64,000 nt of DNA, taken from an uncultured Methanobacterium sp. Its GTDB lineage: Archaea; Methanobacteriota; Methanobacteria; Methanobacteriales; Methanobacteriaceae. Below, piece by piece: positions 1 to 64,000 of the stretch; positions within the stretch are counted from its first letter, which is position 1, and the number at the start of each line of letters is the position of its first letter. Location: positions 10,326 through 74,325 of the forward strand of contig NZ_CAXXRN010000003.1 in NCBI RefSeq assembly GCF_963665055.2, read 5' to 3'. The notes below the pieces were generated by a model. The model searched no databases. It saw only the letters and a list, made by a program, of their open reading frames with translations, and was not told the origin of the DNA. A program made the position numbers and the translations under genes.

Positions 1-940
1 CGCTTTCTTTGAGTTCACGGGCTACCAGAAGGTCACCCACGCGGGTAGCTTTCACTGTCCCCCCACACTCCTCGGCTATGTCATAAATTGCAGTTGAGGT
101 GGCCACGGTGGTTACTATGAGTCCTCCCTGATTTTCCTGCAGTAACTGTTTTTCCACCAAGGCGAATGTTTTATCCCCCATTACAAAGCTACCATTTTCG
201 TCAATGCAGATGGTACGATCGGCATCCCCATCATGGGCAATTCCCAGATCTGCCCCAGTGGCTTTCACTGTTTTTATGAGTTCCTGAAGGTTATCTTCTG
301 TTGGTTCCGGGTTTCTCCCTGGGAAGTGACCATCAGGCTGACAGTTTAAAGTGGTTATTTCACATCCCAGTTTGCGGAGAATGTATGGAGTGGTGGAACA
401 GGCAGCTCCACTACCACAATCTACTATCACCTTGAGATTGGCTTTTTTAATGGCATCATGGTCCACACGCTGTATCACTTCATCAATGTATTCATCAACC
501 AGACCAGGATTGGTAATTACCTCACCAATTTCATCCCAGGCCACCCTATCTGGGTTTTCGTTGAAGTACATATCCTCGATCTTAAGTTCCATGTCTTCAG
601 CAATACCAATTCCATCTTCATCCACGAATTTTATCCCGTTGTACTGTGGAGGGTTGTGGGATGCGGTGATTATAACTCCACCATCGTAGTAGTTCCTTAC
701 TGCATATTGAACTGCAGGTGTGGGTAGTATTCCCAGATCAACCACTTGACATCCTGATGAAAGGAGTCCTGATATCACTGCGTGTTTTATTAATGGAGTG
801 GATGTTCTGGGGTCCCCCCCAACAGCAACCCATCCTTTAACCAGTGTTCCGTATGCTGCGGCCAGTTTTGATGCGAATTCTGGTGTTAATACTTCATTGG
901 CAATTCTTCTAACCCCAAATGTTCCGAATAACTTTTTCAT
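1..940 (-). CDS. glmM: Phosphoglucosamine mutase / phosphomannomutase (alpha-D-phosphohexomutase); 3' end lies outside the window
   Basis: Not in ORF track (runs off the edge). Manual minus-strand translation from ATG 940: MKKLFGTFGVRRIANE..., catalytic ITASHNPPQYNG and metal-binding HDGDADR motifs. Substrate (GlmM vs PMM/PGM) not resolvable. Confidence 0.88.
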   Translation of the reverse strand, partial: MKKLFGTFGVRRIANEVLTPEFASKLAAAYGTLVKGWVAVGGDPRTSTPLIKHAVISGLLSSGCQVVDLGILPTPAVQYAVRNYYDGGVIITASHNPPQYNGIKFVDEDGIGIAEDMELKIEDMYFNENPDRVAWDEIGEVITNPGLVDEYIDEVIQRVDHDAIKKANLKVIVDCGSGAACSTTPYILRKLGCEITTLNCQPDGHFPGRNPEPTEDNLQELIKTVKATGADLGIAHDGDADRTICIDENGSFVMGDKTFALVEKQLLQENQGGLIVTTVATSTAIYDIAEECGGTVKATRVGDLLVARELKES

Positions 941-1258
941 AAGAGCACTTCCTTAAATTTTCATGTGAAACTGTTTGAATACAATTCAATAAGGCAACTT
1001 CAATAATACAAATGAATTTAATTACCTGATTAATTTTAAATATGGTCTTATTAATATGGTTTTAATTATAATATGGTCTTAAATCCGTATTTTTATTAAT
1101 GTAAAATCTGCTTTAAACTGTTGCTTAGATGGGTATTAGCAATAGATTTATCTAACGTAACTACTCCCATAGATTATTTAACATAATTACTCCATTTAAG
1201 AGGATTACCTAAATAGGTACCCCATTTAAGGAGGGAATTAATTAACATAACTACTCAT

Positions 1259-2725
1259 CTAAATATTTACCCTCCAAACTTTATAATCTTTGTTCTGGTA
1301 AACCAGGGTGAAATAACCAGGATGAGATATTGGGGACTGTTCTACAAAGTATCCAATATTATCCCTTTTAACATCTTCTTTTGTGAAATTTCCACTGTAG
1401 TAAAGGTTTCGATCAAGGACTTTAACCATACCCGGCTGGTAACCCCCTGTGGAAACTGGCTGCCTGGATACCGAGACAATCACCGGATCAATGCCTTCAG
1501 TGAGGGACATGACCACACTCTTACCATCCCCATTATCCGCAAACCACTGGGCTAAATCTCTTTGAGAGTCAGTGACCATTGGTTTTACAGATAGGGCGTA
1601 GAATAATCCTGAAAAAACTGCAGAGATGATTAAAATGATAATTAGAACTTTGTATATTTTTTCGTAGCTTGGTTTGGTACTGCAGGTGTGGATGTATTCC
1701 AAGCCCAGTGCAGCCATTATCATCACTGGAAAGACTGCAAAATTCAGTATTCGATCTATGAGTATGGAAAATCCCAAAATATACGCATTGCTTAATATTA
1801 ACAGGAATAAAGTCCAAGTAATTATTAAAATATCTTTTCGGGACAATTTTTCAGCCCATCTTTTCATACTATTTTCTTTGAATCCTTTAATCCGAATAAT
1901 TAACCATAAAACAGCAAATATCAGGGCTGGAACTCCCAATGTCTTGGCCAGAATGATTAAATATTCAACCGGACCCTGAAGAACTGCTTGAGGGTTGTGG
2001 AAAGTGTATCCATACTGGATCAATAGGGGAACCCACCATAAAGCAGCCACTATGAGGGTAAATCCCAGGAATATTCCTAATGAGGAGTAATCCACCTCAT
2101 CCTTTCGCAGTTTGAGGGATAATGTGAAAAGCAGTACCACCCCTAACATTATTAATCCGGTTAAGTTATGGGTTAACATCATTAATCCGCCGATAATACC
2201 CCCTAAAACCGCAAATATATGACCATCGCCTTCCAGTGCACAGTAGTAAAAGTAAACCGCCAGGGGGAAGAAGATTAAGGCCAGGGTTTCAGGTAATGGT
2301 AGCATAGCCCGGTGGAATACTGATGTGAAAAACAGGAAAAATCCAGCCAGTAAGGCCACTCTTAAGTTGTAAAACTGGCGGGCAACATAGGTGAATGATA
2401 AAACCAGGGAAAATGCAAAAACTGGTTGAAGATACCTGGCTATCTGGAAGGGATCAACTTTCAAAAGGGCCGCCAATGCCGCAAGGAGGTAATGGAATAG
2501 AGGAGGATAGAATATTGGCCTGCCAAATGGGGCATAGGTTAAAGGGTCCCAGAATGTTAGTCCCTGTTCCATGTAAAGTTTGGCCAGGTGAACATGGTAA
2601 TATATATCCCAGCTTAAGGGCCACTGGTACTTTAAAGTGGGAATAAGAGCAATGATGAATGCCAGAATGGCAGGAATCAGAAGTAACAGAACAGACTTAT
2701 TTTTAGTTATTTTTTCATATTCCAT
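1259..2725 (-). CDS. Polytopic membrane protein, GT-C / STT3-like glycosyltransferase fold (paralog A)
   Basis: About 12 hydrophobic segments; first loop WPLSWDIYYHVHLAK...PFGRPIFYPPLF resembles the GT-C D-x-Y-Y-H loop; soluble C-terminal domain; paralog of 4756..6192. ATG 2725 preferred (AGGTG upstream) over track GTG 2731. Confidence 0.6.
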   Translation of the reverse strand: MEYEKITKNKSVLLLLIPAILAFIIALIPTLKYQWPLSWDIYYHVHLAKLYMEQGLTFWDPLTYAPFGRPIFYPPLFHYLLAALAALLKVDPFQIARYLQPVFAFSLVLSFTYVARQFYNLRVALLAGFFLFFTSVFHRAMLPLPETLALIFFPLAVYFYYCALEGDGHIFAVLGGIIGGLMMLTHNLTGLIMLGVVLLFTLSLKLRKDEVDYSSLGIFLGFTLIVAALWWVPLLIQYGYTFHNPQAVLQGPVEYLIILAKTLGVPALIFAVLWLIIRIKGFKENSMKRWAEKLSRKDILIITWTLFLLILSNAYILGFSILIDRILNFAVFPVMIMAALGLEYIHTCSTKPSYEKIYKVLIIILIISAVFSGLFYALSVKPMVTDSQRDLAQWFADNGDGKSVVMSLTEGIDPVIVSVSRQPVSTGGYQPGMVKVLDRNLYYSGNFTKEDVKRDNIGYFVEQSPISHPGYFTLVYQNKDYKVWRVNI

Positions 2726-2893
2726 TAGCACACCTGTGAGGATGATGAATATTAAATAGTAAAGTAAACTTTAGAGAGTATTTAATTGGAAGTTATTGAT
2801 TTAAACATAAATAACTTAGGTCAGGATTAATTTAAAAATAATTTTATTAACACTCATTATAAAAGATAATAAAAAGAATTAAAGGTACCAGAT

Positions 2894-4327
2894 ATGACTA
2901 CCAATTCACCTCAATCTCCTCCACAGCCCAACCGTAAAAAACTCTTTTTAATTGTTTTAGGTTTAATCGTGATTATTAGTGTAACCTGTTTATTTTTAAC
3001 CTATCTTAATACTCCAGGATACGCCCAAATGCCTGAAATTCATAGTAATGATAGAATCCTGGTTTTTGCTCCCCATCCAGATGATGAATCACTTGCTGCG
3101 GGAGGTTTGATTAAAAGAGCCAGAGATTTGAATGCCACTGTTATGGTGGTGGTGATGACTGACGGGAGCAGTGCAGCCACACCAGATGAACTATCTCAGT
3201 ATCTTGAAAAAAACAATAAAAGCAATTCCACTGGAATTGCGGAATTAAGATACCAGGAAACTACCAGTGCCCTGAGTAAATTGGGGGTTAATAACAGTAA
3301 CATCATTTTTCTGGGTTATCCTGATACTGGCCTCAGATCTCTGTTTGAGGATTACTGGGATCCTGATAAACCATATCAAAGCAACACACCCTTCAATCAT
3401 TTCGATCATTCTCCTTACAATTTCACCTATCAACCAAATGCCACTTACACTGGATCGAATGTTGCGGAAAACTTGAAACAGATAATGACTGATTTTAAAC
3501 CCACAATTATAATTGCTCCAGACGGATTGGATGAACATCATGACCACTGGGCCACCAATGCATTTGTAATGTATTCTGCAGCTGCAACCAACTTCAAAGG
3601 AACTGTCTATACCTACCTGGTTCACAAAGGAGGGACTAAATGGCCTTCACCTCCAAACTATCAGCCTTCTCTCAATTTAACACCTCCTCAGGAACTTCAG
3701 AACCAGAATATTAACTGGATAGAGACCCCATTAACTTCGGATGAAGAAAAAGCAAAAGAAGAAGCCTTAAACTCCTATGGGCTTCCCCTTTCCCTCACCA
3801 AGGGTTATTTGAAATCTTTCATCAGAACTAATGAACTTTTCATTATTCCCCAAACAGTTAACGCCCAAATAATCAGTGCTACGAATTTTACAAAGACAGG
3901 AATGCCTTCATCTTCATTTGAAGATGTACGGTATGATTATAATACCAAAACCCTTAAAACTTCTGATGAAATGAGTTCAGTGGGAGTAACACGTGATAAT
4001 GAAAACTGTTACATTGTAATAAACTCCACTCACCAAATTAATGGTGAACTTATTTACCAGTACCATTTCCGATTACTGGAAAATGGACAGTTCAAACGTT
4101 TGGATGTTAAAGTTCAAAATGGTACTGCAGTCTATGAAAAAAAATCGGTTAACAGCCTCCAGCCTGAAAATAATGCCACAGTTGAAGTCCAGGGCAACAT
4201 GTTGGTGTTAAAGCTCCCCCTGAATATTTTTAAGAATGTATCCTTTTTGATGATGAACACCGATGTCAATGATAAAAATGGGCAGTTGATGGACCTATCT
4301 TCCTGGAGAGAGCTTAAAGTAACCTGA
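2894..4327 (+). CDS. Membrane-anchored PIG-L/LmbE family deacetylase
   Basis: VFAPHPDDE motif, RYQE, LGYPD, HHDH zinc motif; single N-terminal TM after RKK; many N-x-S/T sequons. Confidence 0.88.
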   Translation: MTTNSPQSPPQPNRKKLFLIVLGLIVIISVTCLFLTYLNTPGYAQMPEIHSNDRILVFAPHPDDESLAAGGLIKRARDLNATVMVVVMTDGSSAATPDELSQYLEKNNKSNSTGIAELRYQETTSALSKLGVNNSNIIFLGYPDTGLRSLFEDYWDPDKPYQSNTPFNHFDHSPYNFTYQPNATYTGSNVAENLKQIMTDFKPTIIIAPDGLDEHHDHWATNAFVMYSAAATNFKGTVYTYLVHKGGTKWPSPPNYQPSLNLTPPQELQNQNINWIETPLTSDEEKAKEEALNSYGLPLSLTKGYLKSFIRTNELFIIPQTVNAQIISATNFTKTGMPSSSFEDVRYDYNTKTLKTSDEMSSVGVTRDNENCYIVINSTHQINGELIYQYHFRLLENGQFKRLDVKVQNGTAVYEKKSVNSLQPENNATVEVQGNMLVLKLPLNIFKNVSFLMMNTDVNDKNGQLMDLSSWRELKVT

Positions 4328-4490
4328 AATATCTAACGTGAACAGAACACCTAAAGTGACCCTCATATCTATTTAGTTGATATCTGTATCTTTAGATCAA
4401 TATTATGAGCATATTAATGATTAAAATTGCTTAAATATAAAAATTAATGCTATATTATGCCCAAAAATATGGAAATTATTGGCAATAGGG

Positions 4491-4732
4491 AGATTACTAA
4501 ATAGGCAGATTACTAAATAGGCAGATTACTAAATAGGCAGATTACTAAATAAGCAGATTACTAAATAAGCAGATTACTAAAGGGAAATTACTAAATAGGC
4601 AGATTACTAAAGGGAGATTACTAAAGGGAGATTACTAAAGGGAGATTACTAAAGGGAGATTACTAAAGGGAGATTACTAAAGGGAGATTACTAAAGGGAG
4701 ATTACTAAAGGGAGATTACTAATGGGAGATTA
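4491..4732. repeat. Intergenic tandem repeat: 16 copies of AGATTACTAA core (one variant) with 6-nt ATA(G/A)GC or 4-nt AGGG spacers (16- and 14-bp units), plus a degenerate last copy
   Basis: Read directly from the sequence; lies between two convergent genes. Confidence 0.97.
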
Positions 4733-4755
4733 AAGTTTAATCTCCTTAAATCCCG

Positions 4756-6192
4756 TTATTTGTTGAAAGTGAATATTTGATAATAGCTGTTTTTATATGC
4801 CAGTGTAGTATACGGTGGAGCATTCATACCTGAAGGGAGAACCACATATCCTACATTATCGTTTATGTAATCAGATTGATTCATCCCACCATCAGCATAC
4901 TTCTGAATATCAAGGGTATGTACTATTCCCTGACCATAACCCCCTGTTGCTACTGGTTGTCTGCTTATAGCTACTATAAACGGATCTCTAAAGTTATAGG
5001 CTACTACCACGCTCTTTTTATCTCCGTTTTCCTGGAACCATTCGGCAATGTCCAGTTCACCATCCGAGGCCCTTAACCATAAAAAACCACTATCAACATC
5101 AGCCAGCATGGAATATCCGATCATAACCGATGATACATATACACAGGCAATGAAAATACCATAAAATTTTTGGGAGATGTTTTTTTCGGCAATTACAGTT
5201 TTTAAGTAGTTAACTCCAACCCCGGCCATAACCACCAGTGGGAAAAGGGCAAATGTTAAAAAACGATTACTTAGGATGGGTATTCCCAGGTAATTCAGGT
5301 TGCTAACCAGTAAAATAGATATTAAAGAGATTAATATCAGGATATCCTGCCTGGATCTCCTTTTAATCATTCCAATAGCACCTAAAAATGCGAACAGGAG
5401 TGTTAAAACACCGAAAAATTTAGGGTAACTTAACAAGCTCACCATATATGGAGAATCTCCACCAGAATTGAAAACAAGACCATATTTAAGTAGTAATGGT
5501 GCCCACCAGATAGATGCCACCAGGAGCGTGGAAACCAGGAAGACCAGCCAGTATTTTAAAATCGATTTATCCTTTAAACTGATTAAAATAGCGTAAATAG
5601 ATGTTACCAAAACAAGAAAAGAAGCTGATAACATGTGGGTTAAAAATACCACCCCTGCAATGATACCGGATATTGAAGCATATTTATAGCTCTTATTTTT
5701 AGTGCAAAGATAAAATCCATAAATTACCAGGGGAAACAGTATGAGAGCCAGGTTTTCCGGGCCAGGTAGAATAAATCTCTGGAAAACAACACTGAAAAAT
5801 ATAAAGAATCCTGCGGTAACCCCTACCAAGACACTTTCGTAAAGTTTGTATGCTACATAAGCAAAGGATAAAAATAAGAACAGAGTTAGTACCGGTTGTA
5901 AAACCCTGGCTGCCGTGAACATGTCCCCAAAGATAAGGCCCACTGAAAGCAGTAACAAATGAAAAACAGGGGGATAAAAAATAGGGCGCCCGTATGGTGC
6001 TGATGTTAAGGGATCCCAGTAAACCAGTCCCTGTTCCATGTAAAGTTTAGCCAGATGGACATGATAAAAAATATCTCCACCCAATGGCCACTGATACTTT
6101 AGGGTGGGAATCAGTGCTATGAAAAATGCGGCTAAAGCCGGGATCAATAGTAATAAAACAGGTTTTTCTCGTAAGATTTGAGGATAGTTCAT
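4756..6192 (-). CDS. Polytopic membrane protein, GT-C / STT3-like glycosyltransferase fold (paralog B)
   Basis: WPLGGDIFYHVHLAKLYMEQG...PYGRPIFYPPVF; same architecture as 1259..2725. Confidence 0.6.
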   Translation of the reverse strand: MNYPQILREKPVLLLLIPALAAFFIALIPTLKYQWPLGGDIFYHVHLAKLYMEQGLVYWDPLTSAPYGRPIFYPPVFHLLLLSVGLIFGDMFTAARVLQPVLTLFLFLSFAYVAYKLYESVLVGVTAGFFIFFSVVFQRFILPGPENLALILFPLVIYGFYLCTKNKSYKYASISGIIAGVVFLTHMLSASFLVLVTSIYAILISLKDKSILKYWLVFLVSTLLVASIWWAPLLLKYGLVFNSGGDSPYMVSLLSYPKFFGVLTLLFAFLGAIGMIKRRSRQDILILISLISILLVSNLNYLGIPILSNRFLTFALFPLVVMAGVGVNYLKTVIAEKNISQKFYGIFIACVYVSSVMIGYSMLADVDSGFLWLRASDGELDIAEWFQENGDKKSVVVAYNFRDPFIVAISRQPVATGGYGQGIVHTLDIQKYADGGMNQSDYINDNVGYVVLPSGMNAPPYTTLAYKNSYYQIFTFNK

Positions 6193-6311
6193 TGGGACAC
6201 CATGACTTTATATTGAATGAAAATATTTAAATTTATAATATAATATTATTGCTGACTTTGTTAATTTCAATAAAGACTTGTTAATTACCATTAATGATTA
6301 AGGATATTTAA

Positions 6312-6989
6312 ATGAGAATCATAACTATTATTCCTGCTTACAACGAAGAAAACACTATAGCCCATGTGGTTAACGGTGTTAAAAAATATTCGGATGTTCT
6401 AGTTGTAGATGACGGATCCACTGATGAGACATCCGCACTTGCAATAAATGCAAAATCAAATGTTTTAAAACATAAAAAAAACATTGGTAAAGGTGCGGCT
6501 ATTAAAACTGGACTTAAAAGTGCCATTTCAGATGATTACGATCTCATGGTTCTTCTGGATGGTGATTGTCAACATGACCCCCGGTGCATACCCCTCCTCC
6601 TGGATGGAATGGAAGGTGTTGATCTGTTAATCGGTTCCCGTTTCCTGAACATGCCCCCACAACACATGCCCCTGCAGCGCCGTCTTTCCAATGGAATAAC
6701 CACCCGGCTGATAAGATTTGTGACTGGTTACCACATCACAGATAGTCAGTGCGGTTTCAGAGTAATATCCAAAAAGGCAGCCCCATTTTTTGTTGATATA
6801 CCCTACAATGATTATGTTTATGAATCAGAAGTACTTTGTCGGGCTTCAGAAAATGATCTGGTAGTGTCTGAAAGACCCATACAGTGCATTTATGGTAATG
6901 AAAAGTCTTATGTGCGCGCAAGACATGTTGTGCATTATGTGATGTTCACCCTGCGCCTTTTAGTGCGCAAATTACTGCGGAGGATTTGA
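6312..6989 (+). CDS. Glycosyltransferase family 2, polyprenol-phosphate glycosyltransferase (DPM1-like)
   Basis: IIPAYNEE, VVDDGSTD, NIGKGAA, LDGDCQHDP, GSRF, DSQCGFR motifs. Confidence 0.92.
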   Translation: MRIITIIPAYNEENTIAHVVNGVKKYSDVLVVDDGSTDETSALAINAKSNVLKHKKNIGKGAAIKTGLKSAISDDYDLMVLLDGDCQHDPRCIPLLLDGMEGVDLLIGSRFLNMPPQHMPLQRRLSNGITTRLIRFVTGYHITDSQCGFRVISKKAAPFFVDIPYNDYVYESEVLCRASENDLVVSERPIQCIYGNEKSYVRARHVVHYVMFTLRLLVRKLLRRI

Positions 6990-7999
6990 ATTTGAAAAGG
7001 TACTATGTTTTCCTGGTAAGTATCCTGTTACTGGCACTTCTAATAATCTGGATTGGCCCCCAGAAAATGTGGGAAGTTATTAAAACAGCCAATCCATGGT
7101 TAATACTACTAGCAGTCGGGGTACATCTTTTTGTGGTTTGGATCCGCTCACTACGTTGGGGTTACATCATAAATCAACCCTGGGAATTCAAGAAAAACTT
7201 CATTGTCAAGACCATCGGACTTTTTGCAGGTAACTTCACCCCTATGCGCAGCGGAGGGGAGGTTTTAAATGCTGTTGCTGGTAAAAAAATCAATGGAATA
7301 AGCCTTTCAGAAGGTTTATCAGCAGGTTTGACCGAAAGATTCTTCGATGGAGCAATAGGGGCAATTTTATTATTGATATGTGCTTGTTTACTTCCAAAGG
7401 TAAGAATAATAGCAATTATGGGAGGTTTAGCTTCTTTTGGACTTTTAGCTGTTGTTTACCTGATAAACTGGAGAGAAGATACCAGTATCTGGATTTATAA
7501 TCGTGTTCATTTCATAGTGCGATTTTTACCCATCTCTGAAGAAGTGGTGGAGAACTTATATAATAAATTCACCCAAGGGCTGCGCAGCATGATCGAGTAC
7601 ACTAAAACATTCAGCAGTTTCAAGAATCTGACTGTGGTCTTCGTGTTAACTGCTGCCAGCTGGCTTCTGGAATGTGTCCGTTTGTACATTGTTTTTGCTG
7701 CTTTCAATGTTAAAATTAACTTCGTGGCCATTATCATCATCTTCCTCCTGGCCAACATCATCGGAATATTATCTGCCCTACCAGGAGGTATTGGTTCCAT
7801 TGAACTGTCACTCACCGGATTATTCGTGATTTTCGGAGTTCCCAGTGCAGTGGGCGGAAGTATAGCTATGGTGGATCGTTTAGCATCCTTCTGGGTCGTC
7901 AGTGCCCTGGGAATAATATTTGCATCCTACTATGCCAAGGATATTTTGGATGAGATCAAAGGATACACCATTGGTTTGAAGTCTTCTAAACAGGATTAA
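6986..7999 (+). CDS. UPF0104 / lysylphosphatidylglycerol-synthase TM family, flippase-like
   Basis: RSLRW, NFTPMRSGGE, ERFFD, LPGGIGSIE motifs; TTG start overlaps the GT2 stop (TTGA). Confidence 0.85.
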   Translation: MNLKRYYVFLVSILLLALLIIWIGPQKMWEVIKTANPWLILLAVGVHLFVVWIRSLRWGYIINQPWEFKKNFIVKTIGLFAGNFTPMRSGGEVLNAVAGKKINGISLSEGLSAGLTERFFDGAIGAILLLICACLLPKVRIIAIMGGLASFGLLAVVYLINWREDTSIWIYNRVHFIVRFLPISEEVVENLYNKFTQGLRSMIEYTKTFSSFKNLTVVFVLTAASWLLECVRLYIVFAAFNVKINFVAIIIIFLLANIIGILSALPGGIGSIELSLTGLFVIFGVPSAVGGSIAMVDRLASFWVVSALGIIFASYYAKDILDEIKGYTIGLKSSKQD

Positions 8000-8091
8000 A
8001 CTAAAAAATATTATTTCAAACAATAAATTCCTGATAAATAAATTCATTTCAACATAAATTCCCCTGATTAAATAAATCAGGGGCCTGTTTT

Positions 8092-8484
8092 TCATACTAC
8101 TATCTTTAATGAGCTGGCATCCTTGAGCACAACTTCCAGGCTACCCTGATATTCTGTGACTTTTCCATCAATTTTTACACGCCGGTTAATAAAGTTTTGA
8201 GGAGTAATATTGGTTTTCTGGATTTCAGATGCCACACTATCGAATATAACCACCTTTGTTTTTCCAGTTCCATCCATCAAATCCAGGAAATAGGTTCCTC
8301 CCTTCTGGGATTGACTGACACCAGTCACCAGACCCTCAACTGAAACTTCTTTATCAAGCATTCCTCGATTCATATCTTTAATCTGGACTGTTTGGGGCAT
8401 TACATAATTGGCAGAGATTATCATTCCCACCAACCCAAAAATAGCAGTGAATAAAGCCAGCCTGAAGATTTTCTTGTCCTCCAT
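8092..8484 (-). CDS. Membrane-anchored OB-fold protein
   Basis: N-terminal TM followed by OB-fold pattern VSVEGLV...YFLDLMDGTG...VKIDGKVTEYQGSLEV. Confidence 0.75.
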   Translation of the reverse strand: MEDKKIFRLALFTAIFGLVGMIISANYVMPQTVQIKDMNRGMLDKEVSVEGLVTGVSQSQKGGTYFLDLMDGTGKTKVVIFDSVASEIQKTNITPQNFINRRVKIDGKVTEYQGSLEVVLKDASSLKIVV

Positions 8485-8806
8485 CACAACCACAGTATTA
8501 CTATTATGGGTTATTATTAATAAGTAATTGGATTATGACCTTTACCGTGAACAGAGATTGAATAGATGACCAAAAATTAGTGGGTGACCAGAAATTAATA
8601 AATCAAAGATTAAAATGAGTACCAGAGATTAAAAATGGGTGACCAGAGATTAAATAGACAATATTAACAAGAAAATTGGCCCATGCAAAGGATAAAATCA
8701 GTTTACTTTAGAGAATTAAAAAAAATAAGATTGAAACTTCATTAGTATCTGAAGTTTCTAATTTTGCATAATTTCTATTTTGCATAATATTTAACTGGCA
8801 TATATT

Positions 8807-10480
<1,674 letters not shown>

Positions 10481-10853
10481 TGAAATATCACCCTCAAACT
10501 CACTCAACTGTTTTCAACATGTGTAAACTTTTTACTCAGATAAAAATTATTAAGCCAATGTTATTTAAATTTACAATTTTTTTCAGGAGATTTTTTAATA
10601 AATAATTCCCGGATATTCTAGATGTATCAATACACTTGAGTTTCTGTTGAAGAATTTCATTATAGCAGTACAGATAAATTCCATTAGAATAAATTCATGA
10701 GCAGAGTTAGAAGTCCTTAAAAAGATCCAGAATACCCCATATAGAAATTTAGAGCAGATATAACGAGATTTAAAATAAAAGTTATAGAGAATCCAAAAAA
10801 ACCTAAATGAACTCATCTCTAAATGAACTCTCTAAACTAAAACAATTTATATG

Positions 10854-12272
<1,419 letters not shown>

Positions 12273-12606
12273 AACATCCCACAGAGTATTATTTATTAAG
12301 ATTTCAGATATTATTGGTATAGATCAATCACATTTATAGTTATTTTTAATTTACCAATGACTCTTTTTTTATTTTTATAAAACTAAATTTACATTTTTAA
12401 AATAAAAAGATTTGGGACAAAAATGCCCAAAAAGGGTTTTTTTGGTTGAGATTTGGCGGGAAACAAGCAAAAATTGATGAAAATCTTTTTAATTAATTAA
12501 AAATTAGGAAAAATTCGTATTAGTATGGAAAATTTGTGGATAGTAAAAAGTAGTTAGAAAAAATAGGGAATAGTTAGAAAAAATAGGGGAAAAAATAAAC
12601 CCTGAA

Positions 12607-13461
12607 TTATTTTTCTATGGCCAGGATCTTTTCATGCAGTTCCAGTGCTCCCACTTTAACTGGAGTAGACTTCTGGAAGTAATGATCAAATAACCGGTTA
12701 CCCCATGAAATAGCTTCTTCACCATGACTGATTAAAGAAATATTCAGATCATAAGCTCCGTCAGCTGAAAAAAGACCCAGGGCAATGAAGTTGTCCCCGG
12801 TGGTCAGGGAGATCTTCACATCTTCATCTGTTTCCATTAGTTGCAGTTTACCATTACTGATCCATTTTTCCAGTTTTTCTTTCCCGACATTTTCCACTAA
12901 TTTATCAATGATTCCTTCCGTCATGATAAGCTCAACTTTACCATCCTTTTCCAGAGTTTCCAGGAAAATTTTGATACTTGATGGGTTATAAACCGAGGTG
13001 AGTTGTTTAAAGTTTTTACTTTTAGATAAGAATTCTGATAAAACTTCCTGTGGCCTCATGATATTGGTGCTGGTAGATTTCACTATAACTGATTTTTCCA
13101 GACAACCTATGTCTTTGAAAAGTTCTGGGGGAATACAGCTGATATCATGGTTTAAGAACAGACCTTCACATAGATTCAGGGAATAGAAAGACCTCATAAC
13201 ATCAATTAATTTGTTAGCCACAACTTCTCCAGTCTGTGATAGAGAGTAGTGTCCGGATTCTCGGAAAATGAAATTTTTCTGTTCCAGTTGATTCATTCCA
13301 TGTAGAATAGTAGATGAACTTAGATGGATCTCCTTACGTAAATCCGCTAAATTCTTAGATCCACTTATTAAACTAATTAATATCTTAGCCCGCACATCTG
13401 AGGCTATAAAAAACTTCATATCATCTTTAACTTGCTCGTAGAGTTCAAACATGTAGTCCAT
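12607..13461 (-). CDS. Winged-helix transcriptional regulator with DUF1724-type C-terminal domain
   Basis: ASDVRAKIL...LSSSTILHGMNQLE wHTH; LGLFSADGAYD and WGNRLFDHY C-terminal motifs. Start at MDYM (13461) inferred. Confidence 0.75.
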   Translation of the reverse strand: MDYMFELYEQVKDDMKFFIASDVRAKILISLISGSKNLADLRKEIHLSSSTILHGMNQLEQKNFIFRESGHYSLSQTGEVVANKLIDVMRSFYSLNLCEGLFLNHDISCIPPELFKDIGCLEKSVIVKSTSTNIMRPQEVLSEFLSKSKNFKQLTSVYNPSSIKIFLETLEKDGKVELIMTEGIIDKLVENVGKEKLEKWISNGKLQLMETDEDVKISLTTGDNFIALGLFSADGAYDLNISLISHGEEAISWGNRLFDHYFQKSTPVKVGALELHEKILAIEK

Positions 13462-13729
13462 TTCACTTCCACCTTTTTTTGGTAAGGGGATTTTAATTAT
13501 CAATTTATGATTTTATTCAATGATTTCATTGTTGATTTTTATGACCTTAATTTAAGTTGCTTAATCATATGAGTATTAGAGATTAATAAATATTCCCTTA
13601 ACCTGTACTATTTAAAGATGGTTAATAAGGGGTAAAATTGATTGTTAAAAACTATAGCAAAAAAATTATAGAAAAAAAGAGTTTATAAAAAATGGATAAA
13701 GGCTAAATGTTTATTAATTAACATTTATC

Positions 13730-14239
13730 TTAAATAAACCTTTCAAACCTTTCTTTTCCTGCTTTACATATGGGACATGTTTCCGGGGGTTCTTCACGAG
13801 CACACAGATACCCGCAAACCCTACATCTCCACACTGGTAAGGGAAGAGAGCTTAATGTTTGTTCTTGTGCGGTTTGTTTAGCTGATTGTCTTTGGCTGGG
13901 CCCTGGTCTTCTCTCAGGTATGGAAGTTAACTTTTTTTCTCCATGGAGGACTTCACTGGAAATGTACAGTCCACAGTAGCATGCTCCAAATTCATCAAGG
14001 TCTGGATCACGATAATCACAGGGACAGATTATATCCAGGTCTTCTTCCTTAATTCCTGATGCCAGACGGCAGGGACAGGCCCCGTAACCATAACGATCCT
14101 GGTTTATGAGGATGCTTTCCAAAAGTTCCTTGGTGAAGGCTTCATCCGGATTCAAATGATAACCAAAAGCCTCTGCTTCTTCTTTGGATTTCTCGTAAAA
14201 CCTGTTTACATCATCTGCAGTGATGTTATTAGGGTTCAT
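13730..14239 (-). CDS. Ferredoxin-thioredoxin reductase catalytic-subunit-like protein with C-terminal rubredoxin domain
   Basis: CPCR, CPC, CYC motifs; C-terminal WRCRVCG...CPIC. Confidence 0.9.
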   Translation of the reverse strand: MNPNNITADDVNRFYEKSKEEAEAFGYHLNPDEAFTKELLESILINQDRYGYGACPCRLASGIKEEDLDIICPCDYRDPDLDEFGACYCGLYISSEVLHGEKKLTSIPERRPGPSQRQSAKQTAQEQTLSSLPLPVWRCRVCGYLCAREEPPETCPICKAGKERFERFI

Positions 14240-14514
14240 CCCAAGATCTCCCTCACTTTATCTTCATTGAATCCCACAATGGTTTCCTTATCATCTATGA
14301 CCAGGGTAGGAAATGAAAGTTGAGAGTTCCACTTTTCCACCTGCTGGATTATTTCCTGTCTTTCTTTTCCTTCCAGAAGATCCACATAGATATAATCGTA
14401 TTCCACTCCTAGATCCTCCAGGAGCATTCTAGTTTTTTTACACCATCCACAGGTACTTAAAGCAAAAAGGACTGTTTTACCTTTGTTTTCACCATCAACA
14501 TGTTGCATTGGCAT
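14236..14514 (-). CDS. Glutaredoxin / NrdH-like redoxin
   Basis: CGWC active site, SFPT and VGF motifs; GGAGG RBS; stop overlaps the FTR-like start. Confidence 0.9.
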   Translation of the reverse strand: MPMQHVDGENKGKTVLFALSTCGWCKKTRMLLEDLGVEYDYIYVDLLEGKERQEIIQQVEKWNSQLSFPTLVIDDKETIVGFNEDKVREILG

Positions 14515-14909
14515 TTTGATTTCCTCCTTTTTAGAATATTACGGTTCTAGATGAGAATTCCATCATTTCTAATGAGAATACTCGCATTTCCAGATATGAC
14601 AACATTCCAGACAACATTCTGTACATGACAAAGTTCCGGATGAGAATACAACAACATTCTAGATCATTCCCAGAAAAATCATTTCCAGATAAAGATTATC
14701 TCCAGATTATGTTAACCTCATCATCGGATTATTTGACAATGATTGATCATAATTCCATCTTTTATTATGTTACATCTTGTATTAATAAACTGGTAATAAA
14801 AAAATAGGTGGGATTTATCATATAATCCCTTAACAGGTTATCCCCCTGTTTTAACTATCTGTACCATACTTTGGGATTGATTTATCCACATTATACAGAT
14901 TATTTGAGG

Positions 14910-16184
14910 TTATATGTTGTCTCGTACCATTCTCAAGGCACAGAATTCGCCGCACATGGTGCACATGTCACTTTCAGGAGTGGGTTTCCTTTCACGGCAT
15001 TTTCGAGCCTTTTCAGCATCAAATGAGAGTTGGTACTGTTTTTCCCAGTCAAAATTTTTCCGGGCACTTGCCATTTCCATTTCTTTGGCCCAGGCACTTT
15101 CAAGCCCATTTGCAACATCTGCAGCTTGTGCTGCTATTTTTGATGCCACAACACCCTCTTTGACGTCCTGTAACCCTGGTATGGAAAGATGCTCTGCGGG
15201 AGTTACGTAACACAGGAAATCAGCACCAGCACGGGCTGCCAGTGCCCCTCCAATAGCTGAAGTTATGTGATCGTATCCTGGTGCCAGGTCAGTTACTATT
15301 GGCCCTAAAACGTAGAATGGAGCACCTTTGCAGACTGTTTTCTGGATTTGCATGTTGGCTTCCACCTGGTTTAAGGGGACGTGTCCGGGTCCTTCTACCA
15401 TGACCTGTACATCTGCCTCTCGGGCACGTTTAACCAGATCCCCCAGGATCAGGAGCTCACCAATCTGTGGTATATCCGAGGCATCAGCCAGACAACCTGG
15501 CCTGAGACCATCACCCAGCGAGAGAGTCACATCGTGTTCACGGGCGATTTCCAGTAGGTAATCGTAATTTTTATATAATGGGTTTTCTTCCTGGTTGTGC
15601 AGTATCCAGGCGGTTAAAAAAGCTCCTCCCCTACTTACCACTCCCATGATCCTCTCGGATCTTTTGACTTTTTCCACGGTGTCCAGGGTGATGCCACTGT
15701 GCACTGTCATGAAGTCCACTCCTTCCCTGGCCTGTTCTTCAATAGCCCGGAACATGTCATCTGCATCCATGTTAACCACAGCATCCTTCATCTGAGATGC
15801 AGTTATCCCGGCCTGGTATATGGGGACAGTTCCGATGGGAATATTTGTAGCTTCCATTACTGCTTTGCGCACTTCACGGAATTTGGGCCCAGTGGAAAGA
15901 TCCATCACTGCATCGGCCCCGTATTCAGTTGCTACTAGAGCCTTTTTTACTTCCAATTGCACATTTTCCAGTTCAGGGGAGGATCCCAAATTGGCGTTGA
16001 TCTTGGTACTGAGTCCCCTGCCTACACCACAGGGTTTGGTGTTCCTGTTTTTATTACTTGGAATCACCACATGACCTTTAGCAACTCTTTTTGTGAGTTT
16101 TTGAACATCTATGCCTTCATATTCTGCTACTTTTCGTATTTCGTCTGTGATCTGGCCCTTGCCAGCGTGGTACAATTGAGTCAC
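14910..16184 (-). CDS. thiC: Phosphomethylpyrimidine synthase ThiC family radical SAM enzyme (short form)
   Basis: KINANLG, MDLST, GTVPIYQ, DFMTVHSG, SRGG, GDGLRPG, EGPGH, GYDHI, CYVTPAEHL, CTMCGEFC. GTG 16184 preferred (GAGGGTGA upstream). Bza-type function not excluded. Confidence 0.88.
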   Translation of the reverse strand: MTQLYHAGKGQITDEIRKVAEYEGIDVQKLTKRVAKGHVVIPSNKNRNTKPCGVGRGLSTKINANLGSSPELENVQLEVKKALVATEYGADAVMDLSTGPKFREVRKAVMEATNIPIGTVPIYQAGITASQMKDAVVNMDADDMFRAIEEQAREGVDFMTVHSGITLDTVEKVKRSERIMGVVSRGGAFLTAWILHNQEENPLYKNYDYLLEIAREHDVTLSLGDGLRPGCLADASDIPQIGELLILGDLVKRAREADVQVMVEGPGHVPLNQVEANMQIQKTVCKGAPFYVLGPIVTDLAPGYDHITSAIGGALAARAGADFLCYVTPAEHLSIPGLQDVKEGVVASKIAAQAADVANGLESAWAKEMEMASARKNFDWEKQYQLSFDAEKARKCRERKPTPESDMCTMCGEFCALRMVRDNI

Positions 16185-16234
16185 TTTTCTCACCCTCGTT
16201 TCATATATTAGGAAGTAGTTGAAAATTAAATATT

Positions 16235-16615
16235 ATGATAAAAAAATTGCATGCTAAAGATATCATGATCAAGGAAGTGCATGTTACCTCACCCAATGAC
16301 CTGGTAGCAGCAGCCAAACTGAAGATGATGCGCTGCAATGTGGGAGGACTGCCAGTGGTTAATGAAAAACAGCTGGTGGGAATAATAACCCATCGAGATG
16401 TTTTACTGGCTGGTGGGGAGTCTCTGGGCCTTAAAGTGAGCGATTTAATGAGTAAAGACCTCGAGGTAGTAAATAGAGACACTCCAGTCATGATTATTAC
16501 TCGGATCATGGCAGATAAAGGTTTCCAGAGAATTCCAGTGGTGGAAGATGGTAACCTGGTGGGACTCATAACCCAGAGCTCACTTATCCGTGCACTTGCT
16601 GATTCTGGGGAATAA
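16235..16615 (+). CDS. CBS-pair domain protein
   Basis: Two CBS repeats (GLPVV...VGIITHRD; RIPVVEDGNLVGLITQSS). Confidence 0.92.
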   Translation: MIKKLHAKDIMIKEVHVTSPNDLVAAAKLKMMRCNVGGLPVVNEKQLVGIITHRDVLLAGGESLGLKVSDLMSKDLEVVNRDTPVMIITRIMADKGFQRIPVVEDGNLVGLITQSSLIRALADSGE

Positions 16616-16823
16616 CTAAAATCCTTTTTTAAATATCCTTTTTTAAATAATTTTAACATTGTTAATTTTTTAACATTGTTAATAATTCTTACTTTTTCAC
16701 TACCAATTTCTCGATATTAATTATTTTTATAAAATCCTTTTTTTCATAATATCCTTCTGTAATCTTAATTATTTTTCATAAAATCCAGTTTAATAAAGTA
16801 CCACATCTAAATTTGGAGTTGGG

Positions 16824-17654
16824 TTAAAGTAATGGTTTGGGAATCTTTGGATCTTTCTTATCTTTTAATCCTCCGATCTTTTTAATTCTCATTTTCAGGA
16901 ATTTTTCACCATCTTCAGTAACTCCATATATTGGTATGGATTCTCCTGCCCTGAAATAAGCTTGATCTTCACCAATTTCCCGGATACATTTAGAAGCACA
17001 TCCAGTTATCACATCAGCATATTTAAATAAATTTTTTGCATCTTCTTCAGAAATCTGGGTTACATGGGCCGCAAAAATGTATATTTTTATATTTGGATTC
17101 TGTTCTTCAAGCTCCCTGATACTCTTTGCATCTGCTGCAGAAACCAGCGTAACCGCTATCTTATTAAATCCCATTTCAATTGCTTTTTTAACACCTTTAA
17201 TCTGGTTAATCTCTGCTGTTTCCGGATCAAGTATATTTTCAGCACCTAAAAGATTGACAACATCTTCAAGAGGAGTTGTGCTTACCAGACCAGATACTCT
17301 ACCCCCAATACCCTGAATCAGTTCAGGCTCGGTTAATATTACTGTACCGCATCCTTCACATACTGTTACCACGGCATCGATTTTTCCCGCTTCAACTGCA
17401 GTATTCAGAGTTTCTGAAACCCCAAAAGAAAGGAAATCCTGCATTCTCAGGGTTCTCTCACCGGTGCAAAAGCCAAAATCATTTATTCTGAATTCGATGT
17501 TTTCCTTTACATCTTTAGCAGTGAGCTTTTTTATACCCCTGTATTTATCAAATATAGGGCAATATTCTATTTTTGGCTCCCCAACTTCGACTACTTTTCC
17601 GTCTTTAATTTTAACTCTGGTTTTACCCAGGGCTTCAATCACATGTTCATCCAT
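16824..17654 (-). CDS. Methanogenesis marker protein 8 (DUF2099 family)
   Basis: MDEHVIEALG...YCPIF, FGVSE, VCEGCGTV, GGRVSGL, HVT, CASK motifs recalled for this family. Confidence 0.85.
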   Translation of the reverse strand: MDEHVIEALGKTRVKIKDGKVVEVGEPKIEYCPIFDKYRGIKKLTAKDVKENIEFRINDFGFCTGERTLRMQDFLSFGVSETLNTAVEAGKIDAVVTVCEGCGTVILTEPELIQGIGGRVSGLVSTTPLEDVVNLLGAENILDPETAEINQIKGVKKAIEMGFNKIAVTLVSAADAKSIRELEEQNPNIKIYIFAAHVTQISEEDAKNLFKYADVITGCASKCIREIGEDQAYFRAGESIPIYGVTEDGEKFLKMRIKKIGGLKDKKDPKIPKPLL

Positions 17655-17790
17655 TTTTTGTTCACCTGAAAACACAATAAGTACCTGAAAACATAAAGTG
17701 ATTTATTAAATATAAGCAATTCATAGAATAAGTATACTCATTCTTCCTATAGAAAACTTTAAATTAGATGAGAATGAACAGGATATAAGC

Positions 17791-17905
<115 letters not shown>

Positions 17906-18096
17906 TTATTATCATTATTTTAATGTATTTCTGATTTTCAAGAATTTTTTTCCAATATTTGTTAACTAAAAAACAAATATTTTGTTAACTAAAAACAGTT
18001 GAATCACTTAACTAAAAACAGGTAAAAGTATATCCTATAAAAAACCCCATTTTTATCCTCAAAATCCCATTAAAATAAAAAAATAATTATTTATAA

Positions 18097-18417
18097 TCAT
18101 TTCAAACGTTGTTCTTTTTCAGAACCTTCAATGCAGTACAATTCATGTTTCATTTCAAAATTACTGTGGGCAGGACACTGGGAACAAATGCATTCTACCT
18201 GATCAACTTCACAGTTACTTTTACCTAAAATACAAAATAATGCTTCGTTATTTCCAGTCATACACTGATTATATGTTGGGCAGGTCCGACATATACAAAT
18301 TTTTTTCTTTTCCATGTTAATTAATTGGTTTAACTGCTCTTCTGGCATTTCAGACATTTTTTCCAGGGCTATTTCAAACTGGTCCATAAAATCCCTCCTA
18401 CTAAAATAACCATCCAT
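18097..18417 (-). CDS. Small Cys-rich protein (DUF2769-like)
   Basis: CICRTCPTYNQC, LFCILGKSNC, CICSQCP, YC pattern. Confidence 0.75.
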   Translation of the reverse strand: MDGYFSRRDFMDQFEIALEKMSEMPEEQLNQLINMEKKKICICRTCPTYNQCMTGNNEALFCILGKSNCEVDQVECICSQCPAHSNFEMKHELYCIEGSEKEQRLK

Positions 18418-18567
18418 TTATTCTAAAGTGACCATCCATTTAATTTCTATATCATTTCTTTGTAATTTTTCTTAAATGATTTTTTTCTTAAATGATCTGT
18501 ATTTTCTGATCAGTATTTTCATACATCATACAGATCAGTTAGTTATAATACCTCATAATCACACCAA

Positions 18568-18750
18568 TTACGTGTATCTCATCCTGATGACGTTGAATGC
18601 AACTACCACCCCTACAAATGCAATTCTGATGTAGGGACTCACTGGGGCAAAAAGAGCGATTAATAATATGGCCACACCCACAATACTATGGGTTAAAAGG
18701 TTTTTCCAGTCAGTTAGATATGCTCTTAGTCCTTTGATCACACGATTCAT
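18568..18750 (-). CDS. Small two-TM membrane protein (paralog of 18893..19096)
   Basis: 60 aa, two hydrophobic helices, clear paralogy with its neighbour. Confidence 0.75.
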   Translation of the reverse strand: MNRVIKGLRAYLTDWKNLLTHSIVGVAILLIALFAPVSPYIRIAFVGVVVAFNVIRMRYT

Positions 18751-18892
18751 GGTTTTTTCAACTCCCTTAATTCATCAGGTACCCCTCAATTCATGAAGTA
18801 ATATATTAACTGTAAATATTGATTCACTGTAATCAATTGCATAACTCAATTCAAATATATTTCAACCACAAAAAATCTACTTCTTTAGGATA

Positions 18893-19096
18893 CTAGCCCA
18901 AGTATCTCATCCTCAACAGGTTGAAACCCACTGCACCAGCAAAAACACCTACCCGGACGTAAGGGTTAATTGAATCAAACACGGTTAATATTAACATTGA
19001 AACTCCAGTTAATGCGTGGACTATCCTGTTTTTCCTGTCTTTGAAGTATGATTTGATGCCGTTTACTATGTTCTCCATAAGTTGAGTAACCTCCAA
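18893..19096 (-). CDS. Small two-TM membrane protein (paralog of 18568..18750)
   Basis: Shared pattern (G)(I/L)(K/R)xYxxDxKNxxxHxxxG...PY(V/I)R...FN(L/V)(L/I)RMRY. Confidence 0.75.
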   Translation of the reverse strand: MEVTQLMENIVNGIKSYFKDRKNRIVHALTGVSMLILTVFDSINPYVRVGVFAGAVGFNLLRMRYLG

Positions 19097-19226
19097 ATTA
19101 GTATATCGAATTATGATATATATAATTATGATATATCGTTTTTTTATATATAGTTTGTGGTTATTAAAACTCCAAAAACATTAAAAATAAACAACACCAG
19201 ACTAAAACTGTATCTAAAAAGAATTA

Positions 19227-20003
19227 ATGAATGGTTATTTTGGTGTATTTATGCCTGCTGAACAGGAAGCAAAAAGTTATTGGGAAATGTTAGACCGTCA
19301 AAAGGGAATTATCAGCGAAGAAGAACAGTTGAATCTCTTAAACTCCCAGATTACGGTCATTGGTTGTGGAGGTATAGGTGGAGCCACCACTGAAATGCTA
19401 GCCAGGATAGGGGTTGGAAAGCTTCGAATAGTTGATAAAGACGTTTTCGACCTATCAAATATTAATCGGCAGTTAATGAGTAGCCAGGAAAGTGTGGGAA
19501 GATCAAAAACAGAAATAACCAAAAAGAGACTGGAATCCATTAACCCCACCATAGAGGTTGAAGCATTTAACCAGGAGTTAAATGATAAAAACGTTTTAAA
19601 AATTTTAAAGGGAAGTCAAATCATCATTGACGCACTGGACAACCTTTTAACCCGTATTATTGTAAGCCGGTGCTGTGAAAAGTTAGACATTCCATTCATC
19701 CACGGAGCAATACACGGCACCATGGGCCAGGTTAGTGTTTTTAACAGTTCCACACCGTCTTACGAAGAATTATTTAAATTACCCTCGCAGGGCAAAGAAT
19801 TAAGCGATGAAATCCGTTCAAAGGTTTCAAATCTCAGTAAAGAAGTTCCACCAGTAATTGGGCCAGTGCCCAATATAGTGGGATGTCTCCAGGCTTTTGA
19901 ATCTGTTAAACTTATTACTGGTAAAGGAAGCCCTATTATGGCCCCTCGTGTGCTGATGTTTGATTTAATGAAAGAAGAAGCATTTTCAGTAGTTCGTTTT
20001 TAA
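19227..20003 (+). CDS. ThiF/MoeB/HesA family E1-like adenylyltransferase
   Basis: VIGCGGIG, DKDVFDLSNINRQ, IDALDN motifs; true start may be ATG 19251. Confidence 0.9.
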   Translation: MNGYFGVFMPAEQEAKSYWEMLDRQKGIISEEEQLNLLNSQITVIGCGGIGGATTEMLARIGVGKLRIVDKDVFDLSNINRQLMSSQESVGRSKTEITKKRLESINPTIEVEAFNQELNDKNVLKILKGSQIIIDALDNLLTRIIVSRCCEKLDIPFIHGAIHGTMGQVSVFNSSTPSYEELFKLPSQGKELSDEIRSKVSNLSKEVPPVIGPVPNIVGCLQAFESVKLITGKGSPIMAPRVLMFDLMKEEAFSVVRF

Positions 20004-20265
20004 TTAACCCCTGTAATTTATGGACCCACTACATGCATAGTCCTGGAAACAGTACAGTTTAAGTAACAACAGTAAAATGTTGGAAAACCAAGAATGATAA
20101 GCCACATTTGACAGAACAAATGTCTTAATTAATATTAATTAATATATAAAAACATGATTAAAGAGCATTAACTCTAATTCCACTTTAAAAATTTTAATTC
20201 CAAGTTAAAAATGGTAATTCCGGTTAAAAATGTTTATTGCACTCAAATAAAGAATAGGTGTTTTA

Positions 20266-20661
20266 ATGTTATCCCAAAAATCAGCGCTAATTGTGAGCTT
20301 CATTATTGTAATATCAATTGTAATGACCAGCGGATGTACTTTCGACATGAAAAATCTCATTAATCAGAATAATAACAGTAAGGTAGATATAATTCAGTAT
20401 ACAGTTAACGTTGACTCCAGCAATAACAATTCTTATCATGTAAATGGTATGGTAGAAAACAGAGCTGCCCAGAACTACAGTTCTGTCAACTTAACAGTTA
20501 CTGGATACAATGCTAAAAAAGAAGCAATCTCCAAAACCAAAATAACATTACCAAAAGTGCCAGCACATGATTATACTGATTATGATGCATGGTTAACTTC
20601 ATCCAACGGTGAAAAAATAAGCACAGCCACTGTTGAATTCATAAATGGTACCAAAGGTTGA
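20266..20661 (+). CDS. Secreted/lipoprotein-like protein (FxLYD-like domain)
   Basis: Signal peptide ending VMTSGC (lipobox-like); VNGMVEN...VNLTVTGYN pattern. Confidence 0.65.
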   Translation: MLSQKSALIVSFIIVISIVMTSGCTFDMKNLINQNNNSKVDIIQYTVNVDSSNNNSYHVNGMVENRAAQNYSSVNLTVTGYNAKKEAISKTKITLPKVPAHDYTDYDAWLTSSNGEKISTATVEFINGTKG

Positions 20662-20886
20662 TTTCTTTAGAAAATATTCTAATTTACTTTTAAAAGGATT
20701 TCTTAAAGATTTTTAGAGATTTTTTAAAGATATCTTCGAGACTTCTTAATTTTAAAAAAGATTTCAGTTTACGATGCACCAGCCACATAAATAATATGAT
20801 TGTCACAATCCTGGAACACATATCATAATTCATTACATTGGATGAAATTGGTACATAATAATTATGGTTGTCACAATCCACAAACA

Positions 20887-22271
<1,385 letters not shown>

Positions 22272-22282
22272 AACCTCTCATT

Positions 22283-22306
22283 ATTTCTTTTTTTCTTTTA
22301 TTTTTC
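22283..22306 (+). terminator. Oligo-T terminator of glnA
   Basis: T-rich tract immediately after the stop codon. Confidence 0.55.
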
Positions 22307-22537
22307 ATACCCTCCCCACATTGATATTCACGAAACATTGATATCCAGAAGTTTCACATCCCGAATTTTAACCATAAGTATTTAAAATTAATCTCAATAA
22401 TTAAAACTAACATTCTTAAATTAATAATTGGATTAAATACTAGAATTCATAAATGAAACTAGTACTATTACAAAATAGAAATAAAATTTAATTAAAACTA
22501 AATAATTTTACTGATACTAAAATAGAAGGGTGAATAG

Positions 22538-24235
<1,698 letters not shown>

Positions 24236-24532
24236 ACAAACTTCTTCCTGTTGTTGTATTTGAATAAAAAAAATATTCTTTAAATCCCTTCTATACGGTC
24301 AATTTTTCTCATTATTCCATAAAATCTTATTATTCCCATGAAAAAAGTTTTAATTACAATAGGGTTTATTTTACAATAGGGTTTATTTTCAATTAAACAT
24401 TTAATTCTTAACGAAATATTCCAGAGCTAGATAGTATCCCCAGAATGAGAATGGAATCTGTTACTCATTACTGGGAATGTTTGAGTTAGTTGATCTACCT
24501 TTGAGTTAGGGATCTACCAAGTCTTTGATTTT

Positions 24533-25024
24533 TTAGTCAACAAAACGTTTATCTGATTTTTTATCTTTAGCTTCATGATGTTTATCGTCAAACCAGCCTA
24601 TAGAAACCTCTTCATCATTACAGGTGTTAAAATGAGGAATGTATGGCTTTATATCAAGAAGAGGAGTTCCATCAAGAATGTCCACATTGGATATATGAAT
24701 TACATTCCCTTCTACTTTATCCAATTTAACTACTGAAATACCAATAGGATTTGGACGTTTAGGTGCTCTTGTTGCAAATATACCCCGTTTTACTGTGTCC
24801 AGGAATGGTTTTACTTTAAGTGAATGTCCATTGCACATGTGGAAATGATAGATCAATATAATATGGGAAAATCCATCTAAATCCTTTAAACCTTCTTCAT
24901 ATTCTTTGTTAAGAATTATTTCTCCTTTAACTCCTTCTGCACCAACAGGTTGTATTGGCATTCCATGAAGTTCTTTAAAGGGAGAATGTATGATTCCAAT
25001 TGGATTGTACTGTACTTGATTCAT
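24533..25024 (-). CDS. trmO: tRNA m6t6A37 methyltransferase TrmO/TsaA family
   Basis: PIGIIHSPF, GLKDLDGFSH, GIFATRAPKRPNPIG, LDGTPLLDIKPY. Confidence 0.9.
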   Translation of the reverse strand: MNQVQYNPIGIIHSPFKELHGMPIQPVGAEGVKGEIILNKEYEEGLKDLDGFSHIILIYHFHMCNGHSLKVKPFLDTVKRGIFATRAPKRPNPIGISVVKLDKVEGNVIHISNVDILDGTPLLDIKPYIPHFNTCNDEEVSIGWFDDKHHEAKDKKSDKRFVD

Positions 25025-25162
25025 TGTTTATCACCGTAATACAAAATAGTGGAAAATGCCGAGATGTAACAGTTTACATTAAAAAAATATTTTAATCATC
25101 TAATATATAAAATAACACGCTAGAGTAACTGGATGAAAACTAAAAAATGGAGATGTTAAACC

Positions 25163-25372
25163 ATGAAAATAAGTGCCAGGAATACTATTAAAGGTAAAGT
25201 AGAGGGTGTGGAAGTAGGAGCAGTAATGGCTAACGTCAAAATAAAAATAGAAGCTCCAGATGTTATCACAGCAATAATCACCAAGGAATCTGTCAAAGAT
25301 CTGGATATTAAAGACGGGGACGAAGTTATCGCCATTGTTAAATCCACTGAAGTAATGGTTGGCAAAAAATAA
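25163..25372 (+). CDS. mop: Molybdate/tungstate-binding Mop (molbindin, single TOBE domain)
   Basis: MKISARN, ITAIITKES, L-x-(I)-x-x-G-D, AIVKSTEV. Confidence 0.92.
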   Translation: MKISARNTIKGKVEGVEVGAVMANVKIKIEAPDVITAIITKESVKDLDIKDGDEVIAIVKSTEVMVGKK

Positions 25373-25532
25373 CCCTATTACTACTTCTCTTTTTTATTTT
25401 TTTAAAGAATTCATGGTTTCAACCCAACAATCAAATCCATTATAATTTCCTCACACTTCGCTTTTTAAAGGATAATAGAACTTTTTTTAAGGTTTTAACA
25501 ATTATTAATTTTTTTTAAATTTCAATGAAATT

Positions 25533-25556
25533 CGATATGTTTATATGTCCATATCG
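25533..25556 (+). promoter_or_regulatory. 24-bp palindromic operator-like element enclosing the TATA box of ferredoxin-fwdF
   Basis: CGATATG-TTTATATGTC-CATATCG (7-bp inverted repeat); 20/24 identical to 34858..34881. Confidence 0.7.
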
Positions 25557-25595
25557 CATAATTATAGCATCAATCATTAAGTGAGGGTGATAATT

Positions 25596-25794
<199 letters not shown>

Positions 25795-25813
25795 ATATAG
25801 GGGAATGGTATTT

Positions 25814-26809
25814 ATGAGCGCGGTAGAAAGAAATGGGAACGACAAACGTTCTCTGGATTACATCAGTGACAAATGTGTGGGATGCGGTATATGCACCAGC
25901 ATCTGCCCCACAGAATCCTTAAGGCTGGGCCCAGTATTACCCATAGCCAGAGGACTGGTGAACATGGATTACGTGAATGTTAACAAGAACAGCTGTGTTT
26001 TATGCGGTTTATGCGCATCAGCCTGTCCTTTCGAAGCATTCGAGTTCAAGATCAACGATGAAAACATCAAAGATCTGGAGGCCTATCCTCAATGGAACCA
26101 CTCGGCCTACATTGACAATGAAGAGTGTTTATATTGTAAGGCATGTGAAACTGCTTGCCCTCAGGATGCCATAACCATAAAACGTGAACTACCTAAACGT
26201 TCCAACCTGGTTGTAGGTGAAATCGATATAAACAAGGACGAATGTATTTACTGTGGTATATGTGAAGAGATGTGCCCACCACAGGCCATAACTATGACTG
26301 TCAAGGAACAGATGGAACGCGACATCGAAGTGGATGAAGATAAATGTGTTTACTGTCTGGTGTGTAAACGTGCCTGCCCAGTTGATGCTATAAAAGCAGC
26401 ATGTACTTCCTGTTCATATGGAGAGTATGAAATAAACCCAGAAGATGCTAAAATCAAGGGAAGGGCCATTCTGGAGGAAGACAAATGTGTTAACTGCGGC
26501 TGGTGCCAGGAAATCTGTCCGGTTGATGCTGCTAAAGTCATCAAACCATTTGAAGGCGAAATTTCCGTTAACATCGAAGAATGTAAAGGTGAATCCTGCC
26601 ACGCATGTGTGGACGTCTGCCCCTGTAATGCAGCAAGTATTGTGGATGATAAATCATCCATTGAAGAGAAATTCTGCATTCTCTGCGGTGCCTGCAGTAA
26701 TGTGTGCCCACAAAACTGCATAACCATTAAACGGGACAAGATGAACCTGGAAAACATCCGTTCCAAATCCTGGCAGAACAAGCTATCCGGATTAATTGAA
26801 GGGAAATAA
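25814..26809 (+). CDS. fwdF: Polyferredoxin of the formylmethanofuran dehydrogenase subunit F (FwdF/FmdF) family
   Basis: Eight CxxCxxCxxxC-type motifs; N-terminal VERNG...R-L...CVGCGIC...GP...IARG pattern typical of FwdF; no other fwd subunits adjacent. Confidence 0.8.
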
Positions 26810-26842
26810 TTTTTATCTCTTCCTCCTTTTTTTCTTTTTTTG
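26810..26842 (+). terminator. Oligo-T terminator of ferredoxin-fwdF
   Basis: Pyrimidine/T tracts right after the stop codon. Confidence 0.55.
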
Positions 26843-27640
26843 GAATTTATTTATCACATGTCCTGATAAATTTAAGAATTTTGGTATTGAAAGTCCCAAC
26901 TAGGAGTTCTATTCCGAGTTCTATCTTACAACCTGACTAATGAAATGTCAATAAAGTAATATATTGACTCTTCTTGTCTTGAAAACTTTAAATGTTCAAC
27001 AATGATAATATCACACGACATATGGATTGTGCAAAAGGTTTAAACCCCATAAACTAACTTAAAAAAATCTAAACCCTCAGATACGTTTCAAAATTGAATA
27101 AAAAAATAGGAAACAGATAGGATCATTCCAATTAATTTTTTTGATGCAACTACATTAGGGCTTTTTTCCTGTTATTAAATTAAGACACAAAAATATTTTG
27201 CATCCCCCGAAATTTTTATATACAAGTTTACGAATTATACAATTATACACTTCGAAAAAGATTATTAAAATTATAAGATTATATTCAATTTAGAGAATAA
27301 TAAAGGATTTAAAATTGAATAATAAAATTAAATATCCATTATTTAGATAAAAAAATTCAAAAATCACTTAAAATTTGTAAAAAAACTTATTTAAAAAAAA
27401 TACAGTAACCAGAATAAAGAAAAAAAAATAAGTAAAATCGAACAACTACTTACAGTCTATGAATACTCGCTGATAATTTTAAAATACAAAACTGGATCTG
27501 TAACTTTTCAACCGATTTATAATAATATTAACAATTTAATTAAATTATAACTCGTTATAACAATTAAATCTAGTAAAATAAACAAAATTCAGAGGAATAT
27601 TTCAAAAAAACTTTCCTGAATAACATCTTAGAGATATCAA

Positions 27641-28852
27641 ATGCCCGAAAAAATAGTCTTCGTACCAATACAATACCCTCCAACCATTGGGGGATTGCAA
27701 AGTTATATAAAAGGACTTGTCGATGCTGTGGAAGAAATTGGCTATGAAGCAGTAGTAATTACTTCAACTCCTAACCCGGATATGAAAATGGAAGGTGAAG
27801 TGGAAAAAAATGTTATCCAGTTAAATTCATGGTTCTGGTTCATGAATAGCCCCATAATAAATCCTTTAAAATTTTATAAAAATTTAAAGACCTTGAATCC
27901 GGATGTTGTTAATTTAGTATATCCTTTCCCCATATATTTAGATATAGCCTGTTTTTATGCTATTTTGCACCGCAAAAAAATCTGCTGTACTTATATTGAT
28001 GATGTTATAATGAAATTTCCCTACTCTCTCATCATGAGAATTTATGAAATGACAATATGGAATATATGGAAACGAAGTATTATTTCAATGGCATGTACTT
28101 GTCTGGAGAATACGGGAAAAATGCATCAGGCCTGAAAAACTGGAATAAAAATATGTATGAAGTTCCCCCACCAGTTTTTGACACCGATTTCAATCTCAGT
28201 GTGGAGAAAAAAATAGCAGCTAAGAATAAATTGAATCTTGCAGACTACAACAATATTGCCCTATTTGTAGGTGGATTACGTCATAGATTAATCTATAAAA
28301 GATTGGATCTAGTTTTGAAGGCATGGGCACTGTATAAAAATGAAAAAATTGACAATAGTGTCCTTTTGATAGTGGGAGATGGCGAACTCAGAAGTTACTA
28401 CGAGGATATGGCATCGAAACTGGGTTTAGGGCCAAAAGATGTAATTTTTAAAGGCTTTGTCTCTAAAAATGAACTTATTGACTGTTACCTTGCCAGCAAT
28501 GTTTTCCTGTTACCCTCTGAGGACAACAATGAAGCTTTTTGGAATAGCTTCAGTTGAAGCCATGCTTTACGGGAACGCAGTTATTGCATCAGATATTCCA
28601 GGATTAAGGGGATCTGTGAAAATCAAAAAATCCAGTACCTCATTAATAAAAAACAGTACCCCTGAAAAAATACTTAACCACATCAAATACTGGTTTTCCA
28701 AGGATATTAACGATTATTCCATAGAAAACCATCTCTACGTAACAGAATGCATGCACAAAGACCAGATCAAACAACAATTAACTTCTATGCTTGGCAGTTT
28801 CCACAGGGACAGAGTATCAGAAAAATCCACTGAAAAGAATATTTTTCATTAA
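27641..28852 (+). pseudogene. GT4 (GT-B) glycosyltransferase interrupted by two frameshifts
   Basis: Three overlapping ORFs join into one ~403-codon GT4: YPPTIGG start, FVGGL, LLIVGDG, and E-A-F-G-I-A-S-V-E motif restored by removing one T from the T5 run at 28536-28540; first shift (-1) near 28090-28110. Confidence 0.85.
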
Positions 28853-28937
28853 AAACAATGAAAAGAATACAGGTAAATAAAGGTGAATTTAGTTTTACGC
28901 TTATTTTAAGAATATCGTTCTGAGGAGACATATCATT

Positions 28938-29722
28938 ATGAATAACTTTGGATTTATTTACAATGCATTTTACGGATTTAAATCAATTTTCGTGATAAAA
29001 AATTGGTATGAAATTGTTAAAGATTATTTAAGGTATTATTTAGGATTTGAAAACCAAAATAATATGATTGTATGTTTCAAAAATGGAATCAAACCTTAAA
29101 ACTTCCAGAAAAAGCAAAAAAGAAGTTGCAGATATAGGTTTGATAGTTGATATCTGGTTTTCTGAAACATACACCCCTTCTGGATTTGAAATTAACAAGG
29201 ATGATGTCATTATAGACATAGGCGCACATAAAGGTTATTTTTCAATTTATGCTGCCTATAAAACTGGTAAAAATGGTAAAGTGTACTGTTTTGAGCCTTC
29301 ACCTCATAGTTACGAGTATCTGGGTTGACAATATTCAATTAAACGATTTTAAAAATGTGTTTCCGTTTAGATTTGGAGTGTGTGGTGAAAATGGGCTGAA
29401 AAAACTGAATGTTTCAGTAAGTTCGGCATCACATAGTATGCACACCAACGGTAATGATGTTATTGAAATTGAATGTTCAACCTTAGAGGATATTTTCAAT
29501 AAAAATCACATCAGTAAATGCGATTTTTTGAAAGTTGACTGTGAAGGGGCAGAATATGAGATATTTTATAACACTCCCCGCGAAATTCTAGAGAAAATTG
29601 ATAGAATTTCACTGGAACACCATAAAGTTGAAGGACATACATATCACCAACTAGCAACATTTCTGGAAAAAAATGGGTTTCAGGTAAGATCAACATCCAA
29701 GTCAGTTTACGCATGGAAATAG
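28938..29722 (+). pseudogene. FkbM family SAM methyltransferase interrupted by two +1 frameshifts
   Basis: ATG 28938 after GAGGAG; extra C near 29094 and extra G near 29321 join three frames; IDIGAHKG, FEP, KVDCEGAE, LEHH motifs. Confidence 0.85.
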
Positions 29723-29749
29723 ACAAAAAGATTCCATCAAGTTGATTCA

Positions 29750-30874
29750 ATGAAAATAGCACTAATTAACAATCAGCCACTCACCACTGGTGTTGGTAGA
29801 TATTCCTTCTCCATCTATGAAAACATGAAGGAATACATGGATATCGATCATTTTTTTATTGATCGAAAAAAAGGAGGAATTTATAAAATAGTAGATGACA
29901 ATAATTCTCTTCTTGTAAAAAAAGGTGGATTAAACTTATTGCCCGTGCAAAAATTATCTAATCTTTCCCTGGATTACTTAATGGGCCGTTATATTCCAGA
30001 TAATTACGATCTGTATCACATAACCAATCAAAATATGTCAATTTTAAATTACTATAATAATATAGGAGTTAATGTGCTAACTGTTCATGATATCATTTAT
30101 TTTACACACCCTCGAAATCCGATGCAAAAAATTCTAAGTAAACTACTTTATAAAGGAGTGAAGAATACTGATTTTATAATTTCAGTTTCCCACAGCACCC
30201 AACAAGACCTGGTTAAGCATTTTAATATACCTCCTGAAAATATTAAAGTTATCCCAGAAGGCGTTACCCGCAGATTCAAACCTTTAAGAACCCAGGATCT
30301 AAATGAAATATATTTAAAATATAATTTAAATGAAAATGATATTCATATACTTCATGTGGGTGAGGATAGTCCTAGAAAAAATTTGAAAGTCCTTTTGAAG
30401 GCGTTTAAATTACTTTTAATGGATAAAAAGATAAAAAATTTAAAATTAATAAAAATAAATGGTATGGACACCAAATTAATAAAAAAAATGGGATTGGAAG
30501 ACCATGTAATAGTTTTAGAAAATGTATTAGAGGAAGAATTGCCTAAATTTTACAATTTAGCTGATGTTTTTGTCTTTCCATCCCTTTATGAAGGATTTGG
30601 TTTACCATTAATAGAAGCTATGGCATGTGGATTGCCAATTATAGCTTCAAATGTAACATCTATCCCGGAAATAGTTGGAGATGCTGGGATTTTATTATCT
30701 CCTCAAGATTTTAAGGGTTTTTACAAGTCAATTAATTCAGTTTTAACAGATGAATCTCTTCGAGTGAACATGAGTTATAATGGCGTGAAAAGATCAAAAA
30801 TGTTTAGCTGGAGAACATGCGCAAAAGATACTCTAAATGTATATAAAGATATTTCCAAGGATATTGTGCGATAA
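29750..30874 (+). CDS. GT4 glycosyltransferase
   Basis: [39 protein letters not shown]. Confidence 0.93.
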
Positions 30875-31070
30875 TATTAAATTTAAATAGATATTATCCC
30901 CTACAAATCTTGTCCTTCACAAAATGAAATTACATTCATTTGAGATAATTAAATTAGATGGAACTTCGGAAAAATACCTTTTCCTTTTAGTCTAGGAAAA
31001 TCATATTCATAAAATAACTGGATAATCTGCTTATCCATAGAGCTATAAGAACGGATATTTCAATAATTCA

Positions 31071-33329
31071 TTGGCGTTGAAAAAAATAACCTTCTGTGGC
31101 AGACCCATTGAGGTTAGGATAGATAATAATTCTGATTTAAAAATAATAGGTTTTGGAATGATATCGATAAAATCATTAGGAGAAAATAAACCCCTAAAAA
31201 TTAGTAAACAGTTTTATTTTCTCTTTATTCTTTTGTTTGTATTAATTACTGATTTAACAATTTTAATTAATATTCCTGCTTTACGACAATCAATGGGGTT
31301 CATCAGTTTAAATTTCATTCCAGGATTGCTTATTCTTCATATAATGAAAATTAATAGAATTGGGTTCTTAAAAAAAATAGTATTTTCAGTAGGGCTCAGT
31401 ATTTCTTTTTTAATGCTGGCAGGATTATTAATTAATAGCTTTTATCCTGTAATTTCAAGGCCCTTATCCTTAACTGTCCTGCTAATCTGCCTAAACATCA
31501 TTTTTGTAATCCTATTAATATTCGCATATTTAAGAACTGAAAACAATGTTTTGCATATAACCCCCAATCTGAATTTAGAGGACAATTATCTTTTTATACC
31601 CTTATTATCACTCATATTCCCCCTAATGGCCATAATCGGGATGTTTTTAATGAATTCTTACAGTAACAATATTCTATTAATGGTAATGTTACTTTCAATC
31701 CCATTATACCTCATTTTAATTGCTTATTTTAAGAATAAAACACCAAAATTCACTTATCCTCTGGCCATTATTATGATTTCATTATCTTTGGTCCTGATGC
31801 ATGGATTACGCTCAAGCTATGTAACCCTGTCTGATAGTAGTATAGAAATTTACGTTTTAAAATTAACTTTAAGTAATTTACATTGGGATCCATCATTATT
31901 TAAGCAGAATTATAACTCATCTATTGCTTTATCAATATTACCCTCAATATATTACATTATTTTGGGAATTAAAGAATTTTATATTTATAAAATTGTTTAT
32001 AACCTGTTGTTTGTCTTGACTCCTTTATGCGGATACTTAATCTTCCGGAAATATTGTAATGAGTACTTTGCATTTTTAGCAGCATTTTTCTTATTTTCAC
32101 AGCATATTTTTATCTCTATGTATGGATGGATTGGCTATAGACAAATTATTGCTTCAATATTCTTTGCTTTAACCATACTAACCCTATTTGAAAACAAAAT
32201 TAGAAAAATAAACACAACCATTATTTTAATACTTTTCATAGTTTCAATGATATTGGCAAATTATTCTACAGCTTACATATTTTTCATGATCATTGCGCTT
32301 TACTGGATTGTGAGTTCAATAATAGAATGGCAGTACAAAATAAGCGCAGGAAAAAACAAAAAATGGATTCCAAAATTTTTCCGCAACTTAATCTGTAAAC
32401 TGCCCACAGTTAAAAATTATAATGATGACATAAAAATTTTCACCGGAACTTTTATAGCGTTAATTTTTATCCTGATGTTTTTATGGTACAGTCAAATTAA
32501 TGCAACTCCCTTTGACGATTCTATCAACTTTATGAAAACTAATTTAATAAATATTTTAAACATGGCTTTTGAAGGATTAAAATCCGAAGAACAAGTAGTT
32601 GTTTTTGGGAAACAAATTGGGGATGTACTGAGTTATATTATATACTATGTATCCTTTGCCACCATTGGTCTGGGTGTTTATAGCTTACTAAGAAAAAACA
32701 AGATATTCAATAAAGATTATTTCTTAATGATAATAATTTCATTTGTTATCGCTGGATTTTTATTTGTTTCATCAGTGTTTATAGTAGGATTTGGAGTAGG
32801 GAGGGTTTATCAAGAATTGCTTGTTTTCCTAGCTCCATGTTTTGTTATCGGGGCTATGGTATTAGCTAATTTCCTTTCAAAATTTTATAATAAGATTAAC
32901 TGGAACTGGATTGTAATTCTATTGATAATTGCACAATTTTTCTCATCCACTTACATGATCTACCAACTCAGTGGTGATCCCCACTCAGAATTTTTAAATT
33001 CACAGGGGACCAGATATGAAAGTTGGATGATTCAAGATAAGGATTATATTGGGGCAAAATGGTTATTCCAAAACAATAACCAAGGATTAATAGTAAAAAG
33101 TGACTACCCGGGACAGTATTTGTATGGAGAATTTGATATGACCCGGACTATCTTCGTGGATCAATCCCTGAACATGTCAAGTGGATTTATCTTCTTGAGA
33201 ACTGCAAATACACAAAAAGGTCATATGTACCTCAATTATGAAGAGTATAATGACATATCAGTCTATAAAAAACTTTTCAAAAATAAGAGTAGGATTTACT
33301 CAAATGGGGGATCTGAGATTTATAATTAA
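31071..33329 (+). CDS. Large polytopic membrane protein (DUF2206-like), possible glycan polymerase/transferase
   Basis: Many TM segments, NYSTAYIF motif, C-terminal KSRIYSNGGSEIY; true start may be ATG 31158. Confidence 0.7.
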   Translation: MALKKITFCGRPIEVRIDNNSDLKIIGFGMISIKSLGENKPLKISKQFYFLFILLFVLITDLTILINIPALRQSMGFISLNFIPGLLILHIMKINRIGFLKKIVFSVGLSISFLMLAGLLINSFYPVISRPLSLTVLLICLNIIFVILLIFAYLRTENNVLHITPNLNLEDNYLFIPLLSLIFPLMAIIGMFLMNSYSNNILLMVMLLSIPLYLILIAYFKNKTPKFTYPLAIIMISLSLVLMHGLRSSYVTLSDSSIEIYVLKLTLSNLHWDPSLFKQNYNSSIALSILPSIYYIILGIKEFYIYKIVYNLLFVLTPLCGYLIFRKYCNEYFAFLAAFFLFSQHIFISMYGWIGYRQIIASIFFALTILTLFENKIRKINTTIILILFIVSMILANYSTAYIFFMIIALYWIVSSIIEWQYKISAGKNKKWIPKFFRNLICKLPTVKNYNDDIKIFTGTFIALIFILMFLWYSQINATPFDDSINFMKTNLINILNMAFEGLKSEEQVVVFGKQIGDVLSYIIYYVSFATIGLGVYSLLRKNKIFNKDYFLMIIISFVIAGFLFVSSVFIVGFGVGRVYQELLVFLAPCFVIGAMVLANFLSKFYNKINWNWIVILLIIAQFFSSTYMIYQLSGDPHSEFLNSQGTRYESWMIQDKDYIGAKWLFQNNNQGLIVKSDYPGQYLYGEFDMTRTIFVDQSLNMSSGFIFLRTANTQKGHMYLNYEEYNDISVYKKLFKNKSRIYSNGGSEIYN

Positions 33330-33350
33330 AGATCTGAATCTACAAATATA

Positions 33351-34616
33351 TTATAAATAATGTTTTTTAAGCTGAGGCAAACTAATCATTATTATTAACC
33401 CATTAGCGATGATCCAGGCATAACCCACACCGATTAAACCAAACAATGGGATCAAAACGTAAGTGAAGATCAAAGTGAATAGTCCAATAGTAACATAAAT
33501 AAAAATTACATAATTTGTTTTCTTTAAGACTCGATTTACTGTGGCGTAAAGTGTGTTAATATAGTAAATGAAGTTTCCTATTACAAATAATATTAAAATA
33601 TCATAGGAATTTGCAGCATACTCCTGCCCGAATATAAATAAAATAAATTTCCCAAACAGTAAAAGAAAAATAGAAGCCACAGACAACGATACGAAAATTA
33701 ATATTGCTGCTTTTTTAGTATTTTTTCTCAATTCTACCATACTTTGAGTGTTTTCAGCTATTAAAGAAATGTAAATCACGTAAGGAATTGCCAATAGTAA
33801 CATTGAGATTTGCCATGCAATAAAGAAATAGGCATTTTGATCTGCGCCCAAAATGTTTATAATCATCAATGGTAAAATGAAAGTGGGTAAATTTTCAAAA
33901 ATTCTTGCAATATAATTTCCGGAAGAAAAACGGAAAATATGTATTATAACGTCTTTTTTTACTGTTGGAATAAATCTGTACGAAACTAATTTTGAAGTTA
34001 ACAAAATGCCAATTACAAATGCAATAATAAATACTATTCCATAAGAAAAAACAATTCCAAAAATTCCAAACGGAATTAACAATACGAGAAATAGAAGTCG
34101 TAGAGGAATTACCATATTTTGCATTAATGAATATTCACCTTTTTTTAATCCAGCAAAGACACCAAAGCTTTGCAAGGTAATCAAAGGAGAAATAGTGGTT
34201 ACTATAACAAAAAGTACCATTACTAATGTATTTTCACGTAAAACAATTAAAGAAGGGCTCCAAATATTAATTCCCAATAAAAAAATCAAAGTTAAAACCA
34301 GTGCAAAAACGAGTGAGACAGTAAGACAGGAATTGATAAGTTCTTCCTGTTCTTTTAGTTCAGGTATATACTTTACAAGTGCTATATCAAATCCTAAAAA
34401 TGATAACATGCTAATTAAACCTATTATGGAAATTATTGCAGTAGCTAAACCTAGATCATTAGCAGAATAAAATCTTGCACCTATGACCCAGAAAATAAAT
34501 CCAGAACCTACTACAATAATATAGGTTACAAAGAGGTAATATGAATCTTTAAAAATTGGATCTTGGACATGATTGTATAGATTTTTAATATAATCCTTTA
34601 AAATATTTCTTCTCAT
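33351..34616 (-). CDS. Polysaccharide/oligosaccharide flippase (Wzx/MOP superfamily)
   Basis: GFIFWVIGARFYS...GL, GFDIALVKYIP, GADQNAYFFIAW, GLIGVGYAW; about 12 TM. Confidence 0.88.
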   Translation of the reverse strand: MRRNILKDYIKNLYNHVQDPIFKDSYYLFVTYIIVVGSGFIFWVIGARFYSANDLGLATAIISIIGLISMLSFLGFDIALVKYIPELKEQEELINSCLTVSLVFALVLTLIFLLGINIWSPSLIVLRENTLVMVLFVIVTTISPLITLQSFGVFAGLKKGEYSLMQNMVIPLRLLFLVLLIPFGIFGIVFSYGIVFIIAFVIGILLTSKLVSYRFIPTVKKDVIIHIFRFSSGNYIARIFENLPTFILPLMIINILGADQNAYFFIAWQISMLLLAIPYVIYISLIAENTQSMVELRKNTKKAAILIFVSLSVASIFLLLFGKFILFIFGQEYAANSYDILILFVIGNFIYYINTLYATVNRVLKKTNYVIFIYVTIGLFTLIFTYVLIPLFGLIGVGYAWIIANGLIIMISLPQLKKHYL

Positions 34617-34857
34617 TAAAAGTAATATTTAACAACTTAAATATTATATTTAACCCCTCCAAATTTTCTGCAATACATGTACTTCATTAAAGTGTCGTTT
34701 TTCTTTAAAAAATATATATTAAGTAGTTTTCCCATGAAAACAAGAATTATACAAGAATTAACTATAATACCAACTCAAAAACAGTTAGATGCTCATCAGC
34801 TGATTTTATTTCAGTTCCTTAAATCAAATATAAAACCTTTACGCCTACCAGCTAAGA

Positions 34858-34881
34858 CGACATGTTTATATATACCTATCG
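34858..34881 (+). promoter_or_regulatory. 24-bp operator-like element enclosing the TATA box of fmdE
   Basis: CGACATGTTTATATATACCTATCG; 20/24 identical to 25533..25556. Confidence 0.65.
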
Positions 34882-34916
34882 TTAACTGTAAGCTGTGGCA
34901 ATGTGAGGTGGAAATA

Positions 34917-35579
34917 GTGAACAAATACCAAGCCCTCCTAAAAAAAGCACAGGATTTACATGGTGAATTCTGTCCAGGTATTGTTTTAGGAACCCGAATG
35001 TGCATGATAGCCATGGAACAATTGGAAATGAATACCAACAAAAATAATGAGAATCTGGTAGTGTACGTGGAAATAGACCGCTGCCTTCCTGATGCTATAC
35101 AAGCAGTCACAGGGTGCAGTCTAGGTAATCGCAGGCTGAAATACAGTGATTATGGTAAATTCATCGCTACTTTTGTGGATATTTCCAGTGGCAAAGCAGT
35201 TCGGGTTTCAGCCCTTGATGATAAACTTAATTCAAGCCAGGGTTTCTGGACCTGGCTTGAAAACATTATGATTTCAACCAAACCTGGAAATTTAACCCCT
35301 GAAAAGGAAGAAATAGAATTCGCAGCCCAGCTGATGGAAGAAATAGCCCTTGAAGATCTTCTACTCATGGAAGAGATCCACTTTGAGGTACCTGAAAACG
35401 ATATTCCCGGATTCATAGAACACGTGGCAGTGTGTTCAGTGTGCGGAGAACATGTTATGGACTGGAAAGAGTTCACTGTTAATGGAAAAACAATTTGCAA
35501 ATCTTGCACCCAGAAACAAGTGGAAATACTGGTTAATGAAGTGTACTCGGATGGTACAGATTATGAGGTTAAAAGCTGA
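34917..35579 (+). CDS. fmdE: FmdE family protein with C-terminal zinc finger
   Basis: LHGEFCPG, EIDRCLPDAIQAVTGCSLGN, YGK, CSVCGE...CKSC. GTG 34917 with GAGGTG RBS; the track's upstream extension overlaps the promoter. Confidence 0.85.
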   Translation: MNKYQALLKKAQDLHGEFCPGIVLGTRMCMIAMEQLEMNTNKNNENLVVYVEIDRCLPDAIQAVTGCSLGNRRLKYSDYGKFIATFVDISSGKAVRVSALDDKLNSSQGFWTWLENIMISTKPGNLTPEKEEIEFAAQLMEEIALEDLLLMEEIHFEVPENDIPGFIEHVAVCSVCGEHVMDWKEFTVNGKTICKSCTQKQVEILVNEVYSDGTDYEVKS

Positions 35580-36148
35580 ACCTTCTCAGCTGAACATTCC
35601 CTCAGTTTATAAAAATGCCAAACTAATCTTTCAGTATCATTGCTTTAATTAAAAAAAATATGATTAAAATAAATTTTACAGCCTAATCAACTTTGTTACA
35701 AGCTAATCAACTTTATTTTAACAATTTATCAGTAACTGCTAATAATGTAAGTTGAAATTCTTCTTTCAACTTTTTTTGAGATTATATTTCTATTTTTTCA
35801 ACAGAATTTTATTTCTGGCTAAAATATTTTTTCAACAGAAGTTGTTCTAGCTAAAAATTATTGATCTAATACTGTATCAAAAATCACTAAATTACATTTA
35901 CCATATTTTTATATACAAGCCAATACAGTTTCAAATTAAAATTTAATAATTAATATGAAGTTAAATCATTCAAAATAATCTAAATAAAGCACAATAAGTT
36001 AAAATGAAAAAAAATAAACGCATAATCTAAAAATGACCTAAAATATTTATAATCTAAATTTTCTTTATATTTCTAAAATTTAATAAAGTTAAAAAAGGGA
36101 AAAGGAAAAAAGGAGAGAAAAAAAGAATTCCCCCTTAAACATATTTTT

Positions 36149-38205
36149 TTAATGTGTGGTCCATGGTGTGTAGTTTACGTTTCCCTGTATCTGTGCACTG
36201 GGGTTATCATTGGATCCCCACCAGTTATTGGTGGCGTTGAGTGTGTTACTGGTTCCAGCATAGGTTAAACCATACTGACTACTACCAGTGATGCTGTTAC
36301 TGTTCACTGTGTTAGTAGAACTGTCCGTATCAACACGCACTCCAATAGGGTTCTCAGTGATGTTATTTGACAAAATCTGATTGTCCAAAGATGTATCCAG
36401 GAGACATACTCCCATCCAGGTGTTTTTGTTGACTAAATTACTGGTTATGTTGTTTCCATTGGCATTTTGAAGAAGAATACCAATGTTATTTCCAGAAATC
36501 TGCGTATTGTTGCCGATAGTATTGCTACTTGCACCAATAATTATTATTCCGTGTGCAGTGTTGTTCTGAATAGTATTCTGACTCACAGTGATACCATAAG
36601 CACCATTTTCAATCAAAACACCCTCTTCACCATTACCAGATATCAGATTAGCACTTATAGTTGAATCATGAGCATTATTAGCCCAAATTCCCAACCAACT
36701 GTTACCAGAGACATTGTTATTAGTTATCTGATTACCAAATGAACCAACCAATCCTACACCTACCTGATTACCAGAAATATTAAGATTACCTGTAACTTGA
36801 ACCTGGGAACTGTTGGAAATATAAACCCCATTCCGGAGGTTATTCACCAAAGTATTACCACTCACAGTTATATTTGAACTGTTTTCAATGAATACACCTT
36901 CAGGATTATTTGAAACCGTGTTTACATTGTTTATTGCGTTGTTTACACCATTATAAACCCAAATACCAGCCCATTTATTCACAGTAACGTTGTTACCCTG
37001 GACAAAGTTTCCAATAGCATTGAATAAGTCTATTCCAACGTTATTTCCAGAAATCTCAGTGTTATTCAAAATCTGATTACCAGTACTAGTTGCATCCGGT
37101 ATGAGAATTCCATTCCAGGTGTTATTCTTAATGGTATTGCCCGTCACAAGGTTGTCAGTGGAGTAACTTTGCAGCACAACACCTTCCTGGTTGTTGGAAA
37201 CTGTGTTACTATTTACAGAGGTGTTTGTGGTATTGTAAAGCCAGATTCCAGCCCAACTGTTCCCAGAAACATTATTACCCTGTACCGTGTTTCCGCTTGA
37301 ATAATACATCTTAACACCAACATCATTTCCAGAAATCTCAGTATTATTCACAACCTGATTACCAGTACTAATAGCATCCGGTACAAGAACACCATTCCAA
37401 GCGTTATCCTTAATCACATTATGAACCACATGATTATCATCAGAAGATCCCTGCAGTACTACTCCTTCCTGGTTATTAGAGATTTTGTTGTCTTTTATCG
37501 TGTTTTTTGAGGAGTTGTATGTGGCTACTCCTGCCCAATGGTTTTCAGTGACATTGTTTCCTTCAATGGTGTTTCCTGAGGAACCAGACACACTTACACC
37601 AATATTGTTCCCAGAAATCTCAGAATTTTCAGAAACAGTGTTATTATCCGAGTTATCCGTGATGAGCACACCATTCCAAGTATTATTCTTAATCACATTA
37701 TGAGTCACATGATTATCATCAGAAGAACCCTGCAGCACAACACCCTCCTGATTGTTAGACACTAAGTTGGAATCAACAGTATTCCCAGTACCATTACGCA
37801 CCAACACACCAACCCAACCATTAGAATCAACTTTGTTATTGATTAATACACTATTCCCTGTGTTGATGAGCTGTATTCCCACAACATTGCCAGTTGCGGT
37901 GTTGTTTATAATGTTAACATTGTTCGCAGAGTCAACACTTATTCCTGCTGCCCCGGTTGCGTTAGCAACTGTGAATCCGGTTATGGTGGTTCCAGATGCA
38001 TCTGAACCAGTGACGCTGATTATGGAAGAAGTTCCAGTACCTTTCAAAACAGCACCGTTACCCTCAAGGTTTAAAGCTTTAGAAATTGTCAATGCCATGT
38101 TGTTGTAAGTCCCAGTAAGGAAAGTTACAGTGTCCCCTACTCTTGCAGAGTTTATTAAAGACTGGACATAGGTGTTGTTCATTGTGGAAGCAACAATGAA
38201 ATTCT
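36149..38205 (-). repeat. Shared NosD beta-helix module, copy 1
   Basis: Near-identical stretches at DNA and protein level with 61761..63820, 52739..54515 and 48030..49420. Confidence 0.9.
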
Positions 38206-39421
38206 GTGGCTTGTTAAAATCATTTCCATTGCCAACCGTTACAATTCCATTGTTTAAATAGTACTGGTTGTATTGTACACTGTATTTTCCATCTTCACGT
38301 ATGTTTAGGGTGTTATTATCTATGTTAAGGTATTTTACATTGTGGTTTTCCATAGCTATGCCTATAACCGGATCATTGATGGTGTTGTTGGCGATAGTGG
38401 CAGATAATGTGCCATCAACTGGAGTACCCTTTCCAGTTATATTTATCCCGGTTAAAAGGATGTCATGGATAGTGTTTCCAGAAATAGTGCCGTTAAAGTT
38501 TCCTCCAATGAATATACCGTAATATACATTAACTATGGAATTGTTAGCCACCAGGGTGTTGGTGGCAGTTTCCATGGCACCCCTGTTAACCAGGGAGATA
38601 CCATCGTGATTACCATAGGAAGCAGAGGTCATGTTGCTGATGGAATTACCAACAACGGTCAGGTTCTGGTACTGGTGATTGATGTTGATCCCATCATCAA
38701 TATTGGAGATGGTATTATTTTTTATGAGGCTACTGAAAACGTAAGATCCATCTATACCGTTTAAATAACCGTAACAGCCATCGATCTGGTTATTGGTTAT
38801 AGTAAACCCGGATCCTTCTATATGCACTCCACCGGGGCTGTTGTATATTATGTTTTTGTCTATAAGGATGTTATTTTTACTGGATGTGGAACCCGTGTCT
38901 GTGATGTAAATTCCATAGCTGGGGTTTAGCTCAGTGTTATTGTAGATTCCATTTGATTTTATGGAGCTTTCATTGACATTGTTAAAGTAAATGCCCCGTA
39001 CCAGGTTGTTAAATGTGTTGTTTTCAATATTGATACGCGATGTTTTGCTTGCGTTGATACCATAACTGCCAGTGTTGGAGTCCACTCCATTCATGGTAAA
39101 TCCGGTGATGTTGGTTCCAGAGGCATTAGTACCGCTAATGGTGATAATTGTTGAATCAACATTACTGTTTAAAATAGCACCTAATCCTACCAGATTAACT
39201 GAGACTTTAGTTATGGTTAACGAAATATTGTTGTAGACTCCTGCCAGGAAATTCAGGGTATCTCCCGCATTACAGTAGTTAATTATAGTTTGAATATCAC
39301 TATTTGTCATGGATGAAGTAACATTGTAAGTTGCAGCAGACACCGGCTCACAAAATACAGTCCCTAAAGGGATAACTGCAGCCATTAAAAATAGTAACAC
39401 TCCTATTTTAATTTTTTTAAT
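36149..39421 (-). CDS. Secreted right-handed beta-helix (NosD/PbH1 repeat) surface protein, adhesin-like
   Basis: Signal peptide ending VSA; two beta-helix modules; C-terminal NATNNWWG...VNYTPW. Track start GTG 39400; in-frame ATT 39421 proposed. Confidence 0.9.
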   Translation of the reverse strand: MKKIKIGVLLFLMAAVIPLGTVFCEPVSAATYNVTSSMTNSDIQTIINYCNAGDTLNFLAGVYNNISLTITKVSVNLVGLGAILNSNVDSTIITISGTNASGTNITGFTMNGVDSNTGSYGINASKTSRINIENNTFNNLVRGIYFNNVNESSIKSNGIYNNTELNPSYGIYITDTGSTSSKNNILIDKNIIYNSPGGVHIEGSGFTITNNQIDGCYGYLNGIDGSYVFSSLIKNNTISNIDDGININHQYQNLTVVGNSISNMTSASYGNHDGISLVNRGAMETATNTLVANNSIVNVYYGIFIGGNFNGTISGNTIHDILLTGINITGKGTPVDGTLSATIANNTINDPVIGIAMENHNVKYLNIDNNTLNIREDGKYSVQYNQYYLNNGIVTVGNGNDFNKPQNFIVASTMNNTYVQSLINSARVGDTVTFLTGTYNNMALTISKALNLEGNGAVLKGTGTSSIISVTGSDASGTTITGFTVANATGAAGISVDSANNVNIINNTATGNVVGIQLINTGNSVLINNKVDSNGWVGVLVRNGTGNTVDSNLVSNNQEGVVLQGSSDDNHVTHNVIKNNTWNGVLITDNSDNNTVSENSEISGNNIGVSVSGSSGNTIEGNNVTENHWAGVATYNSSKNTIKDNKISNNQEGVVLQGSSDDNHVVHNVIKDNAWNGVLVPDAISTGNQVVNNTEISGNDVGVKMYYSSGNTVQGNNVSGNSWAGIWLYNTTNTSVNSNTVSNNQEGVVLQSYSTDNLVTGNTIKNNTWNGILIPDATSTGNQILNNTEISGNNVGIDLFNAIGNFVQGNNVTVNKWAGIWVYNGVNNAINNVNTVSNNPEGVFIENSSNITVSGNTLVNNLRNGVYISNSSQVQVTGNLNISGNQVGVGLVGSFGNQITNNNVSGNSWLGIWANNAHDSTISANLISGNGEEGVLIENGAYGITVSQNTIQNNTAHGIIIIGASSNTIGNNTQISGNNIGILLQNANGNNITSNLVNKNTWMGVCLLDTSLDNQILSNNITENPIGVRVDTDSSTNTVNSNSITGSSQYGLTYAGTSNTLNATNNWWGSNDNPSAQIQGNVNYTPWTTH

Positions 39422-40081
39422 CCAAATTCCTCCTTTTACTTTTTTATCATTTTACCTTTAAATCCAATTTTAATCAAAAACTTCATATACCCACATTATG
39501 ATTATTTTAAACATTAAAAATATCCTGATGACTCTAAAATGACTTTAAAATATTTAATTCAATAAAATACTGAACAAATGATTATTAATCTAAAATTCTG
39601 CTGTTAATACCATTCGTATCCATATACCACACACCATCATCATTGAATTCCCAATAAATCGAAATGTATATTATTATAATTCGATTAAATTTAGTATTTA
39701 ACAGCTATTATAAATAAATTTCTAGAGAAAAAAAGAGAGTTAAAAAGATCAAAAATACTATATAAACACTTAATTTCTAATATAATGAAATTTAAACTTC
39801 TAAGATGAACATATCGAAAATAAAGAGTTGAATTTTAAAGTTTATGCTCGATATGTTTATATATGATCTTCAATAAAACATACTAATTACACAAGAAGAA
39901 GGATGCAAGATATCTAGTTCATTCAAATAAGAATTATTTTTTTTATAATTTAAGTTAAAGGCTTTTATGATGATTAAATAAAAAATACGGGTTAAATCAC
40001 AAATAAATGGGCATCTTCTTCTTTTCAGAGTAAAAAAGATGATATTAATCTAATTCACACGATATAGGAGCAAACAGTAAG

Positions 40082-43000
40082 ATGTTAAAAAATAAAAAAG
40101 CAATAATCTCACTGCTTTTAATAATATCTTCCTTTCTGGTTATGGGAACGGTAAGTGCTGAGGATCCTGTTGCTAATTGGACAAACAACTCCACAAATAG
40201 TACTAATCTAACTCTTAACCTGACTGATAACTCCACAGATAATGGTACTACTAATGCCAACTACGGTAGTGGGTCTAATGCAGAAAATTCCGTGGATTTC
40301 TCTGTAGAAAATCTAAACAGTACCATTGCTGAGTTTACCGCCAACAACAGTAGTCCTGTGACATCATGGAAATGGGACTTTGGCGACAGAACCACATCCA
40401 CCCAGCAAAAACCCACCCACAACTACTACCAGTCCGGGAGTTATCTGGTTAGTTTAACTGCAAATTTAACCAATGGCAGCGTAGCTACCGTGAATAAAAC
40501 CATTATTGTGGATGTGAAATCCCCAACCGCCAATGCCAGCCTCAATGGAGGCACATTCAATAACACACAAACAATTAACCTAACAGCGAGTGATGATAAT
40601 AACAATACAGTGATTTACTACACCACCGACGGCACAAACCCACAATCGAGTAACAGCAGAATCATTTACACCACACCCATTGTTTTAAACAATACAACCA
40701 CCCTGATATTCGCTGCACAGGATATTTCAGGCAAATGGAGCCAGTTGTACACTGAAAACTACACCATCATTCATTTTATTTATGCCAGTGACAACCAGAC
40801 CACTATACAGGCCATCCTGGATAATGCATCCCCTGGAAGCACCGTAGTATTTTCAGGAACGAACTATGAAAACCTGCATCTTGTAATCAATAAAAAATTG
40901 AATATAATCAGCTATGTGGGAACAAAAATTGTAACGATCAACGCTATAGGAACAGCGACCTACATCGATGATGGTGAAACTCGAACAGTTACTATTTATG
41001 ATACAGCCACTTCCCCAGTGTTTACCATAAAGGGGAGTCATGCGTCTGGAACCACGATAAGTGGGTTTACAATTTTTACAGACACTGATTCTGGAATATT
41101 CGTCAATAACTCCACTAATATTGTTATTTCACAGATGAACATTACTTCGGTTAATGGAACTGCAATCACCGTAAATGGTAGCTCGAACATCACCATCCTA
41201 TACAACAACCTTACTAACTCATACAACGGGATATGTATTTCTGAATCCAACAGTACTAATATTGTGGGAAACAACATTACAGGATACCAGAAAAACAATA
41301 TTTACCTTAAAAAGTCTCAAATTACCTACATTCAGGAAAATGACATCAACAGCACTTTCAGTGGGGTTAAAGTTCAAACCTGCTGTAACACCCAGATCAA
41401 TGGAAATAACATAACTACTGATATTAATGGGGGTAATTCAACAGTATTTTCCAACCCTAGCTTTGAAGATGGTTTAACTGGATGGGATACTGGTTCAGAA
41501 CTCAGCACAGTTAGAGTCAACGATGGTACATACAGTATTTTCCTGTCCCATAATGGCTACGTGCAGCAGGCGGTAGACTTAACCTCAATTGGTGTTATTT
41601 CATTCTGGGGATTCTGTGTGGAGGTTAGTTCCGTGGGAGGAACATTTGAATTGTACATTGATGGCCTTCTGGTTGGAACATTTGAAGTGAATAATGTCAG
41701 TCAAGAACACAAATGGGTACAATTCACCTGTAATTTCAATCCAATTTACTCTGGAAACCACACTGTGACTGTGAAGTGGATCGGGCCACACAGTGCTTAT
41801 ATAGATGATTTTTCTTCAGGAACCAGTAAAAATTCAGCTAATTTCACAGCTACAGTTACCAACAGCGAAACTGACCCCCTGACAGTGCAGTTTACTGACA
41901 CTTCTTCTGGTCTGGTGGACAGTTGGTTGTGGGACTTTGGTGATGGAACAACATCCACCGACCAAAACCCGGTACACACCTTCACCAAACTGGGAGTTTA
42001 CACTGTAAGCCTCACTGTAACCGGCCCCTACTATAATTCAACTGTAACCATGAAGGATCTCTTCAACATTGGTGGACCAGTGAACAACCGGACCGGGAAA
42101 ATTTACAACAACATCCCGGAAGCCATTGATGATATCGATACCATTGATGGTGACACCATACTGGTGGGCAACCATTCATACCTGGAAACTTACACCGAGA
42201 ATGTGAATGTAACTAAAAGGGTGAATATAATCAGCCAGGGCATGGTGATAATCACAGCCGCCGATATAAATCAACCTGTTTTTAACATCCTTCCCGGAGG
42301 GTTGGGTTCGCTCATCAGCGGATTCACCATAACCGGAGCAACTGGCTCCAGTGGAATTTACCTATCCCCCGGGTCCAGTGCCACCATAACCAGTAACATC
42401 ATCACCGGCAATAAAGTGGGAATTTACATCAATAACGCGGCATCAACTATTCATTTCAACGTTATTTACGATAATGACCTCTACGGTTTAATGTTCACTG
42501 GCAGCGGTGTGGAAGCATCTAATAACTGGTGGGGAACCAACAATCCCACCTACAAAAATGGCCTGACTGCCCCTGGAAAAACCGATATATACGAAGTCTC
42601 GACTGATAATCATGCCACCAATGACCCCTGGATTGTGTTAAAAGTAAATGTTTCTGATATTCTCCTAAAAGAGAATGCAACTTCCATAATTACCGCAAAT
42701 TTCGCCACCAACTCCCGGGGTGAGGATACTTCAAATTCTGGTAGTATCCCCTCAATACCTGTGGGATTCAGTTACGCTTTGGGAGAATTTAAAATATCTG
42801 GCACTGATGCCAGTCGTTCTGTAACTGTGAAAACCAGTAAAGGAAAAGCAACAACCACCCTAACTGCTGGTAGTCGGAGTGGATCCAGTTACTTGGTAGT
42901 TGCTGTTTGTGATGATGCTGTGAACTCTCTGGTAACTGTTGACACTATTGCACCAACTGTAAACACCACTTTAGAGGGAGGCCACTACAGTTCAGCCCAG

Positions 43001-46000
43001 ACTGTTACATTAATGAGTGATGACCCCTCTGCAGTGATTTATTACACCACTGACGGGACTCTTCCCCAGTCAAGTAACACCAAAAAACTGTATACTGGTC
43101 CTATTCCCATTACTGATTCTACAATTATCATGTACGCTGCCACAGACCTGGCTGGTAACTGGAGTCCCCTTTACCTCCAGTACTATATTATGGGAGTCTA
43201 CGGTCTGGAAGATTCTGCCTGGCCCAGCTTCCAGAATAACCAGAACAACACTGGACAGTCAGATTACAATGGCCCCCAGGCCAATACTACACAGTGGACC
43301 TTTGGAGACATCAGTGTTTATGGTTCAGCTGTAATCGGCTCTGATGGAACAGTATATGTTGGCGGTTATGATGGAATTTTATATGCTTTTAAAGCTGATG
43401 GAACCCTTAAATGGAAGTACATTACCCGGAGCAGCATAATAGGTTCCCCTATCATTGGCAGTGATGGTACCATATACTTCAGCAACTGGGTCAACAGTAC
43501 CACCTATGCTGTGAGCCCCAACGGAACACTTAAATGGAAATACACCACAGGGGGGAACAATTACGGCTCATCCCCAGTGATTGATTCAGATGGAATAATT
43601 TACACTGCCAGTAATCAGGGAGCTATTGGTACCCTGTATGCAATTTACCCCACCCAGATCCTAAAATGGAGTTATGACATGGGACTCCTTTACGGTAACT
43701 CAGCAGTTATAGGGGCAGATGGCACCATTTACATTGCAGACTACAATGGCATATTATACGCATTTAAAAATGACGGGACACTTAAATGGACCTATGAATT
43801 GAAGTACTTTTTATTATATGTACCTGGAATGGGCAATCTCATGGTTTCAGGGAATGTGATTTATTCCACTCCCTCCATTGGTCCAGATGGCACCATTTAC
43901 ATTGGAAACACCAAAGGGGCGTTAATGGCTGTTACTGATAATGGAACCTGCGGAGTGTATAAATGGAGTTTTTTAAACAATCATGAAGCTAATGAACCAT
44001 TATATGGTTCCCCTGCAATTTCGGCCAACGGGACCATTTACATCGTAAGCAGTAGCAAGCTTTACGCTGTGGACTCATCTGGAAATCTTCTGTGGAGCCA
44101 GGATATCGGAAGTATAGTTGGAACTGGGGTCACATCCCCTGCCATTGGTGCAGATGGAACCATCTACGTTGGAAGCAGCACTGGATTATATGCACTTAAT
44201 TCTGATGGAACCATTAAATGGAGTTACAGTACGGGTACTATCTGTGGATCCCCTGCAATAAGCAGTAACGGAACACTGTACATTGGAAGTATTAATACTG
44301 GAACCACTAACGGTACATTCTATGCTTTCAATGATATCAGCGCCAACTTTGAGTATAGGAGCGTTAACGAGACAACTGTGCAGTTTAATGATACTTCTAC
44401 CTGCCATCCTGTGTCATGGAAGTGGGATTTCGGTGATGGTTACACATCTACTGATGCCAACCCCACCCACATCTACAGTAAAACAGGCACATACACCGTG
44501 ACCCTTTCTGTTACTCTAAATGATAAAACTGTGATGAAAAGGGTAAAAACTGTGCTGATTCAGGAAACTGATATTACTGCTCCCACAGCAATGGCCAGCC
44601 CAGGTAGTGGGGAATTTAACACCGCCCCAGTAGTTACCTTAAGTGCCAGTGATAACAGTGGTAGTGCCACGATTTATTATACCAATGACGGTACTGACCC
44701 CCGCACCAGCACCACTAGAATTATTTACAAAAATCCATTGGTGATTTACAGCACAAGCACCATTAATTTCGCTGCAGTTGATGCCTCTGGAAACTGGAGT
44801 CCGGTTTACAATGCGACTTACACCGTACTTCTCGTTGAGTATGTGCAGCCGGCTTCTTATTATAACAGCAGCACGTTAAACAGTGATATACAGGATATCC
44901 TGGATAATGCAGTTAGTGGAAGTACGGTGATATTCTTAGGAGATTCTTACGATAATCTGCACCTGGTGGTTAATAAAAAACTGAACATAATCAGCCAGAA
45001 AATGACCAGAATATGGGTAACAGACTCCTCAACATCACCAGTATTTCTAATTAGTGGAACTACTGCATCAGGGACCGGTATAAACGGTTTTGTTATATTT
45101 ACCAGTGGAAGATCTGCAATAACCATTTACAACACCAATAATGTTACTATTTCAAATGTTAGCATGAGCGCCACCGGAGGATCTGCAATCATGGTTACTG
45201 GAAGTTCCAACACCACCTTAAACGATAACACCATCACCGGTTCTTTAAATGGAATTTACATCTCAGGGAGTAGTAACACCAAGATAACTGGAAACACCAT
45301 ACTGAAAAACCTGGAAAACGGAGTGAATATTGAAAATTCATCCAGCACAACCATAAACAGTGGTACTATCTCCAATAATGGTGAAAATGGTGTAAAAATG
45401 TACCACTCACCTGGAACAGTGATTAATGGCGTGATCATAACTGGTAACGGTAAAAACGGAACTGATACCAGGAGCGGAGTCTACATTGAGTCTTCAGATA
45501 ACGTTCTGGTTACTGGTAGCCAGATAACCGGGAACTGGAATGGGATTAAAACCACAGACCTCACCGGTTCCACCGTATCATATAACAACATCTCAGATAA
45601 CGAGAGGGATGGAGTTTTTATCACTGGAGAAACAGTGAACAGTCTCTTTTTAACCAACACCATTTCTGGAAATAACAATGGAATTAAACTGGATGGGCCC
45701 AGTCAGAACCTGACCCTGGAAGGTAATTTAATCACCGGGAGTGAATACGTTAATGACTCCAGTGTTGATAACAATTACAATGGTAGGGGCCTTGTATTTG
45801 GGGGAAACTGTCCCTATTCAGATACACTGGTTGTATCCCATAATGTGATCTGTGGTAATGCAGGTACTGATATTGAAACACGTTATGCCCAGGGTGGCCC
45901 GGTTATTGAGGATCTTACCGGTTCCAACTGGTCCGGTTGCCCTGCCTGTGGAGTGCCAACCCATGCTCAGTGCGGACCGGACTGCCAGTGCAGGAGATGG

Positions 46001-46657
46001 GACGCAGATATGGTGTGGGTGGCTACCAAAGTCAGTGAAAACACATATGAAGCAATTCTCTATGATGGTAAAACCGGATTGAGGGTGTCTAATATAGCAT
46101 CCTTTGCAGCCACAGCCAGCTTAAATTCTCAGACCATGGCCATCACCGTGGTAGGTGGAAGAGCCATAGTAACTTTTACTGGACAGGGAACAGTCACATT
46201 CTCAGCCTTTGGTATAAACACAACCGTGGATAGTACCAGCATATCAGAAGAAGCTAAAAACAACTTAATTACAGTTGTAGAACAGGTTGTAACTTCTGAT
46301 AAAACAAATCCTGATGAAAATACCGTTCCGGATGATCCAAAGGTAACTGATAAATCTGGGGGAAATAAAGGTCCCGGAGGCGATGGCAGCAGCAGTAGTG
46401 GAAGTGGAAGTGGAAGCAGTTCTGGAAGTGGAGCATCTTCTGGTTCTGCTTCAACAGTAGGCCTCACTGCTGCCCTTTCCCAGGCATCTACATCTGGTTC
46501 AAAATCCCAAGGAACAGTTCAGGAACTTACAGTTGACGACCCACTGAAAAACACCAACATCTGGGCCATAATCGCCGTGATTATCCTCATAATTGCAGTT
46601 ATTGGAGTATACTACCGCCGGGACATACAGAACATGATTAAAAAATCAAAAGAATAA
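40082..46657 (+). CDS. Giant membrane-anchored surface protein: PKD domains, chitobiase/beta-hexosaminidase C-terminal-like domains, beta-helices, CBM-like domain, PQQ-type beta-propeller, Gly/Ser linker, C-terminal TM
   Basis: [15 protein letters not shown] (PKD x3), IYYTTDG.P (x3), repeated IG.DGTIY/LKW.Y (PQQ-like), NPSFEDG, C-terminal [21 protein letters not shown]. Confidence 0.92.
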
Positions 46658-47097
46658 AAAAAACCCCCATAAGCCCAACATCCTGTAACTAAGCCCCCCG
46701 TAACTAAGCCCACATCCCGTAACCCAAAAAACCCCCCATACACGCTACGTTTACCTTATTTTTTTTAATTTTTAAATTTCCATTTTAATATCTAATTTTT
46801 CATTCATTATCTTACACCCCCCACAAAGATCAGGATTACATGCAAAATAAGGACCATAAGCTTGATTAAAATCAGGCGGATTACATATTCTCATGATTTA
46901 ATTGTATGATCCATCAATATAAGAAGGAATGTTTTTTTCATCAGTCATCTATCGATATAGCATATAGACTAAGCCATACTGAAAAGCCATGCTTTTATAA
47001 AAGTTAATTTTTAAAAAAATAAAAATAGTCAAAACTAGGTTATTTAAAGGCATTATTGGGAATAAAAACCTAAGAGACTATTAAATGGAGTAGGATT

Positions 47098-50000
47098 TTA
47101 AAAAGGTAAACTGGTATAAACTCCATTTAACTGTAAACTAGAAGTATTCCAATTGTTTATAACCCCCAGCTTATTTTCAGTACTGGTTGCATCTGCAAAA
47201 ACCCAATCACCTGTAATGTAGAGACTTGCCCATACATATCCAACCTTAGTTCCATTATCATTAAGGTAAGTTCCAAACACGTATTGTGCTGGTATGGCTG
47301 ATGCTCTGCATAATGCAATTAGAAGATGAGTTATATCCACACAGTTACCTGATCCATAGTTCATAGTTTCTGCAGCACCCTTCTGTGTGTTATAATAGAA
47401 TTGGTAGGTTATATTGTCTTTCACCCAGTTGAATATTTTATTTGATTTCTCCCAGGCAGTGACTGAACCAGTAGTGATGTTATGAGCCAGTGAAATTATC
47501 CCTGCATCATCTGCCTGGCAGTTAGAGGTTGCTGATATAAGTTCTTCCAATCCTGGAGGCACATAAACGATTTGTGAGGTTGAAGGGTGGTTATCCAAAT
47601 TGTCTCCTCCCGCTACCTGCCGGGGATCTGTACTGTTCCAGTCACTGTAGTAGTTTCCATCAGTTCCATTATCCCACTGGTTGGTACCATCATCATAAGC
47701 CAATATAAGAGTGTTTAAAAGGTTGTTAATGTATATCAGATTATTTACACTGCCCTGCATTCTTATACCATAGCCATTGCCTTTTTTGATGGTATTCCCC
47801 ATTATAGTGTTACTGTTTGAACCATAACCTGAATAAATCCCATCCCAAGTTTCGTTGAAGATGTAATTATCACTTATTGTATTGTTAGATGAATTCTGGA
47901 GGAATATTCCAACGTGACTGTCACCTAATGTATTGTCAGCTATAACGGATTCTCCGGCAGTTTCTAAACTTACATCACTCCATAAATTCCCATTTATATT
48001 ATTGTTAAGAATTCTATTGTAACTGGAAGTCCCAATAATGATTATTCCGTGTGCAGTGTTGTTCTGAATAGTATTCTGACTCACCGTGATACTGTAAGCA
48101 CCATTTTCAATCAGAACACCTTCTCCACCATTACCAGAAATCACATTTCCACTAACTGTAGAATCATGAGCATTATTAGCCCACACACCCAGCCAGCTGT
48201 TGCCAAATATGTTGTTGTTACTGATCTGACTATCAGATGATCCAACCAATCCTACACCCACCTGATTACCTGAGATATTAGTGTTACCTGAAACCTGAAT
48301 TAGAGAACTATTAGAAATGTAAACCCCATTTCTAAGATTATTCACTAAAATATTTCCATTTACAACAGTATTTGAACTGTTTTCAATGAATATGCCTTCA
48401 GGGTTCGCAGAAACAGTGTTACCATTGGTGATTGTGTTGTTCACACCATTGCAAACCCAAATACCAGCCCATTTATTCGCAGTAACATTGCTACCCTGGA
48501 CAAAGTTTCCAATAGCATAGAACAGATCTATTCCCACGTTGTTTCCAGATATTTCAATGTTATTTGCTATTTGATTGTCATTACTGGTTGCATCCGGTAT
48601 GAGAATTCCATTCCAGGTGTTGTTTCGAACAATATTCCCAGTTATGTTATTGTTATTTGCATTGTTTTGCAGAACAATTCCTTCCTGGTTGTTGGAAACT
48701 GTGTTACCATTTACAGAGGTGTTTGTGGTATTATAAAGCCAGATTCCAGCCCAACTATTCCCAGAAACATTATTACCCTGTACCGTGTTTCCGCTTGAAT
48801 AATACATCTTAACACCAACATCATTTCCAGAAATCTCTGTGTTATTCACAACCTGATTACCAGTACTAGTAGCATCCGGTACAAGAACACCATTCCAAGT
48901 GTTATCCCTAATAGTGTTACCAGTCACAAGGTTATTACTGGAAGAATTCTGCAGTACAACACCTTCCTGGTTGTTGGAAACCCTATTGGAAGCAATGGTG
49001 TTTCCAGTACCATTGTACACCAGTATACCAACCCAGCTGTTGGAATCAACATCGTTGTTATAAACTGTGCTTTGAACTGCGTTTGTGAGCTGTATCCCCA
49101 CAACATTACCAGTTAAAGTGTTGTTAGTGATGGTTACATTGTTTGTTGAGTCCACATTTATTCCGCTGGATCCAGTTGCATTAGAAATAGTGAATCCTGT
49201 AACCGTGGTTCCAGATGCATCCAGACCAGTGATGAATATAACAGGATATCCCTCATTACCGCTCAATATAGCTTCGTTACCCACCAGGTTAAGTGAATGA
49301 GTTATGATTAGAGATATTTTGTTATAGGTTCCACTTAAGAATGTAACAAAATCTCCTGCACCCGCACCATCAAGAACGTCCTGAATATCTTCACTGGACA
49401 TACTGGAATTTACTAAGAAATACGATGGATTAATAAACGCACCAGTAAAGACTGTTTGATTGTTAGTTGTGGCAATTATGGTAACTGTTCCCGTGACCAA
49501 TCCTGCAGTGAACATTGCAGAAGCAATTCCATTAAATGAAGCTTTTACGTTTTTGTCAAATGTTCCAAGATCTGACTGGAAATACACCAGAGATCCATTG
49601 GGTATGTGACCTATAGCTGGATCTAAAGTTGTCACTTCGGTTCCATTAAACAGGTTGTTGAAACTTACAGTAACCAGACTGGTCTGAGTCTTATTGATTG
49701 TTGTGGGACTGGCAAGAATGGTCATGTAGATCCATGGGGAGTAATTTGCTGTTCCACTGATTAAACTGGCAAAATCCGGACTGTTAGAACCCCACCAGTT
49801 GTACTGTGAATTTACTATTCCACTGGTGGAGTATATTGAATATCCTTTACCGAACATAATGCTATTGTAATGTATTTCACTGTTAGCCCCATTATTGTAT
49901 AGAAAATTACCAGAATTAGCCAAGTTTTGACTGACCAATGAATCGGTGATTACTAGGGTTTTTTTCCGATTATTAACAGATTCTAAATTGTAAACAGCAC

Positions 50001-52479
50001 CTCCAGCAGCAGTTGCAATGTTATCTTTTAATGTGGAATTTTTAATAGTTACAGTTCCTGTGCTGCAACATATGCCAATTGCACCACCATTTACTGCAGT
50101 GTTATTAGTAAATAGAGAATTATCCACCATGGTTACTGCTGTTGCATAAACTGCTCCCCCTGTAACTGTTGCAGTGTTACAGGTGAATGTGGAGTTGTTT
50201 ATGGTAAGTCTGCCGATGATATTATCCATCGCACCACCATTCTGGGCAGTGTTGCTGGTGAAGTTGCATCCGGTTACAGTCACTGTACTGGAATAACTGT
50301 CAATTGCACCCCCTGAACCATTTAAGGCAGTGTTGAAACTGAAGAACGAATTGTAAATGAGGGTGACTGATTCATCATCATTATTAATTGCACCACCATC
50401 AATATTGGCACTATTACCTGAAAAAGTGCAGTTGATTACAGTTAAAGGCCCGTCATCATCATTACATAGGGCACCACCATAAGTGGCAGTCCCATTGATG
50501 AAAATACAGTTCATCACGTTGCACGAAGCGTAGTAGTAGTTGTCTATAGCACCTGCAGAACCGTTGGTAGCACTGTTTCCATGGAAAATGCTGTCAGATA
50601 CCGTAGCTGTGCTGTAGAAGTCGTTGTTAATGGCACCAGCATACCTTTCTGCAGTGTTGGATGTGAAAGTAGAGTTATTTACACCCATAAATCCATAATT
50701 GTCATTGGTAATTGCACCACCATAATATGAGGCAGCATTGGATGTGAAAATACAATTCGACACATTAAGAGTGGTTATTGTGCCATTATAAACCTCAGTA
50801 ATGAGTAATCGAAGTTCCCTGTCATCTGTACGGTAAATACGCAGACTACTGTAATCATAACTGCATATAGCTCCACCAAAAGTTGCGGTGTTTCCTGTGA
50901 ATGTGCTACTGGTTACACTGAGGTTGCTGCCATCATAATTGAAGATAGCTCCACCAGAATCATTATTTGCAGTGTTAGATGTGAAAATACTGCTTTCTAT
51001 ACTGGCAATTCCATTGTTAAAAATAGCTCCCCCATCACCAGCTGTTCCTGCTTTGAATGTAGAGCTTGTGATGTTCAATACTCCTGTGTTGTGTATGGCT
51101 CCACCATTGGTGGTTGCAGTGTTACCAGAGAAAGTGCTTCCAGATACTGTTACCAGTACGATTGAAGTGTTATTATTATAAATAGCTCCACCAAATTCTG
51201 TGGCAGTGTTGTTTACAAAATAAGAGCTTTCTATATTTAATGTGCTGTCCCCGTAGTTTTCAATAGCCCCCCCATTTACTGCAGTGTTGTTAATGAAAAT
51301 ACAATCCTCCATGGACAGAAAACTACCTGGTCCGTTATCTATAGCCCCCCCACTGGTGCCTGCATTGTTAGACGTGAATTTACAGTCATTTAAAGCCATT
51401 TTACTCAGGTAATTACTGATAGCACCTCCTTTGATTGTTGCACTGTTACCAGAGAAGATGCAATCAGTTATAATTGCCGTGCTGTAGTTGTGGTTATTTA
51501 TAGCACCACCTGACTGGTATGCGCTGTTACCCGTGAATGTGCATCCAGTTATATTTACGCTGCCTGCAATGGGCGCATCTTTCCAGTTATCTATTGCACC
51601 ACCATAGCGTGCCCCGCAGCTGTTTTCTGTAAACTTACTGTCAATTACTGTTAAACTATTTGAATTGTGATTATCTATTGCACCACCACCATTACCCGCC
51701 TTGTTACTGTCAAAAGTTGTGTTAACAATGGTTAAATTAGCTGAACTTCCAAAGTTGTAGATTGCTCCACCATTGGAGCTGATAGCAGTATTCTGATTGA
51801 TATGGGAGTTCTGAATGTTTAAGGTTCCGCTGTTGTAGATTGCACCACCATTGCCCTTTGCCTTATTTTGGCTGATACTGCTGTTTTGAATGTTAAGTGT
51901 TCCAGTGTTGTAAATTGCACCACCATCATATGCCCAGCCCACACTGGACGAAGCAATGTTTCCAGTGATACTGCAGCTATCCAAGTACATTGTTCCGCTG
52001 TTGTATATGGATCCCCCGTAGCTTGATGTTGCATTGGTTAATGTCACATTTTTCAGAATGAATGTTACGCCTGGTTGAATAGTGAATATTTGGGCCAGGT
52101 TATAAGCATTGATTACTGTTCCGTTTTGACTTTCTCCAATTAAAGATAAATTCCGTGTTATTTGGATATTAGTATTATTTTCACCACCGTATACCCCATT
52201 AGCAACATATACTGTACCATTATCAACCACAGTACCAGTAGCATTTTTTATGGATAACTTCGGCCCATCACCAGTTAAATTATTGTACACTGGATCTTGA
52301 CCGTTGTAGGAGTCATTTCCAGTTTCATTGTTCACATAGATTATCCCAGAATCAGCAGAAACCGTTCCCAAACCAAAAATCAATATTAGTGTAAGAAATA
52401 AAATAACTGTAAGAATAAACTTTTTATTCCCCAATTTAGGCATATTATGCCCTGTTCCATTAATGATTCCCTTTAAAAT
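47098..52479 (-). CDS. Secreted adhesin-like protein: GGAI/FxxN (Pmp-like) repeats, NosD module, C-terminal transglutaminase-like domain
   Basis: Signal peptide ending VSA; many GGAI...F..N repeats; GNCVD and GYVW...DAT. Track start ATG 52443; in-frame ATT 52479 proposed. Confidence 0.9.
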   Translation of the reverse strand: MLKGIINGTGHNMPKLGNKKFILTVILFLTLILIFGLGTVSADSGIIYVNNETGNDSYNGQDPVYNNLTGDGPKLSIKNATGTVVDNGTVYVANGVYGGENNTNIQITRNLSLIGESQNGTVINAYNLAQIFTIQPGVTFILKNVTLTNATSSYGGSIYNSGTMYLDSCSITGNIASSSVGWAYDGGAIYNTGTLNIQNSSISQNKAKGNGGAIYNSGTLNIQNSHINQNTAISSNGGAIYNFGSSANLTIVNTTFDSNKAGNGGGAIDNHNSNSLTVIDSKFTENSCGARYGGAIDNWKDAPIAGSVNITGCTFTGNSAYQSGGAINNHNYSTAIITDCIFSGNSATIKGGAISNYLSKMALNDCKFTSNNAGTSGGAIDNGPGSFLSMEDCIFINNTAVNGGAIENYGDSTLNIESSYFVNNTATEFGGAIYNNNTSIVLVTVSGSTFSGNTATTNGGAIHNTGVLNITSSTFKAGTAGDGGAIFNNGIASIESSIFTSNTANNDSGGAIFNYDGSNLSVTSSTFTGNTATFGGAICSYDYSSLRIYRTDDRELRLLITEVYNGTITTLNVSNCIFTSNAASYYGGAITNDNYGFMGVNNSTFTSNTAERYAGAINNDFYSTATVSDSIFHGNSATNGSAGAIDNYYYASCNVMNCIFINGTATYGGALCNDDDGPLTVINCTFSGNSANIDGGAINNDDESVTLIYNSFFSFNTALNGSGGAIDSYSSTVTVTGCNFTSNTAQNGGAMDNIIGRLTINNSTFTCNTATVTGGAVYATAVTMVDNSLFTNNTAVNGGAIGICCSTGTVTIKNSTLKDNIATAAGGAVYNLESVNNRKKTLVITDSLVSQNLANSGNFLYNNGANSEIHYNSIMFGKGYSIYSTSGIVNSQYNWWGSNSPDFASLISGTANYSPWIYMTILASPTTINKTQTSLVTVSFNNLFNGTEVTTLDPAIGHIPNGSLVYFQSDLGTFDKNVKASFNGIASAMFTAGLVTGTVTIIATTNNQTVFTGAFINPSYFLVNSSMSSEDIQDVLDGAGAGDFVTFLSGTYNKISLIITHSLNLVGNEAILSGNEGYPVIFITGLDASGTTVTGFTISNATGSSGINVDSTNNVTITNNTLTGNVVGIQLTNAVQSTVYNNDVDSNSWVGILVYNGTGNTIASNRVSNNQEGVVLQNSSSNNLVTGNTIRDNTWNGVLVPDATSTGNQVVNNTEISGNDVGVKMYYSSGNTVQGNNVSGNSWAGIWLYNTTNTSVNGNTVSNNQEGIVLQNNANNNNITGNIVRNNTWNGILIPDATSNDNQIANNIEISGNNVGIDLFYAIGNFVQGSNVTANKWAGIWVCNGVNNTITNGNTVSANPEGIFIENSSNTVVNGNILVNNLRNGVYISNSSLIQVSGNTNISGNQVGVGLVGSSDSQISNNNIFGNSWLGVWANNAHDSTVSGNVISGNGGEGVLIENGAYSITVSQNTIQNNTAHGIIIIGTSSYNRILNNNINGNLWSDVSLETAGESVIADNTLGDSHVGIFLQNSSNNTISDNYIFNETWDGIYSGYGSNSNTIMGNTIKKGNGYGIRMQGSVNNLIYINNLLNTLILAYDDGTNQWDNGTDGNYYSDWNSTDPRQVAGGDNLDNHPSTSQIVYVPPGLEELISATSNCQADDAGIISLAHNITTGSVTAWEKSNKIFNWVKDNITYQFYYNTQKGAAETMNYGSGNCVDITHLLIALCRASAIPAQYVFGTYLNDNGTKVGYVWASLYITGDWVFADATSTENKLGVINNWNTSSLQLNGVYTSLPF
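48030..49420 (-). repeat. Shared NosD beta-helix module, copy 2 (3' part replaced)
   Basis: Long near-identical stretches with 52739..54515; diverges after NNTAHGIIIIG. Confidence 0.85.
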
Positions 52480-52738
52480 TTAGTTCCCTCCATTTATTAA
52501 TTGGACATGAAGTTCAATGCGTGTCGATCATTATGTATTTACAACCAATATATAGTTTAACTCTTAGATTTTTCTTGTAAAAAAGAATAAATAGTAGACA
52601 TAGTCCATTTATATGGTTATAATGAGTTTATTTTCAAAAAAAATCAATTAATATATGACAATTGAATAAAAACTTTAAATCTGATTTTAAAAAAAAGCAA
52701 ACGGGGAAAAATGAATTCCCCTTAAAAAAATATTTTTT

Positions 52739-54515
52739 CTATTTTGTTGTCCATGGTGTGTAGTTTACGTTTCCCTGTATCTGTGCACTGGGGTTGTCAT
52801 TGGATCCCCACCAATTGTTGGTGGCGTTAAGTGTGTTACTGGTTCCAGCATAGGTTAAACCATACTGATTACTACCAGTGATACTGTTGTTGTTCACAAC
52901 ATTGGTAGAACTGTCCGTATCAACACGCACTCCAATAGGATTCTCAGTGATGTTATTAGACAAAATCTGATTATCCAAGGAGGTATCCAAGAGACATACT
53001 CCCATCCAAGTGTTGTTTTTCACCTGATTAGACGAGATTATGTTTCCATTAGCATTCTGAAGAAGAATACCAATGTTATTCCCAGAAATCTCCGTATTGT
53101 TGTCGATAGTATTGTTACTAGCACCAACAATGATTATTCCATGCGCAGTGTTGTTCTGAATAGTATTCTGACTCACAGTGATACCATAAGCACCATTTTC
53201 AATCAAAACACCTTCTTCACTACCTGAAATCGTGTTCCCACTAACTGTGGAGTTGTGTGCATTGTTTGCCCATACTCCTAACCAGCTGTTACCAGTTATA
53301 ATGTTGTTTTCAACCCGAACATCAGAAGATGATCCAGCTATTCCAACACCCACCTGATTACCTGAGATATTAGTGTTACCTGAAACCTGAATTAGAGAAC
53401 TATTAGAAATGTAAACCCCATTTCTAAGATTATTCACTAAAATATTTCCATTTACAACAGTATTTGAACTGTTTTCAATGAATATGCCTTCAGGGTTCGC
53501 AGAAACAGTGTTACCATTGGTGATTGTGTTGTTCACACCATTGTAAACCCAAATACCAGCCCATTTATTCGCAGTAACATTGTTACCCTGGACAAAGTTT
53601 CCAATAGCATTGAATAAGTCTATTCCCACGTTGTTTCCAGATATTTCAATGTTATTTGCTATTTGATTGTCATTACTGGTTGCATCCGGTATGAGAATTC
53701 CATTCCAGGTGTTGTTTCGAACAATATTCCCAGTTATGTTATTGTTATTTGCATTGTTTTGCAGAACAATTCCTTCCTGGTTGTTGGAAACTGTGTTACC
53801 ATTTACAGAGGTGTTTGTGGTATTATAAAGCCAAATGCCGGCCCAAATGTTCCCAGAAACATTGTTACCCTGTACTGTGTTTCCGTTGGAATAATACATC
53901 TTAACACCAACATCATTTCCAGAAATCTCAGTGTTATTCACAATCTGATTACCAGTACTGGTTGCATCAGGTATAAGCACACCGTTCCAGGTGTTGTTTT
54001 TGATGGTGTTACCAGTCACAAGGTTATTACTGGAAGAATTCTGCAGTACAACACCTTCCTGGTTGTTGGAAACCCTATTGGAAGCAATGGTGTTTCCAGT
54101 ACCATTGTACACCAGTATACCAACCCAGCTGTTGGAATCAACGTTGTTGTTATAAACTGTGCTTTGAACTGCGTTTGTGAGCTGTATCCCCACAACATTA
54201 CCAGTTAAAGTGTTGTTACTGATGGTTACATTGCTGGTAGAATCAACACTTATTCCAGCGGTTCCAGTTGCATTAACAACTGTGAATCCGGTTATTGTTG
54301 TTCCAGATACATTCAAACCAGTGACACTAATAACCGGGAGAGTTCCAGTACCACTCAAGATTGCGCCTTTGCTCACAAAGTTAAGTGTATGGGTGATGCT
54401 CAATGCCATGTTGTTGTAAGTTCCATTGAGGAACGTAACAACATCCCCTATACCTGAAGAATCTATAACAGCCTGAATTTCAGCACTGGACATGCTAGGA
54501 TTCACTAAGAAGTAC
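52739..54515 (-). repeat. Shared NosD beta-helix module, copy 3
   Basis: Ends SAQIQGNVNYTPWTTK, versus ...PWTTH in copies 1 and 4. Confidence 0.9.
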
Positions 54516-57500
54516 TCGGGGTTAATAATCACATCAGCATACACTGTTTGATTATCAGCTGTTGCATTTATGCTAGCTGTTCCAGGTACTACTCCAGCAT
54601 CAAATAGTGCAGAAGCAGTTCCATTAAATGTGGCCGTTACGTTTTTATCAAATTTTCCAAGATCTGTCTGGAAATACACCCAAGATCCATTGGGTATGTG
54701 ACCTATAGCTGGATCTAAAGTTGTCACTTCGGTTCCATTAAACAGGTTGTTGAAGTTGACAGTGACCAGACTACTCTGAGTCTTGTTGATTGTTGTGGGA
54801 CTGGCAAGAATGGTCATGTAGATCCACGGTGAGTAATTTACAGTTCCACTGATTAAACTGGCAAAATCTGGACTGTTTGAGCCCCACCAGTTGTATCTTG
54901 CGTCAACAATGCCACTACCTTTGTAAATAACAGTTCCAATACTTGCTATGTTTCCACTGAAATAGTTGTACTCAAGAACTGTTGATGGAGAACCACTAAA
55001 GATCGCACCACCATAAGTAACTGCTGTATTATTAATGAAAATGCTGTTAGTCACTGAGGAAGAAGTTCCACGATTATAAATAGCACCACCATTTGCTCCA
55101 CTGTTATTCATAAATACACTGTTGGTAACAATGAGATTTCCGCGAGAATAAATCGCCCCACCACTGTAACTACCACTACCAGCAAGTATGTTTGCGGTGT
55201 TGTTTACAAATGTGCAGTTGATTATATTTAAAGGCGAACTAACCTCATTACTGCAAATAGCACCACCACGCGCATTGTCGACCAACGCAGCATTGTTGTA
55301 GAATGTGGAGTTAACTGCAGTTACTAAATTACCAGTAGTGTATATTGCACCTGCAAAACCACCAGCAACATTATCACCGAACACAGAATTACTTACAGTT
55401 AAAGTACCACTGCTACCAGTATTATATAACGCGGCACCATTGTAAGAGGCAGTGTTATTTGAAAATGTGCCATTTATGACATTTACAGTACCTCCATTAT
55501 TATAGACGGCACCACCACTCTTATTAACACCTGCATTACGGGTAAATGTACTGTTAGTGATTAATAATGTCCCTATATTGTAAATTGCTCCGCCACCATA
55601 GCTAGTTGAGGTAGCATTGTTTCCAGAAAGGTTACAGTTTAGAACATTCAAAATTCCACTGTTGTATATAGCACCACCAGTATCGGCATTACCAGCCGTA
55701 ATAGTCAAATTCTCAATGGTAACTGTCACGGTAGATGGAATATTAAATACATTTCCCAATGCCAATGCATCTATAATTGTACCATGTTCACTACTACCCC
55801 TAATGGAGGCATTCTGATTTATAGTGATACCATGATCACCAGTCAAATTGTAGGTCCCATTAGCCAAGTAAACAGTTCCATTAACATTCAAAACACTCAA
55901 AGCCTGCTTAAGAGTTTGATATGGGTTAATTTGACTACCATCACCCGTAGTATCATTACCCGTAGGTGAAACGTAAACAGTGTTTAATCCCAAAGTAACC
56001 AGTGCAGACAATGTTTGCTGGTTGACAGCGGCTGTAACATTAGTCACACCACTAACACCAGAACCTGTTAGGTTCACCTGTGACTTACCATTTACCAGAG
56101 TACCATTGGTAATAGTTCCAAGAGTAGTTGCAAATGTTACATTTGTACCATCAGGGACATGACCCTGACTGGAAATGTCATTCCCATTACTATCATGGGT
56201 TAAATCCACAGTTATCTCTGATGTTCCATCTGAAGCAACAACAGTTGGAGATGCAGTTATATTTGCCACCATCCAAGGTGAGTAATTTGCTGTTCCACTA
56301 ATTAAACTGGCAAAATCTGGACTGTTTGAGCCCCACCAGTTGTATTTTAAGTCAGCACTGCCCATGTTTGTAATTACACTACCTGTAGGTGCACTGTTTC
56401 CAACAAAGGTGTTGTAGTAGGCAACCAGGGTTGCAGTGTTGTCAATTACTCCACTTTTACTTGCTGCAGTGTTGTTGGTGAAAGTACAACCAGTCATGTT
56501 GAGAGTACTGCTATCCCAGTTTTCAATAACTCCACCGGTAGTTGCAGTGTTGTTAATGAATATGGAATTTAACACAGTTAATGCACTGTTAGGGTCATTA
56601 TCAATTGCACCACCTATTGGGGAGGTGTTGTTGATAAAGGTAGATCCAGTTATGGTCATGGTGCTTTTGAAATTGCTTACTGCACCACCGCAGATAACTG
56701 CACTGTTGTTGATGAAAGTGCAGTCGGTTATAATTGCGGTACTGTAATTGTGGCTGTTAATAGCTCCTCCGTAACCTCGGCTGGTACTTGTAACAGTGTT
56801 TCCGGTGAAAGTACATCCGGATATATTGATTGAACTGGAATCCCATATACTGACTGCACCTGCTCTTTCGGCAGTGTTGTTGGTGAATGTACAGTTGATC
56901 ACAGTTGCTGTGCAACCATCATCCACGTTGAAAGCACCACCAGACTGCATAGCACTGTTTTTGATGAAAGTACAGTTTATCACCAGGACATTACCCACAG
57001 TACCAGATTTCCAGTTGTCAATTGCACCACCGTGACGTGTTCCGCAGCTGTTTGAGTAGAAGTAACTGTTGGTCAGTGTAACATTCTGGTAGTCGTAATT
57101 GTCTATGGCACCTCCACCATTACCTGCGTAATTGCTGTTAAATGAGCTGTTGTTAATGTTCAGTGTTCCGCTGTTGTAGATAGCGCCACCATTACCTGAA
57201 GTTGCGGTGTTCTGGTTGATGATTGAATCATTGATGGTTAATGTGCCGATGTTATAGATGGCTCCACCACCGGTACTGCTGGAAGTTGCTGTGTTTCCTG
57301 AAATGGTCACATTGGTGATTGTCAGGTTTCCACTGTTAGCAATTGCCCCCCCATTGGTGTATTTACCATTGATCAGAGTCATGTTGCTAATGTTTACGGT
57401 TACGTTGGATGGAATGATGAATATTACTCCCATATTTCCGGCATCAACTATGGTGTTAGCCTGTCCTGCTCCGAAAATACTTGCATTTCTTGTAACTGTG

Positions 57501-60500
57501 ACATTGTAATCACCGGGCAAGTTATAGGTCCCACTGACGAGATACACAATTCCGTTACTATTTATAACGCTGACTGCCTGTTGAATGGTCTGGTAAGGAT
57601 TGGATTCACTACCATCACCAGTCACATCACTACCAGTAGGGGACACATAGATTGTGCTTAAACCCATTACAATGGTTGATGTGGCGTTTTGGTGGTCTAC
57701 AGCAGTGGTGACATTGGCCACTCCACTAACACCTGAACCTACCAGGTTCATCTGTGCTTTGCCGTTTACAGTGGTTCCATTGGTTATATTACCAAGGGTT
57801 GTTTCAAAGATTACTGGGATACCATCTGGAATATGACCCTGGCTGGATGTATCATTACCCTTGTTATCATGAGTCATGTCTACTGTGATAACTGAAACAC
57901 CATCTGCAGCAATAATAGTAGGTGAAGCAGTTGTATTTGCTACAATCCATGCATTTACTGCTGCATTAATTTTTCCGGCTGTTTGAGGGTTAGTTCCATC
58001 TAAATTACTTCCCCACCAGTTATTTTCAGCATTGAATGAACCGCTTTTCTTGTTAAATACTGCCACACTACTGTTATCAACGATTCTGCAGAAGTTGATG
58101 TAAGTTGTACATGAATCACCAGCATTACAAACAGCTGATCCTCCACTTGATGCTGAGTTGTTGATGAATGTGGACTGCATTATGTAAACGGTTCCTTGTT
58201 TGTTTAAGATACCTCCACCGTAATCTGCGGTGTTATTGGTGAATATACTACCATTTACAGTGGTTGTTCCACCAGTACTATAGATTCCTGCACCCCAACC
58301 CACTGCAGTGTTGTTGGTGAATGCGCAATCTGTTACATAAGCTGTTCCAGCGCTGTAAATCGAAGCACCATTGTATGTAACGTAGTTGTTTGTAAACAAG
58401 CTATTATTCACATTTAATATTGAAGTACTATAGATTCCTGCACCTCTGGTTGCACTGTTACCCGTGAATATTCCGTTGTTGATGGTTAGTGTTCCAGTAC
58501 TGTATACTGCAGCACCATTTTCAGAATTAGATCCGGATAAAGTACTGTTACTCAGGTTTAAGTTTCCGGTGTTGTAAATTGCACCACCGTATGTAGCATT
58601 ATTCCCAGAAAGTGTACTGTTATTCATATACAGGGCTCCTGTATTGTAGATAGCGCCCCCATTAGTTGCATAGTTACCTGAGAACAAACTTTGGGTGATA
58701 TCTAACGTTCCGGTGTTGTATATGGCTCCTCCACCAAGAGTAGTGGAAGTTGAATTTCCATTGGATAGTATCAAATTTACAAGGTATAACGTTCCATCAT
58801 TGGATATCAAACTGCCGGTGCTGGTTGCGCCGTTAGTCAGTGTCATGTTTTTAATGGTTAACGTGACATTTGATGAAATGTTAAATATGTTGCCAAGTCC
58901 TTCTGCACTGATAATAGTGCTGTTTGCATCTACTCCACTTATTGTTGCGTTTCCAACAACGTTAAGGTTGTAATCACCCGGCAAGTTGTAGGTTCCATTG
59001 AATAAATGGATCAAAGTTCCATTTTCACTGAGTGCTTTCCCAACAGTCTGGTAAGGATTAGATTCACTACCATCACCAGTCACATCACTACCAGTTGGAG
59101 AAACAAATATTATTTTTCCAATGGCTACGGTTGTGGTGCTGTTTTGCTCATCAATTGTGGCTGTCACAGTAGCAATACCTCCAACACCAGATCCAGTGAG
59201 GTTAACTTTTGATTTACCATTAACTGTGGTTCCATTAGTTATGTTACCCAGTGTAGTTTGGAAGTTCACAGGAATTCCATCAGGAAGATGACCCTGACCT
59301 GAAGTATCGTTTCCATTACTGTCATGAGTTAAATCCACAGTGATGTCTGAAGTTCCGTTGTAGGATATTTCTACAGGTGATGTACTGACCGAGGACACTA
59401 TCCAGGGACCAACAGTCACGTTACCAGTGACGAAACTTGAAGGATTAGCGTTACTGCCCCACCAGTTCCAGGTAGCATTCACAGACCCACTGTTACAGTA
59501 GATAGCAGTGCTGTTTGCACCGATGCTGTTGAAATGCATAGCCACTATTCCACCTGTGTTGTATAATATTCCACCTGTGGTGGCAGTGTTAGCTTCAATT
59601 AGATTACTGGTCAAGAATGCATTTCCACCGGTAATATATGATACTCCACCGGAGTTGGTTGCATTGTTCTGCAGTAAACTGCTGCTGGCAACATTCACTG
59701 TGCCACCGCTACTGTAAACAACCCCACCATTACTGGCACTGTTGTTACTGAAGGTACAGTTTATCATTGCAGCATTAGCAGTGGTTCCAGTATTGACTAT
59801 TACCCCACCGTAACCTGTTGCAGTGTTGTTAGTGAATCCAGAATCATTCACAATTAAATTCCCATAACTGTTGTAAATAACACCACCGTATGAAGATGCG
59901 GTGTTTTTATCAAAGGAGGAATTACTCACTATTAAATTCCCGTAAGTATTGTAAACTACACCACCGTAAGTTGTTGCAGTGTTGTTGTTCAATACGGAAT
60001 TAGTGACTGTGAAATTTCCATAAGAATTGTAAACCACACCACCGTATCTGGTTGCAGCATTGCTGTTAACCGTACTGCTGTCGATATTTACAATTCCCTT
60101 ATTGTTATAGATTGCACCACCATTTCGGGCAGTGTTACTGTTTAAAGTACTGTTTTTGATGGTTACTGTTCCAGTATTGTAGATTGCTCCCCCACCAAGA
60201 GTACTTGAAGTGGATGTAGCTTTATTTCCTGAAACATTAGAATTTTCAATGGTTAAGGTTCCACTATTGTAGAAAGCACCACCACTGGCTGCAGACCCGT
60301 TGATAATTGTTAAATTTTCAAGGGTAACTGAAATACCAGATAGTATGGTGAATATCGATGAACCACTGGTGTTTCCATTGATTATTGTACCATTCTGGCT
60401 TGTACCGATTATGGTCATGTTGTTGGCTATGGTTATCCCTGATTCAGTGTAAGTTCCATCAGCAATATTAACCGTACCATTATTGGTTACTGTCCCAGTA

Positions 60501-60739
60501 GCATTCTTTATTGATAGCTTAGGACCGCTTCCAGTCACATTATCATAAACAGCACTTTGACCATCCCAGGAATCATTTCCACTGTTGTTATTCACGTAGA
60601 TTGTTCCGGGATCTGCTGAAACAGGACCCACGCCAAATGCAAAAATTATTGCAAAAAACAAAAAAATTGTAAGAATAAGTGTCTTATTCCCTAACTTAGG
60701 CCTTTTAGTTCCTGTTCTATTGATTGTTCCATTTTGAAT
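52739..60739 (-). CDS. Giant secreted adhesin-like protein (~2670 aa): repeated GGAI beta-helix and Ig-like units, C-terminal NosD module
   Basis: Three (F/Y)VSPTG.D.TGDGS..NPYQT units, repeated WWGSN/TVDLTHD/GH.PDG Ig-like linkers. Track start 60841 and ATG 60787 are alternatives to the proposed ATT 60739. Confidence 0.9.
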   Translation of the reverse strand: MQNGTINRTGTKRPKLGNKTLILTIFLFFAIIFAFGVGPVSADPGTIYVNNNSGNDSWDGQSAVYDNVTGSGPKLSIKNATGTVTNNGTVNIADGTYTESGITIANNMTIIGTSQNGTIINGNTSGSSIFTILSGISVTLENLTIINGSAASGGAFYNSGTLTIENSNVSGNKATSTSSTLGGGAIYNTGTVTIKNSTLNSNTARNGGAIYNNKGIVNIDSSTVNSNAATRYGGVVYNSYGNFTVTNSVLNNNTATTYGGVVYNTYGNLIVSNSSFDKNTASSYGGVIYNSYGNLIVNDSGFTNNTATGYGGVIVNTGTTANAAMINCTFSNNSASNGGVVYSSGGTVNVASSSLLQNNATNSGGVSYITGGNAFLTSNLIEANTATTGGILYNTGGIVAMHFNSIGANSTAIYCNSGSVNATWNWWGSNANPSSFVTGNVTVGPWIVSSVSTSPVEISYNGTSDITVDLTHDSNGNDTSGQGHLPDGIPVNFQTTLGNITNGTTVNGKSKVNLTGSGVGGIATVTATIDEQNSTTTVAIGKIIFVSPTGSDVTGDGSESNPYQTVGKALSENGTLIHLFNGTYNLPGDYNLNVVGNATISGVDANSTIISAEGLGNIFNISSNVTLTIKNMTLTNGATSTGSLISNDGTLYLVNLILSNGNSTSTTLGGGAIYNTGTLDITQSLFSGNYATNGGAIYNTGALYMNNSTLSGNNATYGGAIYNTGNLNLSNSTLSGSNSENGAAVYSTGTLTINNGIFTGNSATRGAGIYSTSILNVNNSLFTNNYVTYNGASIYSAGTAYVTDCAFTNNTAVGWGAGIYSTGGTTTVNGSIFTNNTADYGGGILNKQGTVYIMQSTFINNSASSGGSAVCNAGDSCTTYINFCRIVDNSSVAVFNKKSGSFNAENNWWGSNLDGTNPQTAGKINAAVNAWIVANTTASPTIIAADGVSVITVDMTHDNKGNDTSSQGHIPDGIPVIFETTLGNITNGTTVNGKAQMNLVGSGVSGVANVTTAVDHQNATSTIVMGLSTIYVSPTGSDVTGDGSESNPYQTIQQAVSVINSNGIVYLVSGTYNLPGDYNVTVTRNASIFGAGQANTIVDAGNMGVIFIIPSNVTVNISNMTLINGKYTNGGAIANSGNLTITNVTISGNTATSSSTGGGAIYNIGTLTINDSIINQNTATSGNGGAIYNSGTLNINNSSFNSNYAGNGGGAIDNYDYQNVTLTNSYFYSNSCGTRHGGAIDNWKSGTVGNVLVINCTFIKNSAMQSGGAFNVDDGCTATVINCTFTNNTAERAGAVSIWDSSSINISGCTFTGNTVTSTSRGYGGAINSHNYSTAIITDCTFINNSAVICGGAVSNFKSTMTITGSTFINNTSPIGGAIDNDPNSALTVLNSIFINNTATTGGVIENWDSSTLNMTGCTFTNNTAASKSGVIDNTATLVAYYNTFVGNSAPTGSVITNMGSADLKYNWWGSNSPDFASLISGTANYSPWMVANITASPTVVASDGTSEITVDLTHDSNGNDISSQGHVPDGTNVTFATTLGTITNGTLVNGKSQVNLTGSGVSGVTNVTAAVNQQTLSALVTLGLNTVYVSPTGNDTTGDGSQINPYQTLKQALSVLNVNGTVYLANGTYNLTGDHGITINQNASIRGSSEHGTIIDALALGNVFNIPSTVTVTIENLTITAGNADTGGAIYNSGILNVLNCNLSGNNATSTSYGGGAIYNIGTLLITNSTFTRNAGVNKSGGAVYNNGGTVNVINGTFSNNTASYNGAALYNTGSSGTLTVSNSVFGDNVAGGFAGAIYTTGNLVTAVNSTFYNNAALVDNARGGAICSNEVSSPLNIINCTFVNNTANILAGSGSYSGGAIYSRGNLIVTNSVFMNNSGANGGAIYNRGTSSSVTNSIFINNTAVTYGGAIFSGSPSTVLEYNYFSGNIASIGTVIYKGSGIVDARYNWWGSNSPDFASLISGTVNYSPWIYMTILASPTTINKTQSSLVTVNFNNLFNGTEVTTLDPAIGHIPNGSWVYFQTDLGKFDKNVTATFNGTASALFDAGVVPGTASINATADNQTVYADVIINPEYFLVNPSMSSAEIQAVIDSSGIGDVVTFLNGTYNNMALSITHTLNFVSKGAILSGTGTLPVISVTGLNVSGTTITGFTVVNATGTAGISVDSTSNVTISNNTLTGNVVGIQLTNAVQSTVYNNNVDSNSWVGILVYNGTGNTIASNRVSNNQEGVVLQNSSSNNLVTGNTIKNNTWNGVLIPDATSTGNQIVNNTEISGNDVGVKMYYSNGNTVQGNNVSGNIWAGIWLYNTTNTSVNGNTVSNNQEGIVLQNNANNNNITGNIVRNNTWNGILIPDATSNDNQIANNIEISGNNVGIDLFNAIGNFVQGNNVTANKWAGIWVYNGVNNTITNGNTVSANPEGIFIENSSNTVVNGNILVNNLRNGVYISNSSLIQVSGNTNISGNQVGVGIAGSSSDVRVENNIITGNSWLGVWANNAHNSTVSGNTISGSEEGVLIENGAYGITVSQNTIQNNTAHGIIIVGASNNTIDNNTEISGNNIGILLQNANGNIISSNQVKNNTWMGVCLLDTSLDNQILSNNITENPIGVRVDTDSSTNVVNNNSITGSNQYGLTYAGTSNTLNATNNWWGSNDNPSAQIQGNVNYTPWTTK

Positions 60740-61760
60740 TTTTTTCCCTCCTATTCTTTTTTTAACACGAATGATATGAAAATTCATGCATGTCGAAGTA
60801 TTGTGATAATATAATATAAAGTTAACTATAAAAAATTTCAATAACCCCTTGGGATTTGGTTTTGAGTTTTACTAGTTAGCATTATTCTTTTTTAATTGGA
60901 CGCATGACGAATTTAAGACATTTTTATACATTATTATGAGTATTAAAATTATTATAATCCTTTTCATTATAATTTAACGAACTAAAATTATTTCTGCAGG
61001 GAAAAATTACGTGATAATTTGTTTAAGACTTAAATTTTTGTTAATTAGATGTTTTCAGAATTATTATACACAAAATATGGGATAATAGAACATAAAATTG
61101 TAGAAGACATGATAATGATTGAATGGTTATTATAAAGATGTTATTTTTGGAATTTAGTCAAAAATTGGGAATATAATCTGATTCATGAATTGAAAACAAT
61201 CAATCAGTTTAAACCGAAAATAAAATAGATTAGTGAATTATATGATTAAATAACCCCAATAATTAACAAAAATGATAAAAAAAGTAAAATAAAGCAATTA
61301 AACTATGAACAAGATACAAACAACTAATAAGAAAAAACTGAATCAATAAAATAACTATACTTTAACTAAAAAGAGAGAATTAAAGAATATAACCTATTTA
61401 GTTAGCTATTATTAATTTTAAGAATTATAATCGATATATCATTAATTTAGATGATTATTATTGGAATAAACAACAGAAACTTATTAAAAATTTCCAAAAA
61501 TTACCGATTTAATGGCCTCTCAAAAACTCCCACCATATTACATTCACTATATGAATTAATCTGCATGTCAATTAAGTTTCCAATTACAATTTTAATATTT
61601 TTATAAACCAACACGATTCAACTAATCTATAAGCTTATCATAAAAATGAAAAAATGAAAATTCATATTCAAAAACTTTTCGTTATCTAAATTTAAAAAGT
61701 TAAAAAAAAAGGGAAAAGGAAAAAAGGAGAGAAAAAAAGAATTCTCCTTAAACTATTTTT

Positions 61761-63820
61761 TTAATGTGTGGTCCATGGTGTGTAGTTTACGTTTCCCTGT
61801 ATCTGCGCACTGGGGTTGTCATTGGATCCCCACCAGTTATTGGTGGCATTGAGAGTGTTGTTGGTTCCAGCATAGGTTAAACCATACTGATTGCTATTGG
61901 TGATACTGTTGTTGTTCACAACATTACTGGAACTATCAGTATCAACACGCACTCCAATAGGGTTCTCAGTGATGTTATTTGACAGAATCTGATTGCCTCT
62001 GGAGGTATCCAAGAGACATACTCCCATCCAGGTGTTTTTGTTGACTAAGTTACTGGTTATGTTGTTTCCATTGGCATTTTGAAGAAGTATACCAATGTTA
62101 TTTCCAGATATTTCAGTGTTGTTTTCAATGTTGTTATTGTCAGCACCTATGATGATTATTCCGTGTGCAGTGTTGTTCTGAATAGTATTCTGACTCACAG
62201 TGATACCATAAGCACCGTTTTCAATCAGAACACCTTCTTGACTACCAGAAATCGTGTTCCCACTAACTGTGGAGTTGTGTGCGTTGTTTGCCCATACTCC
62301 TAACCAGCTGTTACCAGTTATAATGTTGTTTTCAACCCGAACATCAGAAGATGATCCAGCTATTCCAACACCCACCTGATTACCTGAGATATTACCGTTA
62401 CCGATAACTTGAACAAGGGAACTGTTGGAAATGTAAACCCCATTCCGGAGGTTATTCACCAAAGTGTTACCACTCACAGTTATGTTTGAACTGTTTTCAA
62501 TGAATATGCCTTCAGGGTTCGCCGAAACAGTGTTACCATTGGTGATTGTGTTGTTTACACCATTGTAAACCCAAATACCAGCCCATTTATTCATAGTAAC
62601 GTTGTTACCCTGAACAAAGTTTCCAATAGCATAGAACAGGTCTATTCCCACGTTATTTCCGGAAATTTCAACGTTCTGCGAAATTGTATTGTTATTGCAA
62701 GTTGCATCTGGTATGAGAATTCCATTCCAAGTATTGTTTCGAACAATATTCCCAGTTATGTTATTGTTATTTGCATTGTTTTGCAGAACAATTCCTTCCT
62801 GGTTGTTGGAAACTGTGTTACCGTTTACAGCGGTGTTTGTGGTGTTGTAGAGCCAGATTCCAGCCCAACTGTTCCCAGAAACATTGTTACCCTGTACTGT
62901 GTTTCCGTTGGAATAATACATCTTAACACCAACATCATTTCCAGAAATCTCAGTGTTATTCACAACCTGATTACCAGTACTGGTTGCATCAGGTATAAGC
63001 ACACCGTTCCAGGTGTTGTTTTTGATGGTGTTACCAGTTACATTGTTCTCATCAGAAGATCCCTGCAGTACTACTCCTTCCTGGTTATTAGAGATTTTGT
63101 TGTCTTTTACCGTGTTTTTTGAGGAGTTGTATGCGGCTACTCCTGCCCAATGATTTTCAGTGACATTGTTTCCTTCAATGGTGTTTCCTGAGGAACCAGA
63201 CACACTTACACCAATATTGTTTCCAGAAATCTCAGAATTTTCAGAAACAGTGTTATTATCCGAATCATCCGTGATAAGTACGCCATTCCAGGTGTTATTC
63301 TTAATCACATTATGAGTCACATGGTTATCATCAGAAGAACCCTGCAGCACAACACCCTCCTGATTGTTAGACACTACGTTGGAATCAACAGTATTCCCAG
63401 TACCATTACGCACCAACACACCAACCCAACCATTAGAATCAGCAGTGTTATTGTGAACATTGCTTTGATCTGCGTTTATTAACTGTATTCCCACAACATT
63501 GCCAGTTGCGGTGTTGTTTATAATGTTTACATTGTTAGCAGAGTCAACACTTATTCCTGCTGCCCCGGTTGCGTTAGCAACTGTGAATCCGGTTATGGTG
63601 GTTCCAGATGCATCTGAACCAGTGACGCTGATTATGGAAGAAGTTCCAGTACCTTTCAAAACAGCACCGTTACTCACCAGGTTAAGTGTATGGGTGATGC
63701 TCAGTGCCATGTTGCTGTAAGTTCCATTGAGGAAGGTTATGGTGTCTCCAACCATTGCGCTATCAATTATGGACTGGATATAGGTGTTGTTCATGGTTGA
63801 AGCTACAATGAAGTTTTGAG
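61761..63820 (-). repeat. Shared NosD beta-helix module, copy 4
   Basis: Closest to copy 1, including about 75 bp of downstream non-coding sequence. Confidence 0.9.
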
Positions 63821-64000
63821 AGTTGCTTAAATTGTTGCTGTCTCCTACAATGAGGTCACCATTTTTCTGGAAGTTCTTAGTGTACTGTACGTTGAATCCG
63901 TTACTCTGTATGTTGTTATTCTGTAAGTTTATGTAAGTAGATGGAGATTCAAAGACAATACCCAGCTGACCTGCATTGGTTATGTTGTTGCCAGTAATGT
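61761..64000 (-). CDS. Secreted NosD beta-helix surface protein, 5' part outside the window
   Basis: Frame stays open from 63794 to the window edge (…ITGNNITNAGQLG…QNFIVASTMNN); C-terminus near-identical to that of 36149..39421. Confidence 0.92.
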   Translation of the reverse strand, partial: ITGNNITNAGQLGIVFESPSTYINLQNNNIQSNGFNVQYTKNFQKNGDLIVGDSNNLSNSQNFIVASTMNNTYIQSIIDSAMVGDTITFLNGTYSNMALSITHTLNLVSNGAVLKGTGTSSIISVTGSDASGTTITGFTVANATGAAGISVDSANNVNIINNTATGNVVGIQLINADQSNVHNNTADSNGWVGVLVRNGTGNTVDSNVVSNNQEGVVLQGSSDDNHVTHNVIKNNTWNGVLITDDSDNNTVSENSEISGNNIGVSVSGSSGNTIEGNNVTENHWAGVAAYNSSKNTVKDNKISNNQEGVVLQGSSDENNVTGNTIKNNTWNGVLIPDATSTGNQVVNNTEISGNDVGVKMYYSNGNTVQGNNVSGNSWAGIWLYNTTNTAVNGNTVSNNQEGIVLQNNANNNNITGNIVRNNTWNGILIPDATCNNNTISQNVEISGNNVGIDLFYAIGNFVQGNNVTMNKWAGIWVYNGVNNTITNGNTVSANPEGIFIENSSNITVSGNTLVNNLRNGVYISNSSLVQVIGNGNISGNQVGVGIAGSSSDVRVENNIITGNSWLGVWANNAHNSTVSGNTISGSQEGVLIENGAYGITVSQNTIQNNTAHGIIIIGADNNNIENNTEISGNNIGILLQNANGNNITSNLVNKNTWMGVCLLDTSRGNQILSNNITENPIGVRVDTDSSSNVVNNNSITNSNQYGLTYAGTNNTLNATNNWWGSNDNPSAQIQGNVNYTPWTTH

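Follow-up and report, generated by a model that had tools for sequence, protein, structure and literature searches.

Four giant surface-protein genes (c1–c4) in a 64,000-nucleotide stretch of a Methanobacterium genome, hereafter the window, share a C-terminal module that is a true patchwork: its segments differ from one another in genealogy and age, and no single tree fits along the whole. The best explanation, in which we place considerable confidence, is short-tract gene conversion among paralogs of adhesin-like surface proteins (ALPs), combined with gain and loss of internal units and partial duplications of the module onto different N-terminal heads. The locus is an array of ALP genes, with the products putatively adhesin-like by annotation label.

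All four genes end in the common 1.4–2.1 kb module, and their N-terminal parts are unrelated. The parts of the array are as follows.

36149..39400, minus strand: c1, 1083 aa, predicted from its ORF and translation to be a secreted beta-helix protein
c1 aa 1-398, minus strand: c1's own N-terminal beta-helix (Pfam Beta_helix/NosD)
c1 aa 399-1083, window 36149-38220, minus strand: shared module of c1, boundary set by blastn
47098..52443, minus strand: c2, 1781 aa, with PMP-type repeats and a Big-like domain
48015-49425, minus strand: module portion of c2, which stops after the first 1.4 kb
c2 beyond the module portion, minus strand: divergent tail with a transglutaminase-like domain
52739..60841, minus strand: c3, 2700 aa, three PMP-repeat/Big-like blocks followed by the module
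52739-54517, minus strand: complete module of c3; the block shared with c2 reaches upstream to 54895
61761..64000+, minus strand: c4, a 5'-open gene whose N-terminus lies beyond the window
61761-63832, minus strand: complete module of c4, including an extra unit
40082..46657, plus strand: interposed surface protein, 2191 aa, a fifth giant gene inside the array
36028..36148, minus strand: 3' flank of c1, common with the c4 3' flank (61641-61760) and including a T-rich terminator-like stretch

The N-termini of c1, c2 and c3 consist of a K-rich n-region, a hydrophobic stretch and then VSA followed by A or D, a predicted membrane anchor or signal peptide, and the Pfam match of c3 to Invasin_D3 (Big-like) is weak. 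At the other end, the blastn alignment of c1 with c4 continues for ~120 nt beyond both stop codons. That unrelated N-terminal parts precede the module, here as well as in a related Methanobacterium, bears out the domain shuffling proposed in an earlier sequence-only reading of this DNA. The interposed protein carries PKD, CHB_HEX_C, beta-propeller and beta-helix domains and a C-terminal TM anchor (Pfam), and has 44% amino-acid identity to the N-part of rA, a module-bearing gene of the relative. At the DNA level, blastn gave no module match of at least 150 nt in its gene, which lies outside the exchange group. The window also encodes NrpR (88–90% identical to Methanobacterium MAGs), ThiC, GlnA and an archaeal DNA ligase.

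In the module, some 27–28 coils follow one another without a break as a single right-handed parallel beta-helix. It consists of 93-aa four-coil units; a helix caps it at the N-terminal side, and NWWGSN...PW is its end motif. Pfam Beta_helix/NosD matches reached E values of 1e-66 to 1e-80 and the TIGR03804 repeat was also matched; an AF2 model of c1 (pLDDT 92.8) shows all coils as three-stranded beta-helix coils, and Foldseek returned beta-helix lyases, epimerases, tailspikes and NosD. Identity as NosD was rejected, since TIGR04247 scores of 125–188 bits fall short of the cut-off of 300 and no nos genes occur within the window, so that the likeness is limited to fold and repeat. The module may serve as a rigid rod, as a wall- or glycan-binding part, or as both. 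The common stalk of the sequence-only reading is likewise a possible role, as either end of these proteins may be the one towards the cell. Its internal 279-nt units, 66–72% alike, were detected by blastn and went undetected by Tandem Repeats Finder. One additional unit is found only in c1 and c4.

37481..37759, minus strand: extra unit in c1, 279 nt, 93 aa, four coils
63093..63371, minus strand: extra unit in c4, 279 nt, counterpart of c1 37481-37759

This unit shows as a gap in the c2/c3 alignment and as a 279-nt diagonal offset, and c1 and c4 are 93–98% identical within it. Its presence had been noted from the sequence alone, although at ~70 aa rather than the 93 aa (279 nt) we measure. Close copies of the module beyond this genome and one relative were absent from the protein database; module patterns in genome_contigs and metagenome_contigs gave only relatives of at most 36% identity, and nine related Methanobacterium genomes only relatives of at most 48%. 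By these searches the module appears lineage-specific, belonging to this Methanobacterium and one relative.

Along the module, translations and a four-way alignment show SDASG...SANNV and the extra unit, which contains SDDNHVTH, in common between c1 and c4, and LTNAVQSTVY in common between c2 and c3. Further on, QNNANNNNITGNIVR is common to c2, c3 and c4, where c1 has QSYSTDNLV instead, and IAGSSSDVRVENN is common to c3 and c4, where c1 and c2 have LVGS...GNG(E/G)EG. Similarity between c1 and c4 begins abruptly at QNFIVAST (window 38220 / 63832). The sequence-only reading had picked out this onset and every one of these sharing patterns, and had held that no single tree fits, a claim upheld by the switch counts below, by segment trees and by pairwise tracts. 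Informative sites fall into contiguous blocks by topology, with 148 pairing c1 with c4 and c2 with c3 (14/23), 43 pairing c1 with c2 and c3 with c4 (12/34), and 29 pairing c1 with c3 and c2 with c4 (13/24). The 160 quartet-informative sites of the core show 22 topology switches, compared with 81±5 expected in shuffles (0/100,000 permutations), and the PHI-like index gave z=-16.6. Synonymous sites alone gave 10 switches against 31.8±3.1 expected; because the clustering persists at these sites and dS differs by segment, the mosaic is not due to selection. Breakpoint intervals are narrow (19–54 nt), those of c1 including 37412-37431, 37235-37274 and 36755-36793, and the order of topologies, C-A-C-B-C-A-B, regains the background after short inserts, a patch-like return that argues for conversion rather than single crossovers. 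Unequal crossovers within the tandem array could account for some of the breakpoints.

A GENECONV-like run test identified pairwise tracts (p<1e-4), in agreement with the segmental recombination or gene conversion earlier suggested. These tracts, and a block of the 12/34 topology, are listed here.

c1 37927..38060 = c4 63539-63672, minus strand: tract in which 54 consecutive polymorphic sites agree
c2 48535..48736 = c3 53627-53828, minus strand: tract in which 58 polymorphic sites agree
c2 48259-48451 = c3 53351-53543, minus strand: second c2/c3 tract, 47 sites
c3 53264..53366 = c4 62286-62388, minus strand: tract in which 35 polymorphic sites agree
c1 37274..37412, minus strand: 12/34 block of 15 sites, c1 and c2 97–99% identical and c3 with c4, with 14/23 blocks on either side

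In the segment of the c3/c4 tract, c2 and c3 are merely 73–79% identical. Identical runs extend to 215 and 198 nt between c2 and c3 and to 136 nt between c1 and c4. Runs of 215 and 136 nt exceed common k-mer sizes, and the source is a 79-kb contig, so we considered whether an assembler had created the mosaic by switching between near-identical repeats. We regard this as extremely improbable. Many common tracts are 93–99% rather than 100% identical (97–99% for c1/c2, 95–99% for c3/c4), which a path switch would not yield; short patches are bounded at both ends within 100–400 nt, at breakpoints as narrow as those given above; and the 3–8 kb ORFs of the array all remain open. Moreover, the related Methanobacterium has its own four-gene module array on a 2.95-Mb contig from an independent sample, with the same kind of mosaic (8 topology switches against 51.6±4.1 expected), which points to biology and not to misassembly of the window contig.

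Pairwise dS swings from 0–0.08 to 0.7–2.1 between neighbouring segments of the module (S1–S6). For c1 and c2 it is 0.08 in S2 and 0.76–0.89 in S3–S5; for c3 and c4, 0.06–0.09 in S2 and S5 and 0.42–0.97 elsewhere; and for c2 and c3, 0–0.08 in S1, S3 and S4 and 0.69–0.91 in S2, S5 and S6. The tracts with dS of 0–0.08, together with identical runs that reach 215 nt, suggest that exchange is still active. Module dN/dS is about 0.1–0.25 in every segment, so that the module is conserved under purifying selection and homogenised, not diversified, and turns hold no more than their share of its variable positions relative to strands. The earlier proposal that recombination diversifies the adhesins therefore finds no support here: on balance, the copies within the genome have been homogenised.

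These values also bear on programmed diversification, the view taken in the sequence-only reading: as part of antigenic or receptor variation, selection would favour segmental conversion for the new surface variants that it makes. A tandem array of mosaic surface-protein genes, very recent tracts (dS about 0), a rod whose length varies by whole units and one module carrying different heads would all suit such a system, which we nevertheless judge very unlikely. Besides the low dN/dS and the turns without excess change, the majority of tracts are old (dS 0.4–2), and the exchanged part is the module rather than the variable, presumably ligand-specific N-terminal parts. The copies are genes with their own leader (read in c1–c3; c4 is 5'-open) and upstream region, with no silent cassettes and no module fragments outside genes in the window. 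Neither a recombinase, an RT nor a repeat-tract switch lies near the genes, and their upstream regions have no contingency-type homopolymer or SSR tracts. In cassette-based antigenic variation, as at Neisseria pilE/pilS, Borrelia vlsE and Anaplasma msp2, segmental non-reciprocal transfer likewise makes mosaic surface-protein genes, the transfer being inferred in our case; the array, however, has no specialised cis elements or recombinase. We rejected a system of this type, as the window holds no expression site with promoterless silent cassettes and no hypervariable regions under positive selection. A diversity-generating retroelement was rejected as well, since the modules also differ by every sort of synonymous change and window ORFs of at least 150 aa encode no RT domain; as the sequence-only reading had stated, neither a recombinase nor a reverse transcriptase is found among them.

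Some segments are very divergent from other copies. Segment S3 of c1 has 71–72% identity to the other three, and S5 of c3 and c4, with dS of about 2.1 relative to c1, has no donor inside the window. One patch of c1 has its best match elsewhere in the repeat.

37035..37201, minus strand: c1 patch in unit C, best match the preceding unit B of c3/c2

Over its 167 nt, the patch is 85.6% identical out of register and 77.6% in register, and we therefore attribute it to out-of-register conversion. Unsampled paralogs or other strains may be the origin of the very divergent patches for which the window offers no donor, such as c3/c4 S5 and c1 S3; one orphan patch of c3/c4 lies at 53220-53380. If such outside imports, rather than the four genes, were the main source of the patchwork, segments as far from the other copies as from those of the other species (c1 S3, c3/c4 S5) would be expected, and so would likenesses that cross species, of which we find two: ATC..N.IS in c4, r0, rA and r2, and an indel of +1 residue in c3, c4 and r2. 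Yet the strongest tracts (97–100%) are common to copies inside the window, one divergent patch has its out-of-register donor there, nucleotide segment trees of the two genomes contain no supported cross-species clade (FastTree local supports), and the protein database holds no close module copies beyond this genome and one relative. We consider it very improbable that imports dominate.

Overall, modules are 83–89% identical within the genome (tracts up to 100%) and 70–76% between genomes; single-copy genes in the flanks show 76% and 68% identity from one genome to the other. Within-genome copies cluster in nearly all windows and segment trees, in a comparison with one other genome. This greater likeness within than between genomes indicates concerted evolution. 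Since the two arrays have non-orthologous N-terminal parts and flank the GT/DUF2206 cluster on different sides, the array could also have expanded separately in the two lineages, which would explain part of the species-wise clustering.

In the conversion model that we favour, the module DNA, with as much as 120 nt or so of its 3' flank, would act as dispersed direct repeats, among which ordinary homologous recombination would repeatedly copy tracts of about 40–400 nt from paralog to paralog. We infer that this conversion is non-reciprocal and performed by the general recombination machinery. It would leave patchwork modules whose segments differ in genealogy and age, and would keep copies more alike within one genome than across species. 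Misaligned events would overwrite one internal unit with another, or would insert or delete an entire 279-nt unit and so alter rod length in four-coil steps, and separate partial duplications or illegitimate joins would place the module behind unrelated N-terminal parts.

Gene conversion among paralogous surface-protein genes is known from the babA/babB/babC genes of Helicobacter pylori and the pmp families of Chlamydia. There, as here, short-tract exchange between full-length paralogs by general homologous recombination gives mosaics and concerted shared ends. The present host, by contrast, is an archaeon with a pseudomurein wall, there is no evidence here for switching of expression or ligand specificity, and what is exchanged is a beta-helix made of internal repeats, with the result that out-of-register events and unit gain and loss are seen as well. 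In methanogens and other Euryarchaeota, duplicated sequences undergo active conversion over long periods, as seen in duplicated mtrA genes (PMC4632066) and in intermolecular conversion in polyploid archaea (PMC11276520), and the same machinery presumably serves the array; there, however, the sequences converted are housekeeping genes or entire copies of the genome, whereas the array consists of several surface-protein genes with head swapping. The ALPs of Methanobrevibacter smithii, Methanosphaera stadtmanae and other Methanobacteriales are giant repeat-rich surface proteins which, like those here, have an N-terminal hydrophobic helix, right-handed beta-helix (RBH) and Big-like domains and, in some cases, a transglutaminase-like tail (PMC11532034, PMC13658579). 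The array differs in that its RBH module is C-terminal, common to several genes and confined to this Methanobacterium and one relative.

The locus clearly illustrates, in an archaeon, a process that is well known, and reveals no new mechanism. ALPs nonetheless make up a large, poorly understood share of Methanobacteriales genomes, and recent surveys report species-specific 'adhesiomes' with the mechanism unnamed: recombination and gene conversion go unmentioned in PMC11532034 and PMC13658579, and 'mosaic' is absent from the latter, so the mechanism is not described there. The array provides a clean, statistically strong case, repeated in a second genome, of interparalog gene conversion shaping ALP genes, with unit slippage and head swapping acting alongside it. 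Whole-protein ALP phylogenies will consequently mislead, and arrays of this kind are likely to be lost or scrambled in short-read MAGs. For studying or blocking the display of the array proteins, the conserved target is the shared module, not the heads. It is also conceivable, though unlikely, that the C-terminal module and its 3' flank are a selected 'recombination handle', which would set the array beside the contingency adhesin families of bacteria as their counterpart in an archaeon. If so, the homogenised module would let the methanogen mount new N-terminal heads on a common rod, and vary the length of that rod in four-coil steps. Each lineage would in this way acquire a species-specific set of surface proteins that evolves fast and serves to bind partners or evade viruses.

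The host of the window is a Methanobacterium, its NrpR being 88-90% identical to that of Methanobacterium MAGs; the left half holds archaeal DNA ligase, ThiC, GlnA and glycosylation genes, and five giant ORFs occupy the region between 36 kb and the end of the window.

Giant ORFs of the window
36149-39400, minus strand, c1, 1083 aa
40082-46657, plus strand, giant gene between c1 and c2, 2191 aa
47098-52443, minus strand, c2, 1781 aa
52739-60841, minus strand, c3, 2700 aa
61761 to beyond 64000, minus strand, c4, 5' end open

Pfam finds Beta_helix/NosD repeats in all five ORFs, Chlamydia-PMP-type repeats in c2 and c3, and a transglutaminase-like tail in c2. NCBIfam confirmed the parallel beta-helix repeat; membership in NosD itself was rejected, with scores of 125-188 bits lying below the cut-off of 300. 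These giant surface proteins are adhesin-like proteins (ALPs) of the type described for Methanobacteriales (PMC11532034, PMC13658579). The plus-strand gene carries three PKD and three CHB_HEX_C domains and a beta-propeller (Pfam); it further has a beta-helix of its own and a linker rich in Ser/Gly, and ends at the C-terminus in a TM anchor. At the beginning of c1 (39400-39440, minus strand), a strong GGAGG precedes the presumed GTG start by 28 nt. In-frame ATT codons (39427, 39421) come after this GGAGG at the usual distance; starting there would supply a K-rich n-region (IKKIKIG) typical of such leaders, so that the start codon may be non-canonical or mis-called. Three copies, ~70% alike, of a block of PMP-repeat beta-helix plus Big-like domain lie in c3 (55835-59356), each closing with the NWWGSN...PW cap motif that also closes the shared module, and near the 5' end of c3 a 78-nt sequence is repeated 3.2 times in tandem (59805-60057). 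The translated tail of c2 (47098-47560) shows G-Y-V-W at the expected catalytic His site and retains GNCVD and DAT; this domain may lack activity and bind the wall.

By blastn, c1-c4 share a single common 3' block, the module, to which the plus-strand gene shows no DNA similarity of at least 150 nt. This block spans 2.07 kb in c1/c4 (86%), with similarity reaching ~120 nt beyond both stop codons, 1.33 kb in c3/c4 (89%) and c1/c3 (83%), and 1.79 kb in c2/c3 (88%), including a Big-like domain that precedes the module; c2 stays similar for 1.4 kb, up to the start of its own tail. A T-rich terminator-like sequence with GGAGAATTC is common to the regions just 3' of c1, c3 and c4 (36028-36148, 52707-52738, 61641-61760), indicating that the homogenised unit extends over the end of transcription. 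Internally, the module is built of 279-nt (93-aa) repeats 66-72% alike (units A, B and C among them). An additional unit, present in c1 and c4 but not in c2 and c3, measures 93 aa rather than the ~70 aa first estimated and likely reflects whole-unit gain or loss. For the c1 module, AlphaFold2 (pLDDT 92.8, pTM 0.87) predicts one unbroken right-handed beta-helix that has a capping helix at its N-terminus and four coils per 93-aa unit. Foldseek matched beta-helix lyases, epimerases, tailspikes and NosD at 10-19% identity, which identifies the fold and no function.

The motif groupings of the sequence-only reading were all present in the protein alignment of c1-c4, and its claim that the closest partner changes along the module was confirmed by quartet blocks, a switch test and GENECONV-like tracts. 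Quartet-informative DNA sites (148 for 14|23, 43 for 12|34 and 29 for 13|24) fall in contiguous blocks without interleaving: over the 1428 core columns without gaps, the favoured topology switches 22 times, compared to 81±5 in 100,000 shuffles (minimum 58), and a PHI-like neighbour-incompatibility index gave z=-16.6. Pairwise identity fluctuates between ~70% and 100% within 100-300 nt; c1-c2 identity is 97-98% at alignment columns 340-380 and then directly 75%, and at columns 540-600 c3-c4 reach 95-97% and c2-c3 only 73-79%, with c2-c3 at 100% on both sides. The mosaic of the module is therefore real and strongly supported, and a GENECONV-like run test on the DNA of c1-c4 returned significant tracts.

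Significant shared tracts (GENECONV-like run test)
37927-38060 / 63539-63672, c1=c4
48535-48736 / 53627-53828, c2=c3
48259-48451 / 53351-53543, c2=c3
53264-53366 / 62286-62388, c3=c4
48622-48708 / 53714-53800 / 62736-62822, c2=c3=c4

Recombination, as first proposed and possibly still ongoing, proved the correct reading on the evidence of synonymous-site clustering, segment-wise dS and block order. The 62 synonymous informative sites, taken from codons with an identical amino acid in all four copies, remain clustered (10 switches, compared to 31.8±3.1 and a minimum of 18 in 100,000 shuffles). For one and the same pair, dS varies by at least an order of magnitude between segments (0.08 versus 0.76-0.89 for c1-c2, 0.06-0.09 versus 0.42-0.97 for c3-c4, 0-0.08 versus 0.69-0.91 for c2-c3), showing that segments differ in age; for c1-c3 it reaches ~2.1 in segment S5. 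With the three topologies labelled A-C, the block order is C-A-C-B-C-A-B, and this return of the background topology after short inserts points to patch-wise conversion rather than a few unequal crossovers. Exchange also occurred between units, since c1 contains out-of-register matches: a patch of its unit C (QSYSTDNLV...ATSTGNQILNN) is 85.6% identical over 167 nt to unit B of c3/c2, compared to 74-78% to unit C of any copy, and the start of its unit B has three neighbouring stretches with three distinct best partners (nt 0-45, 98% to c4 unit B; the next 39 nt, 87% to unit A versus 56% to c4 unit B; the following 36 nt, 97% to c2 unit B).

Misassembly of repeats could in principle produce such mosaics, but many shared tracts are 93-99% rather than 100% identical, they form short patches with limits on both sides and breakpoints placed to within 19-54 nt, the reading frames stay open over 3-8 kb, and an independent genome shows the same phenomenon. 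In a collection of 5.8 billion proteins, the only close homologs were the window's own c2 and proteins on a 2.95-Mb metagenome contig of a second uncultured Methanobacterium, a length that we take to imply long reads. Exactly four genes with the module, of 1195, 2567, 1821 and 1838 aa, make up this relative's own array. Their modules are also mosaic (8 switches versus 51.6±4.1); the relative's copies are cited below by the handles rA, r0, r1 and r2. In sliding windows and six segment trees, the window copies cluster together almost throughout, as do rA, r1 and r2, and the internal branching order within each genome's cluster varies by segment. Module identity is 83-89% within the window versus 70-76% between genomes, the latter similar to flanking single-copy genes (76% and 68%), a pattern of concerted evolution. 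Some motifs are alike across species (ATC..N.IS in c4/r0/rA/r2, a one-residue indel in c3/c4/r2); nucleotide trees support neither grouping.

The relative's array adjoins a cluster of GT4, methyltransferase, GT4 and DUF2206 genes that has its syntenic counterpart at 27.6-33.3 kb of the window. It lies immediately upstream of this cluster (L057 21.2-25.5 kb). In the window (27.6-36 kb), Polysacc_synt and FmdE come between the cluster and the array, which is downstream and on the other strand; these opposite positions imply rearrangement or independent array formation. Upstream of an intact GT4 (29750-30874), a GT4 glycosyltransferase and an FkbM-type methyltransferase (27641-29722) are split into overlapping ORFs (27641-28135, 28057-28557, 28457-28852; 28938-29099, 29068-29328, 29249-29722), either decaying genes or local indel errors; the relative's counterparts are unbroken (L057 21242-22477, 22533-23339).

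The N-terminal parts (heads) of c1-c3 had no significant match (E<1e-10) among those of the four genes in the relative. At its 5' junction the module is of one type in c1/c4 and of another in c2/c3, and the 3' end of c2 is unlike that of the other copies; the module is thus a portable constant part, attached in separate events to different heads. The middle of the plus-strand gene matches the N-part of rA, a gene with the module, at 44% identity over 477 aa, which suggests a movement of heads between ALPs that bear the module and ALPs with a TM anchor.

As noted at first reading, recombinases and reverse transcriptases are absent, as are integrases and transposases, from window ORFs of at least 150 aa. 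Blastn found no promoterless module fragments in the window, and no homopolymer or SSR switch was found upstream of the giant genes; we rejected cassette antigenic variation and DGRs, whose defining features are lacking here.

Gene conversion between paralogs is classic in bacterial surface-protein families. Among archaea, gene conversion has been demonstrated for the mtrA duplicates of methanogens (PMC4632066), and also from one genome copy to another in polyploid haloarchaea (PMC11276520). ALPs are more alike within species than between (PMC11532034, PMC13658579); in a word search, both of these architecture papers lack 'recombination' and 'gene conversion', and PMC13658579 also lacks 'mosaic'. 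The kind of process is already known, and the module is a well-documented new archaeal case.

The module may be a wall-proximal 'stalk' or may lie distally. The leaders end in VSA|A/D, resembling a signal-peptidase site, and c1, c3 and c4 have no C-terminal anchor. In the ALP literature, however, such N-terminal helices are described as membrane anchors (PMC11532034), which would place the module at the distal end. The proposed diversification of adhesins is unsupported: dN/dS is ~0.1-0.25 in every segment and between species, and 28% of positions vary in strands and 27% in turns, indicating that conversion, rather than varying a binding surface, maintains and homogenises a constrained structure.

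Follow-up and report, generated by a model that had tools for sequence, protein, structure and literature searches.

The question raised by this locus is how translation begins on large surface-protein genes in which a Shine–Dalgarno (SD) sequence is followed, at regular spacing, by ATT. The window analyzed here is a stretch of 64,000 nucleotides from an uncultured Methanobacterium sp. On its minus strand GGAGGA or GGAGGG is followed three times, after 6 nt, by an in-frame ATT, at 39421, 52479, and 60739, and each ATT heads an intact adhesin-like ORF of 1090–2666 codons (Table 1). A first-pass annotation had proposed non-canonical ATT initiation for these genes, and the arrangement that it described, including the TAA immediately before the ATT of gene 2, is confirmed in the sequence. 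Our analysis points to a likely answer: the three genes initiate at the SD-positioned ATT, as part of a genus-wide habit of combining weak starts with strong SDs.

Three adhesin-like genes share one start layout

In genes 1, 2, and 3 alike, 7 nt separate the last G of GGAGG from the ATT. The first-pass annotation had held this spacing to be that of canonical starts, and so it is: 7 nt is the modal distance from GGAGG to ATG starts in the related genome G017, and canonical starts in the window lie at 6 nt (18387), 7 nt (20266 and 22538), and 8 nt (14514). GGAGGR-N6-ATT occurs seven times in the window, with 1.38 expected and none of 100 shuffles reaching seven; four of the seven copies lie away from gene starts. 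Pfam domains found across the three genes are Beta_helix, NosD, Chlam_PMP, Invasin_D3, and Transglut_core. The genes have the features of the adhesin-like class of the Methanobacteriales, namely large size, secretion by an N-terminal signal peptide, β-helix or PMP-type repeats, and multicopy paralogs.

Table 1. Proposed ATT starts, rival starts, and associated features in the window
Feature	Position	Strand	Basis or remark
SD GGAGGA, gene 1	39428..39433	-	Sequence; 7 nt from GGAGG to ATT; spacer atttgg
Proposed ATT start, gene 1	39419..39421	-	SD+7 codon is ATT or ATA in homologs
Gene 1, β-helix adhesin-like protein, 1090 codons from ATT	36149..39421	-	Pfam Beta_helix, NosD
Rival start of gene 1, GTG (first canonical codon)	39398..39400	-	Without SD at usable distance, without n-region
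SD GGAGGG, gene 2	52486..52491	-	Sequence; spacer aacTAA
In-frame TAA directly 5′ of gene 2 ATT	52480..52482	-	Sequence
Proposed ATT start, gene 2	52477..52479	-	7 nt after GGAGG
Gene 2, adhesin-like protein, 1793 codons from ATT	47098..52479	-	Chlam_PMP repeats, β-helix, C-terminal transglutaminase-like domain (Pfam)
Rival start of gene 2, ATG (MPKLGNK...)	52441..52443	-	No SD upstream
SD GGAGGG, gene 3	60746..60751	-	Sequence; spacer aaaaaa
Proposed ATT start, gene 3	60737..60739	-	7 nt after GGAGG
Gene 3, adhesin-like protein, 2666 codons from ATT	52739..60739	-	Pfam
AGG codon of gene 3 aligned with gene 2 ATG 52443	60701..60703	-	Gene 2/gene 3 alignment
Rival start of gene 3, in-frame ATG 16 codons 5′ of ATT	60785..60787	-	Without SD
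TATA-like TTTATATT, candidate promoter element 5′ of gene 3	60813..60820	-	Sequence and general knowledge of archaeal promoters

Gene 1 and its family

Read from ATT 39421, gene 1 yields (M)KKIKIGVLLFLMAAVIPLGTVFCEPVSA|A, a signal peptide of the form (M)KKIKIG...CEPVSA|A. As the first-pass annotation had argued, the ATT start restores the basic n-region: KKIK is encoded 5′ of GTG 39400, so that a canonical start misses it, and the product read from the GTG (MLLFLMAAV...) has an n-region without charge. The first canonical codon that gene 1 offers is this GTG, and an NCBI homolog that is 70% identical (P0001) is annotated from the equivalent codon (MLLFIATLV). Initiation at this GTG, with the SD–ATT layout a coincidence, is nevertheless very unlikely. 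The codon lies 28 nt away from GGAGG, or 27 nt counted from GGAGGA, and has no SD of its own; its product lacks the charged n-region; and homologs from five other genomes keep the Lys-rich codons that separate ATT from GTG, with synonymous AAA/AAG changes. Moreover, across these homologs the near-cognate position is fixed while the first canonical codon shifts (codon 6, 8, 10, or 13), and the truncated public models look like gene-caller artifacts.

Throughout the family, in the window and the five other genomes, GGAGG is followed after 7 nt by ATT or ATA and then by a Lys-rich n-region. The codon is ATT in the window copy and in L021, L024, and L035/37/32, and ATA in L011/L033, L012, and L013; TAA immediately precedes it in L011, L013, L021, and L024. 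In one paralog group ACG follows GGAGGTGAAAAA in three genomes (L019, L026, and L027 in G002, G013, and G017; the G023 member is L020), and the copy in a further genome (L028 in G001) has ATG where L019, L026, and L027 have ACG. The family loci were collected by homology to the window genes, and the samples are therefore not independent. Conservation of SD-N6-ATT, offered by the first-pass annotation as a check, holds across six Methanobacterium genomes for the position but not for the codon, which varies among ATT, ATA, and ACG and is ATG or TTG in other copies. In the closest genome, Methanobacterium sp. UBA8, gene 1 has 96% amino-acid identity on a contig that ends at residue 53, and the start region of gene 3 has no match there; a metagenome scan with the gene 1 N terminus found nothing. 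Judged from these sequence comparisons, the predicted ATT start of gene 1 is well supported and constitutes the firm case.

Genes 2 and 3 and their family

Homology between the leaders of gene 2 and gene 3 extends through the SD, and the gene 2 leader carries an in-frame stop. This TAA (52482–52480) directly precedes the gene 2 ATT and excludes any upstream start. Downstream, gene 2 could initiate at ATG 52443, with the SD–ATT 36 nt upstream as a remnant or minor start, or both starts could be used. The product (MPKLGNKKFIL...), starting 12 codons 3′ of the ATT, would have a normal-looking signal peptide with a basic n-region, and because of this gene 2 depends only partly on a near-cognate codon. 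In addition, SDs are not universal in Methanobacterium (with a strict 5-mer core, only about one-third of the long ORFs scored), and a count by eye of the differences between genes 2 and 3 over the 12 ATT–ATG codons gave 3, 4, and 5 at codon positions 1, 2, and 3, with no clear third-position bias. We nonetheless consider this reading unlikely. ATG 52443 has no SD within 5–10 nt, while a perfect GGAGGG stands 7 nt 5′ of the ATT and the in-frame stop adjoins it; gene 3, which retains the SD–ATT and the motif G-x-I-N-x-T-G, has AGG in place of the ATG; and a long basic n-region read from the SD-positioned codon is the norm in this family.

That AGG had been pointed out in the first-pass annotation, as had the absence of in-frame canonical codons from the stretch of gene 3 that separates the SD from the hydrophobic core, and both are borne out; past the ATT, the frame offers no canonical codon until a TTG within the core. 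Upstream, the frame contains ATG 60787 and TTG 60841, both without an SD. Initiation at ATG 60787 (or TTG 60841) could take place on a leaderless or short-leadered mRNA and would make GGAGGG a pair of Gly codons within a long basic n-region (MNFHIIRVKKRIGGKKIQNG...). The frame is indeed open for 43 codons 5′ of the ATT (chance ∼2–5% in AT-rich DNA), and some family members (P0024, P0026) are annotated from upstream ATGs, reading through the SD. The TATA-like TTTATATT at 60820–60813 lies ∼26–33 nt 5′ of ATG 60787, which is the usual archaeal TATA-to-start distance; if it is a promoter, transcription would start near 60787. Against this stand the missing SD before ATG 60787, the perfect SD whose distance to the ATT, 7 nt, is the modal one, and the homologous leader of gene 2, whose in-frame TAA makes it noncoding in that gene. 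A parallel is provided by the ribonucleotide reductase gene described below: callers choose a different upstream ATG or TTG in each lineage, whereas the near-cognate position stays the same, and such read-through starts are thus often artifacts. On balance an upstream start of gene 3 seems improbable to us.

Two further candidates were rejected. An out-of-frame ATGGAACA common to genes 2 and 3 (ATGs 13 nt from the SD hexamer in gene 3 and 25 nt in gene 2) could suggest a programmed frameshift, but both frames stop after 13–24 codons, and the letters are shared because the main frame there encodes N-G-T-G. Many family members have an in-frame GTG inside an SD of the form GGAGGTGA, which callers choose as the start (MKKI...); this is ruled out for the window genes, whose SDs are GGAGGA and GGAGGG, and is contradicted as a family start by L062 and L069, where the GTG is out of frame.

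In most copies of this family the SD-positioned codon is ATT, ATA, or ATC, with ATG in one (L057) and TTG in another (L068), and three members (L062, L064, and L069) have no canonical in-frame alternative. From these comparisons, ATT is the probable start of gene 2 and of gene 3.

Start codons at the SD-positioned site in a related genome

Genome-wide statistics were drawn from G017, a related complete Methanobacterium genome of which 2.77 of 3.17 Mb (87%) was read, and thus describe that genome (GC 33%) and not the window's own (window GC 37.6%). At 7 nt from GGAGG the counts were ATG (212), TTG (40), ATT (24), GTG (17), ATA (9), AAA (8), TTT (7), AAT (4), TAT (3), and TTA (2). ATT exceeds TAT and TTA, which have the same composition (p=6e-8), and is enriched over AT-only triplets at distance 7 relative to distance 4 (OR 6.4, p=1.4e-6); for ATA by itself the enrichment in this genome is not significant (p=0.12). 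ATT makes up ∼8% of the SD+7 starts. The predicted SD:anti-SD pairing is stronger before ATT (−10.6 kcal/mol, p=7e-4) and ATA (−13.2 kcal/mol, p=1e-6) than before ATG (−9.3 kcal/mol), and signal-peptide proteins are overrepresented among ATT starts (11/24 vs. 32/212). Collectively, these sequence data indicate that AUU is about as frequent as GUG at SD-positioned starts in Methanobacterium, with AUA, AUC, and ACG rarer, and that near-cognate starts appear to be preferred on signal-peptide proteins, yet are not confined to them.

Aragorn, run on the 87% of G017 that was read (13% unread, some stretches masked), found two CAU tRNAs and one Ile-GAU, none unusual, and no initiator-like tRNA matching AUU or AUA. 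A private start codon with a dedicated initiator tRNA was rejected on this result, within that coverage. In the mechanism that we propose instead, the mRNA would pair with the 3′ end of 16S rRNA through its strong GGAGG, and this pairing would set the codon 7 nt downstream, AUU, in the P site. Initiator Met-tRNA (anticodon CAU) would then accept AUU despite the third-position mismatch, so that Met would be followed directly by the basic n-region of the signal peptide at the head of the protein. AUU initiation is presumably less efficient than AUG initiation, and the stronger SD would offset this in part. In short, we infer that translation starts at AUU, with Met as the first amino acid and a lowered output.

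Probable near-cognate starts on housekeeping genes

Ordinary cytoplasmic enzymes have starts of this type as well, an essential ribonucleotide reductase among them. In near-cognate genes of G017 the Pfam domains begin 5′ of the first canonical codon: GT20 starts at residue 16 with the first canonical codon at +37, Response_reg at residue 9 (+25), DCD at residue 15 (+29), and the N-domain of ribonucleotide reductase at residue 9 (+15). For the class II ribonucleotide reductase, comparison of public proteins and their contigs placed ATC, ATC, ATT, and ATT at GGAGG+7 in four lineages.

These genes also bear on the idea that the adhesin-like genes are decaying, as dispensable paralogs that have lost their ATG and ceased to be translated. 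The class is large and variable: copies of the gene 3 type number 15–30 per genome, and its N-domain has 2–30 matches in each of 21 Methanobacterium genomes out of 23. However, the ORFs of 1090–2666 codons are intact with complete domain sets, the SD and near-cognate codon are conserved across species, and the start type is identical on ribonucleotide reductase and other housekeeping genes; decay is thus extremely improbable.

Returning to the SD-positioned ATT, the central proposal of the first-pass annotation draws support from the family comparison, the genome-wide enrichment, the Pfam domain positions, and the truncated gene models, with ATG 52443 of gene 2 and ATG 60787 of gene 3 as its remaining, less probable competitors. 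Its further suggestion, that ATT throttles the translation of costly proteins, is plausible and partly borne out by the enrichment on signal-peptide proteins and the stronger SDs, but ATT starts occur on cytoplasmic enzymes too. The combination of weak starts and strong SDs suggests translational tuning of an expensive and variable class of surface proteins. More broadly, and only tentatively, near-cognate initiation may be a regular and selected part of the start-codon repertoire of Methanobacterium, in which AUU would rival GUG and be joined by AUA, AUC, and ACG, with extra-strong SDs, a preference for secreted surface proteins, and a majority share in adhesin-like families; the acceptance of ACG and AUH would then reflect eukaryote-like decoding by aIF1 and aIF2. 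If this is true, changes in aIF1 activity could shift the whole surface-protein set up or down together.

Consequences for gene models

Misannotation by gene callers, which the first-pass annotation had foreseen, is evident in public gene models. Gene 2 of the window is stored as a 1745-residue protein that is missing its signal peptide. Truncation inside the signal peptide affects 8 of 21 gene 2 homologs and most gene 1 homologs, and NCBI adhesin-like homologs with truncated signal peptides include P0001, P0002, P0005, and P0017 (for P0001, P0005, and P0034 the exact gene on record was not found). Common gene callers allow only ATG, GTG, and TTG, and the N termini of many Methanobacterium proteins are therefore cut or wrongly extended. 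Because such models truncate signal peptides, inventories of methanogen surface proteins that are based on signal peptides, which serve, for example, the choice of vaccine targets against rumen methanogens, probably undercount adhesin-like proteins. In the Methanobrevibacter ruminantium M1 genome paper, surface-protein counts relied on SignalP over called ORFs (PMC2812497), and truncated N termini would therefore be missed.

Comparison with known systems

The proteins themselves resemble the adhesin-like proteins of M. ruminantium M1, being large and secreted, with repeats, β-helix, Chlam_PMP-type, and Big/invasin-like domains, and many paralogs per genome; unusual start codons are unmentioned in that genome paper (PMC2812497). 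A review of archaeal translation initiation gives AUG, GUG, and UUG as the only start codons (PMC7531240), and our literature search found no paper on AUU starts in the Methanobacteriales.

Near-cognate codons have a place in annotation practice, where ATT, ATC, and ATA are listed as alternative starts in NCBI translation table 11. Occasional use is made of them: NCBI annotates the ribonucleotide reductase CDS of a Methanobacterium from ATC (GCA_049723875.1), which means that this type of start has already found acceptance in individual cases. In contrast, the adhesin-like homologs in NCBI have no near-cognate annotation.

In bacteria, the E. coli genes infC (which encodes IF3) and pcnB have AUU start codons with weaker initiation. 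The Methanobacterium starts are similar in that AUU is SD-positioned and would be read by initiator tRNA, weaker initiation is proposed, and gene finders restricted to ATG, GTG, and TTG miss the start. They differ in their archaeal host, which has the eukaryote-type factors aIF1, aIF1A, and aIF2; in not being limited to one or two genes, since they make up ∼8% of the SD+7 starts in G017 and a majority in adhesin-like families; and in the occurrence of ACG, too, at the start position. Autoregulation of the infC type, by feedback through aIF1, was rejected because the gene for this factor in G017 (SUI1, PF01253) begins with a normal ATG.

In eukaryotes, near-cognate initiation takes place at CUG, GUG, ACG, AUU, and AUA, with Met-tRNAi and under the control of an eIF1-type fidelity factor. 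Methanobacterium likewise has single-mismatch codons, including ACG and AUU, at the start position. Unlike in eukaryotes, the codon would be chosen by SD positioning and not by scanning and Kozak context, and a third-position mismatch (AUU) dominates in place of first-position mismatches. Archaeal aIF1 has been found to destabilize complexes formed on non-AUG mRNA (PMC6237735). Methanobacterium, with AUU rivaling GUG and with ACG also present at the start position, would offer a natural system for studying how aIF1 and aIF2 tolerate near-cognate codons once the SD has fixed the position.

Results

The window (GC 37.6%), which comes from a Methanobacterium, carries three very large minus-strand ORFs of 1090, 1793 and 2666 codons (genes 1, 2 and 3). 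They encode beta-helix, NosD and Chlam_PMP repeats and, in one case, a C-terminal transglutaminase-like domain. Their products are typical Methanobacteriales adhesin-like surface proteins, and the closest public genome, Methanobacterium sp. UBA8, has 96% amino-acid identity across gene 1. The first-pass annotation had proposed that all three start at a non-canonical ATT behind an SD, and its SD and ATT coordinates are exact in each gene when the minus strand is read. The window has 7 copies of the 15-nt SD-ATT pattern where 1.38 are expected, a count reached in 0 of 100 shuffles; only the copies of genes 1–3 head a gene. A plus-strand GGAGGG-aatta-ATT that heads a 104-codon antisense ORF is probably a chance match.

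Positions of start-site features in the window and in related genomes
Feature	Location (strand)	Details
Gene 1, proposed start	ATT 39421 (-)	SD GGAGGA 39433-39428, spacer atttgg
Gene 1, first canonical codon	GTG 39400 (-)	
Gene 2, proposed start	ATT 52479 (-)	SD GGAGGG 52491-52486, spacer aacTAA (TAA in frame)
Gene 2, downstream ATG	ATG 52443 (-)	
Gene 2, public protein P0013	47098-52479 (-)	1745 residues
Gene 3, proposed start	ATT 60739 (-)	SD GGAGGG 60751-60746, spacer aaaaaa
Gene 3, codon at place of gene 2 ATG	AGG 60703-60701 (-)	
Gene 3, upstream ATG	ATG 60787 (-)	
Gene 3, TATA-like element	60820-60813 (-)	TTTATATT
Promoter/leader homology, genes 2/3	52500-52640 and 60750-60900 (-)	9- and 12-nt indels
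GGAGGG-aatta-ATT	1227-1243 (+)	ORF antisense to gene 1259-2731
Class II reductase starts	L209 301-303 (GCA_049723875.1); L210; L211; G017:C1 near 621832 (-)	
aIF1 (SUI1) gene	G017:C1 331032 (+)	ATG

Read from its ATT, the gene 1 product, (M)KKIKIGVLLFLMAAVIPLGTVFCEPVSA|A, regains the basic n-region, as had been claimed; a hydrophobic core and an A-x-A-like cleavage site complete a textbook signal peptide. A start at the first canonical codon (ATG, GTG or TTG), at a distance of 28 nt from GGAGG (27 nt from GGAGGA), would yield MLLFLMAAV... and leave out the n-region. Nearly all public homologues of this N-terminus have similarly beheaded signal peptides (e.g., MVLTITTG..., MILTISTG... and MLLFIATLV...), bearing out the predicted mis-annotation by gene callers, because their DNA has ATT or ATA (near-cognate codons, as are ATC and ACG) and not a canonical codon at the SD position. 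Six gene 1-type loci from five other Methanobacterium genomes have GGAGG, 7 nt and then either ATT (L021, L024 and a second paralogue, L035/L037/L032) or ATA (L011/L033, L012, L013); the position is thus conserved in homologues, as ATT or ATA. The near-cognate codon always occupies the SD position, and the first canonical codon varies by copy (codon 6, 8, 10 or 13). The codons after it encode a Lys-rich n-region and show synonymous AAA/AAG changes. TAA directly precedes the ATT/ATA in four of the loci, so an upstream start is impossible there. Gene 1 very probably starts at its ATT.

Matches to the N-terminal domain of genes 2 and 3, which belongs to a very large family, occur at 2–30 places in each of 21 Methanobacterium genomes out of 23. 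At 30 family loci the codon 7–8 nt past the SD core is mostly ATT, ATA or ATC; L057 has ATG there and L068 has TTG. In many of the copies among L040–L069 the SD is GGAGGTGA, whose GTG is in frame three codons before the ATT/ATA. Because gene callers start at this GTG, public family proteins begin MKKIRKQ...; here the SD masquerades as a start codon. This GTG is out of frame in L062 and L069, and L064 also has no in-frame canonical codon, so that the near-cognate codon is the sole candidate in all three. The SDs of the window genes 2 and 3 (GGAGGG) lack a GTG.

Homology between the gene 2 and gene 3 leaders runs from TCGACAYGCAT across the SD and on into the coding region; the duplication that made both genes therefore took in the regulatory region. 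As first described, an in-frame TAA precedes the gene 2 ATT, and gene 3 has AGG in place of gene 2's downstream ATG. Gene 2 could start, or additionally start, at this ATG. The signal peptide that it yields is acceptable, and substitutions relative to gene 3 within the 12 codons from ATT to ATG have no clear coding-type bias. For gene 3, a live rival is a start at the upstream ATG on a near-leaderless mRNA, since the frame has no stop in the 43 codons before the ATT, this ATG included, and the TATA-like element lies about 26–33 nt before it; this reading is weakened both by the stop in the homologous gene 2 leader and by the perfect SD before the gene 3 ATT. Initiation at the ATT appears reasonably likely for genes 2 and 3 each. 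The public protein for gene 2 begins MNNETGND and was called from a codon past the signal peptide, which gives the database entry the look of a cytoplasmic protein; mis-annotation of this kind had been foreseen, and the models of 8 of the 21 homologues found lack part or all of the signal peptide.

Across the window and the loci retrieved by homology, which describe these families and are not an unbiased sample, the non-redundant starts with a signal-peptide-like N-terminus comprise ATT 16, ATA 11, ACG 8, ATC 1, ATG 8, GTG 2 and TTG 2; those without an in-frame canonical codon upstream are ATT 10, ATA 3, ACG 4, ATC 0, ATG 3, GTG 1 and TTG 0. Beta-helix surface proteins of another paralogue group have, after GGAGGTGAAAAA, ATG in genome G001 (L028) and ACG in G013 (L019), G002 (L026), G017 (L027) and G023 (L020), and the same ACG arrangement recurs in L029 (GGAGGTAAGAAA-ACG) and L015/16/17/22 (GGGGGTGAAAAAG-ACG). 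The presence of ACG where the G001 copy has ATG suggests ACG initiation. ACG starts are known from eukaryotes rather than bacteria.

Start codons were counted in G017, a complete genome (GC 33%) related to, but not, the window's own, of which 2.77 of 3.17 Mb were read. All stop-to-stop ORFs of 120 codons or more were scanned in frame as far as the first canonical codon, and each codon passed, this one included, was given its distance to a core SD 5-mer, aligned to AGGAGGTGATC. The distances of canonical starts have a sharp maximum at 7 nt past GGAGG (SD+7), which is also the distance of the window ATTs. Counts at SD+7 were ATG 212, TTG 40, ATT 24, GTG 17, ATA 9, AAA 8, TTT 7, AAT 4, ACG 3, TAT 3 and TTA 2, TTG being more than twice as frequent as GTG. 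At distance 4, within the untranslated spacer and one codon before SD+7, ATT (20) is not above AAT (25), TTA (22) or ATA (22). ATT is enriched at SD+7 versus the same-composition triplets TAT and TTA (p=6e-8) and, for distance 7 versus 4, versus AT-only triplets (odds ratio 6.4, p=1.4e-6); enrichment of ATA by itself at SD+7 in G017 is not significant (p=0.12). With a background of ~3 allowed for, ATT and GTG are about equally frequent, ATT making up ~8% of SD+7 starts in this genome. Predicted pairing with the 16S 3' end averages -10.6 kcal/mol for ATT, -13.2 for ATA and -9.3 for ATG, and is stronger than at ATG sites for both ATT (p=7e-4) and ATA (p=1e-6), as expected if a strong SD compensates for a weak codon. 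Signal-peptide-like N-termini follow 11/24 ATT versus 32/212 ATG starts (odds ratio 4.8, p=9e-4) and are also raised among TTG starts (14/40).

Several near-cognate genes of G017 encode ordinary enzymes in which the Pfam domain already starts ahead of the first canonical codon: a GT20 (OtsA-like) protein (ATT; domain from residue 16, first canonical codon at +37), a dCTP-deaminase-like protein (ATT; 15, +29), a response regulator (ATA; 9, +25) and a class II ribonucleotide reductase (ATC; 9, +15). In the last two a stop codon directly precedes the near-cognate codon. N-termini of public Methanobacterium reductases vary wildly (MSFNAL, MLQKRY, MQSSKGGTYIKSK, MGGTKIKSK, MFKGGTYI, MEGTYI, MLFKGGTYI), and I-K-S-K/R after the SD is constant; at the DNA level, four lineages have GGAGG, 7 nt and then ATC, ATC, ATT and ATT. 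NCBI itself annotates the reductase of GCA_049723875.1 from ATC, and thus curated annotation accepts a near-cognate start in at least one case; other callers choose assorted upstream or downstream codons.

Discussion

In the mechanism we propose, SD:anti-SD pairing would set the codon 7 nt downstream into the P site, where Met-tRNAi (CAU) would read AUU through two Watson–Crick pairs and a third-position mismatch. Complexes on codons other than AUG are destabilised by aIF1, the fidelity factor of archaea (PMC6237735), and AUU initiation should therefore be weaker; a strong SD may help it. The protein would begin with Met, and export would then remove the signal peptide. No dedicated initiator tRNA was found in the 2.77 of 3.17 Mb of G017 read, nor an infC-like weak start on its aIF1 gene, which has ATG behind a weak SD-like GAGGGAG; with this ATG there is no sign of an infC- or eIF1-type weak-start feedback loop.

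The classical AUU starts are those of E. coli infC and pcnB, and NCBI table 11 lists ATT, ATC and ATA among alternative starts. A review of archaeal translation initiation names AUG, GUG and UUG only (PMC7531240); the methanogen genome papers examined make no mention of unusual starts, and nothing on AUU starts in methanogens was found in the full-text literature searched. What appears to be new here is the scale, with AUU about as frequent as GUG genome-wide and near-cognate codons the majority in adhesin-like families, together with the occurrence of ACG at the start position and the association of near-cognate starts with secreted proteins and stronger SDs.
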